Below, in pieces: positions 1-64,000 of a stretch of 64,000 nucleotides of DNA (position 1 is the stretch's first letter; every line of letters starts with the position of its first letter). The stretch is from the NCBI GenBank assembly GCA_963779415.1, contig CAVZYA010000001.1, positions 928,001 to 992,000 of the forward strand. The letters are read 5' to 3'. The notes beneath the pieces were generated by a model, which saw nothing but the letters and a program-made list of their open reading frames with translations, had not been told where the DNA came from and ran no database searches. Position numbers and translations under genes: made by a program. The stretch comes from an uncultured Acidobacteriota bacterium. GTDB lineage: Bacteria > Acidobacteriota > Thermoanaerobaculia > UBA5066.

Positions 1-1024
1 CGTAAGCCACGAACTCGTTGATGACCGTCTTGAAGCCGATCAGCCGCGCCACCTTGTCGCAGTCGACCGCCGGAACCCCCATGACCCACGCGAGCGGCCA
101 GAGGGCCTTCGAGAAGATCCACTGGAGCGACAGCCCGGGGAAGCCCGCCTTCGCCCCGGCCCAGCCGAGCGCCCCGTTGAAGAGGGAGATCAGCGCGATG
201 AAGGCGATCAGCATCCCGCAGATGTTGATGGCGAGCGCGACGCCCTGCGAGGCGCCCGAGGCGGCCGCCTCGATGACGTTCGCCTGCTCGTGCTCGATCT
301 TCACCGTCACGTGCCCCGCGGTCTGCGGCTGATCCACCTCGGGGCGGAGGATCTTCGCGATGACGATCGTGGCGGGCGCCGCCATGACCGACGCCGTGAT
401 CAGGTAGTTGGCCGGAATCCCCATGGCCGCGTAGGCGAGGAGGACGGCGCCCGAGATGTGCGCCATCCCGCCCGTCATCATCGTCAGCAGCTCCGAGTTC
501 GTCATCTTCGGAATGTACGGAGCGACGATGATCGGCGCCTCGGTCTGGCCGATGAAGATGTTGGCCGCGACGGCCAGAGACTCGGCTCCCGAGACCTTGA
601 GCAGCTTCGTCATGACGATCGCGAAGAGCTGGACGACCCTCTGCATGATCCCGAGGTAGTAGAGGATCGTGAAGAACGACGCGATGAAGATGACGATCGG
701 CATCACCTTGAAGGCGAAGATGAACGGCGCGAAATCGACCCCCGTCGCCTTCGCGATCTGAGCGCCGATCGCGGGCTGCGAGATCCACCCGAAGACGAAC
801 TCGGCCCCCTTGTCCGAGAAGGCGATCGCCCCTGTGATCCCGTCCGAGAAGCTCTTCAGCGCCGACGCTCCCGACGGCCAGGCGATGACGAGCCCTCCGA
901 GCGCGAACTGAAGGACGACGCCCCACGAAACCGTCGCCCACCGGATCTTCGACCGGTTCTTCGACAGAAGCACCGCCACCGAGAGAATCACGGCCAGACC
1001 GATGATCCCCGTGAAACGATCCAA
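1..1024 (-). CDS. nupC: Concentrative nucleoside transporter, CNT/NupC family (3' end runs off the window)
   Basis: Manual translation from TTG at 1024 behind a GAGGAGGAG RBS gives MDRFTGIIGLAVILSVAVLLSKNRSKIRW..., then FAFKVMPIVIFIASFFTILYYLGIMQ, ANIFIGQTEAP and SELLTMMTGGMAHISG, typical of CNT/NupC. Confidence 0.9.
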   Translation of the reverse strand, partial: MDRFTGIIGLAVILSVAVLLSKNRSKIRWATVSWGVVLQFALGGLVIAWPSGASALKSFSDGITGAIAFSDKGAEFVFGWISQPAIGAQIAKATGVDFAPFIFAFKVMPIVIFIASFFTILYYLGIMQRVVQLFAIVMTKLLKVSGAESLAVAANIFIGQTEAPIIVAPYIPKMTNSELLTMMTGGMAHISGAVLLAYAAMGIPANYLITASVMAAPATIVIAKILRPEVDQPQTAGHVTVKIEHEQANVIEAAASGASQGVALAINICGMLIAFIALISLFNGALGWAGAKAGFPGLSLQWIFSKALWPLAWVMGVPAVDCDKVARLIGFKTVINEFVAY

Positions 1025-1076
1025 GCTCTCCTCCTCGATTCCGTGGGACGGGACCGGCGAAGGATAACCCGGCGCG

Positions 1077-3155
1077 TCAGCGCAGCATCATCCAGAGATA
1101 CGCGTACTGGAGCGCGGTGACTCTCGCCGTCTGCCGGTTCACGGCGCCGCTCCCGTGCCCCCCCTCGGTGTTCTCGAAGTAGTAGACGGGATGCCCCTGG
1201 GCCTCCAGCTTCGCCACCATCTTCCGGGCGTGCGCAGGGTGCACGCGGTCATCGCGGGTGTTCGTCCAATAGAACGGCGTCGGGTACTTCGCGTCGGCCT
1301 TCAGCAGCTCGTAGGGCGACCAGGTCTGAATGTATGCCCAATCCTCGGGCTTGTCCGGGTCGCCGTACTCGGCCATCCAGCTCGCGCCCGCGAGGAGGTG
1401 ATTGAACCGGCGCATGTCCGCGAGCGGCACCTGAGCCACCACGGCGTGGAACAGCTCCGGGTAGAGCGTGAAGGTCCCGCCGACGAGGAGCCCCCCCTGC
1501 GATCCGCCCATGATCCCGAGATGGCGCGGGGAGGTGATCTTCCGCGCGATCAGGTCCCGGGCGACCGCGGAGAAGTCCTCGAAGTTGTGGATGTGCTGCG
1601 CCTTCACGGCCGCCTTGTGCCAGGCGGGGCCGAACTCCCCGCCGCCCCGGATGTTCGCGAGAACGTAGACGCCGCCCCGCGCGAGCCACGCGGAGCCGAT
1701 GACCCCGCTGTACCGCGGGACCTCGGAGATCTCGAAGCCGCCGTACCCGTAGAGGAGGGTCGGCGCCGACCCGTCCGCCTTGAAACCCTTCGGGGTCACG
1801 ACGAAGTACGGGATCTTCGTGCCGTCCTTCGACGTGGCCTCGAGCTGCTCGGTTGTCACGTCCTTCGAATCGAAGAAGGCCGGCATCGTCTTGATCTTCG
1901 CGGGCGGGCCGCCCCCCTCGACGAGCCAGAGGGACGACGGCGTCCTGAAGTCCTGGTAGGTGAAGAAGAACGGGCCGGCGAGATCGTTCGCCGCCGAGAG
2001 CGTCGCCGTGCCGACTCCAGGCGTCGGAATTTCGGTCCGTTTCCAGGTTCCCCCATCGAGATCGAGTGCCGTGATGCGGCTCCGGACGTTGTCCAGCGTC
2101 TGAACGAGGACGCGGTCCTTCGTCCGATCCACGCTCGCGAGCGACACGCGCTCGCCGGGCTCGAACAGGACGTCGAAGCGCTTCGCGCCGCGAAGGAGGT
2201 CGTCGACCGTCGACGCGAGGAGCGAGCCCGCGTGGAACGTCTTGCCGCCCGTCGTCCAGTCGCTCCTCAGGGAGAAGAGGAGACGGTCGCGGAAGAACAC
2301 CCGCGGCTCGGAATCCTCCGGCAGGTCCAGCTTCACGAGACGGTCGCCGAGGAGGAGGAAGGACTCCTGCAGGTAGAACGCCGGCACTCGCGTGACGACG
2401 TCGTAGCGGCCGTCGGTCAGGATTTCGCTCCGGCCGGCGGAGGCGACGTCTTCGGTGCGTCCCTCGAAGACCGTCCGGGCCGACGAAAGCGGCGTGCCGC
2501 GCTTCCACAACTTCACGATCCGCGGGTAGCCGGAGGCGGTGAGCGACCCCGGCCCGAAGTCGGTTCCGACCCAGAGCGTGTCCTCGTCGCGCCACGCCAC
2601 GCTCGACTTCGCCTCGGGGAGAGAAAAGCCGTTCGGGACGAACTGCATCGTTCCCGTGTCGAACTCGCGCTCCACGGACGCGTCCGACCCGCCGGCCGAC
2701 AGGCTGATCATGCAGCGCACGTATTTCGGTGCGAGGCAGATCGCGCCATGGAAGACCCAGGCCTTCCCCTCGGCCTTCGCGAGCGCGTCCACGTCGAGAA
2801 CGGTCTCCCACTGCGGGCTGGCCGTGCGGTACGAAGCCAGCGACGTGCGGCGCCAGATCCCGCGTTCGTGGGCGTCGTCGCGCCAGAAGTTGTAGACCGT
2901 CTCGCCCCGCAGCTCTGGCGAAGGGATCTTCTCCTTCGAGTCGAGGATCTCGAGCGTTCGGTCGAAGATCGGCTTGTACTCCGGGCGGGCCTCCAGGAGC
3001 GCCGTCGTCTTCGCGTTGTGCTGCTTCACCCACGCCAGGGCCTTCTCGCCCTGGACCTCCTCGAGCCAGGCGAACGGGTCGTCGGCCGCCGAAGCCGCCA
3101 TCGCTCCGCCGAGGACCACCGCGACCGCCACCACGCCTCTCACGAAACTCCGCAT
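1077..3155 (-). CDS. Exported prolyl oligopeptidase (peptidase S9A)
   Basis: Signal peptide, DDPFAWLEE N-terminus, LLYGYGGF, NIRGGGEFG, nucleophile GGSQGG, DDRV Asp and GGHG His; ATG at 3155 with GAGGAG RBS. Confidence 0.93.
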   Translation of the reverse strand: MRSFVRGVVAVAVVLGGAMAASAADDPFAWLEEVQGEKALAWVKQHNAKTTALLEARPEYKPIFDRTLEILDSKEKIPSPELRGETVYNFWRDDAHERGIWRRTSLASYRTASPQWETVLDVDALAKAEGKAWVFHGAICLAPKYVRCMISLSAGGSDASVEREFDTGTMQFVPNGFSLPEAKSSVAWRDEDTLWVGTDFGPGSLTASGYPRIVKLWKRGTPLSSARTVFEGRTEDVASAGRSEILTDGRYDVVTRVPAFYLQESFLLLGDRLVKLDLPEDSEPRVFFRDRLLFSLRSDWTTGGKTFHAGSLLASTVDDLLRGAKRFDVLFEPGERVSLASVDRTKDRVLVQTLDNVRSRITALDLDGGTWKRTEIPTPGVGTATLSAANDLAGPFFFTYQDFRTPSSLWLVEGGGPPAKIKTMPAFFDSKDVTTEQLEATSKDGTKIPYFVVTPKGFKADGSAPTLLYGYGGFEISEVPRYSGVIGSAWLARGGVYVLANIRGGGEFGPAWHKAAVKAQHIHNFEDFSAVARDLIARKITSPRHLGIMGGSQGGLLVGGTFTLYPELFHAVVAQVPLADMRRFNHLLAGASWMAEYGDPDKPEDWAYIQTWSPYELLKADAKYPTPFYWTNTRDDRVHPAHARKMVAKLEAQGHPVYYFENTEGGHGSGAVNRQTARVTALQYAYLWMMLR

Positions 3156-3178
3156 TTGTCGACTCCTCACGGGACGGG

Positions 3179-3184
3179 ATCATA
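3179..3184 (-). promoter_or_regulatory. Candidate -10 element (TATGAT) for the prolyl oligopeptidase gene
   Basis: AT-rich hexamer about 24 nt upstream of the ATG in a GC-rich background. Confidence 0.3.
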
Positions 3185-3211
3185 GGGCCGCCGTGACATC
3201 ATTCTCGTCGC

Positions 3212-3442
3212 ATGGATGCCGTAAGACTGCTGAGGGTCCTTCGACCGATCCTGGACAGGTGCTCGGCGCGCTGGATGCTGGCCGGCGGCTTCGCGATGGC
3301 GGCATGGGGCTCGGCGCGCGAGCGGATCTTCGCAGCCGCCGTCGAGAGGAGCGGGCCGGATGGCCTGACGGCCCTCGTCCCCTCCCTGGAGCACCTCGTT
3401 TCGATGAGAGTGAAGGCGATCCGGACTCCTCGAACTCTATGA
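3212..3442 (+). pseudogene. Internally deleted nucleotidyltransferase-like remnant
   Basis: N-terminal WMLAGGFAMAAWGSAR (GGxA...GxxR motif) is joined directly to a C-terminal-type ERIFAAA...VPSLEHLVSMRVKA segment; the expected TxDxD catalytic motif is missing; only 76 aa. Confidence 0.55.
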
Positions 3443-3645
3443 CAGGCTTAAGGCCGAGCCCTGAGCCTCTGGACCTCGACGTAGCCTTCAACGCCTCTCC
3501 CGAGGTCAGCGAGGCACTCGAACGGAACAGGCCGGGGCCCGTCAGCCTGGAGGAGTACGCCCGTTTCATGAAGCAGTTCCAATGGACCGAGGAGCAGCTC
3601 CGGGCGATCCCGCTCTCGACGGGACCGCGGTTCACGCTGGACTGA
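3439..3645 (+). CDS. Small hypothetical protein (68 aa), probable partner of the nucleotidyltransferase remnant
   Basis: ATGA overlap with the upstream ORF; MTGLRPSPEPLDLDV...LEEYARFMKQF...GPRFTLD has protein-like composition. Confidence 0.55.
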   Translation: MTGLRPSPEPLDLDVAFNASPEVSEALERNRPGPVSLEEYARFMKQFQWTEEQLRAIPLSTGPRFTLD

Positions 3646-3663
3646 GGCGAGCTTTGGGAGAGA

Positions 3664-6375
3664 TCACCGCGACGCTTCGGGAGCCCACCCGAGGACGACG
3701 GTGAGAGGCTGCTCGCTGGCGACGACCTCCGGGACGATGGCGAGAAAGCGCTTCCCGTCCGGCAGGACGTCGAATGCGGTCCAGCCCGCCTTTCCGGAGA
3801 TCGGGAAGAGGACGGTGGGAGTCCCGAGCCAGAGCGAAGGCGTCGTCCGGACCGGGACGGAGACCAGCTTCCTGTCCGGCGACACGTAGAACAGCTCACG
3901 TCCGTCCCGGCTCCACCGGATGATGCGCGCTCCCTCCGACGAGACGCGGGTTCTCTCGCCCGGCCCCGGATAGGGCATGACGTAGGCCTCGGGCCGGCCC
4001 GATTCGTCCGAGATGAACGAGAGAAAGCGGCCGTCGGGCGAGAAACGGACATCGTCCTTGCTGAACCGGGATTTCAGCAGCACGGCCGGCTTTTCCCGGC
4101 CTGAAAGAGAGAGCGTCCAGATGTCGAAGGGAGTGGTCGCCGTCCGCTCGACGTAGACGAGAGTCTTCCCCTCGGGCGAGATGTCCTCCGCAATCTGGAA
4201 GGTCCCGAGGCCGGGGGCGAGAGGCTCTTCGCGGCCGGTCGCCAGATCCGCGCGATAGAGCTGGGGCTGGGCGTCACGGGTCGCGGAATAGATGATGCTC
4301 CTCCGGTCGGGAACCTCCAGCCCCGCGATCTCGGTCTCGGGCGACGACGTGATGCGCGATTCAACCCCCCGTTCGAGGTCGAACGACCAGACGTCATAGC
4401 TTCCGATCCCCGGCTGCCTCCGGTCGTAGTAGATCCGGCGCCCGTCCCGCGTCATCCAGAGATCAAGGTAGTCGCCCGGTGATCCGATGGCGCCCGTCTC
4501 GCGCCCCGCGCGGTCGAAGAAGACGAGCCTGCTTACGCTCTCGTGGGACTGATAGGCCAGCGCGCCGGAGAGCGAGACGGAGAATGACGCGTGGCCGTTC
4601 GTCTCGAAGTAGCTCACATGCTCCGCGATCGAGATGGCCTCGCCGGAGAGCCGTCCGCTTCGCCAATCGAACCGTTGCGCGAGGAGCGCGCCATCGCGGG
4701 CGAAGAAGAGAAAGCCCGGCTCGGCGTACTGGACGATGGAGGAGACGGAGAGGAGCGCCCGAGGAGGTTTCCCCGGCTCCGACAGCATCACGCGTGCGCT
4801 CTTGTCCCGAAGCCGGACACAATATAGGAACCGTTTTCCGTCCGGGAGATACCAGGGCCAGTTCAAGCGGATCTCTCCTCGCGACGCATCCGCCTCGATG
4901 ACGTTGGCGGGCGTTCCCCCCGCCGCCGGTACCCGGGAGATCGCCACCCCCTGGATGTTCGTGATCAGGATGTCGCCCAGGGCGCCCCAGGTTCCGGACT
5001 TCCCGGCGCCGACCGGAATGTCGCAGATCGTGACAGGGGCTCCGCCTCCGAGGTCGATCCGTTTCAGCTTGTCCGGCGTGAAAAAGCCGAGGGATCGGCC
5101 GTCCGGAGACCAGAAGAGCGAGGACGCGCCCTCGGTTCCAGAGATCGGGCGCGGCTCGAGCACCGACAGGTCGCGGACCCAGATCGCGCGTCCCCCTCCG
5201 GACTCCGTCGCCCCCGTCACGCCGGGACCGCTGCGTGGCGTTCCTGTCGCCACGAAGGCGATCTGCGACCCGTCGGGCGAGACGGCGAGCTCCGTCGTCT
5301 CGACGGTGGAGAGGAAGGCCGTGCCTCTCGGAGGCGGAACAGCGAACCGGACGAGGCGCAGTGGCGGCGTTTTCGGACTTTGTGACCGGACGAGCGCGAC
5401 TCCGACCAGGACGACCGCTGCGGCCGCGATGATCCAGGGGAGAACGCGAAAAGCTGCACGGCGGGTCGGGACTTGCTTCGGCCCTGAGGCGGGCGCGTCG
5501 CCTTTCGCCCCGGAGGCCTCGTTCTCGATCCACGACAGCTCGCGCCCCAGATCCGCGGCGCTCTGCCAGCGGTCGTCGGGGCTCTTGGCGAGGCAGGTCC
5601 GGACCGTCCGATCGAAGGCGGGCGGAGACAGCGCCCTGAGCGTCGAGACGGCGGGCGGCTCCGAGGTGAGGATCGCGGTGATGAGCGCCGTCGAGGTGTC
5701 GCCGGAGAACGGTCGCTTTCCGGTGGCCATCTCGAAGAGGACCGTCCCGAGCGCGAAGAGATCGGTCCGCGCGTCGGCGGGTTTTCCTTCGAGCTGCTCG
5801 GGCGCCATGTAGGCGAGGGTCCCGACCACCGTTCCCGCTCCCGTCAATGTGGACGCCTCCCGGGTCTGAAGCTGGGACACCTCTCCTGCCTCGACCCGCT
5901 CGCGCAGCTTCGCGAGGCCGAAGTCGAGGAGCTTCACCCCGGACGACGTCAGCATGACGTTCGCCGGCTTCAGGTCCCGGTGAACGATCTCCTTCCGGTG
6001 CGCGGCGGCGAGCGCGGCACAGATATCCCGCCCGATGCGGAGAATCTGCGAGAGCCCAAGCGGCCCCTTCGCCAGGCGGTCCGCCAGAGACTCCCCTTCG
6101 AGCAGCTCCATCACGAGGAAACCGGTCCCCTCGTGCGAGCCGACGTCGAAGATCGCGCAGATGTTCGGGTGCGAGATCCGGGCGATCGTCCGTGCCTCGC
6201 GCTCGAAGCGCTCGCGCGCCTCCGCGTCCGCCGCGAACCTCGCGGGCAGCACCTTGACGGCCACCTCGCGCCCGAGCCGCGAATCCTTAGCCCGGTAGAC
6301 CTCCCCCATCCCGCCCGCTCCGAGGAGCGAGAGGATTTCGTAAGGGCCTAGCCTCATACCGGGGGCGACGGTCAT
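3664..6375 (-). CDS. K1: Ser/Thr protein kinase with TM helix and TolB/PD40-like beta-propeller
   Basis: GAGGMG, VAVK, HRDLKPAN, DFG, YMAPE; TM VLPWIIAAAAVVLVGVALV; repeated SPDG motifs. Confidence 0.93.
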   Translation of the reverse strand: MTVAPGMRLGPYEILSLLGAGGMGEVYRAKDSRLGREVAVKVLPARFAADAEARERFEREARTIARISHPNICAIFDVGSHEGTGFLVMELLEGESLADRLAKGPLGLSQILRIGRDICAALAAAHRKEIVHRDLKPANVMLTSSGVKLLDFGLAKLRERVEAGEVSQLQTREASTLTGAGTVVGTLAYMAPEQLEGKPADARTDLFALGTVLFEMATGKRPFSGDTSTALITAILTSEPPAVSTLRALSPPAFDRTVRTCLAKSPDDRWQSAADLGRELSWIENEASGAKGDAPASGPKQVPTRRAAFRVLPWIIAAAAVVLVGVALVRSQSPKTPPLRLVRFAVPPPRGTAFLSTVETTELAVSPDGSQIAFVATGTPRSGPGVTGATESGGGRAIWVRDLSVLEPRPISGTEGASSLFWSPDGRSLGFFTPDKLKRIDLGGGAPVTICDIPVGAGKSGTWGALGDILITNIQGVAISRVPAAGGTPANVIEADASRGEIRLNWPWYLPDGKRFLYCVRLRDKSARVMLSEPGKPPRALLSVSSIVQYAEPGFLFFARDGALLAQRFDWRSGRLSGEAISIAEHVSYFETNGHASFSVSLSGALAYQSHESVSRLVFFDRAGRETGAIGSPGDYLDLWMTRDGRRIYYDRRQPGIGSYDVWSFDLERGVESRITSSPETEIAGLEVPDRRSIIYSATRDAQPQLYRADLATGREEPLAPGLGTFQIAEDISPEGKTLVYVERTATTPFDIWTLSLSGREKPAVLLKSRFSKDDVRFSPDGRFLSFISDESGRPEAYVMPYPGPGERTRVSSEGARIIRWSRDGRELFYVSPDRKLVSVPVRTTPSLWLGTPTVLFPISGKAGWTAFDVLPDGKRFLAIVPEVVASEQPLTVVLGWAPEASR

Positions 6376-9065
6376 CGGGCATTCCCATTCCGGCGTTCAA
6401 GTCCCGGGACTCCTTCGGCGATCATCAGGCTGAAAACACGCTCGGACTCGGAGAGCACCAGGCGTTTCCCGTCGGGAGAGAGACCGAGGGATTCGGTGAT
6501 CCAATCGGGATCGAAGCCTGCGAAGGGACGTCGCGTCGGCGCGGTGTCCTTTCCCGGAATGAAGTCCTGGATGAAGACGCCATCCAGACCCTTCTCGTCC
6601 TGCCCGGTGAAGATGATGTGCTTGCCGTCCGGAGTCCATCGCGCGCGACCGGGGAAGACCGAGGTCTTGCGCCGCGGTTCAGGAAAGACGGCGAAGGTCA
6701 TGTCCATTCCGTCCTCGGTCCGGATGACGTGGAGGACGGAGGTCGTCCGGACCGTGATCAGGTACGTGGACCAGACACCGTCGGGCGAAACCTCCGGAAT
6801 CTGCACGGCGCCCGGCGCCAACAACTCGGCACCGCTGCCGTCCGGATGGATCTTCCAGAGGCCGGGGTGCCTGCGGTTTGCGCAGGAATAGACGATCCAC
6901 CTTCCATCCCGGGTCTGGGTCGGGTTCTGGGCATCTTCGCCGTCATGGGTGACCTGGTGCGCACCCGAACCGTCGGGGTTCGAGGCCCAGATCTCCAAGT
7001 TTCCGCTCCGGTTCGAACTCCAGAGCAGGGTACGGCCATCCGGAGAAAAGGCAGGATCCCAGTCGTCCGCCGGGTCGTCCGTGAGGCTCCGCACCACGCC
7101 CGTGCGGGTGGAGATTTCCCACAGATCGAGGTTTCCCGAACGGTTGGAGGAGAAGACCACCCATTCGCCCCCCGGGGCGAAAACCGGCTGACGATCGTTG
7201 ATGGTGCCGTGGGTGATCCAGCGCGGCGGACGGTGTCCGTCCAGGGCGTATTCCCGGAGGTTCTGGCGCCCGCTCATGCTGTCGAAGACGACCCGCCCGT
7301 CCGGGAGGAGGTCGAGCGTCGTGCCGCTGTTGCCCACCCAGAAGAGGGGATGATGGCCGCGCGTGTGGATGTCTTCACGGAACGCCCGGGCGGCGCTCAC
7401 GGCCGTACCGCCCCCGGTAATCGATTCGGACTGGAGATAGACGATCTCGTTGGAGGAGAGCCAGGCGGCGGAGGAGAGCATGCCGGAGGGCTCGAGCCGG
7501 ATTTCCCGGAAGCTTCCGTCCTTCACATCCACGAGAATGAGCTTGCGGAAGACACCGGACGTGATGACGGGCGGAGTGTTCAGGATGATGTGCCGGCCAT
7601 CCGGACTCCACCTCGGAAATCCGACAAGTTCTCCCTCGAAGCGGGTGAGTTCCCGTTCCACGCCACCCGCCGGATCGATGAGATAGAGGTCCGAGAGAAT
7701 CTTCTCCTGCTGGTGGCGGAGACGGACGAAAGCGATCTGCTTCCCGTCCGGGGACCAGTCACCCTGCTCGGCATCCTCCACCACCTTGTGGGGGTCGTTT
7801 CCCAGGAGGGTGATGCGATGAAGGGAGGACCTTCCACCCTGGGAATGGATGAACAGAACGGAGGCGCCATCGGGGGAGAAGCGTGGGAAGTCATCGGGTC
7901 CGGTGGTGATTGCCACCTCGCCTCCGCCCTTGAGCTGCTTGAGCCAGATACGCGGCTGTCCGTCCCGGTCCGACGTGAAGGCGAGAGTCTTCCCGTCGGG
8001 ACTAGCGGCAGGGGATGTGTCGTGGCCGCTGTACGTCACGAGCCGGATCGCCACCGCGGAGGTTTGCTCGGGAGCCTTGCGGAGAGTCCATACCAGCCCC
8101 ACGGAAAGCAGGAGGATGACGCCCGCGGCACGGATCAGCAGGGAATTGGGTTTCCACCTGGAAGGAGCTTCTTGTTGGGGTTCTCCCGGCCCCGACTCCC
8201 CACGAGTTGATTCGAGGGCGAAGACAAGGTCCCTCGTCGACTGAAACCGCTCCCCCGGTTTCTTCTCCAGGGAGTGCTGCACGATGCGCGAGAGCGCGGG
8301 TGACGGTCCGGAGACGCTGGCCGTGATCCCCGGCGGTTCTTCCTTCAGAATCGCCGACATCGTGTCGGCGGCCGTCTCCCGCTTGAACGCTTTCTTCCCC
8401 GAGAGCAGCTCGTAGAGAATCGCCCCGAACGAGAAGATGTCCGAGCGGTGGTCGACGGGCAGGCCGCGCACCTGCTCGGGGGACATGTAGCCCACCGTCC
8501 CCATGACGACGCCGGGTTCCGTCTGCTTCGATTCGGTCGGCGCGCTCGTTTCCTCGGTGTTGTCCCGCTCGGTCCTCTTGGCGAGGCCGAAATCGAGGAT
8601 CTTCAGGTGGCCGTCGTTCGTGACGATGACGTTCTCGGGCTTCAGGTCCCTGTGCACGATCCCCTTCTCGTGCGCGGCGGAGAGACCTCTGGCGATCTGG
8701 AGGGCGTAGTCCACGGTCTGCTTCGGCGGGATCGGCCCCGAATCGAGCCTGTCGCGAAGCGTCGTCCCTTCGAGGAGCTCCATCACGAGAAGGTGGCGGG
8801 CCGAGGCGGGTGAGGGACCGGGGATTTCTTCGAATGAATGGATGGAGGCGATGTTCGGATGGGACAGCGCGGCGAGTAGCTTCGCCTCGCGCTCGAAACG
8901 CGCCGCCATATCCCTGTCTTCAAAGAATTCTTCAGGCAGGACTTTCAGCGCCACCGTCCGCTCGAGGCGTGTGTCCTTCGCCCGGTAGACCTCCCCCATC
9001 CCGCCCGCTCCGAGCTGCCCGACGATCTCGTACGAACCGAGCTTTTCGCCCGTCTTCAGAGCCAT
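6372..9065 (-). CDS. K2: Ser/Thr protein kinase with TM helix and TolB/PD40 propeller
   Basis: [26 protein letters not shown]; TM AAGVILLLSVGLVWTL; PAFSPDG...SNRSGN PD40 repeats; ATGA overlap with K1. Confidence 0.93.
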   Translation of the reverse strand: MALKTGEKLGSYEIVGQLGAGGMGEVYRAKDTRLERTVALKVLPEEFFEDRDMAARFEREAKLLAALSHPNIASIHSFEEIPGPSPASARHLLVMELLEGTTLRDRLDSGPIPPKQTVDYALQIARGLSAAHEKGIVHRDLKPENVIVTNDGHLKILDFGLAKRTERDNTEETSAPTESKQTEPGVVMGTVGYMSPEQVRGLPVDHRSDIFSFGAILYELLSGKKAFKRETAADTMSAILKEEPPGITASVSGPSPALSRIVQHSLEKKPGERFQSTRDLVFALESTRGESGPGEPQQEAPSRWKPNSLLIRAAGVILLLSVGLVWTLRKAPEQTSAVAIRLVTYSGHDTSPAASPDGKTLAFTSDRDGQPRIWLKQLKGGGEVAITTGPDDFPRFSPDGASVLFIHSQGGRSSLHRITLLGNDPHKVVEDAEQGDWSPDGKQIAFVRLRHQQEKILSDLYLIDPAGGVERELTRFEGELVGFPRWSPDGRHIILNTPPVITSGVFRKLILVDVKDGSFREIRLEPSGMLSSAAWLSSNEIVYLQSESITGGGTAVSAARAFREDIHTRGHHPLFWVGNSGTTLDLLPDGRVVFDSMSGRQNLREYALDGHRPPRWITHGTINDRQPVFAPGGEWVVFSSNRSGNLDLWEISTRTGVVRSLTDDPADDWDPAFSPDGRTLLWSSNRSGNLEIWASNPDGSGAHQVTHDGEDAQNPTQTRDGRWIVYSCANRRHPGLWKIHPDGSGAELLAPGAVQIPEVSPDGVWSTYLITVRTTSVLHVIRTEDGMDMTFAVFPEPRRKTSVFPGRARWTPDGKHIIFTGQDEKGLDGVFIQDFIPGKDTAPTRRPFAGFDPDWITESLGLSPDGKRLVLSESERVFSLMIAEGVPGLERRNGNAR

Positions 9066-9067
9066 CT

Positions 9068-9086
9068 ATTGATACAGGGTATCAAT
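9068..9086. promoter_or_regulatory. Perfect AT-rich inverted repeat ATTGATAC-AGG-GTATCAAT, possible operator
   Basis: 8-bp arms with 3-bp spacer, ending 2 nt upstream of the K2 start codon. Confidence 0.4.
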
Positions 9087-9295
9087 TCGGCGGGCCGACG
9101 ACCGCCTGATAGACGAGGACGCGGAACTTGTCCTGGAGGTCGAGCCCTCCCGCCGGGAGGAGCCGGGCGTAATCGGAGGCCGTCGAGAAACCGTAGACCC
9201 ACTTCTCCCCGGGCTGCGCGTCGAACGGGAGAGCGTAGCGGCGGCGCCAGAAGGAGGGCGGCGAAAAAGAGCGCCGTCCGTCCCCTCGTTCCCAT
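9082..9295 (-). pseudogene. Collapsed remnant of an exported serine hydrolase (beta-lactamase-related family)
   Basis: Signal-like MGTRGRTALFFAALLLAP, then after a frame change ALPFDAQPGEKWVYGF / STASDYAR / LLPAGGLDLQDKFRVLVYQAVVGPPN*; these motifs are normally far apart in ~400-aa proteins of this family. Confidence 0.6.
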
Positions 9296-10195
9296 CTACT
9301 TCAGGTTCTCCCGGAGGAAGGCGAGCGTCGCCGCCCACGCCTTCTCGGAGGCTTTCATGTTGGCGCCGTCGCGCCCCGTCTGCTGCCGGAGAAAGCCGTG
9401 CCCGGCTCCTTCGAAGACCATCGGCGTGTAGCGCTTCCCGAGCTTCTTCATCTCCGCCTCGGCCTGCGGGATCGTCGCGTCGACCCGCGCGTCGTCGCCT
9501 CCGTAGAGGCCGAGAACCGGGGCCGCGATCTTTGCGTAGGCCGCCGGATCGGACGGCGAGGTGCCGTAGTAGACGACCGCGGCGTCGAGCTTCGGCTGCG
9601 CGACGGCGTAGGCGAAGCTGGAGGTTCCGCCCCAGCAGAAGCCCACCGTGCCGGACTTTCCGCTCGCGGCCGGCAGCTTCAGGGCGTAGTCACGCACCGC
9701 GTCGAGCCGCACCGCGACCATCTCGGGAGTCAGATTGCGGATCGTCTTCGTGACGTCGGCGCCGAGGGCATCGGTCCCGCCGCCATTCGGTCCCATTCCG
9801 GAGAGAAGGTCGGGCGCGAGAGCGATGAAGCCCTCCTTCGCGAGCTGGTCCGTCACGCCCCTCACCCAGTCCGTCAGGCCGAAGATCTCGTGAATGACGA
9901 GGACGACTCCCGCCTTCCCCTTCTTCTCCGGGTAGACGACCCACGTCAGGAGCTTTCCGCCATCGGGGAGCTTGATGTCCACCCATTCCCCGTGGCGCGG
10001 AGATTTCGCGAGCGCTCCCTTCGCCTGGTCGGCGTCCGGAGGCAGCGCCTCGTTTCGCGGCGCGGCCGTTGCCGTCGCGGGCGCCGCCGGCTCTCCCATC
10101 GTGTGTCCGGCGTGAGCGTCGTCCTGGGCCGACGCGGAGAGAGCGAAGGCGCCGGCCGCGAGCGCCCCTCCAAGTACCCATGAAGCCTTCTTCAT
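9296..10195 (-). CDS. Exported dienelactone hydrolase family protein
   Basis: Signal peptide; VIHEIFGL, nucleophile GFCWGG, GAGHGF. Confidence 0.92.
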   Translation of the reverse strand: MKKASWVLGGALAAGAFALSASAQDDAHAGHTMGEPAAPATATAAPRNEALPPDADQAKGALAKSPRHGEWVDIKLPDGGKLLTWVVYPEKKGKAGVVLVIHEIFGLTDWVRGVTDQLAKEGFIALAPDLLSGMGPNGGGTDALGADVTKTIRNLTPEMVAVRLDAVRDYALKLPAASGKSGTVGFCWGGTSSFAYAVAQPKLDAAVVYYGTSPSDPAAYAKIAAPVLGLYGGDDARVDATIPQAEAEMKKLGKRYTPMVFEGAGHGFLRQQTGRDGANMKASEKAWAATLAFLRENLK

Positions 10196-10311
10196 CGATT
10201 TTTCCCCCTCATCTCGCGGCTCACCTTATCGCAGCCGCCCGTCTCCTGGTTAATGGGCCTCATTGCCTTCCCCGGATCCGGGTTGCATAGGGTGTTCAGG
10301 AGGTCTCCGCC

Positions 10312-11574
10312 ATGCATCCAGGGAAGCATCTCCTGCGCCTGTCGCTGGTCGCACTCCTCGCGTTCCCGGCCGAAGGCCTCGCCCAAGACCTCCTCGGCAA
10401 CTCGTTCTTCGACACGAACCTCGAAAGCTGGACCAGCTTCGGACCCAGCGGCTCCTACGCCAACGCGTGGGACCCGCTCGACTCCGCGGGCTCGCCGACA
10501 TCTGGCTCGGCTCTCCTGACGAACAGCGCCCCGGACCCCACGAGGTCGAGCGGACTGTTCCAGTGCGTCCCGGTCGAGCCGGGCACGTCATACGTCGCCG
10601 CGATGAAGGTCCGCGTGCCAGGCACGGTCACCGCGACCGGTTACCCCGCCCTTCAGGTCAACTGGTACACGGGGGTGACCTGCAGCGGAACGATCACCCC
10701 GACCAGCGCGCAGTTCCATCCCTCCGCCGACACCTGGACGGCGGTGGCGACGGCCCCGCTCACGTCGCCCGCGAACGCGGCATCGGCGTACGTGATGCCT
10801 TACATCTTCAAGAGCAGCGCCGGAGGCGTCTTCACGGCCTGGGTCGACGACGTCACCCTGATGCCGAACAGCGTGACGCTGACCATCCCGGCATCGGCCT
10901 CGATCCACGGGGTACCCCCCACCTTCTTCCATACGGACCTTTGGATCGTGAACAATTCCTTCCAGAACTTGGCGACGGTCACATTCCGCCACAGATGCTT
11001 CGCCACACAGTCGTGCGGCGGGGGGACATCGGCCGTTGGCATCCCGGCCGGCGGCACGGGGTATTTCCGGGACGTCATCGGGGCCACCTTCGGGGATCCG
11101 GAGACATCCGGCGCCATCGAGATCGCCTACGACCCATCGGTGGCGGGGATCACCGCCGGCTCCCGGACATACACGCCGGAAGAGACCCCCACGAACGGCG
11201 CGGGGATCCCGGCTCTCCTGCGACGCGAGGCGAAGACGCGCGGCGTCTTCTGGGGACTCTCGGCGAACGCCGGCAGCCAGAACGGCGGGTTCCGATCCAA
11301 CGCGGGCGCGTACAACCCGAATGACAGTTCCGTGGACGTGACGTTTACGATGTACGACACTAACGGCAGCATCGCCGGTAGCCCGTGGATGAGGACGCTC
11401 GGGCCCCACGAGCCGTACCAGGCGGACATCTTCAAGGTCACGGGGAACGGCTCGGTCGCGACGGTGAGCTACTCCCTCCGGATGACGGCGACCGCTCCGG
11501 TTTTCGGCTACGTCACGGTCGTCGACAACCTCTCCGGCGACCAGATCTTCATCAACGCCGCAGACGACCGGTAG
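10312..11574 (+). CDS. Secreted hypothetical protein (CBM/galactose-binding-like N-domain plus uncharacterised C-domain)
   Basis: AGGAGG RBS, signal peptide, LLGNSFFD...W start and WVDDVTL end of a beta-sandwich-like domain; Ser/Thr/Gly-rich. Confidence 0.75.
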   Translation: MHPGKHLLRLSLVALLAFPAEGLAQDLLGNSFFDTNLESWTSFGPSGSYANAWDPLDSAGSPTSGSALLTNSAPDPTRSSGLFQCVPVEPGTSYVAAMKVRVPGTVTATGYPALQVNWYTGVTCSGTITPTSAQFHPSADTWTAVATAPLTSPANAASAYVMPYIFKSSAGGVFTAWVDDVTLMPNSVTLTIPASASIHGVPPTFFHTDLWIVNNSFQNLATVTFRHRCFATQSCGGGTSAVGIPAGGTGYFRDVIGATFGDPETSGAIEIAYDPSVAGITAGSRTYTPEETPTNGAGIPALLRREAKTRGVFWGLSANAGSQNGGFRSNAGAYNPNDSSVDVTFTMYDTNGSIAGSPWMRTLGPHEPYQADIFKVTGNGSVATVSYSLRMTATAPVFGYVTVVDNLSGDQIFINAADDR

Positions 11575-11647
11575 GAGACGGGCCTCCCCGGAAGAGGCAT
11601 GATCCCCGCGCCCGGCTCGCCACGAAGCGGACGGGCGGAGGACGACG

Positions 11648-14600
11648 TTGCGCCAACTCTTCCGAATCGCCGGCCTCGCTCTTTTCGGAACCTGCGCCTT
11701 CGCGGCTGCCGTCGAAAGCTACCCGCCCGACCTCTTCCGGGAGATGCACTGGCGGATGATCGGCCCGTTTCGCGGAGGGCGAACGGTCGGCGCGGCGGGT
11801 GTCCCCGGCCACCGCGGCGTCTTCTACGTCGGCGTGAACAACGGCGGGGTCTGGAAGACGAACGACTACGGCCTCACCTGGACCCCGATCTTCGACGGCC
11901 AGCCGACGCAGTCGGTCGGCACGCTGGCCGTCGCCCCCTCGGACCCGAATGTCCTCTATGTCGGGAGCGGCGAAGGACTGCAGCGCCCGGACCTCTCCGT
12001 GGGGGACGGGATCTACCGGTCGACGGACGGCGGGAAGAGCTGGAAGCACGGCGCTCTTCGCGACGGGGAGCAGATCCCGGCGATCCTCGTCGACCCGCGC
12101 GACCCGAAGACGCTCCTCGTCGCCGTCCTCGGCCATCCTTACGGACCGAGCGAGGAGCGGGGCGTCTTCCGCTCGACGAACGGCGGGGAGAGCTTCCGGA
12201 AGGTTCTCTACAGGAACGAGAACACCGGGGCGGTTGCCCTCGCCGCCGATCCGAAGAACCCCGAGGTCGTCTACGCGGCCCTCTGGGAGGCGAGGCAGGG
12301 ACCGTGGGAGAACGGCGATTTCCGCGGGCCCGGGAGCGGCCTCTACAAGTCGGCCGACGGAGGGAAGAGCTGGAAGCCCCTCGGGAACGGGCTGCCGACC
12401 TTCGCGGAGGGACTCGGGCGGATCGGGCTCGCGGTGGCCCCGAGCGACCCGAGAAGGCTCTACGCCGTCGTCGAGGCGGCTCCCGCTCACGGAGGCCTCT
12501 TCCGGTCGGACGACCGAGGCGAGAGCTGGCGGCGCGTCAATACGGAGATGCGTGTCTGGGGGCGCGCCGACGACTTCGCGGAAGTGAAGGTCGACCCGAA
12601 GAACGCCGACGTCGTCTGGCTGGCCAACACCTCGACGTACCGCTCGACGGACGGTGGGAAGAGCTTCATCGCCGTGAAGGGGGCTCCGGGGGGCGACGAC
12701 TACCACACGATCTGGATCGACCCCGACGACCCGAAGACGATCCTCCTCGCGAGCGACCAGGGGGCGACGCTGACCGTGAACGGCGGCGAGAGCTGGAGCA
12801 GCTGGTACAACCAGCCGACCGCGCAGCTCTACCACGTCTCGACGGACAGCCGCTTCCCCTACTGGGTCTACGGCGGGCAGCAGGAGAGCGGCTCGGTCGG
12901 AATCGCGAGCCGCGGCGACTACGGCACCATCACCCTCAGGGACTGGTATCCCGTCGGCGCCGACGAGTACGCCTACGTGGCCCCCGACCCGCTGAACCCC
13001 GACGTCGTGTACGGGGGGAAGGTCTCGCGCTTCTCCCATTCGACGAAGGACGTGCAGGACGTCAGCCCCGAAGCGGTCCGCTCCGGAAAGTACCGTTTCC
13101 TTCGCACCGAACCGGTCGTCTTCTCCCCCGCCGATCCTCACGTTCTCTTCTTCGCCGGGAACGTCCTCTTCAGGACGACGACCGGCGGGAAGAGCTGGGA
13201 CGTCATCTCTCCCGACCTTTCGCGCGAGGCCCCCGAGGTCCCACCGAGCGTCGGCGTCTACCAAAAGCCCGAGGTCGAGAAGTCGCTGAAGGAGCACCGC
13301 CGGGGCGTCATCTACGCCGTGGCTCCGTCGCCCCTCGACGTGAACCTGATCTGGGCGGGGACCGACGACGGGCTCATTCACGTCACGAAGGACGGCGGGA
13401 AGAGCTGGTCGAATGTCACGCCGCCGGCCCTCACTTCGTGGAGCAAGGTCTCGATGCTGGAAGCCTCGCGCTTCGACGCCGGGACGGCGTATGCCGCGAT
13501 CAACCGGATCCGAATCGACGACCTCAAGCCGCACGTCCTCCGGACGCGCGACTTCGGGGCGACCTGGACCGAAATCGTTGCCGGGCTTCCAGAGAACGCT
13601 CCCGTCAACGCCGTCCGCGAGGACCCGGTCCGGAGAGGGCTCCTCTACGCCGCCACCGAGCGGGGTGTCGGCGTCTCCTTCGACGACGGCGAGAGCTGGC
13701 AATCGCTCCAGCTCAATCTCCCCGCCACTTCGGTTCGGGACCTCGTCGTCCACGAGGACGACCTCGTCGTCGGGACGCACGGGCGCTCCTTCTGGATCCT
13801 CGACGACGTGACCCCGCTCCGGCAGCTCGCGGCCGGGACTCTGAATTCGCCCGCCCACCTCTTCGCGCCACAGCTCGCCACGCGCGTCCGCAGAAGCCGG
13901 TACACCGACACTCCGATGCCGCCGGAAGAGCCCGCCGGCGAGAATCCTCCCGACGGCGCCATCATCAACTACTACCTGAAGTCTCAGCCGGCGAGTCCCG
14001 TGACCCTGGAGATCCTCGACGCAAACGGCGCTGTCGTTCGCCGGTACTCCAGCACCGACCTCCCCGAGCCGATCGATCCCGCCCTCAACGTCCCGACCTA
14101 CTGGGTCCGTCCGCCGCGAATCCTCGCGAGCGGGCCCGGCCTCCACCGCTTCGTCTGGGACTTCCGATATCCCGACCCCCCGGCGTCCGAGCACGACTAT
14201 CCGATTTCGGCCGTCTACCGCGACACCCCGCGCGTCCCGCAGGGGGTTCTCGCCCTGCCGGGCCCTTACACGGTGAAGCTGACCGTCGACGGGAAAAGCA
14301 CCACGCAGCCGCTCGAGATTCGGATGGATCCCCGCGTCCCGACGCCGCCCGAAGGGCTCGCCGAGCAGTTCGCCCTCGCCATGAGGATCAGCGCCGCGCT
14401 CGAGAAGAACGACCGGGCCCTGAAAAGCGTCCGGGCTTATCGCGCGAAGCTCAAGGAGCGGATCGCGAAGGCTTCCGATCCCGCGGAGAGGGAGAAGTTC
14501 GAAGCTCTCGACGCGAAAGCCTCCGCGCTCGAAGGCGTCCGCAGCGGGCGCCGCGGCCGCCGCGGGGCGGCCACGGCCGAGATGGACTTCGGCCGGATTG

Positions 14601-14749
14601 CGGGCGCGCTTCTCGGGCTCCTCGACATCGTGGAATCGACCGACGCCGCCCCGACGATGCAGGCCGTCACCGCGACGGGCGATGTCGAGAAAGCCCTCCA
14701 CGCGGCGCTCGCGCGATGGGAAAGCGTCCCCGCGATTTCGAAGGAATAG
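11648..14749 (+). CDS. Exported VPS10/sortilin-like BNR (Asp-box) repeat beta-propeller protein
   Basis: TTG start with GGAGG RBS, signal peptide, WRMIGPFRGGR, many SxDGGxSW Asp-boxes, helical C-terminus. Confidence 0.88.
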   Translation: MRQLFRIAGLALFGTCAFAAAVESYPPDLFREMHWRMIGPFRGGRTVGAAGVPGHRGVFYVGVNNGGVWKTNDYGLTWTPIFDGQPTQSVGTLAVAPSDPNVLYVGSGEGLQRPDLSVGDGIYRSTDGGKSWKHGALRDGEQIPAILVDPRDPKTLLVAVLGHPYGPSEERGVFRSTNGGESFRKVLYRNENTGAVALAADPKNPEVVYAALWEARQGPWENGDFRGPGSGLYKSADGGKSWKPLGNGLPTFAEGLGRIGLAVAPSDPRRLYAVVEAAPAHGGLFRSDDRGESWRRVNTEMRVWGRADDFAEVKVDPKNADVVWLANTSTYRSTDGGKSFIAVKGAPGGDDYHTIWIDPDDPKTILLASDQGATLTVNGGESWSSWYNQPTAQLYHVSTDSRFPYWVYGGQQESGSVGIASRGDYGTITLRDWYPVGADEYAYVAPDPLNPDVVYGGKVSRFSHSTKDVQDVSPEAVRSGKYRFLRTEPVVFSPADPHVLFFAGNVLFRTTTGGKSWDVISPDLSREAPEVPPSVGVYQKPEVEKSLKEHRRGVIYAVAPSPLDVNLIWAGTDDGLIHVTKDGGKSWSNVTPPALTSWSKVSMLEASRFDAGTAYAAINRIRIDDLKPHVLRTRDFGATWTEIVAGLPENAPVNAVREDPVRRGLLYAATERGVGVSFDDGESWQSLQLNLPATSVRDLVVHEDDLVVGTHGRSFWILDDVTPLRQLAAGTLNSPAHLFAPQLATRVRRSRYTDTPMPPEEPAGENPPDGAIINYYLKSQPASPVTLEILDANGAVVRRYSSTDLPEPIDPALNVPTYWVRPPRILASGPGLHRFVWDFRYPDPPASEHDYPISAVYRDTPRVPQGVLALPGPYTVKLTVDGKSTTQPLEIRMDPRVPTPPEGLAEQFALAMRISAALEKNDRALKSVRAYRAKLKERIAKASDPAEREKFEALDAKASALEGVRSGRRGRRGAATAEMDFGRIAGALLGLLDIVESTDAAPTMQAVTATGDVEKALHAALARWESVPAISKE

Positions 14750-14815
14750 CATCTTCGCAGTATCACGACCCGGACAGGCCGCCGGATCGGGCCCGATGAC
14801 ACCCGTCCGGGAGCC

Positions 14816-15424
14816 CTATTTCCCGGAGGTCATCTGGATGCTGGCGATGGGACGGGCCCCCCCTCCCGAGTAGCTCTTCAGGTCGAACTCGCCGTTCGCG
14901 ATTCTGGGCTGCAGCGAGGGTATGACGATTCCCTCGCCCTTTCCGTCGGGGCCGACCGTGATCTCGACCATTCCGATGTCGTAGTCGACGATTGCCAGTT
15001 GTGTGTACTCGGCCACCATCGACATCGGCCGGGCGGCGACGAAGAGGACTTTACGGCCACCGTTTGGAAGCGCCGTCGCCCGGATGATGGGAATCGGGTA
15101 GCCCACTCTCGAGGCGAAGCGGACCCAGCCTCTCTGGTCCGCATTGAAGAGTGCGTTGACGAAGGCCGTCTGGCCTTTCTCCCTGAACAGGGTCTCCCAC
15201 TGCGTGATCTCGGCGTCGGTACTCAGACTGTCCACGCGAGCCTGGAACATGGTCGTCTCAGGGCCGACCCCTCCCATCGTCGGGACGACGCCGGAGAAGG
15301 CGAGGGGCAGCGGCATCTGCGCCGCCGGCACGGCCGGCGCCCCGGACGAGGCCGAGGGCGAGCCGGAGCAGCCGAGAATCGTCATCGCGAAAAGCAGGAA
15401 AAAAGGGAGCGTTCTCCTGGACAT
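14816..15424 (-). CDS. Hypothetical lipoprotein (202 aa)
   Basis: MSRRTLPFFLLFAMTILGC lipobox-like signal, Ser/Ala/Pro linker, globular domain ending ...DGKGEG... Confidence 0.72.
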   Translation of the reverse strand: MSRRTLPFFLLFAMTILGCSGSPSASSGAPAVPAAQMPLPLAFSGVVPTMGGVGPETTMFQARVDSLSTDAEITQWETLFREKGQTAFVNALFNADQRGWVRFASRVGYPIPIIRATALPNGGRKVLFVAARPMSMVAEYTQLAIVDYDIGMVEITVGPDGKGEGIVIPSLQPRIANGEFDLKSYSGGGARPIASIQMTSGK

Positions 15425-15666
15425 GACCCTGCGCCTTTCTTTCAGGCTGGTGGACTCTCGACTCTGAGGATCGTCATACCCTCGCCGACAGCGAGTCTCC
15501 CACACACCGCCGCCCCTGACTGTCCCGGGTCGCTTCCTCGAACGCCTCGACCGGAATCGGGAATAGACTTCCCCCAGTAACACGACCCTGACGGGCCGCC
15601 GGATTGAGCGCTGCCGCGCCGGGGGGCACGACCCGCCCCTTCCTCCGACCCGGGGAGGCACTTGGC

Positions 15667-18399
15667 ATGGGCCTCTCCGCCGGCACGAAGCTCGGCCCAT
15701 ACGAAGTCCTTGCCCCTGTCGGCGCGGGGGGGATGGGTGAGGTTTACCGGGCGAGGGACACGCGACTGGGGCGAGAGGTAGCGGTCAAGGTCCTGCCGGA
15801 GAATTTCCTGGAAAGTGAAGAAGGAAAAGCGCGCTTCGAGAGGGAAGCTCGCGCGCTCGCGGCGCTGAACCACCCGAACATCGCAGTTGTCTACGCATTC
15901 GAAGAGATCCCCGGCTCTTCCGGCTCCCCGTCTCGCCACCTCCTCGCTATGGAGCTTCTGGAGGGCCAGACGTTACGCGAGGCGCTGGCCAAAGGGCCGC
16001 TTGTACTCCGGAAAGCTCTCGACATCGGGCTGCAGGTGGCGGAAGGGCTCGCGGCAGCGCACGGGAAGGGGGTCGTCCACCGCGACGTCAAGCCGGAAAA
16101 CATCTTCCTGACGAAGGACGGCCACGCCAAGCTCCTCGACTTCGGCCTGGCCCGGCACGACGTCTCCCGCCACGACGCCTCCGACACACGGTCTCCCACG
16201 CTCGCGGCAGTAAGCGAAAAGGGGGTCGTCCTCGGGACGGTGGCTTACATGTCGCCGGAGCAGGCGCGAGGGGAGACCGTCGACTTTCGGAGCGACCAGT
16301 TCTCGCTCGGGACGGTTCTCTACGAGATGCTGACAGGTGAGCGCCCGTTTGTCCGCGACTCCGCGGCCGAGACGATGGCAGCCATCATCCGGGACGAGCA
16401 GGACCCGGTGACGAAGGTCGATCCGAAGCTTCCGCCGGTTCTCGGCTGGGTCGTCCAGCAATGTCTCTCGAAGGATCCGGAGGAGCGTTATTCCTCGACC
16501 AAAGACCTCGCAAAGGAGCTTCAGAACCTCCTGACGCACCTCTCCGAGGCCGTCAGTGCGACCGACCTAGCGCCCGGCGAAACGCCGCGTCTCCGCCGCC
16601 GGGTTCCCTTCTGGGCGCTGGCGGCTGCTGTCGTGTTCGCCGTCGCACTCGGCCTCTTCGTGGGCAACCGATTCGTTCGAACCGGATCTCCTCGGGCTTC
16701 GTCCCTCAGCCTTACGCTTTCGTTCCCGGTCGATGCGGCACCAGATACAAGCGAAGTGAACCCGCTTGCCCTCACACCCGACGGGAAGACCCTCGTCTAC
16801 TCGGGATCCAACAGTGGCAAATCGATGCTCTTCGTCCGCCGGCTCGACCTCGACGAGATCAAGCCGATCCCGGGGACTGAAGGGGCGTGCCTTCCGTTCA
16901 TCTCCCCGGACGGTCTGGAGGTTGGCTTCTTCGCCAATAGAAAGCTGAAGAAGGCGGCGCTCGGCGGAGGCCCCCCGATCGTTCTTTGCGATGCTCCGGT
17001 CTCCCGCGGGGGGAGCTGGGGGAGGGACGGAACGATCGTCTTCGCGCCGAGCGCGATTTCGGGTCTCTGGCGTATCCCGGCGTCGGGTGGAGAGCTGCGA
17101 CAGCTGACGACTCCGGATGCCGCGAACGGCGAGAGACACTACTTTCCGCAGTTCCTTCCGGACGGAGAGCACATCCTCTTCGATCTCAAGGACCGGAATC
17201 TGACGAGCCGGGCCGCCGTCGTATCTCTTCGCACGGGCGAGACGCGGATCGTGGCTCAGGACACCGCGAACCCCCGGTTTCTACCGACCGGGCATCTCGT
17301 CTTCTCGCGCCCCGGCACGCTCTTCGCCGTCCCTTTCAATCTGCAGCGTCTCGAAACGTCCGGCGCTCCTCTTCCGATCCTCGACGATCTTGTGACGAGT
17401 TGGGCCGGAATAGCCCAGGCCTATTACGCGTTCTCGCAGGAAGGGACGCTCGTCTACGTACCCGACCAGCAGCTTCGGCGGACACTCGTCTGGGTGGACC
17501 GGAAAGGCGCGGCGGAGCGGCTTCCTTTTCCCCCCGCGGGCTACTACGAAGTGGCCCTTTCGACCGATGGAGAGCGGCTCGCGGCCACCACTGCTGACAA
17601 AGGCGAAAAAGAGGCGCTCCTGATCGGCGATCTCGCCCGGGGAACACTCAGCCGTTCCACGGCGGACGGAGCTTTCCACGGTCTGGCCTGGGCGCCCGAC
17701 GGAAAACGGGTTGCCTTCAGCTTCGCGCCTGGCGGAAGAGGGCTTCTTCACGTCTACTGGCAGGACGCCGATGGAAGCACGCCGCCCGTGCGCATGACGG
17801 GCGAGTCGGCGGAGCAATCAGACCACCCTGCTTCTTTCTCGCCCGACGGCAACGTCCTGCTGGTCAAGGTGTGGAACTACGCCGACACCAGCCCCACCCG
17901 CACGGGCTGGGACCTCTTCGTCCTTCCGCTCGGCGGGGGGAGAACACCCCGTCCCTTCCTCCAGACAAAGTTCAATGAAGTCAACGCCCAGTTCTCGCCT
18001 GACGGCCGATGGGTCGCGTACGAGTCGGACGAGTCCGGGCGCCTTGAGGTCTTCGTCCGGCCGTTTCCGGGACCGGGTGGAAAGTGGCAAATCTCGACGG
18101 AAGGGGGGAGCGGTCCGCGCTGGCTCCGCAACGGGCGGGAGCTTTGCTACCGGAACGAGGACAAGATGATGGTCGTGGATGTCGAGACCAAGCCGACGTT
18201 TCGGCCCGGGCGGCCACGGACGCTCTTCGAGGGGCATTATTTGCAGCTATTCGAGGGTTGCCATGACTATGACGTCGCACCCGACGGCCAGCGATTCCTG
18301 ATGATCAAACCGGACCCCGCCGAGTCGGGCCCGGCCCACGTCAAGGTCGTCCTGAACTGGTTCGAGGAGGTGAAGCGGCGAGTCCCGGGGGCGAAGTGA
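15667..18399 (+). CDS. K3: Ser/Thr protein kinase with TM helix and TolB-like propeller
   Basis: ATG at 15667 after GGAGG; [26 protein letters not shown]; TM VPFWALAAAVVFAVALGLFVG. Confidence 0.93.
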   Translation: MGLSAGTKLGPYEVLAPVGAGGMGEVYRARDTRLGREVAVKVLPENFLESEEGKARFEREARALAALNHPNIAVVYAFEEIPGSSGSPSRHLLAMELLEGQTLREALAKGPLVLRKALDIGLQVAEGLAAAHGKGVVHRDVKPENIFLTKDGHAKLLDFGLARHDVSRHDASDTRSPTLAAVSEKGVVLGTVAYMSPEQARGETVDFRSDQFSLGTVLYEMLTGERPFVRDSAAETMAAIIRDEQDPVTKVDPKLPPVLGWVVQQCLSKDPEERYSSTKDLAKELQNLLTHLSEAVSATDLAPGETPRLRRRVPFWALAAAVVFAVALGLFVGNRFVRTGSPRASSLSLTLSFPVDAAPDTSEVNPLALTPDGKTLVYSGSNSGKSMLFVRRLDLDEIKPIPGTEGACLPFISPDGLEVGFFANRKLKKAALGGGPPIVLCDAPVSRGGSWGRDGTIVFAPSAISGLWRIPASGGELRQLTTPDAANGERHYFPQFLPDGEHILFDLKDRNLTSRAAVVSLRTGETRIVAQDTANPRFLPTGHLVFSRPGTLFAVPFNLQRLETSGAPLPILDDLVTSWAGIAQAYYAFSQEGTLVYVPDQQLRRTLVWVDRKGAAERLPFPPAGYYEVALSTDGERLAATTADKGEKEALLIGDLARGTLSRSTADGAFHGLAWAPDGKRVAFSFAPGGRGLLHVYWQDADGSTPPVRMTGESAEQSDHPASFSPDGNVLLVKVWNYADTSPTRTGWDLFVLPLGGGRTPRPFLQTKFNEVNAQFSPDGRWVAYESDESGRLEVFVRPFPGPGGKWQISTEGGSGPRWLRNGRELCYRNEDKMMVVDVETKPTFRPGRPRTLFEGHYLQLFEGCHDYDVAPDGQRFLMIKPDPAESGPAHVKVVLNWFEEVKRRVPGAK

Positions 18400-18462
18400 G
18401 TTGAGAGCCTCCGAATCAACCCGATTGCGGGGCTAGAATCTCCGCGGTAGCACCAAAACGAA

Positions 18463-21195
18463 GTGAGCCTCGCCGCAGGCACTCGCCTCGGGCCGTACGA
18501 GATCCAAGCCCCTCTTGGCGCGGGTGGGATGGGAGAGGTCTACCGGGCGACGGACACGCGGCTCGACCGGCCGGTCGCGCTGAAAGTCCTGCCGGACGCT
18601 TTCTTCGAGAACAGGGAGAGCCTCGCGCGTTTCGAGCGGGAGGCGAAGGCGCTGGCCGCCGTCAGCCACCCGAACATCGCCGTCATCTATTCATTCGAAG
18701 AGGTCTCTGGCCGGTACCTTCTCGTCCAGGAGCTTCTGGAAGGCGAGACGCTCCGCGAGGCGCTGACCAAGGCACCCTTGCCCCTGCGGAAGGCCCTCGA
18801 CGTGGGGCTACAGGTGGCGGAGGGGCTCGCGGCGGCGCACGGGAAAGGGATCGTCCACCGCGACGTCAAGCCCGACAACGTCTTCCTGACGAGGGACGGT
18901 CACGCCAAGCTCCTCGACTTCGGCCTCGCCCGGCGGGAGGCCACGCGCCACGATCCGGCCGACACCCGATCTCCGACGCTCGCCGGCGTGACCGAAAAGG
19001 GGGTCGTCCTCGGGACGGTGGCCTACATGTCGCCGGAGCAGGCGCGCGGCGAGACCGTGGACTTCCGGAGCGATCAGTTCTCGCTCGGGGTCGTCCTCTA
19101 CGAGATGCTGACCGGGAAGCGCCCCTTCGCAGGGGCCTCGGCCGCCGAGTCAATGGCCGCCACCATCCGGGACGAGCCGGAGCCGGTGACGAAGGTCGAT
19201 CCGAAGCTTCCGCCGGTTCTCGGCTGGATCGTCCAGCGCTGTCTCTCGAAGGACCCGGAAGAGCGCTATTCCTCGACCAAAGACCTCGCCAAGGAGCTGC
19301 AGAACCTCCGGACGCATCTCTCCGATGCCGTCAGCGCGACGGAGGTCTCGACCGGCGAAACGCCCCGGCTCCGCCGACGAGTCCCCCTCTGGGCGCTCCT
19401 GTCCGCCGGTGCGCTCGCCGTCGTGCTCGGCCTCCTGCTCGTCATCCGGCTCTTTCGGCCAGGACCTGTCCGACCCCTTCCCCTCGACCTCTCGCTCTCC
19501 TTCCCGGTCGACGCCTCACCGGACATCTTCAACACGAACCCGCTTGCTCTCACGCCCGACGGGAAGACCCTCGTCTATGCGGGAATGCGGGACACCAAGC
19601 CAATGCTCTTCGTCCGTCGGCTCGACCGCGACGAGATCCGGCCGATTTCCGGGACGGACGGAGCGGCCCTGCCCTTCCTCTCCCCGGACGGTCTCCAGGT
19701 GGGGTTCTTCGCCGACGGAAAGCTGAAGAAGGTGGCGCTCGACGGCGGGTCGCCGATGACTCTCTGCGATGCCCGGATCCCCCGCGGCGGGAGCTGGGGA
19801 GTGGACGGCACGATCGTCTTCACGCCGAGCGCGATGTCCGGCCTCCAACGCATCTCGTCTTCGGGCGGAGAGCCTCGCCCGGTGACGACTCCGGACGCGG
19901 CGAAGGGTGAGAGGCACCTCTTTCCTCAGTTTCTTCCGGATGGAGAGCACGTCCTCTTCGACCTCACGGATCGCGATCGGACGGGCGGGGCTGCCGTCGT
20001 CTCGCTCCGGACCGGCGAGCAGAAGATCGTCGCGGAAGACGCCCCGTACGCGCGCTATCTCCCGACAGGACATCTCGTCTTCACGCGCCCCGGTTCGCTC
20101 GTCGCCGTCTCGTTCGACCTGAAGAAACTCGAGGCGTCCGGGCCTCCCGTCCCGATTCTCACCGATCTCGTGACGAATCTCAGTTTCCTGCGGACGGCCG
20201 AGTACGCTTTCTCGCAGGACGGAACGCTCGTCTACGTCCCGACCCGGTCGCTTCAGCGGACGTTCGTCTGGGTGGACCGGAAAGGAGCCGTGGAGCGAAT
20301 TCCGTTCCCGGCCGGAGGCTACGAGGAGGTCGTCCTCTCGCCGGACGGAGGGCGGCTCGCCACGAGAGCCATCGACAAGAGCGAGAAGATGACGCTTCTG
20401 TTTGGAGACCTCGCCCGGGGGACTCTCACCCGGTCGACGGCCGAAGGATCCTTCCAGTGCCTCGCCTGGGCACCGGACGGGAAACGGGTGGCCTTCGGCT
20501 TCAAGCCTGCCGGAGGACGAGGGCTCTTCAGCGTCTTCTGGCAGAACGCCGACGGAAGCGCCCCTCCGGAACGGCTGACGGGCGAGACGCGGCTCCAGAT
20601 GGAGCTGCCGACGTCCTTCTCGACCGACGGCAGCCTGACGCTCGTCCAGGTGATGGACTACGCGGATACGAGCCCGGCCAATACCCGCTGGGACATCTTC
20701 GTCCTTCCGCTCCGAGGGGAACGGCAGATGCGTCCCTTCCTGAAGACGCGGGCAAAGGAGGAGCTTGCGCGGTTCTCGCCCGACGGCCGCTGGGTCGCGT
20801 ATCGGTCGGACGAGTCGGGCCAGCTGGAGATCTTCGTCCAGCCCTTCCCGGGCCCGGGTCCCAAGTGGCAGATCTCGACCGAAGGCGGGAGCGAGCCTCG
20901 CTGGTCCCGGAGCGGCCACGAGCTCTTCTACCGGCAGGACGACAAGCTAAATCGCCAGAACGACAAGATGATGGTCGTCGATGTCGAGACGGCGCCGACG
21001 TTCCGAGCCGGCCGTCCACGGGTGCTCTTCGAAGGGCAGTTCTACGACTTCGGCATCAACTGCTATGACGTCACGCCCGACGGCTCGCGCTTCATCATGA
21101 TCAAGGAGGACCCCGCCGAGCTGGGCCCGGCGCACGTCAACGTCGTCCTGAACTGGTTCGATGAGGTGAAGCGGCAGGTCCCAGGGGCGAAGTGA
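18463..21195 (+). CDS. K4: Ser/Thr protein kinase with TM helix and TolB-like propeller; close tandem paralog of K3
   Basis: Same motifs (HRDVKPDN); collinear with K3 over its full length, both ending ...VVLNWFxEVKRxVPGAK. Confidence 0.93.
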   Translation: MSLAAGTRLGPYEIQAPLGAGGMGEVYRATDTRLDRPVALKVLPDAFFENRESLARFEREAKALAAVSHPNIAVIYSFEEVSGRYLLVQELLEGETLREALTKAPLPLRKALDVGLQVAEGLAAAHGKGIVHRDVKPDNVFLTRDGHAKLLDFGLARREATRHDPADTRSPTLAGVTEKGVVLGTVAYMSPEQARGETVDFRSDQFSLGVVLYEMLTGKRPFAGASAAESMAATIRDEPEPVTKVDPKLPPVLGWIVQRCLSKDPEERYSSTKDLAKELQNLRTHLSDAVSATEVSTGETPRLRRRVPLWALLSAGALAVVLGLLLVIRLFRPGPVRPLPLDLSLSFPVDASPDIFNTNPLALTPDGKTLVYAGMRDTKPMLFVRRLDRDEIRPISGTDGAALPFLSPDGLQVGFFADGKLKKVALDGGSPMTLCDARIPRGGSWGVDGTIVFTPSAMSGLQRISSSGGEPRPVTTPDAAKGERHLFPQFLPDGEHVLFDLTDRDRTGGAAVVSLRTGEQKIVAEDAPYARYLPTGHLVFTRPGSLVAVSFDLKKLEASGPPVPILTDLVTNLSFLRTAEYAFSQDGTLVYVPTRSLQRTFVWVDRKGAVERIPFPAGGYEEVVLSPDGGRLATRAIDKSEKMTLLFGDLARGTLTRSTAEGSFQCLAWAPDGKRVAFGFKPAGGRGLFSVFWQNADGSAPPERLTGETRLQMELPTSFSTDGSLTLVQVMDYADTSPANTRWDIFVLPLRGERQMRPFLKTRAKEELARFSPDGRWVAYRSDESGQLEIFVQPFPGPGPKWQISTEGGSEPRWSRSGHELFYRQDDKLNRQNDKMMVVDVETAPTFRAGRPRVLFEGQFYDFGINCYDVTPDGSRFIMIKEDPAELGPAHVNVVLNWFDEVKRQVPGAK

Positions 21196-21198
21196 CGA

Positions 21199-21235
21199 TT
21201 TGATGCAAGAATGGTTGATGCTATGATGTCATCAT
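21199..21235 (+). promoter_or_regulatory. Probable leaderless vapBC promoter with operator palindrome
   Basis: TTGATG at 21200, extended -10 TGcTATGAT at 21219-21227, 6 nt before the ATG, no SD; inverted repeat ATGATG-T-CATCAT at 21223-21235. Confidence 0.6.
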
Positions 21236-21500
21236 GAGGACCACGTTGACACTCGATGACGACGTCGCCGCTCTGCTGAAGGAAAGAGCCCGCCGCCAGG
21301 ATCTCACCATGAAGAGGGCGGTGAACGACGCGTTGCGGGCGGGGCTGCTCAGGACGGGCTCGGGCCGGCCCCGTCGCTACCGACTCAAGCCGGCGTCGCT
21401 CGGGGGTCCCCTTCCGGGCATCGACCTCGACAAGGCGCTTGGCCTCTCCGGGACGCTCGAGGACCTCGAGATCTACCGGAAGCTGGAGCTCCGGAAGTGA
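21234..21500 (+). CDS. vapB: VapB-type ribbon-helix-helix antitoxin
   Basis: MRTTLTLDDDVAALL...VNDALRAGL RHH signature; GTGA overlap with PIN toxin. Confidence 0.85.
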   Translation: MRTTLTLDDDVAALLKERARRQDLTMKRAVNDALRAGLLRTGSGRPRRYRLKPASLGGPLPGIDLDKALGLSGTLEDLEIYRKLELRK

Positions 21501-21925
21501 TCCTCGTCGATGCCAACCTCCTCGTCTACGCCGTGGATGCGGACTCCCCCCGCCACCGCCCGGCCCGGCGCTGGCTGGAGGAGACCCTCTCGGGCTCGTC
21601 TGCGGTCGGCCTTCCCTGGATCGTTCTTCTCGCCTTTCTTCGACTGACGACGCGCACGGGGATCCTGAGAAAGCCGCTTCGGCCGGAACGCGCGCTAGGG
21701 TACGTCGACTCCTGGCTGGCCCAGCCCTACGTCGCGGCGGTCGGGCCGGGCCCGGGGCACTGGGCCGTCCTCAGAAACCTCCTGAGGACGACCGGCCTCG
21801 CAGGGAACCTCACCTCGGATGCGCATCTCGCGGCCCTCGCAATCGAGCGCGGCGCTCCGGTCTACTCGACCGACCACGACTTCCGGCGGTTCCCCGGCGT
21901 CGAGCACGTCGACCCGCTCGCGTAA
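21497..21925 (+). CDS. vapC: VapC PIN-domain ribonuclease toxin
   Basis: MILVDANLLVYA, GNLTSDAHLAALAIE, STDHDFRRFPG. Confidence 0.92.
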   Translation: MILVDANLLVYAVDADSPRHRPARRWLEETLSGSSAVGLPWIVLLAFLRLTTRTGILRKPLRPERALGYVDSWLAQPYVAAVGPGPGHWAVLRNLLRTTGLAGNLTSDAHLAALAIERGAPVYSTDHDFRRFPGVEHVDPLA

Positions 21926-21967
21926 CGGCAGGACCCGCGCCATGGGCTCGTCCTCACTCCCGGCGCG

Positions 21968-23596
21968 CTACGACGTCAGCCCGACGACCTTGCCGTCCAC
22001 GAGGTCGATCCGCTCGGCGGCGGGGAAGGTCGGAAGGCCCGGCATCCGGAGGACTTCGCCGAGGAGCGGCACGAGGTAGCCCGCCCCCGCCGCAAGGAGA
22101 ACGCCCCGGACGGTGATCCCGAAGTCCCCGGGGCGCCCGAGGCGCCTTGGGTCGTCGGAAAGCGACGTCTGGGTCTTGGCGACGCAGAGCGGAAGCAGCT
22201 CGTACCCGAACCGCATCGCCATCTCGAGGTCGCTCTCGGCCTCGTGGCTCCATGTCACGTCCTTCGCACCGTACATGGCGTGGGCGATCTTCAGGAGCTT
22301 CACCTTGGGCGGGTCGTTCCGTTCGTAGAGGGGCCGGAAACGGCCGGCATCTCGCGACGCGACCCCGACGACGGCCTCCGCCAGCGCGGTTCCCCCTTCG
22401 CCCCCCTTCATGAAGACGTCGGCAACGGCAAAGGGGACCTTCAGCCGCTCACACTCCGCCCGGACGACCGCGATCTCCTCCTCCGTGTCGGCGGCGAATC
22501 GGTTCAGCGCGATGACGGGCCCCTCGCCGAAGGTCCGGATGCTCTCGACGTGCTTGTCCAGATTCGGGAGTCCCCGTTCCACGGCCTTCGGGTCGGGAAC
22601 GGTCAGGGCGTCCTTCGAGGCACCGCCGTGCAGCTTCAGCGCCCGGATCGTCGCGACGAGGACGACGGCCGCCGTGTCGAGGCCGGCCGAAACGCTCTTG
22701 ATGTCGAAGAACTTCTCGGCGCCGAGATCGACGCCGAAGCCGGCCTCCGTCACCGTGTAGTCGGCGTATGCCAGCGCCATCTTCGTCGCGAGGACCGAGT
22801 TGCAGCCGTGGGCGATGTTCGCGAAGGGCCCGCCGTGGACGAAGGCGGGGACCCCCTCGAGCGCCTGGACGAGGTTCGGCTTCAGGGCGTCCTTGAGGAG
22901 GACCATCATCGCCCCGACGGCCTGGAGGTCCGCCGCCGTGATCGGGTCCTTCTCGCGGGTCAGGGCCACGACGATGCGCGAGAGGCGCGCCCGGAGATCC
23001 TCCGCGTCCTCGGCGAGGCAGAGGGCCGCCATCACCTCCGAGGCCGGTGTGATGTCGAAGCCCGTTTCGCGCGGCACCCCCTCCATGGCACCGCCGAGGC
23101 CGATGACGACGTGGCGGAGCGACCGGTCGTTCATGTCGATGACGCGCCGCCAGAGGACGCGGCGGGGGTCGATACCGAGGGCGTCGCCGTGCTGCATGTT
23201 GTTGTCGAGAAGGGCGGCGAGGAGGTTGTGAGCGGCCGAGACGGCATGGAAGTCGCCCGTGAAGTGGAGGTTGATGTCGGCCTCCGGGACGACCCGGGCG
23301 AGACCGCCGCCGGTCGCCCCTCCCTTCAACCCGAACGTGGGGCCGAGCGATGGCTCGCGCAGGGCGAGGCAGGCTCGTTTCCCGATCCGCGCGAGCCCCT
23401 GCGCGAGACCGATGGAGATCGTCGTCTTCCCTTCGCCGGCCTCCGTCGGGGTGATCGCCGAGACGAGGATCAGCTTCCCCGGCGACCGGCCCGAGTCCCG
23501 GGCCGCCAGCGAGACTTTCGCCTTGTCGTCCCCGTAGAGCGTCAATTGATGGTGCGGGATTCCGAGGGAGGCGGCCACGTCGACGATCGGGCGCAT
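21968..23596 (-). CDS. fhs: Formate--tetrahydrofolate ligase
   Basis: TPTEAGEGKTT, LREPSLGPTFGLKGGATGGG, INLHFTGDFHA, HGGPFANIAHGCNS, MPGLP; ATG at 23596 after GGAGGG. Confidence 0.96.
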   Translation of the reverse strand: MRPIVDVAASLGIPHHQLTLYGDDKAKVSLAARDSGRSPGKLILVSAITPTEAGEGKTTISIGLAQGLARIGKRACLALREPSLGPTFGLKGGATGGGLARVVPEADINLHFTGDFHAVSAAHNLLAALLDNNMQHGDALGIDPRRVLWRRVIDMNDRSLRHVVIGLGGAMEGVPRETGFDITPASEVMAALCLAEDAEDLRARLSRIVVALTREKDPITAADLQAVGAMMVLLKDALKPNLVQALEGVPAFVHGGPFANIAHGCNSVLATKMALAYADYTVTEAGFGVDLGAEKFFDIKSVSAGLDTAAVVLVATIRALKLHGGASKDALTVPDPKAVERGLPNLDKHVESIRTFGEGPVIALNRFAADTEEEIAVVRAECERLKVPFAVADVFMKGGEGGTALAEAVVGVASRDAGRFRPLYERNDPPKVKLLKIAHAMYGAKDVTWSHEAESDLEMAMRFGYELLPLCVAKTQTSLSDDPRRLGRPGDFGITVRGVLLAAGAGYLVPLLGEVLRMPGLPTFPAAERIDLVDGKVVGLTS

Positions 23597-23658
23597 CGGA
23601 ATTCCCTCCACCCTAATTGTGGCTCCGGGAACGCCCCCGCCTCACTGGGGCGTCTGCA

Positions 23659-26406
23659 TCACTTCCGGCCCGGCTCCGGTGCCCAGTTCAGGACGACGTG
23701 CACCGCGCTCGTCTTCCCGGTACGGTCGTACGTGAGAACCAGGAACTTCGATCCGTCCGGGGCGGGGACGTAGAAGTTCCGGGTTCCACCGGGCGTCGTC
23801 TCTCCCGTCGCCGCGTCGAAGAGCGCCTGCGGGGAGCCGGCCGTGAAGGCCGGCGAGGTCGAGACGGGCACCGCCATCAGCCGCCCGTCCGCCGCGAGAT
23901 AGAAGAGTTCCTTCCCGTCCCGCCTCCAGAGCGCCTGGTCGCCGCCTCCCGATGAGACCTGCCACTTTCCGCCCCCCGGCGGGAACGACTGGACGTAGAT
24001 TTCGGACCGGCCAGTCTCGTCCGAGGTGTACGAGAAGAACCTGCCGTCCGGAGAGAGAGCGGCGTGGGCCTCATTGACGGGCGAGTTCAGGAGCGGGACC
24101 GGCTTCTTGTCCCCGCCGAGGGGAAGCATCCAGAGGTCCATCTGGCTTTTCGGGTTCTGACTCTCCACGAGGATCGCCCGACCGTCCTTCGTCCAGTCGT
24201 CCGGCCACTTGGCCTCGTCGGATTTCCAGACGAGCTCCTCGGCCCCGACGCCTGACGCAGCCCTGACGAAGATGTCCGACTTGCCATTCCGGTCCGACCC
24301 ATAGGCGATCCGCTCGCCGTCCGGGGAAAAAATCGGGCTCGCATCCTCTCCTTTTCCGAACGTCAGGCGCGAGACGGTGTTGCGGACGAGATCGAGCATC
24401 CAGACATTGTTTTCGGCCGTACCACCCGTCGCACCGGCAACGACGCGCTTTCCGTCGGGAGAGAGGTAGAACTCGAGGAACGATCCCGGGGGAAGGACGG
24501 TGTCGAGAATGCGGCCGGACCGGTCCCGGTAAGCCAGCCTCCCGGCAGCCTCGTCGTACTCGCGATAGGCGAGGACGCCGCCGCGTGACGCGGAAAACGG
24601 GGAGTAGGCCGTCGGTCCCGAGTTGCCGACATTGTCGAGACCCTCCGCGACGAGAACGGGCGCTCCCGGAGGCCGATCGCTCTTCAGCTCCATCGGCATG
24701 AAGACGAGCCGGTTGTTCCGGGCGGTCAGGAGACCGCCCGGTTCGGCCCACTGGGCAAGGCCGACGCCCCCGGTGAGGCGGCGCGGCTTCGACGCCCCGG
24801 GCTCCGAAAGGAAGACCCCCCTTCCCTCGTCGCTCACCGCCATGGAGACAAAGAGGAATCTCTTCCCGTCGGGGAGGAAGGACGGCCAACGGTGGCTCGT
24901 CTGCTTCAACTCGTCCGAGAGCTTCGTGGCGGCGACAGGCGTCCCTCCTCGGGCGGAGATCCGGTAGAGCGGGTCGCGGGTCGACGGCGCGAAGAGGATG
25001 ACGTCGTCCGCGCCCCATGCCCCGCCCCGCCCGTCCGGCGCGTCGCAGAGTGTCTGGACTATTCCCGTCGCCACCTCGATGACGACGAGCTTTCCGCCCG
25101 AGAAGAAGCCGAGCGACCGGCCGTCCGGGGACCAGAACGGGAACTTCCCGTTCTCCGCGCCCCGGACGGGCTTCGACGTGCTCTCCGAGAGCGTCCGGAC
25201 CCAGATCCCGCTGGCCTCGTCGGACGCGAAGCCGGTGAAGGCGACCTGCCTCCCGTCCGGCGAGACCGCTAGCGAGAGACCCAGCGTCGTCTTCTCGGGC
25301 AGCGGAATATCGAAGCGGACGAGGCCGAAGGATGACGGCACGGATTGTGGGGCGCGAGCGCGCAGCGCGAGCGCCCCCGCTGCGATTGCCAACGCGGCTG
25401 CAATCGCCCAGGAGAAATAGAGAGACTTTCTGCTCCCTCGCGCAGACACCGCCTGTGCGCTGCGACCTACAGCGGAACGCGGCTCCGCCTGCTCTTCTTC
25501 GAAGGGTAATTGACCGGAGGAGCTCGCCGACGCGCCGAGCTCTTCTTCTATGGCGATCCGCGCATCCCCGATGTCGCGCAGGCGCTGCTTTACGTCCCGC
25601 TGGAGGCATCGGTGCAGCAGCTCTCTCACCTTCGAAGAAACCGGCGCGCGAATCGCGCTCCAGTCCGGCTCCTTCATCAGGACGGCGGCGAGAGTGTCGG
25701 AGACCGTCTCCCCCTCGAAGGCCCGCTTCCCCGTCAGCATCTCGTAGAGAACGCAGCCGAACGCCCAGACGTCCGTCCGCTTGTCGAGCGGCTTTCCGCG
25801 GGCCTGCTCCGGCGACATGTACGCCGCCGTCCCGAGGATCATCCCGGCCGCCGTGGCGCGAGCCGTCAGCGTGGGCGATTTCGTCAGCCCCCCGCCCGAT
25901 CCCCCTTTCGAAGAATCCCCTTCTCCCTCGAACGCCTTCGCAAGACCGAAGTCCAGTAGCTTCACCCTTCCGTCCGGAGTCACCTTGACGTTCGCCGGCT
26001 TGAGGTCCCGGTGGACGATCCCCTTCTCGTGCGCCGCCTCCAGCGCCTCGGCGATCTGACGGCCGTACCCAAGGGATTCCTCGAGAGGAAGAGGGCCGGA
26101 GACGAGTCGCTGCCCGAGGTCTTCTCCCTCGACCAGCTCCATCACGAGCAGATGCCTTCCCCCAATTTCTTCGAATGAGTAGATGGCGGCAATTCCGGGA
26201 TGGTTGAGCGTTGCGAGCATGCGCGCCTCGCGTTCGAACCGCGCTCTCCGGTCCTCATCCTCGAAAAACTCTTCGGGGAGGACCTTGATGGCGACGTCCC
26301 TCCCGAGCCGCGTGTCCTTCGCCCGGTAGACCTCGCCCATCCCCCCGGCGCCGAGGGGCGCTGCGATCTCGTACGAGCCGAGGCGGGTGCCGGGCGCGAT
26401 CGTCAT
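23659..26406 (-). CDS. K5: Ser/Thr protein kinase with TM helix and TolB-like propeller
   Basis: Start MTIAPGTRLGSYE at 26406; HRDLKPAN, DFG, TAAYMSPE; TM LYFSWAIAAALAIAAGALAL. Confidence 0.93.
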   Translation of the reverse strand: MTIAPGTRLGSYEIAAPLGAGGMGEVYRAKDTRLGRDVAIKVLPEEFFEDEDRRARFEREARMLATLNHPGIAAIYSFEEIGGRHLLVMELVEGEDLGQRLVSGPLPLEESLGYGRQIAEALEAAHEKGIVHRDLKPANVKVTPDGRVKLLDFGLAKAFEGEGDSSKGGSGGGLTKSPTLTARATAAGMILGTAAYMSPEQARGKPLDKRTDVWAFGCVLYEMLTGKRAFEGETVSDTLAAVLMKEPDWSAIRAPVSSKVRELLHRCLQRDVKQRLRDIGDARIAIEEELGASASSSGQLPFEEEQAEPRSAVGRSAQAVSARGSRKSLYFSWAIAAALAIAAGALALRARAPQSVPSSFGLVRFDIPLPEKTTLGLSLAVSPDGRQVAFTGFASDEASGIWVRTLSESTSKPVRGAENGKFPFWSPDGRSLGFFSGGKLVVIEVATGIVQTLCDAPDGRGGAWGADDVILFAPSTRDPLYRISARGGTPVAATKLSDELKQTSHRWPSFLPDGKRFLFVSMAVSDEGRGVFLSEPGASKPRRLTGGVGLAQWAEPGGLLTARNNRLVFMPMELKSDRPPGAPVLVAEGLDNVGNSGPTAYSPFSASRGGVLAYREYDEAAGRLAYRDRSGRILDTVLPPGSFLEFYLSPDGKRVVAGATGGTAENNVWMLDLVRNTVSRLTFGKGEDASPIFSPDGERIAYGSDRNGKSDIFVRAASGVGAEELVWKSDEAKWPDDWTKDGRAILVESQNPKSQMDLWMLPLGGDKKPVPLLNSPVNEAHAALSPDGRFFSYTSDETGRSEIYVQSFPPGGGKWQVSSGGGDQALWRRDGKELFYLAADGRLMAVPVSTSPAFTAGSPQALFDAATGETTPGGTRNFYVPAPDGSKFLVLTYDRTGKTSAVHVVLNWAPEPGRK

Positions 26407-29042
26407 TTCGTTCCCTTCAAAGCGGCCGCCCAGTTCGTGACGACGACGACGCCGTCGGGCTCGACGCCCGGCGCACGGCGTATGACGAGGAACCGCTGGC
26501 CGTCCGGGGAGACGTCGTAGGGGAAGAGATGCCAAAGGAGCTCGCCGCTCAGGTCGAACTGAAGGGGAAAGAGGGGCTGCGGCTCGCCGGGCTCCAGCCG
26601 GCCGCTCTCGGGCCGCAGGGCCACCGACATCAGCGTCCCGTCCCGTGCGACATAGAAGAGTTCGGCCCCGTTCCGGTTCCAGACCGGCATCTGCCCCCCG
26701 CCGATCGAGACCTGCCGCAGGGGGCCGTCCGGCACCGGCTGTACGTAGACTTCCCTCTGCCCCGACTCGACCGAGTCGAAGGTGCTCCACCGGCCGTCCG
26801 CCGAGATCGTGGCGTGCTCCTCCGAGAACCCCGATTCGCCGCCCAGGTGTACCGGCTGATTCGGAGCTTCCGGGGAAAGGACCTCCCGGGAATACCGGCC
26901 GGCGGCGAAGACGCTCACGAGCAGGCGCTCTCCGTCGCCGAGGAGCTGCGGGAGCATCTTGTCCTGCCCGGTCCGGGCCAGGACCTTCTCCGACCCCCCG
27001 CCCGCCGGGCGTTCGAAGATGTTGTAGAAGCCGAAGCGGTCGCCGACGTAGGCCACCCGCTCGCTGTCCGGGAACCACGCCGGGTTGAACTCGTCGGCCG
27101 GATCGGGGGTGATCCTCACGCCGGTCCCGCGTGCGGCGTCGAGGACCCAGATGTCGCCGTTCCGTGCGTGGGACGGGTCGCGGAGGGCGACGGCCACCTT
27201 CCGTCCGTCCGGCGAGATCCGGACGTCGATATACCCTGCGACCTCGCCGAGGGTCCCGAGCTCACGCCCTTTCCGGTCCACCCACACGAGACGTCGCTGC
27301 TGCGACCACGATTCGTAGGCAATACGGCTGCCGGCTGCCGAGAGCGAGAGGTAGTTGTCGACGACCGTCCAGTGGACGTTCTCGAAGGCCGGGAAGGGCT
27401 CTCCGAGGAGCCGGAGGCTGCGAGCGTCGAATCGCCAGGCGAGCACCGCGTCATCGCGGCCGAAGAGGAGGTAGCCGGGCTCCGCGTAGACGGCGGAGGA
27501 ATCCGCCGGGAAGAGGACCTTCGTCTCTCTCGAGTCGAGGGAGCCGAGCGCGATCTGCTTCTTCGTAAAGTCGGGGTTGCTCGCAAGGTAGACGAAATGC
27601 CTGCCGTCGGGGAGAAGCCAGGGCTGGTTCTGGTGAACGAACTCGCCGGCGGCGTCGGCCCCGACGGGTCCCGCCACGCCTCCCGACGCCGGAACCTTCT
27701 GAAGGGTACCGCCGAACTCCTTGGCGAAGAGGATCGTGCCGTCGGGGCCCCACGTGCCCCAAACGGCCCCCCCGCTCTCGCAGATCGACTGCGCCGGACC
27801 GCCGTCGGCGCTCATCCGCTTGAGCCTCCCCTCCGCGAAGAAGGCGATCTCCCGGCCGTCCGGCGACCAGAAGCCGCCCCGAGCGTCCTCCGTCCCGGGG
27901 AGGATCCGGAACTCGAGGCTGTCGAGGGGGCGGATCGCGAGCCGGTTCTTGCCTCCGTCGTCCCGGAGAAGCAGGAGAAGGCGCCTCGAGTCCGGGGAAA
28001 GGAGGGCGATGGGCATAAGGTTCTGACCCGGGGGCGCGAGGATCTTGAATCGCGTCCGCTCTCCGGACGGCGTCCCGCCCCGAGACCGGGCGAGGCCGGT
28101 GACTCCGAGCACGAGTGCGAGGGCGGCGACGGCCCACGCGAGCCACTCGCGCCCCGGTCGCCGTGAGGCCGCGGCGGCCGAGCCGGCCCCCGATCCTTCC
28201 CCGATCCACGCGAGCTCCCGGGCGATGTCGCCCGCGCTCTGCCAGCGCTCGTCGGGATCCTTGGCAAGGCAGGTCCTGACGAGACGCTCGAGCGCCGGCG
28301 GCGTCATCGGCTGGATCGTCGAGATCGAAGGGGGATCGCCCGATAGGATCGCCGAGATCAGCGCGGCCTGACTCTTTCCGGAGAAAGCCTTCTTTCCCGT
28401 CACCATCTCGTAGAGGACGGCGCCGAAGGCGAAGATGTCCGAGCGGGCGTCGGCCTCCTTTCCCTCGAGCTGCTCGGGCGCCATGTAGGAAGGCGTCCCG
28501 AGGATCATCCCCTCCCGGGTCACGTCCTTCGCGGACGTCGGGGCCGAGGTGAGGGATTCGACGGCGTCTCTCGTCGTCAGGGACTTCGCCAGCCCGAAGT
28601 CGAGAAGCTTGACGCCCGACGGGGTCACCATGATGTTGCCCGGCTTCAGGTCGCGGTGGACGATCGCCTTTCGATGCGCCGCATCGAGGGCCGAAGCGAT
28701 CCTCTCCCCGAGGCTCAGCGCCTGCCGCAAGGGGAGGGGCCCGCGCGCGATCCGGTCCGCCAGCGTTTCGCCCTCGACCAGCTCCATGACGAGGAGATGT
28801 CTTCCCCCAATTTCTTCGAAGGAGTAGAGGGTGGCGATCCCCGGATGGTTCAGGCTCGCCAGCATGCGAGCCTCTCGCTCGAACCTCTGCCTTCTCTCTT
28901 CATTTTCGAAGAACTCTTCCGGCAGGACCTTCAAGGCAACCGTTCGCCCAAGAAGGGTATCCGTCGCCCGGTAGACCTCGCCCATCCCCCCCGCGCCGAG
29001 GGGAGCCGTGATCCGGTAATGAGCCAGCACCGTGCCGATCAT
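26403..29042 (-). CDS. K6: Ser/Thr protein kinase with TM helix and TolB-like propeller
   Basis: GAGGMG, VALK, HRDLKPGN, DFG, YMAPE; TM WLAWAVAALALVLGVTGLA; ATGA overlap with K5. Confidence 0.93.
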   Translation of the reverse strand: MIGTVLAHYRITAPLGAGGMGEVYRATDTLLGRTVALKVLPEEFFENEERRQRFEREARMLASLNHPGIATLYSFEEIGGRHLLVMELVEGETLADRIARGPLPLRQALSLGERIASALDAAHRKAIVHRDLKPGNIMVTPSGVKLLDFGLAKSLTTRDAVESLTSAPTSAKDVTREGMILGTPSYMAPEQLEGKEADARSDIFAFGAVLYEMVTGKKAFSGKSQAALISAILSGDPPSISTIQPMTPPALERLVRTCLAKDPDERWQSAGDIARELAWIGEGSGAGSAAAASRRPGREWLAWAVAALALVLGVTGLARSRGGTPSGERTRFKILAPPGQNLMPIALLSPDSRRLLLLLRDDGGKNRLAIRPLDSLEFRILPGTEDARGGFWSPDGREIAFFAEGRLKRMSADGGPAQSICESGGAVWGTWGPDGTILFAKEFGGTLQKVPASGGVAGPVGADAAGEFVHQNQPWLLPDGRHFVYLASNPDFTKKQIALGSLDSRETKVLFPADSSAVYAEPGYLLFGRDDAVLAWRFDARSLRLLGEPFPAFENVHWTVVDNYLSLSAAGSRIAYESWSQQRRLVWVDRKGRELGTLGEVAGYIDVRISPDGRKVAVALRDPSHARNGDIWVLDAARGTGVRITPDPADEFNPAWFPDSERVAYVGDRFGFYNIFERPAGGGSEKVLARTGQDKMLPQLLGDGERLLVSVFAAGRYSREVLSPEAPNQPVHLGGESGFSEEHATISADGRWSTFDSVESGQREVYVQPVPDGPLRQVSIGGGQMPVWNRNGAELFYVARDGTLMSVALRPESGRLEPGEPQPLFPLQFDLSGELLWHLFPYDVSPDGQRFLVIRRAPGVEPDGVVVVTNWAAALKGTK
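28810..28928. repeat. 119-bp patch in the K6 N-lobe, repeated at 33119-33237 in K7
   Basis: Manual alignment, 3 mismatches. Confidence 0.85.
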
Positions 29043-29088
29043 CCGGACGTAACCGTTCCTTCCTCGCCCTGTCGTCGCCGTGGTTCCG

Positions 29089-30580
29089 TCACCGCGCCTT
29101 CTTCCCGCAGGCTTCGGAAAACCCGAGCTGACAGGCCCTGCGGAAGAACTCGACCGCGCGGCGACGATCGCGAGTCACTCCGTTCCCCTTCTCGTAGGCG
29201 ACGCCGAGGTCGAAGCACCCCTCGCCGTCGCCGCCCTTGCAGGCGAGGTCCAGGAAGGAGGCGGCCTTCGCCGCGTCCGGCACCACGCCCGCGCCGGCGG
29301 AGTAGACGGCCGCCGCGTTGAAGCAGCCGAACGAGTCTCCTCTGCCGCACCCGAGCTCCGAAAGCTCGCGGCCCTTCGTCAGGTCCTTCGGAATGCCATC
29401 GCCGGCGATGAAAAGGCCTCCGAGGAGCGAACAGGCACGCGAGCCGTTCTCGGAGGAGTGAACGTCGTCGGGGTTGGGCGTCCGATCGCAGGCCTCCCGG
29501 AAGATGGCGGCCGCACGCGGTTCGTCCACCTCGACGCCGATTCCGTCTCGGTACGCGCGCCCGAGGTTCACGCAGCCGCCCAGGTTCGACGGCTGGCAGC
29601 TCGTGCCCTCGCACCCGCGCCGGTAGAGCGCAACGGCCCGGGACTTGTCCGTCGCGACTCCTCTGCCTTTCTCGTAGAGGAAGCCGAGGTTGGTGCAGCC
29701 GGTCGTGCTGCCGAGGGTGCAGGCCTCCTCGTACCCCGCCACGGCGCGCGCGACGTCGTGGGCGCCACCGCGCCCCTCATCGGCCATGAGCGCCGCGTTG
29801 TAGCACCCCTGCGCGTCGCCGAGGTCGCACGCCTCGTTGTAGAGCGCGGTGGCGCGGTGGTCGTCCTTCTTCACGAACTTTCCCGTTGCATGGAGGAATG
29901 CCAGGTTCGCGCAGCCGGCGCCGCTCCCGAGCTTGCAGGATCGTTCGGCCGCGGCGACGGATTCGCTTCCCTTGTCCGGCTCGTCCATGAGCTGCAGGGC
30001 CTCGTAGGCACATGCCTCTGCGGAGCCGGAATTGCAGGCCTCCTTGAAGAGCTCGAGAGCGCGCGCGACTTTCGGCCCTCCCCGGCGGCTCCAGAGGAGC
30101 CAGCCCTCCCGGAAGCAGGCGCTCGCGCGGCCGTCCTGACAGGCTTTCTCGAGGAGGGCGTCCTGGTCGACCGCAGACAACAGTCACGTCGAATCTCGTT
30201 CCCGCTCGCCACACCGAGACGCGGACGGGACCACACGAGCGGTTGAAGGCGGCGTCGCCGAAGTCGCAGTCGGTCGCGATGTGAGCCGTGCCGATTTCCT
30301 CCACGACGTCGTTCGGGCGGATCTCCGCCGCCTCGGCGGGGCCTCCGGGCCAGACGTCGGTCACGACCGCGCCCCGGAGCTCCTCCGGCAGAGCGAGCCT
30401 CTTCCGGAGCTGCCTCGAGAGGGGGCCGGCGTCGATGCCGAGCGTTCCGAGGCACCGCGCGGCCGCGGCGGGCGGCGAAGGCGCCGGCGCGGAGGAGGTG
30501 CCGGCGCAGCCTGCGGTCAGAACCGCGGCTCCCAAGGCGATTGCCGCGTCAAGCCGTGCCAAAACCCGTCCGGTCCTCAT
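29089..30580 (-). CDS. Lipoprotein with PDZ domain and Cys-rich Sel1-like repeats; one +1 frameshift near 30181 as assembled
   Basis: LTAGC lipobox; GAVVTDVWPGGPAEAAEIRPNDVVEEI (PDZ); ACxLGxxxGCxNLGxLY repeats; ATGA overlap with K7; removing one base gives ...FDVTLSAVDQ... Confidence 0.82.
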
Positions 30581-33360
30581 CGAGCGTCCTTCGTCCCTTC
30601 CCCGGCCCCCAGGCCCTGGCCCCAGTTGAGCGCGATGGCCACCTGACGGCCCTGCGACCCCTCTCTCCGAAACTCGACGAACGCAAAACGCTTTCCGTCG
30701 GACGAGACGTCCCAATTGACGATCGGGTTCGTCCTCCACGAGTACCCCTCGAGCCCTCCGAAGACGAGCTGGGCCGGCCCTGCCCGGAAAGACGGACGCG
30801 TCTCCACATCCACCTTCATCACACGGGAGTTCTGGATGAAGAAGAGCTCGCGGCCGTTCCCGGACCACTTCGGAAACCCTCCGAGGTCCGGCGAAACCTG
30901 CCATCTCGCGTCCCCCTCGAGTGGCCTGACGAAGACAGAGATGCTCCCCGATCCCGCGGCTCCGTTGTAGGCGATGTAGCGGCCGTCGGGCGAGAAGGCG
31001 GGAGCGGCGGCGTCGGGGGCGAAGACGCGGCTCTTGCCGGTCTGTACGTCGACCAGCCGAAGCTCTCTCGCGTTGACGTCCGTGTAGGCGAGAAGCCGGC
31101 CATCGGGGCTCCAGGCAGTCGGAATGACCGCACGGGTTGACGTCTCGCCGATGAGAGTCGCCGAGCCGCTCCCGTCGGCAGGCTTCCGGTGGATTCCCGG
31201 CGACTCGCCCGCCGTCACGACAAAGGCGATCTGCTTGCCGTCCGGGGACCAGACCGGTGCGGCACTGTACTCGTCGAACGTGAGACGGTTTGGCGCCATG
31301 TCGGAGAGCGAGAGCGTCCAGACGTCTCCCGCAAGGCCTCCCCGCCCCTTCCCCACGTTGAAGGCCAGACGCCGGCCGTCCGGCGAGAAGACCGGCGTGT
31401 TGTAGTCCTGCGGCGGCAACGGCAGCCGCGTCGGCTTTCCGCTCCGGTCGATCAGGGTCAGCCAGGACTGGCCCGTCATCGCGCTTCCCGGAACCCAGGC
31501 GAGAGTGCCGTTCCGGGCGACGGAGAGATAGGAGACTCCGCTCGTCGGGTCCCCTCCAAGCTCGCGGAGCACCGGATAGGGCTCCCCCCGGACGGTGGCC
31601 GTCTTCGGATCGAATGCGATCGCAAAGAGGGTCCCGAGACGTACGAAGACGAGCCGGTCGGGCCCCACGAAGCGTGCCGTGCTCGCACCCTTGACGAGCG
31701 TTCGGATCTTGCCTTCGGAGACGACCGCGATGTCGGCACCGTCGTAGTTCTGCGGGCTGTTCTCCCATCCGATCGTGAAGAGGATCCCGGCTCCGTTCGG
31801 CAGGGCCTCGGGCCAGCGGAACGTCCGTTCGTTCTTCTTCGGGTCGGGTTTGGCGAGCTCCATAGGGGCGCCACCGCCCGCCGGAACACGCATGAGGCCT
31901 GAGGCGTATTCCGGCGAATAGACGATCGTGTCGTCCGGCGCCCAGCAGCCTCCGCGAGGCGCCGGCGCGTCGGCGAGCGTCACGGGAATCCCTCCGGACA
32001 GAAGCAGCTTCTTCAGCTTCCCGTCGGCGAAGAAGGCGATCCACTCTCCGTCCGGCGAGAAGAACGGGTTGCTCGCCCCCTCGCTTCCGGAGATGACCGC
32101 GCCGTGAAGCTCCTCGAGCGACCGGAGCACGAGGTGAGAAATGCCGGTCTTTTCGTCGAGGGCCTGCATGACGAGCCAGCGGCCGTCCGCCGAGAGGGCC
32201 ATGTCGGCCACGTCGTCCAGGACGAGCCGCGACCCCTCCGGCAGGGGCACCGTGAAGCGCGTGATCCCCTTCGGCGCGATCTTCGGGGCACGAGCGCGCA
32301 GCGCGAGCGCCCCCGTCGCGGCCGCGAATGCGGCCGCAATCGCCCAGGAGAGATAGAGAGACTTTCTGCTCCCTCGCGTTCGACTCGCAGAAGCGTCGCG
32401 ACCTACAGTGGAACTTGGCGAGGCGGTCTTTTCTTCGAAGGGTAATGGGCCGGAGGAGCTCGCCGACGCGCCGAGCTCTTCCTCGAGGGCGATCCGCGCG
32501 TCCCCGATGTCGCGCAGGCGCTGCTTCACGTCACGCTGAAGGCACCGGTGCAGCAGCTCTCTCACCTTAGAAGAAACCGGCGCGCGAAGCGCGCTCCAGT
32601 CCGGCTCCTTCGTCAGCAACGCGGCCAGCGTGTCGCTGACGGTCTCCCCTTCGAAGGCCCGCTTCCCCGTCAGCATCTCGTAGAGGACGCAGCCGAAAGC
32701 CCAGACGTCCGTCCGCTTGTCGAGCGGCTTGCCGCGCGCCTGCTCGGGGCTCATGTACGCGGCCGTCCCGAGGATCACCCCCGCCGCCGTGGCGCGAGCC
32801 GTGAGCGTCGGCGACTTCGTCTGCCCCCCGCCGCTTCCGCTCTTCTCGTTCGACGAATCGCCTTCGAAGATCTTCGCGAGGCCGAAGTCGAGGAGCTTCA
32901 CCCGCCCGTCGGGCGTGACCTTGACGTTCGCCGGTTTCAGGTCCCGATGGACGATCCCCTTCTCGTGCGCCGCTTCCAGCGCCTCGGCGATCTGCTTCGC
33001 GTATGCGAGTGATTCGTCCAGCGGAAGCGGGCCCGGGACGAGTCGCTGCCCGAGGTCTTCTCCCTCGACGAGCTCCATGACGAGAAGGTGGCGGGAGGAA
33101 GAAGACGAGGACCCGGGGATTTCTTCGAAGGAGTAGAGGGTGGCGATCCCCGGATGGTTCAGGCTCGCCAACATGCGAGCCTCTCGCTCGAACCTCTGCC
33201 TTCTCTCTTCACTTTCGAAGAATTCTTCCGGCAGGACTTTCAGCGCAACGTCTCTACCGAGCCGCGTGTCCTTCGCCCGCCAGACCTCCCCCATCCCGCC
33301 CGCACCGAGGGGGCTCTGGATCTCGTACGAGCCGAGGCGGGTGCCGGCGGCGAGCGTCAA
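30577..33360 (-). CDS. K7: Ser/Thr protein kinase with TM helix and TolB-like propeller (mosaic gene)
   Basis: TTG start at 33360 after GAGGAAG; HRDLKPAN, DFG, TAAYMSPE; TM LYLSWAIAAAFAAATGALAL. Confidence 0.92.
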   Translation of the reverse strand: MTLAAGTRLGSYEIQSPLGAGGMGEVWRAKDTRLGRDVALKVLPEEFFESEERRQRFEREARMLASLNHPGIATLYSFEEIPGSSSSSSRHLLVMELVEGEDLGQRLVPGPLPLDESLAYAKQIAEALEAAHEKGIVHRDLKPANVKVTPDGRVKLLDFGLAKIFEGDSSNEKSGSGGGQTKSPTLTARATAAGVILGTAAYMSPEQARGKPLDKRTDVWAFGCVLYEMLTGKRAFEGETVSDTLAALLTKEPDWSALRAPVSSKVRELLHRCLQRDVKQRLRDIGDARIALEEELGASASSSGPLPFEEKTASPSSTVGRDASASRTRGSRKSLYLSWAIAAAFAAATGALALRARAPKIAPKGITRFTVPLPEGSRLVLDDVADMALSADGRWLVMQALDEKTGISHLVLRSLEELHGAVISGSEGASNPFFSPDGEWIAFFADGKLKKLLLSGGIPVTLADAPAPRGGCWAPDDTIVYSPEYASGLMRVPAGGGAPMELAKPDPKKNERTFRWPEALPNGAGILFTIGWENSPQNYDGADIAVVSEGKIRTLVKGASTARFVGPDRLVFVRLGTLFAIAFDPKTATVRGEPYPVLRELGGDPTSGVSYLSVARNGTLAWVPGSAMTGQSWLTLIDRSGKPTRLPLPPQDYNTPVFSPDGRRLAFNVGKGRGGLAGDVWTLSLSDMAPNRLTFDEYSAAPVWSPDGKQIAFVVTAGESPGIHRKPADGSGSATLIGETSTRAVIPTAWSPDGRLLAYTDVNARELRLVDVQTGKSRVFAPDAAAPAFSPDGRYIAYNGAAGSGSISVFVRPLEGDARWQVSPDLGGFPKWSGNGRELFFIQNSRVMKVDVETRPSFRAGPAQLVFGGLEGYSWRTNPIVNWDVSSDGKRFAFVEFRREGSQGRQVAIALNWGQGLGAGEGTKDAR
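32291..32462. repeat. 172-bp juxtamembrane+TM patch of K7, repeated at 35076-35247 in K8
   Basis: Manual alignment, 1 mismatch (32399/35184); a diverged third copy lies in K5 at about 25352-25530. Confidence 0.9.
33257..33345. repeat. 89-bp identical 5' patch of K7, repeated at 36036-36124 in K8
   Basis: Manual alignment, no mismatches. Confidence 0.9.
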
Positions 33361-33370
33361 GCGGTCTTCC

Positions 33371-36139
33371 TCATCGCGTGCACCTCGCGCGGTCGACGCC
33401 GGCAACGCCCTGGGCCGTCATGAGACTCGAGACCTGCTCCCATTCCGCGAGGCAGATCTTCTTCCCGTCGGGCGAGATCGCGAAGGTCTCCGCTACCCAG
33501 TCCGGTTCGAGCCCGGCGAGGGGCCGGCGCGTGGACGCCGTGTCCCGCCCGGGCACGAAATCCTGGGCGAAGATCCCGACGCGCCCCTTCGCGTCGACGG
33601 AGACGAATGCGATCGCCTTGCCGTCGGGCATCCACCGGGCACGGCCCGCGATCTGCTCCACCCGCCGGGTCGTGGCTCCCAGCCGGATCGAGAACGGCAG
33701 GAGCGTTCCATCCGAAATGCGGACGACCTTGACCGCGCTGTCCTCCGTCAGGCGCGCGAACGTGAAGAGCGCGTACTGGCCGTCGGGCGAGACCTCGGGC
33801 CATTCTCCGAGGCCGGAAAAGAGGATCGCCGGCTCGCTGCCGTCGGGCCGGACCTTCCAGATACCGAATTTCTTCCGATCCCCCGAGGCATAGATGACCC
33901 ACTCTCCGCCGGGCGTGGCCGTCGCGTTCTCGGCGTCGACACCGTCGTGCGTGACCTGCCGAGCCCCGCTCCCGTCGGCGTCGGCCATCCAGATCTCGAA
34001 GTTACCGGAGCGGTCCGAGCTGAAGACCAGGTGCTTTCCGTCGGGCGTCAGCGCGGGGTCGTAGTCCACCGAAGGGCTGTCCGTCAGCCGCCGGACGGCG
34101 CCGGTACGCGGCTGGAGACTCCAGACGTCGACGTTTCCGCCGCGAAGGGCCGAATAGACGATCCACTCCCCGTCGGGCGAGTACCGGGGCTGGCGGTTCA
34201 TCCCGAGCCCGCGAGTGAGCCAGACATCCGGCGCCCCGGCGCCAGCGCCCGCCACCTCTCGCAGGTTCACCCGGTTCGAGCTGACGTCGAAGACGAGGTG
34301 TCCGGGGCCCAGCACGTCGACCGCCGAGACGCGGCTCGGACTCTCGAGCACGGGAGACTGCCCTCCCGTCTCGGAGTCCATCCGCTCGATCGTGCAGGCG
34401 GCGGCTTCGAAGAGGCTCAGCACCGGCGAGACCCGCGCGAGCAGGATCTCGCGTCCCGTCCCCATCCAGACGGCCGAGGAGATCTCCGCGGAGCGCCCGG
34501 CCCCGAGGTCGCGCGTCGCGCTTCCGTCGCTCGCCACCAGGACAGGTCCGGCGTAGGCGGCCGCGCCCAGCGAATGCGGAAAGCAGACGATCCATTTCCC
34601 GTCCGGCGACCAGGCGGGCCAGTCGAACGGCACGGTCGTGGACCGGTAGATCTCGCGCGGCTCTCCGCCGTCGGCCGAACCGACCGTGAGCGCCCAGAGC
34701 TGTCGCCCTTCCTCTTTCCCTTCTCGGACCCATGCGAGCCGCCGTCCGTCGCACGACCAGGCGCCGTCGGTCGCGTTGGCGACGAGCCGCCTCGGCTCCC
34801 CTCCGAGGACGCCGACCCGGTAGAGCGAGGAGACCGCGTCTTCGCGCCGGACGAAGAGAAGGGAGGTTCCGTCGGGAGAGAAGCGCGGCCGGTCGTCCGG
34901 TCCCGACGTCAGCGGCCGCTCGTCACCGTCCGGCATCTGCTTGAGCCAGATCCGGTCCCGACCGTCCCGGTCGGAGACGAAGGCGACGAGCTTCCCGTCC
35001 GGCGAGGCGGCGGGAAACCAGTCGTGACCGGAATCGGTCAGCGGCTGCACGACGAGTGGCTGCGGCGCGGGGGCGCGAGCGCGCAGCGCGAGCGCCCCCG
35101 TCGCGGCCGCGAATGCGGCCGCAATCGCCCAGGAGAGATAGAGAGACTTTCTGCTCCCTCGCGTTCGACTCGCAGAAGCGTCGTGACCTACAGTGGAACT
35201 TGGCGAGGCGGTCTTTTCTTCGAAGGGTAATGGGCCGGAGGAGCTCGATGCACCCGCCGCGCTCATTTCCTCCAAGTCGACGCGCGCGTCGCCGATGTCC
35301 CGCAGCCTCAGCTTCGCGTCGCGCCTCAGGCACTTTCGAAGAATCTCTTTGACTTTCTCCGGCGTTTCCGCCGGCAGCGCGCTCCAGTCCGGCTCCTTCG
35401 TCAGCAACGCGGCCAGCGTGTCGCTGACCGTCTCCCCTTCGAAGGCCCTCTTCCCCGTCAGCATCTCGTAGAGGACGCACCCAAAGGCCCAGACGTCGGT
35501 TCGCTTGTCGACGGTCTTCCCCCGGGCCTGCTCCGGCGACATATACGCCGCCGTCCCGAGGATCACCCCCGCCGCCGTCGCGCGGGCCGTGAGCGTCGGT
35601 GAGTGTGTGACAGAAGGGGCAGAGCCGGGCCCGCCGTCCCCCTCGAAGATCTTCGCGAGGCCGAAGTCCAGAAGCTTCACCCTTCCATCCGGCGTCACCT
35701 TGACGTTCCCGGGCTTGAGGTCCCGGTGGACGATCCCCTTCTCGTGCGCCGCTTCCAGCGCCTCGGCGATCTGACGGGAAAGAGAAAGATATTCTTCGAG
35801 GGGGATGGGACCGGAGAGCAGCTTCTGAGCAAGATCCTCACCTTCGACGAGCTCCATCACGAGAAGGTGGCGCGAGGAAGAAGACGAGGATCCGGGGATT
35901 TCTTCGAAGGAATGGATGGCCGCGATCCCCGGATGATTGAGGCTCGCGAGCGTGCGTGCTTCGCGCTCGAAGCGGGCGACGCGGTCTTTGTCTTCGAAGA
36001 ATTCTTCCGGCAGCACCTTGATCGCGACGTCTCTCCCGAGCCGCGTGTCCTTCGCCCGCCAGACCTCCCCCATCCCGCCCGCACCGAGGGGGCTCTGGAT
36101 CTCGTACGAGCCGAGGCGGGTGCCCGCGGCGAGGCTCAT
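33371..36139 (-). CDS. K8: Ser/Thr protein kinase with TM helix and TolB/PD40 propeller of the K2 type
   Basis: Start MSLAAGTRLGSYE at 36139; HRDLKPGN, DFG, TAAYMSPE; ectodomain LTDSGHDWFPAASPDG...SSDRSGN. Confidence 0.92.
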   Translation of the reverse strand: MSLAAGTRLGSYEIQSPLGAGGMGEVWRAKDTRLGRDVAIKVLPEEFFEDKDRVARFEREARTLASLNHPGIAAIHSFEEIPGSSSSSSRHLLVMELVEGEDLAQKLLSGPIPLEEYLSLSRQIAEALEAAHEKGIVHRDLKPGNVKVTPDGRVKLLDFGLAKIFEGDGGPGSAPSVTHSPTLTARATAAGVILGTAAYMSPEQARGKTVDKRTDVWAFGCVLYEMLTGKRAFEGETVSDTLAALLTKEPDWSALPAETPEKVKEILRKCLRRDAKLRLRDIGDARVDLEEMSAAGASSSSGPLPFEEKTASPSSTVGHDASASRTRGSRKSLYLSWAIAAAFAAATGALALRARAPAPQPLVVQPLTDSGHDWFPAASPDGKLVAFVSDRDGRDRIWLKQMPDGDERPLTSGPDDRPRFSPDGTSLLFVRREDAVSSLYRVGVLGGEPRRLVANATDGAWSCDGRRLAWVREGKEEGRQLWALTVGSADGGEPREIYRSTTVPFDWPAWSPDGKWIVCFPHSLGAAAYAGPVLVASDGSATRDLGAGRSAEISSAVWMGTGREILLARVSPVLSLFEAAACTIERMDSETGGQSPVLESPSRVSAVDVLGPGHLVFDVSSNRVNLREVAGAGAGAPDVWLTRGLGMNRQPRYSPDGEWIVYSALRGGNVDVWSLQPRTGAVRRLTDSPSVDYDPALTPDGKHLVFSSDRSGNFEIWMADADGSGARQVTHDGVDAENATATPGGEWVIYASGDRKKFGIWKVRPDGSEPAILFSGLGEWPEVSPDGQYALFTFARLTEDSAVKVVRISDGTLLPFSIRLGATTRRVEQIAGRARWMPDGKAIAFVSVDAKGRVGIFAQDFVPGRDTASTRRPLAGLEPDWVAETFAISPDGKKICLAEWEQVSSLMTAQGVAGVDRARCTR

Positions 36140-36176
36140 CGAATGCACGACATGTTCATGCAACACGATCGGCCGG

Positions 36177-38870
36177 TCACCGGGCCGTCTCCCCGCGCGC
36201 GCGCCGCTCGAGCTCGCCCCGCCAGCCGAAGACCATGTTGATCCGGGTGATCGGGCTCACCGCCTCGGCATTCCGGATGAAGAAGAAATGTCTGCCGTCC
36301 GGCCCGACCTCGTAATACCTGCCGGACTCGTAGCAACCGCATGAGAGGATCCGCTCGGGCAGCCCAGCCGAAAACGCGTGGGCCGTGTCGACCGGCACGC
36401 GCATGAGTCGGTCGCCGTTCAGGTAGAACAGCTCCCGCCCGTCCCGCGACCATTCCGGACGGACGCCCCCATCCGTCGAAATCTGCCACTTTCCTCCGGG
36501 CCCCGGGAAGGGACGGACGTAGATCTCGCTCCGGCCCGATTCATTGGACTCGTAAGCGAGGAAGCGTCCGTCGCGCGAGAATTCCGCGAACCATTCCCGG
36601 AAGGGGGTCCGCTCGAAAGGGGTGGGCTTGCGATCCCCTTCCATCGGGAGAATCAGGATGTCGAAGCCGGTCGTCGGGTCCAGCTCGCCGAACGCCAGGT
36701 AACGGCCGTCGGGAGACCACGACGTGGGGTAGATCCAGTTTCTGCTCGTGAGCAGCTGCTCCTCCGTACCGCTCCCATCGGCGGCTCGCCAGTAGAGGCC
36801 GTAGAGACCGTTGCGGAGGGACGTGTAGACGAGACGCTTGCCGTCGGGCGTCCAGATGGGGTCGCGGTCGTCATTGTCGAACGTCGACCGCGTCAGGGTC
36901 CCCCGATCGCGGTCGAAAATCCAGATATTCCAGGTTGCACCTTCGACGGTCATGGCGAGCCGTCGCCCGTCGGGAGAAAGAGACATGTCCTCGTAGGCGG
37001 AATCTTCTGCCGCGAGCGTCGCGGCCTCACCCTTCAGATCCAGCATGACAACCCGCCTCTTGACGGCCGCGCGGGTTCGAGGCACGTAGGCGAGCAGGCC
37101 GCTTCTCGAGACGGCGAACTGCTCGATCCCGAAGTCGTCGTCGGGCATGACCTTCTCGACGAACGGGACCGGCTCGCCGAGCAGTTTCAAGCCGTCCGGG
37201 TCAAACGGCGCGGCAAGGATCGCTCCCGAGCGGCCAAAGACGAGGAATCCCGGCTCGACGTAGTGGGGATTCGTGCCCTGGGGGACGATCACCTGCGACT
37301 TGCCGGTCCTGAGGTCGAGCGCCTCAATCTGGCCCTGGCTCGCCTGGAAGCCTCGGACGCTCGTGAAGAGCAGAGCCCGCACCATGGGGAGGGCTTCGGG
37401 CTCGAAGATGTCGCCCCGAGCGGGGTCGGCTTTCACGATCTCCGGACACGCTCCACCCGCGACCGACGCCTGCAGCAATCCTCCGGTCGTCGACGGCAGG
37501 AAAATGCTTCCGTCATCGGCCCACGCGGCCCCTGCGTAGTCGGACACCTGAGCGTCGCAGACCGGCAGGGACGGCCCACCCGACACCGCCACCTTCCGGA
37601 CCCTGTTGCCGGCCGTGTACCCCAGCCACTGGCCGTCCGGAGAGAAGAACGGTCTTGCCGCTCCATCTGTCTCCGCGAGAGGCGTTGCCTCAAACGAACC
37701 GATGGAGCGCACGTAGAGCGAGGAGGCCCCGGACTCGTTCTTCGCGACGTAGGCGACCCGGGCGCCGTCTCGCGAGACGGCGAGATTCGGTACACCGTCG
37801 ACTGGAAGCGCTTGTCCTCGTGGGAGGTCGAGGCTCAGGCGAACGACGGAAACCGCGGCCGGCCGGTGCGAAAGCCGTTCGAACCATCCCGCAACGAGTG
37901 CGCCGCCAAGAACGAGTCCGACGAGGCCCGCCGCCGCCGTCCGACGCATTCGAGAGCGCGAATCGGCCGGCCCGATTGCCTTGCCGCCCGACTCGCCGAC
38001 AGCCGCCGGTGAGTCCATCAGGCTGAGGCGCGCGTCGGCAATGTCGTGGACGCGCAGCCGGACGTCCTTTTCCAGGCAGCGCTTGAGGAGGCCACGGATC
38101 CCCGGCGGAGTTGTCGCGGCGAGAATCGACCAATCCGGCTCGGCACGCAAGACCGCCGCGAGCGTGTCGGAGACGGTCTCCCCTTCGAAGGCCCTCTTCC
38201 CCGTCAGCATCTCGTAGAGCACACAACCCCACGCCCAGATGTCCGCCCGCTTGTCGACCGTCTTCCCACGCGCCTGCTCGGGCGACATGTATGCGGCAGT
38301 TCCGAGAATGACGCCGGCGGCCGTGGCACGCGCCGTCAGCGTCGGCGACTGCGTGACGGCCGCCCCCGAACCGGTCGTCGAGCCCCGGTCTCCTTCGAAC
38401 GCCTTCGCAAGGCCGAAGTCGAGCAGCTTGACCTTCCCGTCTTCGGAGACTTTGACGTTCGCCGGCTTCAGGTCCCGGTGGACGATCCCCTTCTCGTGCG
38501 CCGCCTCCAGGGCCTCGGCGATCTGCTTCGCGACAGAAAGAGATTCGTCGAGTGGAAGGGGACCGGGGACCAGCCGCTGCCCGAGGTCTTCTCCCTCGAC
38601 GAGCTCCATGACGAGGAGATGTCGACCGGAGATTTCTTCGAAGGAATAGACGGCCGCAATGCCGGGATGGTTCAGCGTGGCGAGCGTGCGCGCTTCTCTT
38701 TCGAAGCGGAGCCTTCTCTCTTCATCCTCGAAGAACTCTTCCGGCAGCACCTTGATCGCGACGTCCCGCCCGAGCCGCATGTCCTTCGCCCGGTAGACCT
38801 CGCCCATCCCTCCCGCGCCGAGGGGGGAGAGGATCTCGTAGGCGCCGAGGCGAGTGCCGGCGGTGATCAC
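36177..38870 (-). CDS. K9: Ser/Thr protein kinase with TM helix and TolB-like propeller
   Basis: GTG start; HRDLKPAN, DFG, TAAYMSPE; TM AAAGLVGLVLGGALVAGWF. Confidence 0.93.
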   Translation of the reverse strand: MITAGTRLGAYEILSPLGAGGMGEVYRAKDMRLGRDVAIKVLPEEFFEDEERRLRFEREARTLATLNHPGIAAVYSFEEISGRHLLVMELVEGEDLGQRLVPGPLPLDESLSVAKQIAEALEAAHEKGIVHRDLKPANVKVSEDGKVKLLDFGLAKAFEGDRGSTTGSGAAVTQSPTLTARATAAGVILGTAAYMSPEQARGKTVDKRADIWAWGCVLYEMLTGKRAFEGETVSDTLAAVLRAEPDWSILAATTPPGIRGLLKRCLEKDVRLRVHDIADARLSLMDSPAAVGESGGKAIGPADSRSRMRRTAAAGLVGLVLGGALVAGWFERLSHRPAAVSVVRLSLDLPRGQALPVDGVPNLAVSRDGARVAYVAKNESGASSLYVRSIGSFEATPLAETDGAARPFFSPDGQWLGYTAGNRVRKVAVSGGPSLPVCDAQVSDYAGAAWADDGSIFLPSTTGGLLQASVAGGACPEIVKADPARGDIFEPEALPMVRALLFTSVRGFQASQGQIEALDLRTGKSQVIVPQGTNPHYVEPGFLVFGRSGAILAAPFDPDGLKLLGEPVPFVEKVMPDDDFGIEQFAVSRSGLLAYVPRTRAAVKRRVVMLDLKGEAATLAAEDSAYEDMSLSPDGRRLAMTVEGATWNIWIFDRDRGTLTRSTFDNDDRDPIWTPDGKRLVYTSLRNGLYGLYWRAADGSGTEEQLLTSRNWIYPTSWSPDGRYLAFGELDPTTGFDILILPMEGDRKPTPFERTPFREWFAEFSRDGRFLAYESNESGRSEIYVRPFPGPGGKWQISTDGGVRPEWSRDGRELFYLNGDRLMRVPVDTAHAFSAGLPERILSCGCYESGRYYEVGPDGRHFFFIRNAEAVSPITRINMVFGWRGELERRARGETAR

Positions 38871-41464
38871 TTCAGCCCTTCCGCCAGGTAGAGGTCGGAG
38901 AGGACCCGCGCGCAGATGAAGAGAATCGTCTTTCCGTCATCGGAGAGGGCCGCGGGTGAAAGCAGGGTGATGCCTGCCGGGTCGCCTGGCATGAGCTCTC
39001 TCCAGACCTCCCGGCGCCCGGTAGCGACGTCCAGCCGGAAGACTCGCGCGGGGAAGTCCCTCGCATCGGAGCGAAAGAAGAGAAACCGTCCGTCGGCGGT
39101 GAACCGCAGCGGCCTGTCGCCGGGCTTGAGACCCGGAATCGGGCTTGAGGGTCCGCCGTCCAACGATGAAAGGGCGACGCCCTCCGGCGTCGGGGTCACG
39201 AGCGACTTGCCGTCCGCCGAGAGGAGCCTTGCCACGACTCCCTCCGGGGTGACGGGCCTGGCCGCTCCTCCCGCGAGGTCCTGAACGAAGACGCGCGGCG
39301 GCCGCCCCGGTTCGTGGCCGGCGAAGACGATCCGCTTGCCGTCCGGAAGGAAGGCCCCGAACGGCCCGCTGACATGCTCGATCGCGTCCTTCGGAAACGC
39401 CTTCGGCTCTCCGGCTCCGGTCGGCAGCAGCATCATTTGCGAGGGCGTCGAGCGGAGGAGGGCGGTCAGCACCCATTTTCCGTCCGGGGAGAGCGCCATC
39501 GCGGCCCCCTCGCCGAGCCGCACGGGCGCGGAGCCATCCAGCTTGCGCAGGTAGACGGAGTACCCCGGACCGCCGGCGTCACCCTGCTCCGTGAAGACGA
39601 CCGTCTTCCCGTCCGCGGAGAGGATCGGGCCATACGACCACTCGAGTCCCGAGAGGTCCCGCTCCTTCGTCTGTCCGGGGAGGAGGCCGAGGAATCCGAG
39701 CCGCGCATTGCTCTCGACGAACAACACCCTTCCGTCGCGCGAGATATCCTGCAGCGTCATCCCGGAGGGAGTGGTCGCGACCGGGCGCTGGCGTCCCGAA
39801 AGGGTCACGGCGTAGAGCGCGCGGGCGCTCCCGGCTTGTGCCGCCGTGAACCAGATCTCGTCGCCGGAGACCGACCAGGCAATCCCCTGCGCGCTCTCCC
39901 ATCCGGTCGAGAGAGTCTTCTTCGTTCCCGACCGATCCACGATCGCAACGGAGCCGCGGTCGTCCCCGAAGAGGGGGTGGTCGAAAAACGCCACCGCGTC
40001 TCCCTTCGGAGAGATCCGCGGGTAGCTGATCCAGCCGGTCGTCTCGTAGAGCACCTTTCCGACCGGGAACTCCAGCTGGTAACGCCACCGGGGCGCGCGG
40101 ACGACCGCCATCGCGCTGCCGTCCGGAGACCAGTCCGCGTGACCCACGTCCTCGAGAAGCTCGCGCGGCGCGCTCCCGGAAAGGGACGTCTGGGCGAGCG
40201 TGCCGATCCTCGCGTACCCCGTGGAGAAATGGAGAAGGTCGAGGACGAGCATCTCTCCCTTGCTCGAGATGGACTCGACCTGGCCCGGGGGAAGAGCCAG
40301 TCGGAGCGACTCGGGACTCTCGGCCCGCACGGAGTAGAGCTGGGGTTTCTGGGCGCCTTCCCAGGACGCCGCATAGACGATCATCTGTCCGTCCGGAGCG
40401 AATCGGGCCGACCAGACGGGCCCCCGGCCATAGGTGAGCCTCTTGAAGGAGGGAGGAGCCGCCGGCGCCCTCTTCCAGACCACCCGGCCGGCGAAGAGCC
40501 CGGCCGCGATCGCGATCGCGATCGCGACGATGCCTGCAAGTCGAAGCCTTCCGGCGCGCGGGGAGGCCTTGCCCGTAGCGACCGCCGTGGCGCTCGCGCC
40601 CGTTCCCGAGCTTCCGGACAACGCTTCGAGAGCGAAGGCGACGTCGTGCGCCGAGTGGAAGCGCTGCTCGGGATTCTTCTCGATGCAGTGCCGGACGATC
40701 CGCTCGAGCCCGGGCGAGACGCTCTGGTTCGTGAGGGAGAGATCCGGCGGCTCCTCCCGGAGGATCGCCGAGATCGTCTCGGCCGCCGATTCGCCGTGGA
40801 ACGCTCTCCGTCCCGAGAGCATCTCGTAGAGGATGGCGCCGAAGGAGAAGATGTCCGACCGGGCGTCGGCCGCCTTCCCCTTGACCTGCTCGGGCGACAT
40901 GTACCCGAGCGTCCCCATCACGACGCCGGGCTCCGTCCCGGCGGAGGCCGTCGGCAGGTTGGTCGTAGGGCCCGCCACTTCCTGATGCGTCAGCTTCGCG
41001 AGACCGAAGTCGAGGATCTTGAGACGGCCGTCCCGCGTCACGAAGAGGTTCTCCGGCTTCAGATCGCGATGGACGATCCCTTTCTCGTGCGCCGCGGAGA
41101 GCCCATGGGCGATCTGCAACGCGTAGTCGAAAGCCTTTCGATGCGGCAGCTTCCCGCCCGAGAGGGCCGAGCGGAGCGTCTCGCCCTCGAGGAGCTCCTG
41201 GACCACGTAGGGCGCGCCGCCGTGCTGGCCGATGTCGTAGACGGCCGTGATGTTCGGGTGATTCAGGATCCCCGCCGACCGGGCCTCCTGCTCGAAGCGC
41301 CGCAGGCGATCGGCGTCCTGGGAGAGTGAGGCCGGGAGCACCTTGATGGCCACCTCGCGGCCGAGCCGCGGATCCTTCGCCCGGTAGACCTCCCCCATCC
41401 CCCCCGCGCCGATCTGGCCGAGGATTTCGTACGGGCCGAGACGCGTCCCCGGGGCGAGAGTCAC
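38867..41464 (-). CDS. K10: Ser/Thr protein kinase with TM helix and WD40/TolB-like propeller
   Basis: GTG start at 41464; [18 protein letters not shown]; TM LAGIVAIAIAIAAGLFAG; FKRLTYGRG...ARFAPDG ectodomain. Confidence 0.93.
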   Translation of the reverse strand: MTLAPGTRLGPYEILGQIGAGGMGEVYRAKDPRLGREVAIKVLPASLSQDADRLRRFEQEARSAGILNHPNITAVYDIGQHGGAPYVVQELLEGETLRSALSGGKLPHRKAFDYALQIAHGLSAAHEKGIVHRDLKPENLFVTRDGRLKILDFGLAKLTHQEVAGPTTNLPTASAGTEPGVVMGTLGYMSPEQVKGKAADARSDIFSFGAILYEMLSGRRAFHGESAAETISAILREEPPDLSLTNQSVSPGLERIVRHCIEKNPEQRFHSAHDVAFALEALSGSSGTGASATAVATGKASPRAGRLRLAGIVAIAIAIAAGLFAGRVVWKRAPAAPPSFKRLTYGRGPVWSARFAPDGQMIVYAASWEGAQKPQLYSVRAESPESLRLALPPGQVESISSKGEMLVLDLLHFSTGYARIGTLAQTSLSGSAPRELLEDVGHADWSPDGSAMAVVRAPRWRYQLEFPVGKVLYETTGWISYPRISPKGDAVAFFDHPLFGDDRGSVAIVDRSGTKKTLSTGWESAQGIAWSVSGDEIWFTAAQAGSARALYAVTLSGRQRPVATTPSGMTLQDISRDGRVLFVESNARLGFLGLLPGQTKERDLSGLEWSYGPILSADGKTVVFTEQGDAGGPGYSVYLRKLDGSAPVRLGEGAAMALSPDGKWVLTALLRSTPSQMMLLPTGAGEPKAFPKDAIEHVSGPFGAFLPDGKRIVFAGHEPGRPPRVFVQDLAGGAARPVTPEGVVARLLSADGKSLVTPTPEGVALSSLDGGPSSPIPGLKPGDRPLRFTADGRFLFFRSDARDFPARVFRLDVATGRREVWRELMPGDPAGITLLSPAALSDDGKTILFICARVLSDLYLAEGLK

Positions 41465-41465
41465 G

Positions 41466-44117
41466 TCAGCGCCCTTCCTCCGCAAACCAGTTCAGAACGA
41501 CCGTCGTGGGAGTCATGGCCTCGCGCCCGAGCGGGGCGGCGGTGAGAAAGCGGCGCCCGTCGGCCGTGGGCAAATAGCGGCTGCGCATCACTCCCGTCAC
41601 GAACCGTCCCGAGAAGAGCGGCTGCGGGACGCCGGCCGCAAAGCCGCCGGCTGTCTGGATGGCGACGGCCATGACCTTCTGGTCGGGCGCGCGGTAGTAG
41701 AGCTCTTTTCCGTCGGCCCGCCAATGGGGCTCCACCCCTCCCGACGTGGAGATCTGCCACTTCCCTCCCGGCCCGGGGAAGTTCTGGACATAGACTTCGG
41801 CCCGGCCTGACTCGTTCGACGTGTACGCGAGAAAACGGCCGTCGGGCGAAAGGACGGGCAGGACTTCGGCGAACTGGGTCGCCAGGAATGGAACCGGCTT
41901 CCGATCGCCGGACAGGGGGAGCGCCCAGATGTCCCAGCCGGTCTCTTTCGACTGCTTCATGAAAATCACGGTCTTCCCGTCACGAGACCAGTCGCACGGA
42001 ATCTTCAGCTCGTCCGACTTCAGCAGGAGCTTCTCTTCTCCCTGTCCATCGGCCCCCTTCTCGAAGAGGTCCTGGTTGCGCGTGAAGGCGATCGTCCGGC
42101 CGTCCGGAGACCAGATGGGGCAGAACGAGTCGCCGGCGCCGAAAGTGAGGCGGGAGCTGACCCCGCGCTTCAGGTCGCGGACCCAGACGTCGAGCCTGCC
42201 GCCGCGCGGATCGGCAAGGTCGAAGGCGAGCCGGTCGCCTTCCAGAGAGAGGGCCGGATTGTGATATTCGCCCGGATCGCCAACGTTCTCCGCTTCGTGG
42301 CCGGAGCGGTCCACCCAGACCAGCCGGTTCCCCGACTCGCCCGTCCGGTAGACGAGGGTCCCGTCCCGCGAGACCGAGAATCGCGCGAGACCGACGGCGT
42401 CGGTTCCGATGTGCTCGGCCAGGGGGACCGGCTCGCCAGTCGTCTTCAGCGCCTTCGCGTCGAAGGGTTGGGCGACGAGCGTCCGGTCGCGGACGAAGAG
42501 AAGATAGCCGGGTGGCGCGTACGCGACGAGCGTCTGCGCCGGCGCGAGCGACTTCGTTTCCGTCGAGTCGAGGGAGCCGATCCGGTACTCGTTCTCCTCC
42601 GGCTTCTGCCCGGTCGCCATGTAGAGGAAGTGCCGGCCGTCGGGCAGGAACTCCGGCCATGCGACCGTCACCTCCTTGAGGGCCGGTTCGGGCTTGACCG
42701 CGACGACCGGCGTCCCCCCGGCGGCCGAGACGCGGTGGATCGGATCGGTGGCGGTGCCGTCGTACAGAATGACGCCTTCGGGGCTCCAGGTGCCGTCCGA
42801 GCCGGTCGGGGCGTCGCAGATCTTCTGGGCCGGCCCGCCGGTGGCCTCGACCTTCTTCAGCTTCCCTTCGGCCACGAAGCCGAGGAACCGGCTGTCCGGG
42901 GACCAGAAGGGGCGCGTCGTCCCCTCGGTGCCTTCGAGCGGATGCGCCGCCAGCGCGTTCAGCGCCCGCACCCAGATTCGCGTCTTCCCGGAGGAGTCCG
43001 TCGCGTTGAACGCCAGAGTGCGCCCGTCGGGCGAGATGCGGGGCGCGCCGACCGACGTGACCCCTTCCGGCATGGGAATCTCGAACCGGACGGCGCGGCG
43101 TGGCGCCGGAGCGCGGCGGACGAAGCCGATGCCGAGAGCCAGGGCCGCGAGCGCGGCGACGCCGGCGACCGCCCAGGCGAGCTTCTCGCGGTTCTTCCTC
43201 CGCGCCACCACCGGCGCGGGGAGGCCGGCCTGCGAGCCCCCCTCCGCGATCCACTGAAGCTGCAGCCGGATGTCGTGAGCCGTCTGGAAGCGGTCCTCGG
43301 GATCCTTCGCAAGACAGGTCTTCACGACGCGGTCCAGCGCCGGCGGCGTCATCGGAGCGACCGCGGCGACCGAGGCCGGTTCGTCCTTCAGTATTGCCGA
43401 GATGAGCGCGGCCTGGCTCTTTCCGTCGAACGCCTTTCGGCCCGTCGCCATCTCGTAGAGCACGGCGCCGAACGAGAAGATGTCGCTCCGGGCGTCGGCG
43501 TCCTTCCCCTCGAGCTGCTCGGGCGCCATGTACTGGAAGGTGCCGAGGATCGTCCCCTGCTGCGTGATCGCCCTCGGCATCTCGGTCGGAAGCGACGTGG
43601 CCGAGGACGACTTCACCGGCGGCAGCGCCGTCTTGGCGAGGCCGAAGTCGAGGAGCTTCACGCCGGACTTCGTCAGCATGACGTTCCCCGGCTTCAGATC
43701 GCGGTGAATGATGCCGGCGTGGTGCGCCGCGTCGAGGGCCGCCGCGATCTCGATCGAGACCTTCAGGAGCTGTTCCGGTGGGAGCGGTCCGTTCGCCAGC
43801 CGTTCCATGAGCGTCTGTCCATCGGCCAGCTCCATGACGAGCAGATGCCGCTCCGGCTGCCCAGGCGCACCGGGAATCTCCTCGAAGGAATAGAGATGGG
43901 CGATGTTGGGATGGTTCAGGCTCGCGAGCATGCGCGCCTCGCGCTCGAAGCGCGCGATGCTCTCCCTGTTCTCGAAGAACTCTTCCGGCAGGACCTTCAG
44001 CGCGACCGTCCGCTCGACGCGGGTGTCTTTCGCTCTGTAAACCTCTCCCATCCCGCCTCTCCCGAGCGGCGAGAGGACCTCGTAAGGGCCGAGCTGGGTT
44101 CCGGTCGTGATCGTCAT
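41466..44117 (-). CDS. K11: Ser/Thr protein kinase with TM helix and TolB-like propeller
   Basis: Start MTITTGTQLGPYE at 44117; GRGGMG, HRDLKPGN, DFG, QYMAPE; TM LAWAVAGVAALAALALGIGFV. Confidence 0.93.
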   Translation of the reverse strand: MTITTGTQLGPYEVLSPLGRGGMGEVYRAKDTRVERTVALKVLPEEFFENRESIARFEREARMLASLNHPNIAHLYSFEEIPGAPGQPERHLLVMELADGQTLMERLANGPLPPEQLLKVSIEIAAALDAAHHAGIIHRDLKPGNVMLTKSGVKLLDFGLAKTALPPVKSSSATSLPTEMPRAITQQGTILGTFQYMAPEQLEGKDADARSDIFSFGAVLYEMATGRKAFDGKSQAALISAILKDEPASVAAVAPMTPPALDRVVKTCLAKDPEDRFQTAHDIRLQLQWIAEGGSQAGLPAPVVARRKNREKLAWAVAGVAALAALALGIGFVRRAPAPRRAVRFEIPMPEGVTSVGAPRISPDGRTLAFNATDSSGKTRIWVRALNALAAHPLEGTEGTTRPFWSPDSRFLGFVAEGKLKKVEATGGPAQKICDAPTGSDGTWSPEGVILYDGTATDPIHRVSAAGGTPVVAVKPEPALKEVTVAWPEFLPDGRHFLYMATGQKPEENEYRIGSLDSTETKSLAPAQTLVAYAPPGYLLFVRDRTLVAQPFDAKALKTTGEPVPLAEHIGTDAVGLARFSVSRDGTLVYRTGESGNRLVWVDRSGHEAENVGDPGEYHNPALSLEGDRLAFDLADPRGGRLDVWVRDLKRGVSSRLTFGAGDSFCPIWSPDGRTIAFTRNQDLFEKGADGQGEEKLLLKSDELKIPCDWSRDGKTVIFMKQSKETGWDIWALPLSGDRKPVPFLATQFAEVLPVLSPDGRFLAYTSNESGRAEVYVQNFPGPGGKWQISTSGGVEPHWRADGKELYYRAPDQKVMAVAIQTAGGFAAGVPQPLFSGRFVTGVMRSRYLPTADGRRFLTAAPLGREAMTPTTVVLNWFAEEGR

Positions 44118-46691
44118 CGCGCCCCCTCCACGAGAAAAAGATGCGACACCATCCGTCGACAGGCGTACGCGTAGTTCCTGCCGTCGTCGGTGAAGACGAA
44201 CGGTCCGACGCTCAGGACCCCGGTCAGGTCCGCGGGACCGATCTTCATCAGCGGCCCGCGCTTCCCCGTCGCGACCTCCAGCCGCTCGATGCGCGCCGGG
44301 ACTTCGCCGCTTCGGGTGACGAGAAGGGAGCGGCCCTCCGGGCTCCATCGGATGACGGAGTCGTCGGAAGCCGATCCGGGCACGGGCCGAGGCTCGCCCT
44401 CTTCGGACGGATAGAGCATGAGGGCGCCGCCGTTCGCCGTGACGAGGATCTGCCGACCGTCCGGCGAGACGAAAGCCTGATTCGTCCCTTCCGGAGTCAC
44501 GGGGCGGGGCTTGCCGCCCGCGATCTCCTGCACGTAGCAGCGGACGCCCTTGCCCTCCTCGTGGCCGCAGACGACGATCCTCTTGCCGTCCGGGAAGAAC
44601 TGCCCCGACTCGTAGCTGACGAGGCCGCCGCGCTCGAGTCGGCGCGGCTCGCCGGCACCCGTCGGGTAGAGCATGAGTTGCGGAGGGCGTCGTCGGAACG
44701 GCCGCCAGCGCCCACTTCCCGTCGCGGGAAAGGTCCAGGGCAGCCCCTTCGCCGAGACGCACGACGGGCGACCCGTCCGTCTGTCGCAGGCAGACCGCAT
44801 AGTTCACCCCGACACTCCCGCTCTCTTCCATGAAGAGAAGCGTCCTGCCGTCCGGGGTCAGCGCCACGGGGTCGGAGAGGTCGAGCCAGGAGAGGTCCCG
44901 CTCGCGCGCCTGCCCGGGCGCGAGGGCCGGCATCTCCCGGAAGAAATCGTCCCGTGTCGCGAGCCAGCGCCCGTCACCGCGAATGTCGTGAATCGTCAGG
45001 CCGCCGGCGCTTTCGAGCGCTGTCCGGCGCTTGCCCGAGAGGCTGACCGCATAGACACGGAAGTTGTTGTAGGCGGTCCCCGCGGAAAACATGACCTCGT
45101 CCCCCTCCGGCGACCAGGCCAGACCCTCCTCGCCCCAGTAACCCTCCGAAAGGATGGTCTTCTTTCCCGCGAGGTCCACGACGGCGACCTCGCCGCGATC
45201 GTCGTACTTGAAAGGGTGCTCGAAGAACGCGATCCGGTCCCCGCGCGGCGAAAAACGCGGGTCGCTGAAGTAGCCGCCCGTCTCGCAGAGAACCTTCCCG
45301 GCAGGGAACTCCAGCCGGTCCTTCCCGCCGACGTCGCGAATCACGGCGAGGTCCGCCCCGTCCGGAGACCAGTCGGCCTCGCGCACCCCGTCGCGCATCT
45401 CCCGGGGGGCGCCTCCTTCCAACGGCATCCGCGCGAGCGTCCCTTCGAAGAGGCTGTGCGCCCTGTAATGCGCGCGGATGAGGACGGCCAGCTCCCCCCG
45501 GGACGAGATGGAGAGCAGATGGCCGCCGGGCAGCAGCCCGCGGGGGCTCGCACCCGGATAGTCCGAGCGAATCGAGAAAATCTCCGGCGTGTTGCCGGAC
45601 GACGCCGCGCTGTAGACGACGGTCTTTCCGTCCGGGGCGAGCCGGGCGTTGAAGATCGGCTCCTGCCGGAACGTGAGCTGCCCGAAGGACGGGACGGCTG
45701 CGATCGATCTCTTCCCCCGCCACTGCCCGACGGCATACGAGAGGGCGGCGGCGAGGAGAGCCAGGGCGACGGCGGCCGCCGGCAACCACCGCCGGCCGCC
45801 ACGGGGCGACGCCGGTGTGGCCGCGCGGCCGGTAGAGGAGCTTCCCGCGAGCGCCTCGAGGTCGAACGCGAGGTCGCGAGCCGACTGGAAGCGCTCCTCC
45901 GGCTTCTTCTCCAGACAGTGCCGCAGGAGCCGGTCGAGCTCGGGGGAGATCTTCGCGCCCGAGACGTCCGGCTCCGCCGGCTCCTCCTTCAGGATCGCGC
46001 TCATCGTCTCGACCGCCGACCCGCCCTTGAATGCCCGCCGGCCGGTCAGCATCTCGTAGAGGACGCATCCGAATGCGAAGATGTCCGACCGCGCGTCGGC
46101 CGCCTCCCCTTCACCTGCTCGGGCGCCATGTAACCGAGGGTCCCGAGGAGAGTCCCGGCGTCCGTGGCCTTCGCGAGCGTCGGCGAGTTCGTGTCGTCCG
46201 CCCTCCGCGACCAGCCGCTGCTTGGCGAGCCCGAAGTCGAGGATCTTCACGCGCCCGTCCGTCGTGACGAAGAGGTTCTCGGGCTTGAGGTCCCGGTGGA
46301 CGATCCCCTTCTCGTGCGCCGCCGCGAGGCCGCGGGCCATCTGCACGGACCAGTCGAGGGCCTTGCGCGTCGCGGGACGCCCCGCCGCCAGGGCCTGCCG
46401 CAGCGTCTCGCCTTCGAGGAGCTCCATGACGAGGATGTGCCGCCCCCCGCTTTCTTCGAAGGAATAGATCGCCGCGATGTTGGGATGGTTCAGCGCGGCC
46501 AGCAGCTTCGCCTCTCTCTCGAGCCGCTGCCTCTTCTCTTCACTTTCGAAGAACTCTTCGGGCAGCACCTTGACCGCGACGTCGCGGTCGAGACGGGTGT
46601 CCTTGGCCCTGTAAACCTCTCCCATTCCCCCCGCGCCGATCGGGGCGAGGACTTCGTAGGCGCCGAGGCGCGTGCCGGGAGCGAGCGTCAC
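44114..46691 (-). CDS. K12: Ser/Thr kinase-TM-propeller with frameshifts near 46199, 46107 and 44683 (probable consensus errors, or a pseudogene)
   Basis: GTG start at 46691; [11 protein letters not shown]; GTLGYMAPEQVKG is recovered in a shifted frame; C-terminus SHLFLVEGAR lies in ORF 44114-44800. Confidence 0.8.
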
Positions 46692-49286
46692 CGCAGTCCC
46701 TCGACGACGTAGAGGTCGGACAGTTTCCGGCCGTACGAGAACGCCCAGCTCCTTCCGTCCCGCGTGACGTGCGTACCGAAGACGTCGACGATGCCCGTCG
46801 GGTCGGCGGGGACGAGATCCTTGTAGGGCTCCGCCTGGCCGGTCGCAAGGTCGAGCCGAAAGATCCTCGCCGGGAGGTCTCTTCCCCGCCGCACCCAGAT
46901 CGTCCCGTCCTTCGCGGCCGAACCCAGAACGATGTCGTCCGCCAGGATCCCCGGCACGGGCATGGGCTCGCCGCCGTCGAGCGACTGAAGGAAGGCCTTT
47001 CGCTCCGGCCCGATCGTGAGGAATCGCAGACCGTCGACCAGGCCCGTTCCGTTCGGCACCCGGTGGCCCTCGGGCGTCAGCGGCTTCGGCGCCCCCCCTT
47101 CGGAGTCGAGGAGGTAGGCGCGGTTGTCGTGCCCCGGCTCGGACGCCGTCATCAGGATTCGGCGGTTGTCGCCCAGCCACGCCGCCCCACGAACCCGGAG
47201 ATTCCCGAGCGGGAGCACCTTCGGCTCCCCGGGACCGGTCGGATAGATCGCGAGCTGCTGGTCGCCCGTCGGATGCACGATTGCGAGGACGCGCTTGCCG
47301 TCCGGGGAGAGCGCGAGCGCCTCGCCCTCCCCGAGACGGACGGCCGGCGAGCCGTCCGTGCCCCGGAGGAAGACCGAGTAGCCCGGCCCTCCCCCCTCGC
47401 CCGACTCGGTGAAGAGCACCGACCGGCCGTCCTGGGACAGGTCAGCGAGGAGGCTCCAGTCGAACCACGAGAGGTCGCGTTCGGCCGGATCCGCCGGCCC
47501 GCGCGTGACGACGCCGACCCGGATGAGGTCGTGCGTCATCAGGACGCGACCGTCCCGGGAGACGTCCTGAAGGGTCATGGAGCCCGCCCCGACGAGGAGG
47601 ACCCGGCTTCGCCCCGACGGCGCCACGGCACGAAGCACGCGGTTGCCGCCCGTCTCTGCCGCCGTGAACCAGATCTCCGAGCCGTCGGGCGACCACGCCA
47701 GCCCATCGGCGCTCGCGTACATGGGTGTCAGGATCGACTTCCTTCCCGACAGGTCGACGACGGCAACGGCGCCCCCGTCGTCGTTGCCGACGGGGTGGTC
47801 CAGGAAGGCGATCCGGTCTCCGCGCGGCGAGAAGCGCGGGTCGCCGATCCAGCCCGTCGTCTCGTACGAGGACCTTTCCGATCGGGTACTCGAGCCGCCG
47901 CCGGCCCGAGGCCCGGCGGACGACGGCGAGGTCCTTGCCGTCCGGCGCGAAATCCGCGAACTCGACCTCCTCGAGGATCTCGCGCGGCGCGCCGCCGCCC
48001 GTCGACGGCCGTGCGCGCGAGCGTTCCGACCCGCGTGAAGGCTCCGGAGAACCTCGAGTCGAGCGCGACGGCCATGTCGCCCGACGACGACGACGGAGAG
48101 GACGTCCGCGCCCTTGAGCCCGAACGGACGCGAGTCCGGCCCGTCGGACCGCCCGACGAAGATCTCCTCGGCGCCTCCGTCCCAGGCGGCGGAGTAGAGG
48201 ACCGACTGGCCGTCCGACCCGAAGCGGGCGTACCAGATGACGCCGCGTCGAAACGTGAGCTGGCGGAAGGAGGGCGGCGGCCGATGACCCGACCTCAGCG
48301 ACGGCGACGTAGGCGAGCGCCGGCCCCGGCGAGCGCCGCGACGACCAGAGCGCCGGCGAAGAGGCGCCTCGACGGCCGCGGCCGCGGCGCGACGCTCGTC
48401 GCCGCCGCCTCGGCCGCGCCGGAGAGACCGGAGAGCGCCTCGAGGTCGAACGCGAGGTCGCGCGCCGAGTAGAAGCGCTCCTCCGGGTTCTTCTCGAGGC
48501 AGTGCCGCACGATCCGCTCGAGCCCGGGCTGGACGTTCTTGTTCGTCGCGGAAAGGTCCGGCGGCTCCTCGCGCAGGATCGCCGAGATCGTCTCGGCCGC
48601 CGAGTCGCGGTGGAACGCGCGCTGTCCCGACAGCATCTCGTAGAGGATCGCGCCGAACGAGAAGAGGTCCGAGCGCTGGTCGGCGGGCTTGCCCTTCACC
48701 TGCTCGGGCGACATGTAGCCCAGCGTCCCCATCACGACGCCGGGCTCCGGTGCCGGCCGTCGCCGTCGGCAGGTTCGTCTGCGGACCGCCGCGCGCGCTC
48801 GGCCTGCGTCAGCTTCGCGAGGCCGAAGTCGAGGATCTTGACCCGCCCGTCGTTCGTCAGGAACAGGTTCTCGGGCTTCAGATCCCGGTGGACGATCCCC
48901 TTCTCGTGCGCGGCGGCGAGGCCCCTGCGCGATCTGCACCGCGTAGTCGATCGCCTTGCGCACCGGCGAGCGCGCCGCCCGACGATCCGCGCGCGCAGCG
49001 TCTCGCCCTCGAGCAGCTCGGTCACGATGTAGGGCGCGCCGTCGTGCGTGCCGAGGTCGTAGACCGCCGTGATGTTCGGGTGGTTCAGCGCGCCCGCCGC
49101 CTGCGCCTCCTGCTCGAAGCGCCGCAGACGGTCCGCGTCCTGCGAGTACGACGCCGGCAGGACCTTGATCGCGACGTCGCGCTTCAGCCGCTCGTCGCGC
49201 GCGCGGTAGACCTCGCCCATCCCGCCCGCGCCGATCGGCGCGAGGATTTCGTAGGGGCCGAGGCGGGTGCCGGAGGCGAGCGTCAT
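46688..49286 (-). pseudogene. K13: Ser/Thr kinase-TM-propeller broken by many single-base indels between ~47720 and ~48990 (artefact or pseudogene)
   Basis: Start [13 protein letters not shown] at 49286; [11 protein letters not shown] and LGYMSPE fall in alternating frames; intact C-terminal ORF 46688-47722 ends [10 protein letters not shown]. Confidence 0.75.
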
Positions 49287-51874
49287 CTCAGCCCTTCGAC
49301 GACGTAGAGCGTGCTGCGCTGGAGGATGTAGCGTGCGGCCATGCGCTTGCCGTCGTCGCTGAACCGGATCGACGAGCAGTCGACGCCCACGTAGCCCGCG
49401 GGGCTGGCCGTCTTCCACGGCTGCCTCTTCCCGCTCGCGGCGTCGAGGGTCCACACATCGACCGGGAAGGCTCCGGGCCGCGTCACTAGGAACCGGCCGT
49501 CGGGGCGCCATTGGGTCAGGACCTCGCCGTCCTCGAGGCCGGCGACGCGCCGCACCGGCGCGTCCGGCTTTGCGAAGTCGAAGATCGCCCACCCACCCTT
49601 CTCGCGCGCGAGGAAGCTCCGGCCATTCGGGCTCAGGAGCGGCCAGGTCTCGAGGCCCGTGACGCCTTCCAGCGTGAGGGGCTTCGGGGCGTTCCCGTCG
49701 AGGCCCAGCGACCAGACCCGGTCCTCCTTCTCCCCTTCCTGGCCGATGAAGACCAGGCTCTGGCCGTCTTTCGCGAACGAGACGGACTTGATGCTGCGGA
49801 TCCCGTGCGCCGGAAGCTCGCGCGGAACGCCGGTCCCGGTCGGATAGAGCACCCAGCGCGGCGCCGGCTTGTCGAGCCAGGCCGCCGCGAGCGTTCCATC
49901 CGGCGAGAGCGCGCCGTATCCGGCGCTCTTGCCGAGAGGCGTCGCGTGCCCTCCGGAGGACGGGCGCAGGAACAGGTCGTAGCCGCCGGGATCGCCCTCT
50001 TCCTCCTCGAAGAGCAGCGTCTTCCCGTCGGAAGAGGTGTCGAGAAGGTAGCTCCACGTCCGCCAGGAAAGGTCGAGCGGCTGAACCTGCCCCTCGGCCA
50101 ACGAGAGCAGCCCGCCACGCATCTCCTCGCGGCTCATGAGGACCCGGCCGTCCGGCGCGACGTCGTGGAGGTGGAGACCGCCCGCCTGGGTGAAGACGCC
50201 GCGCTCCTTTCCCGAGAGGTCCACGGCGTAGAGGGCGCGGTTCAGGATATGCGTTCCGGCGGTGAACCAGATCTCCTGCCCCCGCCACGCCAGGCCCCGG
50301 AGAGTTCCGTAGTCCTTCGACACGAACCGCGTCTTGCCGGAGGCGACGTCGAGGACCGCGATGCGGCCCGCATCGTCGCCCGCCGCCGGATGATCGACGT
50401 ACGCGAGGAGCGACCCGTCGGGAGAGAACCGGAGATCCCCGATCCACCCGGCCGACTCGACGCGGACCCTGCCGGGTGGGTAGTCGAGAAGGGACCGTCC
50501 GCCCGCGGCACGCACGACGGCGAACTCGGACTTCGGCGCCCACGCCGCCTGGAGAACGCCGCCGAGGATCGCCTTCGGAGCGAGGTCGCCGCCGAGGGCC
50601 GACCGGGCGAGCGTCCCCTCGAACTGCCACGTGTCCGCCACCTTGCTCTTGAGCCGCAGGACGAGCTCTCCCGCACGGGACAGATCGAGCAACTGGACGT
50701 CGGTCTGGCCGAGTGGCCTTTCCTTGGGATCGACGATCGGCGTCGCGAAGAGCTGCCACGGCTCTCCCTGCCAGCTCGCGTCGTAGATGACGTCCTGGCC
50801 GCCGGGCGCGAAGCGCGCCTTCGCGATGCGTCCCTGGCGAAACGAAACCTGGTGGAAGACGGGCTGCTCGTGGCGGCCCAGGTGAACGGCTCCCGCCAGC
50901 CATGCGGCCAGAGCGGCGACGAGGACGGCGGCCGCGCCCAGGCCGGACCACGTCCAGCGGTCTCCTCTCGGACGAACCTTCTGCTTCCCTCCGTCGACGC
51001 CGGAGATCGTCGAGATGGCCTGAAGGTCGAAGGCGACGTCCTTCATCGACTGGAAGCGGTTCTCGGGCGACTTTTCGAGGCAGTGGAGAACGACGCGCTC
51101 CAGCGCCGGCGGCATCTGGCCCTTCGTGACGACGAGCGCTGCGGGATCGTCGTGAAGGATGGCGTTCATCGTCTCGACGGCCGACTCCCTTCCGAACGCC
51201 TTCCGCCCGCTCAGCATTTCGTAGAGGACGGCCCCGAAGCCGAAGATGTCGCTGCGGGGATCCGCGCTCTCGCCCCGCACCTGCTCCGGGCTCATGTAGC
51301 CGACGGTCCCCATGACGACGCCGGCCTCGGTGTGTAGGCTTCCCCCGGCCTCCGTCGGGACGCTCGTCTGCGAGCCGCTCGGACCGGACCACTTCGGCAC
51401 CTGTTTCGCGAGTCCGAAATCCAGCAGCTTTACCCGACCGTCCCGGCCAAGGAAGATGTTCTCCGGCTTCACGTCCCGGTGGACGATTCCCCGATGATGG
51501 GCCGCGGCGAGACCCTCGGCCATCTGCGACGCGAGTTCTGCGGCCTTCTTCGGCGCGAGGGCGCCCGCCCGCAGGCGGTCGCGAAGCGATTCGCCCTCGA
51601 GTAGCTCCATCACGGCGTAGGTGTGCTCCCCCTCCCTCCCGAAATCGTAGATACCGAGAATGTTCGGGTGGTTGAGGGCGGCCACGGCCTTGGCCTCGCG
51701 CTCGAACCGTGTCAGGAGATCCCCGTTCTCCGCCAGGGAGGGAGGCAGCACCTTGATGGCGACGAAGCGGTCGAGCTTCGGGTCGCGGGCCTTGTAGACC
51801 TCGCCCATGCCCCCCGCACCAACCAGTGAGTTTATTTCGTACGGCCCAAGCCTCGCACCGGCTGTCAACGTCAT
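49283..51874 (-). CDS. K14: Ser/Thr protein kinase with TM helix and WD40/TolB-like propeller; first gene of the array
   Basis: [28 protein letters not shown]; [24 protein letters not shown]. Confidence 0.93.
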
Positions 51875-52021
51875 TTTGAGCCCACCACCCTGAGACTGAG
51901 TCTAACCGGCAAACCTGCTTGTCCCTATGCGGTACGAACTCCAGACCGGGATCCCGGGGGGCATTGCGGCGGAGGGCGAGATGAGGGAGGCTCTCCGGGC
52001 CCGAAGACGAGGAGGCACCCT

Positions 52022-53155
52022 ATGTCGAGGACTCTCTCCCGGCGCTCTTTCGCCGGAACGCTCGGCCTGGCCGCCGGCGCCGCGTTGATCGACTCACCGT
52101 TCGGACGTGTCGCTGACGCAGCCAGCCGGGCGCCGAGGCCCGCGGGCGCCATCCTCCTGAACTCGAACGAGAACCCTTACGGCCCGTCGCCGAAAGCGGT
52201 CGGCGCCTATGTGCAGGCGGGGAGCATGGCGAACCGCTACCCCGACGCCCTCGAGGACGAGGTGCGCGGGGCGCTCGCGAGGCACCACGGCCTGGGAGAG
52301 GATCAGGTCGTCCTCGGCTGCGGCTCCTCTCAGATCCTCCAGATGGCGGACGAGGCGTTCGCAGGGCCGGATCGCCGCGTCGTCGCCGCCGAGCCGACCT
52401 TCGAGGCCGTCCTTCGCTATGCGAAGGCGATCCGGGCGGAGGGGATCACGGTGCCGCTGACGAGAGACTTCCGGCACGATCTGCCGAAAATGGCCGCGGC
52501 CGCAGCGGGAGGGGCCGGCCTGGTCTACGTCTGCAATCCGAACAATCCGACGGGGACGATCGTCACGGGGGACGAGCTCGCTGCATTCGTCGCGGCCGTG
52601 CCGCCGACCGTCATGATCCTCGTGGACGAGGCGTACCACCACTTCGTCGAGGACCCGCGCTACCGGAGCGCCGCGGAGATCATCGGGAAGGCCCCGAACG
52701 TCGTCGTGGCCCGGACCTTCTCGAAGATCTACGGAATGGCGGGCCTGAGGCTCGGCTACGCCGTCGGATCGAAGGAAAGAATCGCCGAGCTGGCGAAGTT
52801 CGCCTCCTTCTCCAACGCAAATGCCGGCGTTCTCGCGGCCGCCCTCGCGAGCCTCGCCGACCCGGACCTCGTCCCCCGGCAGCGGAAGGTGATGAACGAC
52901 ACCCGCCGCGGACTCGTGGCCGAGATGGAGAAGCAGGGGCGAAGGACGATCCCGTCGGAGGCGAACTTCGTGATGATCGACGTCGGGGGCGACGTCGCAC
53001 CCGTCATCGCGGCTTTCCGGAAAAGGAACATCCTCGTCGGCCGGAAGTTCGCGTCGCTCCCGAACTGGCTCCGGATCACGATCGGGACACCCGACGAGAT
53101 GCGGGCTTTTTCGGCCGCTCTCGCCGAGATCGTGCCGGCGAAGGTGGCGGCCTGA
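52022..53155 (+). CDS. HisC-like PLP-dependent aminotransferase (class I/II) with twin-arginine signal
   Basis: LNSNENPYGPSP, CNPNNPTG, VDEAY, RTFSKIYGMAGLRLGY; N-terminal SRRSF Tat motif; AGGAGG RBS. Confidence 0.88.
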   Translation: MSRTLSRRSFAGTLGLAAGAALIDSPFGRVADAASRAPRPAGAILLNSNENPYGPSPKAVGAYVQAGSMANRYPDALEDEVRGALARHHGLGEDQVVLGCGSSQILQMADEAFAGPDRRVVAAEPTFEAVLRYAKAIRAEGITVPLTRDFRHDLPKMAAAAAGGAGLVYVCNPNNPTGTIVTGDELAAFVAAVPPTVMILVDEAYHHFVEDPRYRSAAEIIGKAPNVVVARTFSKIYGMAGLRLGYAVGSKERIAELAKFASFSNANAGVLAAALASLADPDLVPRQRKVMNDTRRGLVAEMEKQGRRTIPSEANFVMIDVGGDVAPVIAAFRKRNILVGRKFASLPNWLRITIGTPDEMRAFSAALAEIVPAKVAA

Positions 53156-53169
53156 CGCGCCGCCCTTCC

Positions 53170-54363
53170 ATGAGCCCGTCCCTCCTCGTCCTGAACGCCG
53201 GATCGTCGTCGATCAAGTTCGCCGTCTACCGGACCGAAGGCGGGACGCCCGAGCGGCTCGTCGGGGGGAAGCTCGACGGGATCGGCGTCCGGCCGGAGTT
53301 CTCGGCGAAGGGAGCGTCCGGCGAGACGCTGGAACAGCGATCGTTCTCCGCCGAAGAAATCCCGGATCACGGAGAAGCCCTCGTTCCGGTCGACGAATTC
53401 CTTCGCAGACGACTTCCCGGGGAGAGGCCCGCGGCGGTCGGCCACCGGGTCGTCCACGGAGGCTCGCGCTTTCTGGCGCCCACCCGCGTGGACGAAGCGA
53501 CGCTTGCCGAGCTGGAAACGCTCGTTTCCATCGATCCGCTTCACCAGCTTCCCAGCCTGACCGCTCTCAAGGCCGCCCGGGCCCGGTACCCCGGCGCGAC
53601 CCACGTCGCCTGCTTCGACACGGCGTTCCACCGGAGCCACCCGGAGATCGCCGACACCCTCGCGCTCCCCCGGGCGCTCCGGGAGGCGGGCCTCCGCCGT
53701 TACGGCTTCCACGGCCTCTCGTACGAGTACATCGCCGGTCGGCTCCGCGAGATCGACCCCGCGGCGGCCCGTGGTCGGGTCGTCGTCGCGCATCTCGGAA
53801 ACGGCGCGAGCCTCTGCGCTCTCGAGGACGGGCGGAGCGTCGACTCGACGATGACCTTCACGGCCCTCGACGGTCTCGTCATGGGGACGCGGCCGGGCGC
53901 CCTCGACGCCGGGGCCGTCCTCTGGCTTCTGGGCCGCGGATGGGACCGGGAGCGCCTGACGCGCCTTCTCTGGCACGAGTCGGGCCTTCTCGCCCTCTCG
54001 GAGACGAGCCCGGACCTTCGGGACCTGCTCGGAAGCGAGGCTCCCTCCGCGCGCCTCGCAGTCGGTGTCTTCGTCTACGCGGCCGTCAAGCAGGCGGCGG
54101 GGATGGCGGCCGCCCTCGGCGGCCTCGACGCGCTCGTTTTCACGGCCGGAATCGGCGAGAACCAGCCGGAGACCCGGTCGCGGATCTCGGCCGGACTCCG
54201 GTTCCTCGGGGTCGAGCTGGACGAGGAGGCGAACCGGCGCGGAGATGTCCGGATCTCGAAGGAGGGAGCGTCCGTCTCGACGTACGTCATCCCGACCGAC
54301 GAGGAGAGCGTCATCGCCCGTCATACGCTCCTCCTGTCGTCGCGACCGTCTTTTCCTTCCTGA
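53170..54363 (+). CDS. ackA: Acetate/propionate kinase
   Basis: VLNAGSSSIKF, GHRVVHGG, FDTAFH, RRYGFHGLSY, HLGNGAS, FTAGIGEN, IPTDEE. Confidence 0.95.
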   Translation: MSPSLLVLNAGSSSIKFAVYRTEGGTPERLVGGKLDGIGVRPEFSAKGASGETLEQRSFSAEEIPDHGEALVPVDEFLRRRLPGERPAAVGHRVVHGGSRFLAPTRVDEATLAELETLVSIDPLHQLPSLTALKAARARYPGATHVACFDTAFHRSHPEIADTLALPRALREAGLRRYGFHGLSYEYIAGRLREIDPAAARGRVVVAHLGNGASLCALEDGRSVDSTMTFTALDGLVMGTRPGALDAGAVLWLLGRGWDRERLTRLLWHESGLLALSETSPDLRDLLGSEAPSARLAVGVFVYAAVKQAAGMAAALGGLDALVFTAGIGENQPETRSRISAGLRFLGVELDEEANRRGDVRISKEGASVSTYVIPTDEESVIARHTLLLSSRPSFPS

Positions 54364-54405
54364 ACCGTCCGGACCTACGATCCTGTTCCGGAAAGGGAGG
54401 CCCCC

Positions 54406-56874
54406 ATGCCGAAGACGTCCGGACCGAAGGCTACCGTTCCCAAGCCCGCCCCCTCGAGGAACCCGCGCGGCCCTCTCTCGCGGGACGAGGTTCGCCGGAT
54501 CCACGGCTACTGGCGCGCCGCGAACTACCTGTCGGTCGGGCAGATCTATCTCTACGACAACCCGCTCCTGAAGAAGCCGCTCTCCCTCGAGCACGTGAAG
54601 CCGCGCCTGCTCGGGCACTGGGGAACGACGCCCGGGCTCAACTTCACCTACGCGCACCTCAACCGCGTCATCAAGCTCCGCGACCTCGACATGATCTACG
54701 TCATCGGGCCGGGGCACGGCGGGCCGGCCCTCGTGGCGAACGCGTACCTCGAAGGGACGTACAGCGAGGTCTACCCGCAGATCGGCCGGGACGAGGAGGG
54801 GCTGAAGCGCCTCTTTACGCAGTTCTCGTTCCCGGGGGGGATTCCGAGCCACGTCGCACCCGAGACGCCCGGCTCCATCCACGAAGGGGGCGAGCTGGGC
54901 TATGCCCTGTCGCACGCCTACGGAGCCGCCTTCGACAACCCCGGACTGATCGTGGCCTGCATCGTCGGGGACGGCGAGGCGGAGACCGGGCCGCTCGCCA
55001 CGAGCTGGCACTCGAACAAGTTCCTCGACCCGGTGGGCGACGGGGCGGTCCTCCCGATCCTGCACCTCAACGGCTACAAGATCGCGAACCCCTGCGTCCT
55101 GGCCCGCATCCCCCGCGAGGAGCTGGAGCAGCTCTTCCGCGGCTACGGCTACGACCCCGCCTTCGTCGAGGGGGAGGAGCCGGAGGCGATGCACCAGCTC
55201 ATGGCCGCCGCCCTCGACGACGCGATCGAGAAGATCCATGGCATCCAGAGAGCCGCCCGCAAGGAGGGACGGGCAGAGAGGCCTCGCTGGCCGATGATCG
55301 TCCTTCGCTCTCCCAAGGGGTGGACGGGGCCGAAGGAAGTCGACGGGAAGAAGACCGAGGGGTCGTGGCGCTCGCACCAGGTGCCGATGGGCGACATGGC
55401 GAAGCCGGGACACGTGAAGATCCTCGAGAACTGGCTCCGAAGCTACAGGCCGGAGGAGCTCTTCGACGCCAGCGGCGTTCTCGCTCCGGAGCTGGCCGCG
55501 CTTCCCCCCGGCGGGACACGCCGCATGAGCGCCAACCCGCACGCCAACGGCGGCCTCCTCCTCCGGGATCTCCGGATGCCCGACTTCCGCGACTACGCCG
55601 TCGAAGTGCCGAAGCCGGGGGCGACGGACGCCGAGGCGACGCGGGTCATGGGCGCCTTCCTCCGCGACGTGATGAAGCAGAATCTCGATTCGCGGAATCT
55701 CCGCCTCTTCAGCCCGGACGAGAACAACTCGAACCGGTGGGGGGACGTCCTTTCGGTCACGAACCGCGCCTGGGTCGCCGAGACGCTGCCCGACGACGAC
55801 CACCTCGCCCGCGGCGGGCGCGTCATGGAGATGCTGTCGGAGCACCAGTGCCAGGGGTGGCTGGAGGGATACCTCCTGACGGGACGCCACGGCTTCTTCT
55901 CGTGCTACGAGGCCTTCATCCACATCATCGACTCGATGTTCAACCAGCACGCCAAGTGGCTGAAGGTCTGCAACGATATTCCGTGGCGGAGGCCGATCGC
56001 CTCGCTGAACTACCTACTGAGCTCGCACGTCTGGCGGCAGGACCACAACGGCTTCTCGCACCAGGACCCGGGCTTCATCGACCACGTGGTGAACAAGAAG
56101 GCTGGGATCGTCCGCGTCTATCTCCCCCCGGACGCCAACTGCCTCCTCAGCGTGACCGACCACTGTCTCAGGAGCCGCAACTACATCAACGTGGTCGTGG
56201 CTGGCAAGCAGCCCGCCCCGCAGTGGCTCACGATGGACCAGGCCATCAAGCACTGCACGGCCGGTATCGGGATCTGGGACTGGGCGAGCAACGATCGGGA
56301 CGGCGAACCGGACGTCGTCATGGCCTGCGCGGGAGACGTCCCGACGCTCGAGACGCTCGCGGCGGTGTCGATTCTCCGCAAGCACGTCCCGGCCCTCCGG
56401 ATCCGCGTGATCAACGTCGTGAACCTGATGAAGCTGCAGCCGCAGAGCGAGCATCCGCACGGGCTCTCCGACCCGGACTTCGACGCCCTCTTCACCAGGG
56501 ACAAGCCGATCGTCTTCGCCTTCCACGGCTACCCGTGGCTCATCCACCGCCTCACCTACCGCCGGACGAACCACGCGAACCTGCACGTCCGCGGCTACAA
56601 GGAGGAGGGGACGACGACGACGCCGTTCGACATGGCGGTGCTGAACGAGATGGACCGCTTCCATCTCGCCCAGGACGTCATCGACCGGCTGCCGCAGCTC
56701 GGCTCGCGGAGGGCCTACGCCAAGCAGGCCATCCGCGACCGGCTCCTCGACCACAAGAACTACATCGGCCGCTTCGGCGACGACATGCCCGGGATCCACG
56801 ACTGGAGGTGGGGCGCCGACGCTCCCGCCGCCCCGCACCGCGGCCGGCCGGACACCTCAGCGGACAACGTCTGA
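54406..56874 (+). CDS. xfp: Phosphoketolase (xylulose-5-P/fructose-6-P)
   Basis: [66 protein letters not shown]. Confidence 0.96.
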
Positions 56875-56938
56875 AGGGCGCACTCCCCAAAGAGCAGCGC
56901 GCGGGCCTCCGTCGGCGGGTATCGCCGGGACCGTCCGT

Positions 56939-57394
56939 TCACTCCTCATGGCCTCCGGGATCCTTGCTTCGGTCCTCCGGCGTCTTGCCATAGTTCCCGC
57001 AGAGGTACTGAATGCCGACCATCATGACCGCCTCCCACGCCTTTCCGACCTCGGGGTCGTACTCCGGGTCGCACTCCCGCACGGTCACGAGGAGGCTGTC
57101 GAGCCAGAGGTCGTAGAGTTCGGCGCCGATGTCGAGCTGCCCGGCGCCGTGCTGGGCGGCGATGTCGGCGAGATACGGGTCCGGGCCGCGCGCCTCGTCC
57201 TCAGCGGCGAGGACGAGATGGTGGAACGAGGCCCGAAGGGCCCGCTTCTGCCGGACGAAGTTCGTCCCTTTGAACTTCTCCCCGACAACGGGCGAGGAGG
57301 CGAGGAACTTCTCGTAGAAGAGATCGAGGAAGCCCGGCCGGGCCTCGCAGCGCCGGAGGCTCTCCTCGAAGACGTCCAGCGTATGGGAATCCAT
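56939..57394 (-). CDS. Single-domain globin
   Basis: FLDLFYEKFL (B10 Tyr), EKF (CD1 Phe), RQKRAL (E7 Gln), IAAQH (F8 His), YDLWLDSLL, AW. Confidence 0.85.
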   Translation of the reverse strand: MDSHTLDVFEESLRRCEARPGFLDLFYEKFLASSPVVGEKFKGTNFVRQKRALRASFHHLVLAAEDEARGPDPYLADIAAQHGAGQLDIGAELYDLWLDSLLVTVRECDPEYDPEVGKAWEAVMMVGIQYLCGNYGKTPEDRSKDPGGHEE

Positions 57395-57408
57395 CTTTCC
57401 GGGCGGGG

Positions 57409-57414
57409 ATTATA
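57409..57414 (-). promoter_or_regulatory. Consensus -10 (TATAAT) upstream of the globin gene
   Basis: Perfect TATAAT 14 nt before the ATG in a 30-nt intergenic gap. Confidence 0.45.
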
Positions 57415-57424
57415 AGACCGGGTC

Positions 57425-57976
57425 TCAGGAACGGGCCGGAAGCCCCCCCAGCATCGAACGGACGGCTCTTTGGATCTTCTCCTGGTCCGGCTCGCCGTGC
57501 AGGCCGATCACGCCGGAAGCGACCCCGCGATAGAGGACCGTCTTGCTCTTCGCGCTCACGACGTCGACGACGACGGTGCCGGTCCTGTAGTCCTGCGAGT
57601 AGCCGTAGACGCCCGTCCCCCACCAGGGCCCCCAGATCTCCCAGCCGCTGGTGGAGTAGCCCCAGCGCACCGCGTCCACCTGGCCCGTCTGGCTGACGAA
57701 GACGGCGACGAGAAGATCGGCCGACTCCTTCGGGGCCGCGACGTATCCCTTCCCGGCCATGGCCCTGCCGACTTCGGGGGCCACGCGGTTCTCGATGAAG
57801 TCGACCCCCGCTTCGGTCCTCTCGCCGACGCCTTTCGGCGCGGCGAGGATCGTGTACGAGGAGAACCCGGACATCGAGACGCCCGGCCCGAGTTTTCCGT
57901 CGACCTTGGGACCCGTGGAGCAGGCGGCGACGAGGAGCGCGGCGACGAGGACCGCGAATCGGCGAAGTGAACTCAT
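57425..57976 (-). CDS. DUF4136-like lipoprotein
   Basis: LVAAC lipobox; KGY...ADLLV, G/W/Y-rich segment, YRTGTVVVDVV...VLYRG. Confidence 0.8.
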   Translation of the reverse strand: MSSLRRFAVLVAALLVAACSTGPKVDGKLGPGVSMSGFSSYTILAAPKGVGERTEAGVDFIENRVAPEVGRAMAGKGYVAAPKESADLLVAVFVSQTGQVDAVRWGYSTSGWEIWGPWWGTGVYGYSQDYRTGTVVVDVVSAKSKTVLYRGVASGVIGLHGEPDQEKIQRAVRSMLGGLPARS

Positions 57977-58003
57977 GGGCGGATCGTCTCACGAGCTCCG
58001 GCG

Positions 58004-61000
58004 TCAGCCGCGTCCCGGATCCCAGTCGCCGTCCTCGTCGTCCTCCTCGGCCTTCGGGGCGGGACGCGGCTTCTCCGGCTCCTTGACGATCATCAGCGGC
58101 GGGAAGCCCTTCGTGCGAACCGTGTCGTTGAAGGCCGGGATCGTCTTCGCATAGAGCTCCTCGAAGTCGCGGCGGACCTCCGCGAGCTGCCCCGAGAGGA
58201 GCCGGTAGACCTCCAGCTCGGCAGCCGTCGGCGCGAAGTCCGCGTTGCCCGAGACGTCGCCGCCGCCGGTCCCGGACTCGGCCTGCAGCCAGACGAGCTT
58301 CAGGTAGAGCTGCAGGGGGCCGCGAAACGACTTGACGTCGGCCTCGGCCAGCGTCGGCTGGAGAAGCCGGTCCTCGACGGAGCGGATCTTCGTCTCGACC
58401 TCGTCCACGGCCGCCACGTCCGCGGCCGCAGCCTCGGAGGCCTTCATCATCTTCCGGATCGCTTCGATCTGCTTCCGGCTCCACTCGATCCGGTTGATCA
58501 TCCCCGCCGCGGCGTTGATGTCGTCGTAGAGCGAGAGCGAGAGCGTCGAAGCCGCCGCGATGTCCGCCGGCGTCCCTGCCGAATTCGGGTCCTTCCGCAC
58601 CTCGACCGTCCGCGACAGCTCCTTCCCCTCCACGGAGAGCTTCACCGTGTAGGTTCCGGGTGGGACGAGCGGCCCCTTTCTCGGCGTCTCGATGCCGTAA
58701 TAGAAGATCCCCCGCGCCTCTTTCCCCCGGAACCGCTTCTCTTCCCAGACGTGCCGGTTCCCCGCGGGCGTCGTCCGGAGCCGCACGTCGAGCGTCGGCT
58801 CGTGACGGAGATCCCAGGTGACGCGGTTCATGCCCGCCTTGCCGGTCCCTTTCAGCGTCCGGATCGTCTTCCCCGCCGCGTCGAGGATCGTGACCTCGAT
58901 CTTCTTCCCGTCGGGCGGCTCCGTGACGTCCTCTTCGCCGGGCTTCTCCTCCGCCGCGACCTTCACCGGATCCTTCAGCCAGTAATTGAAGATCGCGCCA
59001 TAGGGCGGGTTCTTGCCCCGGGAGGTGCCTGACGGGGCGAGGTTCGGCTGCGAGACCGGCAGGAAGCGGTAGGCCGGCCGCGGCTCGAACAGGTGGACCG
59101 CGGAGCCGCGCACGGCATCCGTCAGCTGCTCGAGCGGCCCGACGTCATCCAGAATGTAGAAGCCGCGGCCGTAGGTACCGACGACGAGGTCGTGGAAGTG
59201 CTCCTGCACCGTCAGCCAGTAGACCGGCGCCTGCGGCATCTTTCCCTGAAGACTCTCCCAGCTCCCCCCGTCGTTGAACGAGACGTAGAGCGCGTTCTCG
59301 GTCCCGGCGTAGAGGAGCCCCCTGCGGAACGGGTCCTCCCGGACGACGTGGACGTAGCTGAGCGGGCTCTTCGGGATGTTCGACGCGATCGCCGTCCAGC
59401 TCTTCCCGTAGTCGGCCGTCCGGTAGATGTAGGGGTCGCGGCCGTCGACCTGGTGGAAGTCGACCGAGACGTAGCAGGTGCCCGCGTCGAAGCGCGAGGG
59501 CTCGACGCTTCCGACCGTCCCCTTCGGCGGAAGCCCCCGGATGTTCGGCGTGACGTTCGTCCAGCTCTTCCCGCCGTCCCGCGTCACCTGGACGAGGCCG
59601 TCGTTCGTTCCGGCCCAGATCAGCCCCTTTTCGATCGGCGACTCGGCGATCGAGAAGACGACGCCCGCGTACTCGACCGAGAGGTTGTCGACGGTGAGCC
59701 CTCCGGAGTCCCCCATCATCGACCGGTCGTTGAGCGTCAGGTCCGGGCTGATCGTCTTCCAGGTCTGGCCCCCGTCCGACGTCGCGTGGACGTACTGGCT
59801 TCCGACGTAGACCGTGTCGTGGTCGTGCGGAGAGATGGCGATCGGGAAGGTCCAGTTCATCCGGAGCTTGATCTCGCCCGCGCTCGCCCCCATCGTCCGC
59901 TCGGGCCAGACGCTGACGGTCCGCGTCTCGCCCGTCTTCGCGTCGAACCGCTCGACGACTCCGGCGTAGCAGCCCCCCCAGACGACGTCGGCGTTGACCG
60001 GATCGGGGGTGGCCCACCCGGTCTCGCAGCCGGCCGTGGAGGTCCAGAGCGCCGGCGGGATGCCGTATCCCCCCGGGTTGTTGCTCGGCCCGCGCATCGA
60101 GCCGTCGTCCTGCATCTGTCCATAGACGCGGTACGGGATCCGGTTGTCCGTCGTGACGTGATACATCTGCCCGATGGGCAGGCGGACGAAGCTCCACTGC
60201 CTCCCGCGGGTCGTCGAGATCTGAACGCCGCCGTCGTTGCCGATCATCATCCTCGAGGGGATCTTCGGGTCGGCCCAGATGTCGTGGTTGTCGCCTCCCC
60301 ATCCGATCTCCGTGGTCGTCTCGCCGCCGTCGAAGGTCGCCCCCATCCCGTTCGAGGGAAAGTAGACCTCCCGGTCGTTGTCGGGCATGACGAGCATCCG
60401 CGTGTAGTAGTGCGGGCGCTCGTTCAGGAGGCGGCTGTGGTTCACGAGCTTCCACTCCGCGCCGCCGTCGTTCGACCGCCAGAGCGACCCGCGCGCGCCC
60501 GTCTCGATCAGGGCGTAGACGCGCCGGGGATTCGACTCCGCGACCGCCACGGCGATCTTCCCGAGCGGCGGCTCCGGAAGGCCGTGCCCATTCAGCCGCT
60601 TCCACGTCGTCCCGCCGTCCCGCGAGACGAAGATCCCGCTGCCGGGCCCGCCGCTCTTTCGCCCCCACGTCTTGATGTCGACCTGCCACATCCCGGCGAA
60701 GAGGGTCCGGGGATTCGTCGGATCCATCGCGAGATCGGACGCTCCCGTGTTCTCGTCGACGAAGAGAACGCGTTCCCAGCTCTTCCCGCCGTCCGTGGTC
60801 CGGTAGACGCCCCGCTCGGGCTGCGGGCCGTAGCAGGTCCCGAGCGCGGCCGCGAAGACGACGTCGGAGTTCCGGGGGTCGATCACGACGCGGCCGATGC
60901 GCCCCGTCTTCTCGAGCCCCATCCGGGTCCAGCTCTTCCCCGCGTCGGTCGAACGGTAGATGCCGTTTCCGAGCGAGACGTCGCTCCGGATGAACGTCTC

Positions 61001-61378
61001 CCCCGTCCCGACCCAGACGACGTTCGGGTCCGACGGGGCGATCGCGATCGAGCCGATCGACTGCGCCGGCTGGTCGTCGAAGACCGGCATCCAGTGGACG
61101 CCTCCGTCCGTCGTCTTCCAGACGCCCCCGGAGGCGGCTCCGGCGTAGGCGACGTTGGGATCGCCCGGAACGCCCGCGACGGCGCTGACGCGGTTGCCGG
61201 GGGGGCCGATGAAACGGTACGCGAGCGCCGCGAACGGATCGGCTGCTTTCGCGGACGCCGTGTCCGGTTTCGACGGCTCGGTCGCGGCCGCCGCTCCCGT
61301 CGCAAGAGCCGCCGAGAGGATCAACGAAAACATCGCGGGGAGCGGACGGACGGCTTTCACTGTCTTTCTCACTTTCAT
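58004..61378 (-). CDS. Exported VPS10/sortilin-like BNR repeat beta-propeller protein
   Basis: Signal peptide, YRFIGPPGNRVSAVAG, many TxDGGxxW Asp-boxes; homologous to 11648-14749. Confidence 0.88.
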   Translation of the reverse strand: MKVRKTVKAVRPLPAMFSLILSAALATGAAAATEPSKPDTASAKAADPFAALAYRFIGPPGNRVSAVAGVPGDPNVAYAGAASGGVWKTTDGGVHWMPVFDDQPAQSIGSIAIAPSDPNVVWVGTGETFIRSDVSLGNGIYRSTDAGKSWTRMGLEKTGRIGRVVIDPRNSDVVFAAALGTCYGPQPERGVYRTTDGGKSWERVLFVDENTGASDLAMDPTNPRTLFAGMWQVDIKTWGRKSGGPGSGIFVSRDGGTTWKRLNGHGLPEPPLGKIAVAVAESNPRRVYALIETGARGSLWRSNDGGAEWKLVNHSRLLNERPHYYTRMLVMPDNDREVYFPSNGMGATFDGGETTTEIGWGGDNHDIWADPKIPSRMMIGNDGGVQISTTRGRQWSFVRLPIGQMYHVTTDNRIPYRVYGQMQDDGSMRGPSNNPGGYGIPPALWTSTAGCETGWATPDPVNADVVWGGCYAGVVERFDAKTGETRTVSVWPERTMGASAGEIKLRMNWTFPIAISPHDHDTVYVGSQYVHATSDGGQTWKTISPDLTLNDRSMMGDSGGLTVDNLSVEYAGVVFSIAESPIEKGLIWAGTNDGLVQVTRDGGKSWTNVTPNIRGLPPKGTVGSVEPSRFDAGTCYVSVDFHQVDGRDPYIYRTADYGKSWTAIASNIPKSPLSYVHVVREDPFRRGLLYAGTENALYVSFNDGGSWESLQGKMPQAPVYWLTVQEHFHDLVVGTYGRGFYILDDVGPLEQLTDAVRGSAVHLFEPRPAYRFLPVSQPNLAPSGTSRGKNPPYGAIFNYWLKDPVKVAAEEKPGEEDVTEPPDGKKIEVTILDAAGKTIRTLKGTGKAGMNRVTWDLRHEPTLDVRLRTTPAGNRHVWEEKRFRGKEARGIFYYGIETPRKGPLVPPGTYTVKLSVEGKELSRTVEVRKDPNSAGTPADIAAASTLSLSLYDDINAAAGMINRIEWSRKQIEAIRKMMKASEAAAADVAAVDEVETKIRSVEDRLLQPTLAEADVKSFRGPLQLYLKLVWLQAESGTGGGDVSGNADFAPTAAELEVYRLLSGQLAEVRRDFEELYAKTIPAFNDTVRTKGFPPLMIVKEPEKPRPAPKAEEDDEDGDWDPGRG

Positions 61379-61400
61379 GGAAATCCCCGGACGGCCGCGG

Positions 61401-62972
61401 TCACCGCTTCGACGTCCGGTCGATGAACTCCGCGACGTCGGCCTTGAACCGCGTCAGGGAGGAGTCCTGCACGTACATCATGTGGCCTGCCGGGTAGTAC
61501 TTCATCTCGACGTGTCCGCGAAGGTCCTTCGGCAGCTCGAGGTGAGAGACCATGTACTCGGTCGCGAGAAACGGCGTCGCGAGGTCGAAATACCCGTTCA
61601 GGACGAGGACGCGGAGGTCCGGGTTCGTCTTCATCGCGTGGGCGAGGTCGAGCCCGGTGTTCGGAAGGCCCGGCCAGGAGAACATCTGCGGCGCTCCGGG
61701 CGTCTTGTGCTTCGGGTCCCAGGATCTCGCGATCTCGAAGTTCGTGATCGTGTAGGTCTTCTCGGACGGGGCCTTCAGCTCGCCGGTGTAGTACTGGAGG
61801 AACGCCGCCGTGTACGCGTGCGTGATCGCGGCGCTCTGCGGGTCGTAGCCCGCATTCTCGGCGAGGGCGTCGAGAGTCGGCCCGGTGAACCGGGAGTCGA
61901 GCCGCCCGACGACGTCCTTGTGCGCCCGGAGCAACTCCTGCGTGAACTGCGCCTCCCGGACCCGGAGGTCCGCCTTGTCGAGGTAGTCCTCGGAGAGGCC
62001 GGTGTATTCGTGGAGCTTCTTGATGACCGCCGCCCGCTCGGCCGGGCCGAGCGCGTCCCCCTTCATCAGCGCCGAGGTGTAGGGACCGAGCGCGAAGGCA
62101 CGGACCTCGTCGAGAAACGGCTCCAGCTTCTCGGGACGGCTCGGGAGCAGCTTGTGGTACCACGCCGTCGCCGCGTACGTCGGGAGGAAGAGCGGGAAGG
62201 GACGGTCGTTTCCCGGACCGTTGAAAATCGCCTCGAGATCGAGGGCGACCGAGACGAGGATGACGCCGTTGAACGACATCCCGTACCGTGACTGGAGGGC
62301 CTCCACGACTCCCGCCGAGCGGGTCGTGCCGTAGCTCTCGCCGAGGAGGTACTTGGGCGAGTTCCAGCGCCCGTTCTCCGTCACCCACTGCCGGATGAAC
62401 CGCGCCACCGAGTCGATGTCGGGGTCGACGCCCCAGAAGTCCTTCTCCTTCGCCCCTCCCACGGCGCGCGAGATCCCGGTCCCGACAGGGTCGATCATGA
62501 CGATGTCCGTCTTGTCGAGAATGCTCGACGCGTTGTCGACGAGCCGGTACGGCGGAGGCGGCGTCGGCTCGGCGTCCGAGACGACGATCCGCTTCGGCCC
62601 GAGGGCGCCCATGTGGAGCCAGATCGAGGAGGAGCCCGGACCGCCGTTGTAGGCGAAGGTCACCGGGCGCCTCCCGGCGTCCGCCGAGTCCTTCCGGACG
62701 TAGGCAACGTACCCCATCGAGGCCCAGGGCTCGTCCTTCTCGTTCCGGACGATCAGGGTCCCCGCCGTTGCCGTGTACGCGACCGTGACTCCGCCGATGA
62801 CGGCGCTGTGCGACGACACGGACTTCTCCGCCCGGGGCGGCTCGGCCTTTTCGGCTCTTTCTGGCTTTTCGGACCTCTTCGGCGCCTCGGCGGCCGGACT
62901 CTCCTGGGCCCGCGCGGCGGCGGAGAGGAGCGGGATCAGGGCGGAGAGCAGGGAAACGGCGATTCGTCTCAC
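61401..62972 (-). CDS. Exported serine carboxypeptidase (peptidase S10)
   Basis: GTG start at 62972 after AGGAGG; signal peptide; YNGGPGSSS, IDPVGTG, GESYG, FDLATP, AGHMMY. Confidence 0.92.
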   Translation of the reverse strand: MRRIAVSLLSALIPLLSAAARAQESPAAEAPKRSEKPERAEKAEPPRAEKSVSSHSAVIGGVTVAYTATAGTLIVRNEKDEPWASMGYVAYVRKDSADAGRRPVTFAYNGGPGSSSIWLHMGALGPKRIVVSDAEPTPPPPYRLVDNASSILDKTDIVMIDPVGTGISRAVGGAKEKDFWGVDPDIDSVARFIRQWVTENGRWNSPKYLLGESYGTTRSAGVVEALQSRYGMSFNGVILVSVALDLEAIFNGPGNDRPFPLFLPTYAATAWYHKLLPSRPEKLEPFLDEVRAFALGPYTSALMKGDALGPAERAAVIKKLHEYTGLSEDYLDKADLRVREAQFTQELLRAHKDVVGRLDSRFTGPTLDALAENAGYDPQSAAITHAYTAAFLQYYTGELKAPSEKTYTITNFEIARSWDPKHKTPGAPQMFSWPGLPNTGLDLAHAMKTNPDLRVLVLNGYFDLATPFLATEYMVSHLELPKDLRGHVEMKYYPAGHMMYVQDSSLTRFKADVAEFIDRTSKR

Positions 62973-63019
62973 GTTCTTCCTCCTTGGAGATGCGATTGTC
63001 CGGCAGGGTTGGGGTCTCG

Positions 63020-64000
63020 TCACCGCGGGAGCGCCGCCCTGGAAAGGGCGACCTTTCCGGCCACGACGAGCGCCTGCGTCAGGTCGGCGATCAGATCGCG
63101 CACGTCCTCGCAGCCGACGGCGATCCGGACGAGATCGTCCGTGATTCCGGCCGACTCGCGCTCCTCCCTCGACATGCCCCGGTGCGTCATCGAGGCCGGA
63201 TGCTCGATCAAGGTCTCGACTCCTCCGAGGCTCACGGCCAGGGTGGCGAGCGTCACGCTGTCGATCAGCGCCCGGCCCCCTTCGAGTCCCCCTTTCACGC
63301 CGAACGAGATGACGGCGCCGGGTCCGGCCATCTGCCGAAGGGCGAGGGCGTGCTGCGGGTGGCTCGGAAGGCCGGGGAAGCGGACCCAGGCCACGCCGGG
63401 GTGCCCCTCGAGAAATCGGGCGATCTCGAGCGCGTTGGCCTGGGCGCGCTCCATCCGGAGCCCGAGAGTCTTGATTCCCCGCAGGATGAGCCAGGCCTGG
63501 TGCGGGTCCATCGTTCCTCCGAAGAGTTGATGGACCTTCCGGAGACGCTCGAGATGCTCCGGCCGCTTCGCCACGACGGCGCCGCCGACGACGTCCGTGT
63601 GGCCGTTCATGTACTTCGTGAGGCTGTGCACGACGACGTCGGCGCCGAGAGCGAGCGGCTGCTGGAGAACCGGCGACGCGAACGTGTTGTCGACGACGAG
63701 AAGCGCCCCCCCGGAGTGCGCGATCTCCGCGCACTCCGCGAGATCGGTGAGCTTCATCGTCGGATTCGCCGGCGATTCGATGTAGACCATCCTCGTCCCG
63801 GGCCGCATCGCCGAAGCGACGTTCCCGGTGTTCGAGGAGTCGACCCAGGACGACACGACGCCGAACCGGCGGTACTCGTGCTCGAGGACGAGGCGCGACG
63901 GACCGTAGACCGAGTCCGTGCCGACGACGTGCGCTCCGGCCTCGAGGAAGGTGAGGTAGACCATGTTGATCGCGGCCATCCCGGTGGCGGCGCCGAGGGC
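63020..64000 (-). CDS. Trans-sulfuration PLP enzyme (methionine gamma-lyase/cystathionine gamma-synthase family), 5' end outside the window
   Basis: TGMAAI, ESPANPT, VDNTF, HSLTKYMNGHTDVVGG, AVSLGGVETLIEHPASMTH. Confidence 0.92.
   Translation of the reverse strand, partial: ALGAATGMAAINMVYLTFLEAGAHVVGTDSVYGPSRLVLEHEYRRFGVVSSWVDSSNTGNVASAMRPGTRMVYIESPANPTMKLTDLAECAEIAHSGGALLVVDNTFASPVLQQPLALGADVVVHSLTKYMNGHTDVVGGAVVAKRPEHLERLRKVHQLFGGTMDPHQAWLILRGIKTLGLRMERAQANALEIARFLEGHPGVAWVRFPGLPSHPQHALALRQMAGPGAVISFGVKGGLEGGRALIDSVTLATLAVSLGGVETLIEHPASMTHRGMSREERESAGITDDLVRIAVGCEDVRDLIADLTQALVVAGKVALSRAALPR

Follow-up and report, generated by a model that had tools for sequence, protein, structure and literature searches.

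Tandem receptor Ser/Thr kinase genes with predicted double beta-propeller ectodomains in a Thermoanaerobaculia-like acidobacterium: an operon-like array with likely membership turnover and modular gene conversion

We found that positions 23659 to 51874 of the window (the whole stretch of 64,000 nucleotides that was analysed) carry 11 co-directional genes on the minus strand, bounded by fhs and a hisC-like aminotransferase gene. Ten of them encode Hanks-type Ser/Thr kinases with a single predicted transmembrane (TM) segment and a predicted tandem PD40/TolB-like beta-propeller region, and one PDZ-Sel1 lipoprotein gene sits among them on the same strand. We consider it likely that this is a lineage-typical, operon-like receptor-kinase array of a Thermoanaerobaculia-like soil acidobacterium, which evolves by birth-and-death with modular gene conversion. 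Each kinase gene would encode a cytoplasmic kinase, a short juxtamembrane linker with one TM helix, and a periplasmic double propeller. The members would be old and distinct paralogs, each under purifying selection, and the locus would change by gain, loss and reordering of genes between species. Gene conversion would homogenise the intracellular kinase-juxtamembrane-TM module among some members, with the ectodomains staying distinct.

Layout of the array and architecture of its products

The array genes, their conserved flanks and four further receptor kinases of the window are as follows.

Ka: 49283..51874, minus strand, receptor Ser/Thr kinase of 863 aa, intact ORF, ectodomain class A; Pkinase 170.6 bits, PD40 37.4 bits, one predicted TM segment at aa 312-330
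Kb: 46688..49286, minus strand, receptor kinase spread over three frames, ectodomain class A
Kc: 44114..46691, minus strand, receptor kinase with three frame changes, ectodomain class A
Kd: 41466..44117, minus strand, receptor kinase of 883 aa, ectodomain class B; Pkinase 165.4 bits, PD40 102.7 bits
Ke: 38867..41464, minus strand, receptor kinase, ectodomain class A; 865 aa when counted from GTG 41464, with TTG 41485 as an alternative start
Kf: 36177..38870, minus strand, receptor kinase of 897 aa with Pkinase and PD40 matches, ectodomain class B
Kg: 33371..36166, minus strand, receptor kinase (alternative start ATG 36139), PD40-rich ectodomain of class C, PD40 169 bits
Kh: 30577..33405, minus strand, receptor kinase of ectodomain class B that probably starts at TTG 33360
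Lipoprotein gene: 29089..30580, minus strand, PDZ_2 and Sel1, broken by one frame change near 30175
Ki: 26403..29042, minus strand, receptor kinase of 879 aa, ectodomain class B
Kj: 23659..26406, minus strand, receptor kinase of 915 aa, ectodomain class B
W1 and W2: 3664-6375 and 6372-9065, minus strand, receptor-kinase pair whose genes overlap by 4 nt
W3 and W4: 15604-18399 and 18463-21195, plus strand, receptor-kinase pair
fhs: 21968..23611, minus strand, formate-tetrahydrofolate ligase-like, conserved flank
hisC-like aminotransferase gene: 52022..53155, plus strand, conserved flank, divergent from Ka

Six of the array junctions are 4-nt start/stop overlaps (ATGA four times, as at Kc/Kd, and GTGA twice, as at Ke/Kf). 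Kd and Ke are 1 nt apart, and the largest gap, of 46 nt, lies between the lipoprotein gene and Ki. The Kf/Kg gap is 10 nt, or 37 nt with ATG 36139 as the Kg start, and the Kg/Kh junction is ambiguous between a 10-nt gap with TTG 33360 and a 35-nt overlap with TTG 33405. Apart from these start-codon alternatives, the six overlaps and the gaps of 1, 10, 37 and 46 nt given in an earlier sequence-only reading agree with our table. The same applies to its ten kinase-TM-propeller genes and one lipoprotein gene on a single strand, which are seen in the ORFs and the Pkinase and PD40 matches, and to its four nearby paralogs, located here as W1-W4. From this spacing the junctions look translationally coupled, and the array genes may well be co-transcribed. 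Promoter and terminator scans of the array gave no signal over the shuffled-sequence level, and none of the sequencing runs listed as containing the stretch was an RNA run.

The 14 kinases of the window (ten in the array plus W1-W4) are part of 71 kinase-domain loci in a genome of 4.36 Mb, from which 0.46 loci would be expected per 28 kb. Ten were observed, all on one strand (Poisson probability about 1e-10 per 28-kb interval), and the run is far beyond chance. The lipoprotein, which has a signal-like N-terminus containing Cys, a PDZ domain and Sel1 repeats, is encoded by a single-copy gene of the genome. Other families of the order have homologues of this gene that read as one uninterrupted frame of 485-619 aa, and the seven same-genus genomes yielded none.

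The Hanks kinase part is of the RD type and about 285 aa long. All eight single-frame array kinases matched Pkinase (PF00069) at 158.9-173.8 bits, with a cut-off of 31.7 bits, and PD40 (PF07676) at 37-169 bits, with a cut-off of 20.9 bits. A pattern search found the Gly-loop, VAxK, HRD, DFG and xPE motifs in all 12 single-frame kinases of the window. The statement of the earlier reading that every member retains the Gly loop, Lys, HRD, DFG and xPE holds for these 12, but in Kb and Kc the motifs were recovered only by reading across frame breaks. Its four kinase subtypes were reproduced by pairwise identity, namely Kf/Kg/Kh/Kj (79-90%), Ka/Kb/Kc/Ke/W2 (56-79%), Kd/Ki (68%, with W1 at 55-56% to these) and W3/W4 (79%). 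W3 and W4, whose ectodomains are 68% identical, are a recent pair. The PknB/Stk1 PASTA kinase model (NF033483) was rejected, as it scored 268-307 bits, under its cut-off of 450, and aligned with the kinase domain only; no PASTA domain was matched by Pfam in the array proteins.

The ectodomains, of about 540-570 aa each, fall into three classes (A, B and C), and apart from the W3/W4 pair they are only 15-47% identical between paralogs. For each of the three classes, the best relative of solved structure was TolB (E 8e-8 to 2e-20), with a TolB propeller match at E 2e-20 for Kg, and at least 7836 homologues were found for the Kj ectodomain. AF2 models of the Kj (class B, pLDDT 88.5, about 47 strands) and Ke (class A, pLDDT 89.5) ectodomains were all-beta. 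In Foldseek, the Kj model matched tandem propellers, tricorn and TolB, and the Ke model matched tandem propellers; the matches included 2ojh, a putative TolB (TMt 0.78). On these models, the array ectodomain is predicted to be two PD40/TolB-type beta-propellers. TolB proper (TIGR02800, cut-off 343 bits) was rejected in five proteins, which scored 19-173 bits. A single Kyte-Doolittle peak (1.6-2.7 over 19 aa) was present near residues 300-355 in all 14 window kinases, and this hydropathy signal together with the absent signal peptide predicts a single-pass protein with the kinase inside and the sensor outside.

Turnover and exchange among the paralogs

Kinase arrays of this kind are widespread in the lineage. 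Each of the 21 genomes of the order (20 relatives and the present one, G000) gave 41-76 Pkinase matches. Tandem same-strand kinases, two or more, were found in 52 of 78 related Acidobacteriota/Thermoanaerobaculia loci, with runs of at least five in 21 and at least seven in eight of them, each locus covering at most 23 kb. Related MAGs hold runs of 12 (G021) and 14 (G022), and the array is not unique.

When copy number and gene order were compared across related genomes, both were found to vary within one genus. The hisC-fhs interval has 10 kinases in 28.4 kb here versus three in 7.7 kb in G003, and other kinase sets and orders occupy the locus in G001, G002, G004 and G005. The flanks are retained, as fhs orthologues are 87-91% identical in four of the seven same-genus genomes and hisC orthologues 74-86% in six of the seven (G006 best match 37%), and kinase arrays adjoin hisC in G001-G005. 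The array members share 68-88% overall identity with their orthologues (for Ki 62-68%, matched piecewise), among them Ka with those in G001 (85%) and G005 (76%) and Kj with that in G007 (85%), and the W4 orthologue adjoins fhs in G005. The comparison genomes are mostly MAGs, some of them fragmented or frameshifted themselves (G002, G004).

Exchange between members is visible in two matching tracts.

Kh juxtamembrane and TM tract: 32285..32462, minus strand, 178 nt, 99% identical to the Kg tract
Kg juxtamembrane and TM tract: 35070..35247, minus strand, partner of the Kh tract

Sliding identity along this pair was 97-98% at the nucleotide level (98.9% by blastn) and dropped to 14-30% aa past the TM segment. 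Such identity over 178 nt with a sharp end at the ectodomain indicates gene conversion, and it bears out the recombination among members proposed earlier. Kh and Kj have kinase domains that are 90% identical and ectodomains that are 32% identical, and Kg has a kinase of the Kf/Kh/Kj subtype, yet its ectodomain groups with that of W2. Among the window paralogs the ectodomain classes do not follow the kinase subtypes, and the earlier view that kinase subtypes are combined with several ectodomain types is thus upheld. Similar combinations were seen in G001, where one gene joins a Kg-like kinase (87%) to a class B ectodomain, another joins a Kj/Kh-like kinase (80-81%) to a class C ectodomain, and the Kd orthologue is 62% identical in the kinase domain versus 78% in the ectodomain. 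In the kinase tree, grouping of Kj with its G007 orthologue was rejected by the AU test (p 0.016), for a clade that was chosen after the tree had been seen.

Frame changes, selection and alternative readings

Kb has about eight frame changes between 47870 and 48980, with tblastn pieces in frames -3, -2 and -1, and Kc has three (about 46203, 46108 and 44690). The ten kinase genes and the lipoprotein gene of the sequence-only reading are all present, but it missed these breaks and that in the lipoprotein gene. The frameshifts are probably consensus indels of the assembly rather than old pseudogenes. A rather unlikely alternative is that the array over-expanded and is now partly decaying, with Kb, Kc and the lipoprotein gene as true pseudogenes and only eight functional kinases. 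This reading draws on a density of frame changes far over the genome-wide candidate rate (627 candidate switches, about one per 7 kb) and on the absence of many array members from sister species, which would mean that loss is ongoing. That rate is overestimated, since three of five sampled candidates resemble gene borders. The other two fall inside one Pfam domain each, in unrelated enzymes, and the candidates cluster along the genome, as would be expected if the consensus of a long-read-style assembly of 3 contigs contained local errors. In Kb, all changes lie within 1.1 of the 2.6 kb, and the restored readings of Kb and Kc have no in-frame stops and keep all catalytic motifs. Against intact orthologues, dN/dS was 0.20-0.30 for Kb (G003, single frame, 82% identity) and 0.17-0.29 for Kc (G005, 80%; G004, 78%), with no rise in the frameshift-dense part of Kb (0.27 versus 0.30). 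The presence of indel-type errors, and the fact that the genes are paralogous repeats, could also be held to favour an assembly artefact in which dispersed paralogs were misjoined or a smaller array was inflated. We regard this as extremely unlikely: the members are only 60-90% identical at the DNA level apart from the one 178-nt tract, which makes collapse or mis-joining improbable, the arrays beside hisC in five congeners come from independent assemblies, and the longer runs of 12-14 occur in other MAGs.

Plant receptor-like kinase (RLK) clusters consist of tandem single-pass receptors with variable ectodomains, varying copy number and recombining members. The sequence-only reading proposed a co-expressed, recombining and diversifying receptor cluster analogous to plant RLK clusters, for surveillance of peptides, envelope damage, phage or neighbours, possibly through heterodimers. 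In its strong form this would be an immune-like repertoire comparable to RLK or R-gene clusters, in which fast-evolving ectodomains track phage, competitors or variable peptides. The array resembles such clusters by analogy in its tandem arrangement, in a copy number that differs between close relatives and in recombination between members. Variation of membership and order between congeneric species, the domain swaps and conversion tracts, the three dissimilar ectodomain classes, and PADLOC kinase models (PD-T4-6, mad6) that match the kinase domain all fit this proposal. However, ectodomain identity between orthologues is 75-91%, a conservation that equals or exceeds that of the kinase domains, and the ectodomain dN/dS of 0.11-0.28 over ten orthologue pairs is near that of the housekeeping flanks fhs and hisC (0.11-0.17; kinase domains 0.12-0.39). 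Since the sensors are conserved, gene-wide diversifying selection is not supported, and caution is needed over an immune-like, hypervariable reading of such arrays; these are gene-wide pairwise Nei-Gojobori values at dS 0.25-0.84, and single sites on the propeller faces might still be under positive selection. The array differs from plant RLK clusters in this respect, and also in its bacterial operon-like layout with 4-nt overlaps and its independent origin. The PADLOC matches are limited to residues ~1-340, and the anti-phage kinases PD-T4-6, MADS MAD6 and BREX PglW were rejected because only the kinase part is matched; the NCBIfam scores are far under their cut-offs (MAD6 143-158 bits versus 460, PglW 71-94 versus 990). 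The neighbours are metabolic (fhs, aminotransferase, acetate kinase, phosphoketolase), and the window genes that were scanned included no defence, mobile or anti-phage partner genes. Challacombe et al. (2011; PMC3174227), in the sections used here, reported no positive selection in the kinase paralogs of Solibacter. Taken together, we consider a surveillance repertoire of this kind quite improbable.

Relation to known systems and possible role

PknD of Mycobacterium tuberculosis has an N-terminal cytoplasmic Hanks kinase, a single TM segment and an extracytoplasmic beta-propeller sensor, which is one six-bladed NHL propeller. On their predicted topology, the array proteins share this plan of kinase, TM segment and propeller sensor, with two predicted PD40/TolB-type propellers instead of one NHL propeller, and PknD is a single gene outside any array, whereas ten genes stand in tandem here. 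TolB of the Tol-Pal system has an alpha/beta domain and one propeller, unlike the two predicted here; it shares with the ectodomains the PD40 repeats and the predicted periplasmic location. As the ectodomains are fused to a kinase, the array genes are not Tol-Pal components. The cited section of PMC1847690 presumes that PknD is activated via its sensor domain. PknD identity (NF009651) was rejected at 130-164 bits against a cut-off of 839.

Kinase expansions have been reported in myxobacteria, Planctomycetota (Ca. Uabimicrobium, Gemmataceae) and Ca. Solibacter usitatus (PMC11032199, PMC3174227). According to the parts of PMC11032199 cited here, these comprise tens to hundreds of kinases, most of which span the membrane, combining a Pkinase domain in the cytoplasm with repeat domains in the periplasm; each expansion clade is particular to one species, and the adjacent positions of some duplicates (after Perez et al. 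2008) were attributed to tandem duplication. On these accounts, the general phenomenon is not novel. The repeat domains described there are mainly WD40 and TPR, whereas tandem PD40 propellers are predicted here; the corresponding section of PMC2877116 counts PD40 as one of the domains that are most frequently linked to kinases of prokaryotes. The consulted portions of PMC11032199, PMC3174227 and PMC2877116 do not describe overlap-coupled co-directional runs of 10-14 genes, a conserved chromosomal locus with shifting membership, or gene conversion limited to the kinase-TM module.

Within the birth-and-death array that we favour, the propellers may bind ligands in the periplasm (for this fold, plausibly peptides or envelope proteins), and binding would lead to dimerisation and autophosphorylation of the activation loop. 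A further, unlikely reading is that the hisC-fhs locus holds a bank of conserved, distinct double-propeller sensors on a common kinase/juxtamembrane/TM cassette homogenised by conversion, so that many ligands converge on one output or members heterodimerise. If true, the heterodimer candidates would be those members whose TM and juxtamembrane segments are identical (Kg/Kh, perhaps Kj), and the bank would form one overlap-coupled transcript and occur widely in Thermoanaerobaculia, in runs that reach 14 genes, as a bacterial counterpart of receptor clusters with variable ectodomains and constant tails.

Acidobacteriota rank among the most abundant soil bacteria, and to our knowledge almost nothing is known of their environmental sensing. 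About 70 Hanks kinases per 4-Mb genome would make up a large part of acidobacterial signalling capacity. Lineage-wide arrays, membership turnover and module-wise conversion together offer a concrete model for how a bacterial receptor repertoire may be built and kept, in which gene conversion would handle the intracellular and sensor modules as separate units. Pairs that lend themselves to testing also emerge, for instance Kg/Kh, whose TM segments are identical. From the activated kinases of such an array, the signal might pass to substrates in the cytoplasm, for example FHA-domain proteins. The candidate signalling partners found in the genome were 10 FHA matches and one PP2C_2 match.

Organisation of the array and architecture of its receptors

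The window is G000:C1:928001-992000, and its source assembly G000 (4.36 Mb, three contigs, 68% G+C) carries 71 kinase-domain loci. Of these, 51 stand alone, ten lie in five pairs and ten form a single run. Between fhs and a hisC-like aminotransferase gene there are eleven genes, all on the minus strand. Ten of them, named Ka to Kj from hisC towards fhs, encode receptor Ser/Thr kinases of about 860–920 aa.

Features of the array region (window positions)
3664-9065 and 15604-21195: four further kinase paralogs, W1 to W4
21968-23611, minus strand: fhs, one flank of the array
23659-51874, minus strand: the array, Ka to Kj
29089-30580, minus strand: PDZ-Sel1 lipoprotein gene, between Kh and Ki
52022-53155, plus strand: hisC-like aminotransferase gene, the other flank, in divergent orientation

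The tight spacing described in the sequence-only reading was borne out. Six neighbouring pairs overlap by 4 nt, through ATGA (Ka/Kb, Kc/Kd, Kh/lipoprotein and Ki/Kj) or GTGA (Kb/Kc and Ke/Kf), and gaps of 1 nt (Kd/Ke) and 46 nt (lipoprotein/Ki) were found. Kf and Kg are separated by 10 or 37 nt according to which start is taken, and the Kg/Kh junction varies with the choice of a TTG start. Site scans were uninformative: they found 0 and 1 promoter-like sites where shuffled sequence gave 0.6 and 0.3, and 8 and 6 terminator-like sites where it gave 9.2 and 7.0. A search for sequencing runs containing the stretch turned up 11 of DNA type, each with a word share of 0.13 or less, and none of RNA.

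The eight array kinases that are encoded in a single frame matched Pkinase with 159–174 bits (cut-off 31.7) and PD40 with 37–169 bits (cut-off 20.9). In all 12 single-frame kinases of the window, the motifs Gly-loop, VAxK, HRD, DFG and xPE were identified, together with one hydrophobic helix at residues ~300–355. The best solved sequence relative of all three classes of periplasmic ectodomain (A, B and C) was TolB (E 8e-8, 2e-13 and 2e-20). The AF2 models of the ectodomains of Kj (class B, alignment of 72 sequences; pLDDT 88.5, pTM 0.86) and Ke (class A, 24 sequences; pLDDT 89.5, pTM 0.85) were both all-beta with ~40–47 strands, and their Foldseek matches were the tandem-propeller proteins 2ymu, tricorn protease (1k32) and LRP6, and also TolB; one propeller of the Kj model on its own matched 2ojh with a TMt of 0.78. 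The "several ectodomain types" noted earlier thus correspond to three classes, all of which are predicted from these relatives and models to be variants of one plan with two PD40-type propellers. Homologues of the Kj ectodomain number at least 7836 and are mostly kinase fusions; their source names, where given, are either "Tol biopolymer transport system component" or "protein kinase". Nearly all of those listed (P0001–P0120) have ectodomains spanned by PF26549 and PF26550, two Pfam families with precomputed assignments.

Variation of the locus within the genus and its prevalence in the lineage

Comparison of copy number and order across related genomes had been proposed as a check on the array, and both were found to differ. 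The hisC–fhs distance is 28.4 kb with ten kinases inside in G000, whereas it is 7.7 kb with three kinases in the congener G003 (99% complete, three contigs). Other sets occur in the rest of the genus.

Array genes in further genomes of the genus
G005, beside hisC: Ka, Kc and Kd orthologues, then a Ke-like gene
G001, beside hisC: Kg-like, Kd, Ka, Ke and Kh-like, five genes in a different order
G002, beside hisC: Ki, Kj-like and others
G004, beside hisC: at least ten kinases
G007, near fhs: Kj orthologue (85%)

Judged by sequence identity, most array members are older than the genus, since orthologues share 68–88% overall (Ki 62–68%, in pieces) but paralogous ectodomains within the array only 15–47%. 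The differences between species at this locus are loss, gain and reordering. A shorter kinase of ~670 aa abuts fhs in three congeners (L001:10149-12200 in G003, L098:6319-8331 in G007 and L099:72-645 in G006). It shares 62–67% identity with Kg over the kinase domain, and no ectodomain of the window matches its C-terminal part; the gene is not in the window, where Kj adjoins fhs.

Among the matches listed, the closest loci belong to Acidobacteriota and Thermoanaerobaculia MAGs; at least 597 candidate stretches were found, and relatives of Ke are encoded in at least 585. Every one of 21 genomes of the order, G000 included, has between 41 and at least 76 Pkinase matches. The order-wide counts of Pkinase and of the lipoprotein take in the unpublished G013 and G018, and no claim is based on those two alone. 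In 78 related loci, each of at most 23 kb, same-strand tandem kinases numbered at least two in 52, at least four in 25, at least five in 21 and at least seven in 8. Runs of 12 (G021:C4:2021542-2058873) and 14 (G022:C4:358193-403307) same-strand kinase domains in two related MAGs exceed the run of the window, with several of their kinase matches fragmentary.

Expanded kinase paralogs are reported in Solibacter, with no positive selection according to PMC3174227. PMC11032199 describes kinases that span the membrane, carry periplasmic WD40 or TPR arrays and form species-specific clades; it also credits tandem kinase duplicates of myxobacteria to Perez et al. (2008). In PMC2877116, PD40 counts as one of the domains attached most frequently to kinases of prokaryotes. 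Our literature search returned no description of long, co-directional, overlap-coupled receptor-kinase arrays in Acidobacteriota, and tandem genes may be listed in the supplements of PMC3174227 and PMC11032199; the search on Thermoanaerobaculia kinases found nothing.

Module exchange and conservation of the sensors

The four kinase-domain subtypes distinguished by the sequence-only reading were reproduced, and they are discordant with the ectodomain classes. Class A comprises Ka, Kb, Kc and Ke; class B comprises Kd, Kf, Kh, Ki, Kj, W1, W3 and W4; class C comprises Kg and W2. Kh and Kj have kinase domains 90% identical and ectodomains 32% identical, and Kg joins a Kf/Kh/Kj-type kinase to a class C ectodomain. 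Over a juxtamembrane and transmembrane tract of 178 nt, Kh (32285-32462) and Kg (35070-35247) are 99% identical, and directly past it identity drops to 14–30%. This indicates a gene conversion that is recent, because the same cassette is only 74–88% identical in other genomes. In the kinase tree, Kj groups with Kh (95–98% support) and not with its orthologue in G007; the pairing of Kj with that orthologue was rejected by the AU test (p 0.016), for a clade chosen after the tree was seen. The domain-wise best matches of relatives also disagree in several genes.

Pairwise Nei–Gojobori dN/dS, taken gene-wide, was 0.11–0.28 for the ectodomains and 0.12–0.39 for the kinase domains of 10 orthologue pairs, and 0.11–0.17 for the flanking fhs and hisC. 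The ectodomain values indicate that the sensors are, at the gene-wide level, conserved and not hypervariable. The earlier interpretation therefore holds in that the array is dynamic and recombining, but not in that it forms a unique hypervariable repertoire. The array is typical of the lineage and its sensors are conserved, and any mechanism past this anatomy is what we infer. All matches from PADLOC and NCBIfam were generic, lay in the kinase domain and fell under the family cut-offs, and for this reason we did not adopt a defence-system reading. FHA is matched ten times in the genome and PP2C_2 once.

Frameshifts, the lipoprotein gene and the neighbourhood

The array described from sequence is real, but the frameshifts in Kb, Kc and the lipoprotein gene had been overlooked. 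Codon-usage frame segmentation and three-frame translations placed Kb in three frames, with about eight frame changes within 47870-48980, and revealed three changes in Kc; a single change, near 30175, lies in the lipoprotein gene. At a lower penalty, the segmentation gave one false excursion each in the control gene Kf and in Kc, which were discounted by eye. Read across the frame changes, Kb and Kc keep all catalytic motifs.

We think that these frameshifts are mostly consensus errors. A codon-usage HMM run over the whole genome gave 627 candidate same-strand frame switches (for example C1:2034327 and C1:1006353), and these were clustered, with 37% of gaps under 1 kb against 13% expected. Five were checked, drawn from the 190 with long flanks: two interrupt one Pfam domain each in unrelated enzymes (a molybdopterin oxidoreductase and an AMP-binding enzyme) and three resemble gene borders. 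Because of those three, and because the HMM flagged only 3 of the ~12 frame changes of the array, it serves as a rough indicator only. The changes in Kb are restricted to 1.1 kb of its 2.6 kb, where dN/dS is not raised (0.27 versus 0.30), and intact single-frame orthologues exist for Kb in G003 (82%) and for Kc in G005 (80%) and G004 (78%). Against these orthologues, Kb and Kc showed dN/dS of 0.17–0.30. Genuine pseudogenisation of the frameshifted genes may be the case if it was very recent. The within-domain breaks suggest indel-type consensus errors in the assembly, and if so, every gene call in this genome is affected. Array kinases in L002 and L095 (G004) and L003 (G002) are likewise broken over two or three frames, and in the arrays of these two 20-contig congeners ORFs of 1743 and 1801 aa fuse two kinases.

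The lipoprotein gene is single-copy in G000, and its product carries an N-terminal signal resembling that of lipoproteins (…LTAGC…), then a PDZ domain and Sel1 repeats. Homologues (E ≤ 1e-10) were found in none of the seven same-genus genomes and in none of four of the five other genomes of the family, but all eight genomes from two further families within the order encode single-ORF homologues of 485–571 aa that are 57–67% identical. From this distribution the gene looks like an incidental insertion in the array, and the pattern points to either transfer into the array or loss elsewhere. We considered whether it serves as a conserved co-sensor and rejected this, as the arrays of relatives lack the gene and it does not lie beside the listed kinases where coordinates were comparable.

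The array neighbours are metabolic, including acetate kinase, phosphoketolase and dienelactone hydrolase. Acetate kinase and phosphoketolase (XFP), a phosphoketolase-pathway pair, adjoin each other at 53170-56874, just past hisC. At 58004-61378 lies a gene whose 1124-aa product contains Sortilin-Vps10 and BNR repeats; the gene after it encodes a protein of 777 aa that weakly matches serine carboxypeptidase.

Follow-up and report, generated by a model that had tools for sequence, protein, structure and literature searches.

A shared kinase–transmembrane chassis with diverse propeller sensors in an acidobacterial receptor kinase array and its probable homogenization by short-tract gene conversion

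Receptor-type Ser/Thr kinases arrayed in the genome of an uncultured Acidobacteriota bacterium join one conserved module to many different extracellular sensors. The module, termed the chassis, consists of the kinase, a linker, and the transmembrane (TM) helix; it ends in ...SWAIAAAFAAAxGALALRARAP and is conserved across two Thermoanaerobaculia genera. The chassis and the ectodomains that follow it have separate histories. The chassis, in fusions that are old, sits on many ancient propeller lineages and is probably homogenized by short-tract gene conversion that runs up to the junction between the two parts.

The stretch of DNA analyzed, called the window, is 64,000 nucleotides long (contig CAVZYA010000001.1, positions 928,001 to 992,000) and holds ~14 receptor-type Hanks Ser/Thr kinase genes in a tandem array, all on the same strand. 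In each array protein a cytoplasmic kinase is followed by a disordered linker, a single TM helix, and a short tether, which leads to a ~570-residue tandem PD40/TolB-like propeller outside the membrane. The genome comprises three contigs at 92% completeness and 68% GC, with the array on a contig of 2.18 Mb. Its 4.36 Mb carry 73 kinase stretches on 70 open reading frames (ORFs), with many recent kinase-module paralogs whose sensory parts are non-congruent. Sequencing runs that share the sampled words of the genome do so at a share of at most 0.16 (seven runs from four studies).

Three array members carry the chassis ending in RARAP, and all lie on the minus strand. K7 (30577–33405) is a 942-residue ORF with the chassis kinase, linker, TM helix, and a K7-type PD40 ectodomain (Pkinase E 8e-50, PD40 E 3e-28; RARAP at residues 370–374). 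The ORF opens with a TTG and runs 35 nt over the K8 stop, so K7 probably begins further in. K8 (33371–36166; 931 residues, RARAP at 362–366) has the same chassis before a K8-type ectodomain, and K5 (23659–26406; 915 residues from MTIAPG..., RARAP at 349–353) is the third chassis kinase, with a third ectodomain type. Two further genes on the same strand serve as references. K9 (36177–38870) has a kinase of the same clade, 77–80% identical in amino acids to those of K5, K7, and K8, with an unrelated linker and TM helix; its similarity to them stops at the kinase/linker border. K2 (6372–9065) has a kinase of another clade, ~60% identical in amino acids to those of K7 and K8, and its ectodomain is the one most closely related to that of K8.

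All seven proteins scanned (K5, K7, K8, K2, K9, K6, and K10) match PF00069 (Pkinase) at 159–174 bits against a cut-off of 31.7, and PF07676 (PD40) lies above its cut-off in each, with E values from 1e-50 to 4e-12. Catalytic motifs, AYMSPEQ among them, are seen in the translations of K5, K7, and K8 and are kept in 17 chassis genes; we take them to be the Gly-rich loop, VAxK, HRDLKPxN, DFG, and (A/S)PE of Hanks-type kinases. K5, K7, and K8 are single-pass receptor kinases in which one hydrophobic helix separates the kinase from the propeller, the best 19-residue hydropathy window scoring 1.62–1.89 at 44–45 residues past the kinase. A structural model of K8 shows the kinase, a low-confidence linker (305–339), a helix (340–362), a low-confidence tether to residue 371, and an all-beta region (373–919). 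We infer an N-in orientation. The best solved relative of the K7 and K8 ectodomains is TolB (E 4.7e-16 and 2e-20, respectively), in a match that covers only ectodomain residues ~290–470 and leaves the N-terminal half outside it. The K8 ectodomain, whose nearest relative in the genome is that of K2, is 43% identical to it over 567 residues (E 7e-152) and at most 26% identical to all others, and the K5 ectodomain is closest to that of K11. The K7 and K8 ectodomains can be aligned only through their repeats, with the register shifted (25% over 423 residues, E 3e-7). A preliminary description of this DNA called the ectodomains dissimilar types, a term to be qualified in that all are ~570-residue PD40/TolB-like propellers.

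K7 and K8 share a near-identical tract of 178 nt encoding the linker and TM helix (...SSSGPLPFEEKTASPSSTVG(R/H)DASASRTRGSRKSLYLSWAIAAAFAAATGALALRARAP, ending GALALRARAP). K7 32462–32285 and K8 35247–35070, both on the minus strand, align without gaps and match at 176 of 178 bases, the K7 copy ending in the Pro codon of GALALRARAP. One mismatch, at 32399/35184, gives Arg/His, and the other, at 32290/35075, is synonymous. The preliminary description counted 172 bp with one mismatch; this is the part of the tract before the second mismatch, which accounts for its coordinates 32291 and 35247. The abrupt switch that it reported after the TM helix holds, since K7/K8 identity in successive 60-nt windows across the junction is 100, 100, 87, 58, 28, and 25%, reaching chance level within a few bases rather than decaying gradually. 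K5, as also described there, has a related linker and TM helix (82% nucleotide identity) with the same GALALRARAP, followed by its own ectodomain. In K5 the 29-nt junction DNA GGGGCGCTCGCGCTGCGCGCTCGCGCCCC, which encodes GALALRARAP, lies at 25349–25377 (minus strand), and the 20-nt junction DNA GCGCTCGCGCTGCGCGCTCG, with at most two mismatches, has three sites in the whole genome, all in K5, K7, and K8.

The length of the tract is far outside expectation for the divergence of the two genes. The K7 and K8 chassis differ at 188 of 1065 aligned positions, and the longest stretch with at most two differences is the 178 nt; after shuffling of the differences, none of 5000 replicates reached this length, the largest being 93 nt. 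Where K7 and K8 have the same residue, they also use the same codon in 95% of cases in the linker, 92% in the TM helix and junction, and 69% in the kinase. The tract is 99% identical between the paralogs, a figure from one assembly, and 81% and 78% identical to the respective orthologs; a donor/recipient check against these orthologs gives 78–81% either way.

Further short patches of this kind are found across the K7 chassis, all on the minus strand. Where the kinase domain begins, K7 33248–33345 matches K8 36027–36124 at 97 of 98 nt; K7 33119–33237 matches K6 28810–28928 at 116 of 119 nt, K6 being of a different kinase clade; and K7 32642–32745 matches K5 25706–25809 at 99 of 104 nt. In 75-nt windows, the nearest paralog of K7 is in order K8, K6, K8, K9, K5, K8, K5, and K8, at identities of 92–100%. 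The K7 chassis is thus a patchwork of K8-, K6-, K9-, and K5-like tracts, which makes the 178-nt tract a recent short patch of gene conversion. A significant tract that includes synonymous sites, paralogs closer than orthologs in DNA within the converted part only, and several donors together support gene conversion between these paralogs. The preliminary description took the K7/K8 tract to mark the plugging in of a sensor. This reading is unsupported, and the tract, which runs up to the edge of homology, does not record the insertion of a sensor: it is one of several short near-identical patches and lies in genes whose combinations are old.

Other genomes show the same kinds of tract end. Megablast with a high mismatch penalty detected four near-identical tracts (≥90 nt, ≥95% identity) within the window's own genome, G000, and in G057 and G059 three of nine near-identical tracts end within 2 nt of the junction. 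Across five genomes, four of 13 such tracts abut the junction and the other nine end elsewhere, inside the kinase. The K5 and G007 orthologs are 62–72% identical before the junction and 83–95% identical after it. Breakpoints are also found in the middle of the TM helix (P0053, P0050/G004_C6_54574, and G024_C8_335797) and at the kinase/linker border (K9, and G019_C18_13607 versus 16354).

The range of sensors behind the chassis is wide. The ectodomains of 76 junction-bearing proteins fall into at least 18 clusters at 40% identity and 24 at 50%, all behind the same junction. The preliminary description's idea of a common kinase–TM chassis bearing different sensors holds. Up to seven chassis copies occur per genome, and the exact junction 29-mer is present in 22 of 66 junction copies from 29 genomes. 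Across 23 ectodomain types, identity falls from 75–100% to 6–20% in one residue, at the Pro, where the 100% of columns −6 to 0 is partly circular because these columns served to select the proteins. In sister pairs with and without the chassis, ectodomain homology starts 2–12 residues past the Pro.

Trees of the two halves disagree. In the kinase tree the chassis group is one clade of 26 rows with a support of 100. In the ectodomain tree the same group needs 10 changes, at least six of them forced by well-supported branches, and none of 500 shuffles was as low. An AU test on 25 rows, picked from the 63-row ectodomain set after the ectodomain tree had been seen, rejected monophyly of the chassis ectodomains (lnL difference 1197, p 3e-30). 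The K8-type ectodomain groups, at 100% support, with those of K2, G019_C18_32885, and G024_C8_333068, whose kinases belong to another clade, and the K10-type and G019_C18_35608-type ectodomains likewise cluster with ectodomains from another kinase clade.

Comparison with orthologs gives the relative age of the parts. The K7 ectodomain is 81% identical in nucleotides to that of its ortholog G002_C4_50890, and the kinase region 74%; for K5 and G007_C34_11131 the values are 85% and 81%, and for K8 and its ortholog 85% and 73%. Since the K5, K7, and K8 combinations have orthologs in other genomes, these fusions are old and predate the split from the related genomes. The kinase regions of the paralogs K5, K7, and K8 are 78–83% alike in nucleotides, versus 73–81% to orthologs. 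On a kinase tree built from DNA, groups defined by ectodomain orthology are rejected (p-AU 7e-4, 0.012, and 0.0012), and on one built from protein they are not (p 0.078, 0.34, and 0.13), the orthology groups having been named after the trees had been seen. Concerted evolution of the kinases therefore rests on the DNA tree and the identity matrices, and AU tests on such genes are rough because a mosaic gene has no single tree.

Taken as a mechanism, short-tract gene conversion between array members, with or without unequal exchange, would spread and homogenize the 5′ module. When the tract comes from a paralog with another sensor, its 3′ limit would be the last homologous base, in the Pro codon at the outer membrane face. 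Because conversion tracts would stop at this base, exchange tracts would be expected to pile up at the junction, and the 178-nt K7/K8 tract would be the most recent such patch. The junction also falls on a structural boundary, where the TM helix ends and an unstructured tether of 2–12 residues begins. Chimeras joined at the end of the TM helix would likely fold, and selection on the TM and juxtamembrane protein sequence would hold the inner side constant. Homologous conversion alone does not explain how the chassis first arrived on the K2-type and K10-type ectodomain lineages, which are shared with other kinase clades.

It has also to be considered that the DNA encoding the end of the TM helix (GALALRARAP) is a preferred or dedicated crossover joint for repeated sensor exchange, comparable to the junction motifs of polymorphic toxins. 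Such a joint would fit the recurrence of one junction before 18 to 24 ectodomain clusters, the fall in identity within one residue across 23 types, the six or more independent re-associations that the trees require, and the onset of ectodomain homology so soon after the Pro in sister pairs. In G024_C8_335797 the chassis is reduced to ...AGALALRARAP behind a different kinase and linker, and a preferred exchange site would give both the four tracts abutting the junction and the 29-mer in a third of the copies. However, synonymous codon identity over the last ten junction codons averages ~0.69, within the 0.49–0.82 spanned by conserved windows of the kinase across these 17 chassis genes. At synonymous sites the junction is no better conserved than the kinase motifs, so a dedicated DNA crossover site is unsupported, and special conservation of the junction DNA was rejected. 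Its GC richness reflects nothing more than Ala, Leu, and Arg codons in a 68% GC genome. The partly circular 100% at the selecting columns, the nine of 13 tracts that end inside the kinase, the further breakpoints in the TM helix and at the kinase/linker border, and the age of the K5, K7, and K8 combinations also speak against the joint, which we regard as unlikely. The GCGC-rich recurrent crossover point of the preliminary description fails on the same grounds of synonymous conservation and tract ends.

A stronger form of the proposal, in which GALALRARAP and its 29-nt coding tract are the functional recombination joint of a sensor-diversification system with P0058 and P0066 as donor cassettes, is rather improbable. 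If it held, the arrays would combine a constant kinase and TM output module anew with propeller sensors from a periplasmic repertoire, in exchanges beginning or finishing at the joint, as a receptor counterpart of the constant/variable junctions in polymorphic toxin loci. In the genome, K5, K7, and K8 are the only proteins with RARAP, and each has a kinase. A search for orphan cassettes in four further arrays gave a single junction-bearing ORF without a kinase match, and kinase C-lobe sequence still precedes it; neither G000 nor these arrays thus yielded a junction-bearing ORF free of kinase remnants, which counts against a joint in either form. P0058 and P0066 are kinase-less gene calls that start in the linker. 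A scan with P0066 gave relatives at 64–75% only. P0005, a TPR protein with the linker, was rejected as a new architecture, being a frameshifted fusion ORF.

Divergence without any exchange is highly improbable. An ancestral gene would have duplicated, its ectodomains diverging fast under diversifying selection while purifying selection kept the kinase and TM helix. This would agree with the common length and PD40 propeller class of all the ectodomains and with the protein-level conservation of the TM helix and RARAP across two genera. However, ectodomains are better conserved than kinases in the same ortholog pairs (81–85% versus 73–81% in nucleotides), so they are not fast-evolving. The grouping of K8-, K10-, and G019_C18_35608-type ectodomains with those of another kinase clade and the rejected monophyly of the chassis ectodomains also oppose it, and the near-identity of K7 and K8 at synonymous sites cannot come from protein-level selection. 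There is scarcely any likelihood that the tract is an artefact of assembly or polishing, such as consensus carry-over between similar neighbors or a strain mixture: the relatives are metagenome-assembled genomes with contigs that often break inside the chassis and the window's own genome is in three contigs at 92% completeness, but the tract has unique sequence on both flanks within its 2.18-Mb contig and two real differences inside it, the K7, K8, and K5 chassis-plus-ectodomain architectures recur in independent assemblies, and similar junction-abutting tracts occur in other genomes.

At base-pair resolution, the locus shows how a bacterium can hold its signaling output module uniform and still have a wide variety of sensors outside the cell. 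Within each gene, one half probably undergoes concerted evolution and the other evolves on its own, the two meeting at the outer membrane face. The end of the TM helix with its tether of 2–12 residues is a natural and repeatedly used fusion point of receptor Ser/Thr kinases, useful for chimeric sensors and for questions on the role of the conserved Ala-rich TM helix. Current knowledge would not lead one to expect a single-pass TM helix so extremely conserved over at least 18 types of sensor.

A full-text literature search found no description of this receptor kinase family. Mycobacterial PknD is a Hanks kinase with a single TM helix and an extracellular beta-propeller of the NHL type, and it shares with the array proteins the order of kinase, one TM helix, and extracellular propeller sensor. 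PknD is a single gene, whereas here the propellers are PD40/TolB-like and stand in an array with a shared chassis. In polymorphic toxin, CDI, and Rhs loci, a conserved junction motif precedes a variable C-terminal domain, and recombination is thought to occur at the constant/variable border. These loci resemble the array in their constant N-terminal part and short invariant motif followed by unrelated C-terminal parts. In contrast to those loci, no orphan cassettes and no extra DNA-level conservation of the motif were found here, and the variable parts, which share a single fold, are sensors rather than toxins and come with no immunity genes.

The general principles are already established, both the shuffling of domains as kinase families expand and gene conversion among tandem paralogs. 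Concerted evolution by short-tract gene conversion is a general principle of tandem paralog arrays, and the mosaic identity, the closeness of paralogs relative to orthologs, and the tracts of 100–200 nt conform to it. Unlike in usual concerted evolution, only the 5′ 1.1 kb of each gene is homogenized here, and homogenization stops within the reading frame where heterology begins. One report (PMC4603909) raises the possibility of gene conversion among many paralogous two-component genes. Alm, Huang, and Arkin (2006; PMC1630713) described lineage-specific histidine kinase expansion with domain shuffling and left the mechanism open. There, as here, paralogous signaling kinases of one lineage combine a conserved kinase module with varied sensors, and transposons are not needed. 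The present kinases differ from the histidine kinases in being Hanks-type Ser/Thr kinases with C-terminal extracellular sensors that are all PD40 propellers, in a junction at one fixed residue past a conserved TM helix, and in gene-conversion tracts that are visible in the nucleotides.

The window has a GC content of 68 % and covers positions 928001–992000 of contig C1 in a genome of 4.36 Mb in three contigs, with 73 kinase-domain stretches in 70 ORFs genome-wide. About 14 receptor-type Ser/Thr kinase genes lie within it, the majority head to tail on the minus strand. These are K1 (3664–6375), K2 (6372–9065, minus), K3 (15604–18399, plus), K4 (18463–21195, plus), K5 (23659–26406, minus), K6 (26403–29042), K7 (30577–33405, minus), K8 (33371–36166, minus), K9 (36177–38870, minus), K10 (38867–41485), K11 and K12 (within a fused ORF, 41466–47180, minus), the split K13 (~48298–49271, minus), and K14 (49283–51874). 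All seven proteins scanned contain a Pkinase domain (E 6e-51 to 2e-46) and PD40 repeats. The fused ORF encodes 1904 aa and holds K12 then K11. K12 runs out of frame at its activation-loop region and over the C-terminal portion of its ectodomain, and the gene is either a pseudogene or a bearer of sequence errors. K13, a remnant lying between K12 and K14, has its kinase domain split across two overlapping ORFs (query residues 1–179 and 185–279), and no ectodomain follows. Two small genes separate K6 and K7 (29089–30180 and ~30180–30560, both minus). By eye, the translations suggest a Cys-rich protein with Sel1-like repeats for one and, for the other, a small protein that resembles a lipoprotein and includes a PDZ-like stretch.

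For K8, an AlphaFold model (8-row alignment, mean pLDDT 69.9, pTM 0.39) predicts a kinase, a low-confidence linker (residues 305–339), and a helix (340–362), followed by a low-confidence tether to residue 371 and an all-beta region (373–919). Among solved structures, TolB propellers come closest to the ectodomains of K7 and K8 (E 4.7e-16 and 2e-20; residues ~290–470 matched). Kinase, linker, and transmembrane (TM) helix form a module, here termed the chassis, that ends in GALALRARAP in K5, K7, and K8. The Pro codon closing this motif is termed the junction.

K7 32462–32285 and K8 35247–35070, both on the minus strand, are identical at 176 of 178 bases. This tract takes in the coding sequence for the linker's C-terminal half, the TM helix, and RARAP; the 172 bp with one mismatch of the preliminary description are its portion ahead of the second mismatch. 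The switch that follows is as abrupt as had been described, with identities in 60-nt windows across the tract end of 100, 100, 87, 58, 28, and 25 %. When the 188 K7/K8 differences were shuffled over 1065 sites, an equally long stretch arose in 0 of 5000 shuffles (maximum 93). K5 does carry the same ten residues, along with the identical coding 29-mer. Genome-wide, no further kinase ORF contains RARAP, and only three copies of the 20-nt junction DNA exist. Directly ahead of the helix, GSRKSLYLSW (~32343–32372 in K7, with equivalents in K5 and K8) is encoded by codons rare for the family (CGA, AGA, TCT, TAT) that are modal in 8–11 of 17 chassis genes from eight genomes. The stretch coding for it is AT-richer than its surroundings.

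Beyond the junction, the ectodomains had been called dissimilar types; they do differ greatly, though all belong to one fold class. Between those of K7 and K8, identity is 25 %, with the alignment out of register (E 3e-7). The K8 ectodomain is 43 % identical to that of K2, that of K5 is 42 % identical to K11, and that of K7 is 35 % identical to K3 and K4.

The shared tract is one of several. Under a high mismatch penalty, K7 and K8 show near-identical patches parted by stretches of 38–70 % identity, which, counted from the start of the K7 kinase domain, lie at 1–98 (99 %), 214–281, 352–407, 623–758, and 884–1061 (98.9 %). Scanned in 75-nt windows, K7 finds its nearest paralogue successively in K8, K6 (96–99 %), K8, K9, K5 (95–96 %), K8 (97–99 %), K5 (92–96 %), and K8 (99–100 %). 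K6 28810–28928 and K7 33119–33237 are identical at 116 of 119 nt and belong to genes of two different kinase clades, so conversion in the array is not confined to the chassis clade. Short-tract exchange among array members is common. Among 55 genes of this genome and the first relatives, four tracts of at least 90 nt at ≥95 % identity were found, all in this genome (two K7/K8, one K5/K7, one K6/K7), and one of them, the 178-nt K7/K8 tract, ends at the junction. In 34 genes of four further genomes (G041, G057, G059, G060), nine tracts of at least 80 nt at ≥95 % were found, three of which end within 2 nt of the junction. With the two sets pooled across their different length thresholds (90 vs 80 nt), 4 of 13 tracts end at the junction and 9 of 13 inside the kinase.

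The chassis is widespread among close relatives. Its 191-nt linker–TM DNA matches 21 of 41 genomes (a tally including the unpublished G030), with several copies per genome in six of seven other genomes of the same genus and in all four sampled genomes of a second genus; beyond these genera, matches are marginal and short. A degenerate 29-nt GALALRARAP pattern (≤1 mismatch) matched 29 of 63 family genomes, including 5/7 in genus g1, 21/29 in g4, 2/17 in g2, and 0/9 in seven other genera. Copies number at most seven per genome, and single hits may be chance, as a reversed control gave 0–2 hits per genome. At the protein level, K7 residues 316–378 retrieved 66 proteins out of 753 candidates; database relatives are labelled Thermoanaerobaculia or Acidobacteriota MAGs. 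Together with 26 chassis-clade genes of the genomes these make 92 proteins, 76 of which fit the junction pattern. Clustered at 40, 50, and 60 % identity, the ectodomains of the 76 form 18, 24, and 25 groups, respectively, which bears out the proposal of a common kinase–TM chassis with many sensors: at least 18 ectodomain clusters stand behind the same junction. When each of 23 types is represented once, pairwise identity averages 75–100 % over the last ten residues and 6–20 % from the next residue; columns −6 to 0 belonged to the selection pattern, which leaves columns −20 to −7 and the step in identity as the free observations.

The relatives are mostly MAGs with frameshifts (G002, G059). Their contigs often start or stop inside the chassis (G019:C18:4–50, G001:C58:1–381, G005:C56:339–502, G006:C433:140–307, and the end of G019:C19), so often that the chassis behaves as a repeat that breaks assemblies. 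In one case, the contig stops within a run of Gly codons just past the TM start that looks like a poly-G read artefact. Two database gene calls, P0058 (602 aa) and P0066 (621 aa), begin within the linker and contain no kinase; each is either an orphan cassette or the product of an upstream frameshift. By eye, the P0058 ectodomain is nearly identical to that of K7, and its TM helix is K5-like (AAALAVATG; AAAFAAATG in K7). A chassis gene at 303065 of G024:C8 (L020) loses frame exactly in the G-run opening the junction 29-mer (...AAAAGGGGPGRAARSRP...) and is either a pseudogene or carries an indel error.

Chassis and sensors have separate histories. Trees drew on 78 complete kinase–TM–ectodomain proteins (34 from this genome, 44 from relatives' loci), of which 63 with propeller ectodomains were kept and 15 with other types dropped; groups were partly named once the trees had been seen. 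In the kinase tree, K5, K7, K8, and K9 fall within a 26-row clade (SH-aLRT 100). On the ectodomain tree, the chassis-clade label changes ten times, and branches supported at ≥95 force at least six of these changes; no shuffle of 500 scored as low, and the label is nonetheless scattered. K8-type ectodomains form a 100 % clade with those of K2 and G019_C18_32885/G024_C8_333068, whose kinases group elsewhere. The same tree places a K10-type ectodomain in G006_C89_9485 and pairs G019_C18_35608 with G024_C8_335797. Constraining the chassis ectodomains to one group lowers lnL by 1197 units (p-AU 3e-30; LG+G4) for 25 rows picked after seeing the ectodomain tree. A further re-association is the G041:C19 gene at 294701 (G041_C19_294701, L049), in which a K11-clade kinase and TM precede a sensor type found on the chassis in six or more other genes (e.g., G024_C8_314130 and G057_C1_2315416).

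The fusions in K5, K7, and K8 are old and the K7/K8 tract is young. Nucleotide identities to orthologues for ectodomain and kinase region, respectively, are 81 and 74 % for K7 (G002_C4_50890), 85 and 73 % for K8 (G010_C230_5956, of another genus), and 85 and 81 % for K5 (G007_C34_11131). The paralogues themselves are 78–83 % alike over the kinase region, and K7 and K8 95 % over the linker–TM. These identities mean that the ectodomains are not fast-evolving; the sensors are older than the chassis to which they are joined. Grouping by ectodomain orthology is rejected when the kinase-region tree is built from DNA (p-AU 7e-4, 0.012, 0.0012) but not when it is built from protein (p 0.078, 0.34, 0.13). 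K5 and its orthologue are 62–72 % identical over ~220 nt ahead of the junction and 83–95 % beyond, a mirror image of K7/K8 and an independent exchange tract with the same end point.

A locally protected DNA element at the junction 29-mer, which is identical in 22 of the 66 junction copies listed, is rejected, as codon identity there lies inside the range of kinase windows. The fraction of identical codons at residues identical between genes is 61 % in the kinase, 63 % in the linker, and 67 % in TM plus junction between genomes (121 pairs), 65, 71, and 71 % within genomes (15 pairs), and 69, 95, and 92 % for K7/K8 only. The per-codon mean over the last ten positions is ~0.69, and conserved kinase windows of the same 17 genes give 0.49–0.82. 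The shared 29-mer thus reflects the youth of the whole chassis. A single recurrent crossover point, as first proposed, is not supported either, since breakpoints are scattered over several sites. In chassis/non-chassis sister pairs, ectodomain homology starts 2–12 residues past the Pro; in G024_C8_335797, exchange stopped mid-TM and left AGALALRARAP as the sole remainder; P0053 and P0050/G004_C6_54574 diverge within the TM; and K9 has the kinase alone in common with the chassis genes, as have the two members of the pair G019_C18_13607/16354 with each other.

At the sharp step, a module homogenised among paralogues meets ancient, mutually non-alignable sensor modules, and the step coincides with a structural boundary, the helix end and unstructured tether. 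A conversion tract from a paralogue with a different sensor has to stop at the junction, and the K7/K8 tract is probably the latest of such patches. Because they are conserved across at least 18 sensor types, the Ala-rich helix and RARAP are probably under selection at the protein level. For the helix, packing against other helices by way of small-xxx-small motifs may be what is selected, and for RARAP, protection from signal-peptidase cleavage by the Pro behind Ala-x-Ala. The chassis may have reached sensor lineages shared with other kinase clades via microhomology at TM ends, for which the GC-rich Ala/Leu/Arg-coding ends of different clades (e.g., ...VRRAPAP in the K11 clade) are candidates.

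A search of full-text literature outside subscription journals returned no paper about the kinase family described here, nor one about bacterial Ser/Thr kinases with a junction fixed behind the TM. PMC4603909 raises the possibility that many paralogous signalling genes undergo gene conversion. For histidine kinases, PMC1630713 describes an expansion accompanied by domain shuffling and leaves the mechanism open; it is the same general phenomenon as the shuffling of chassis and sensors here.
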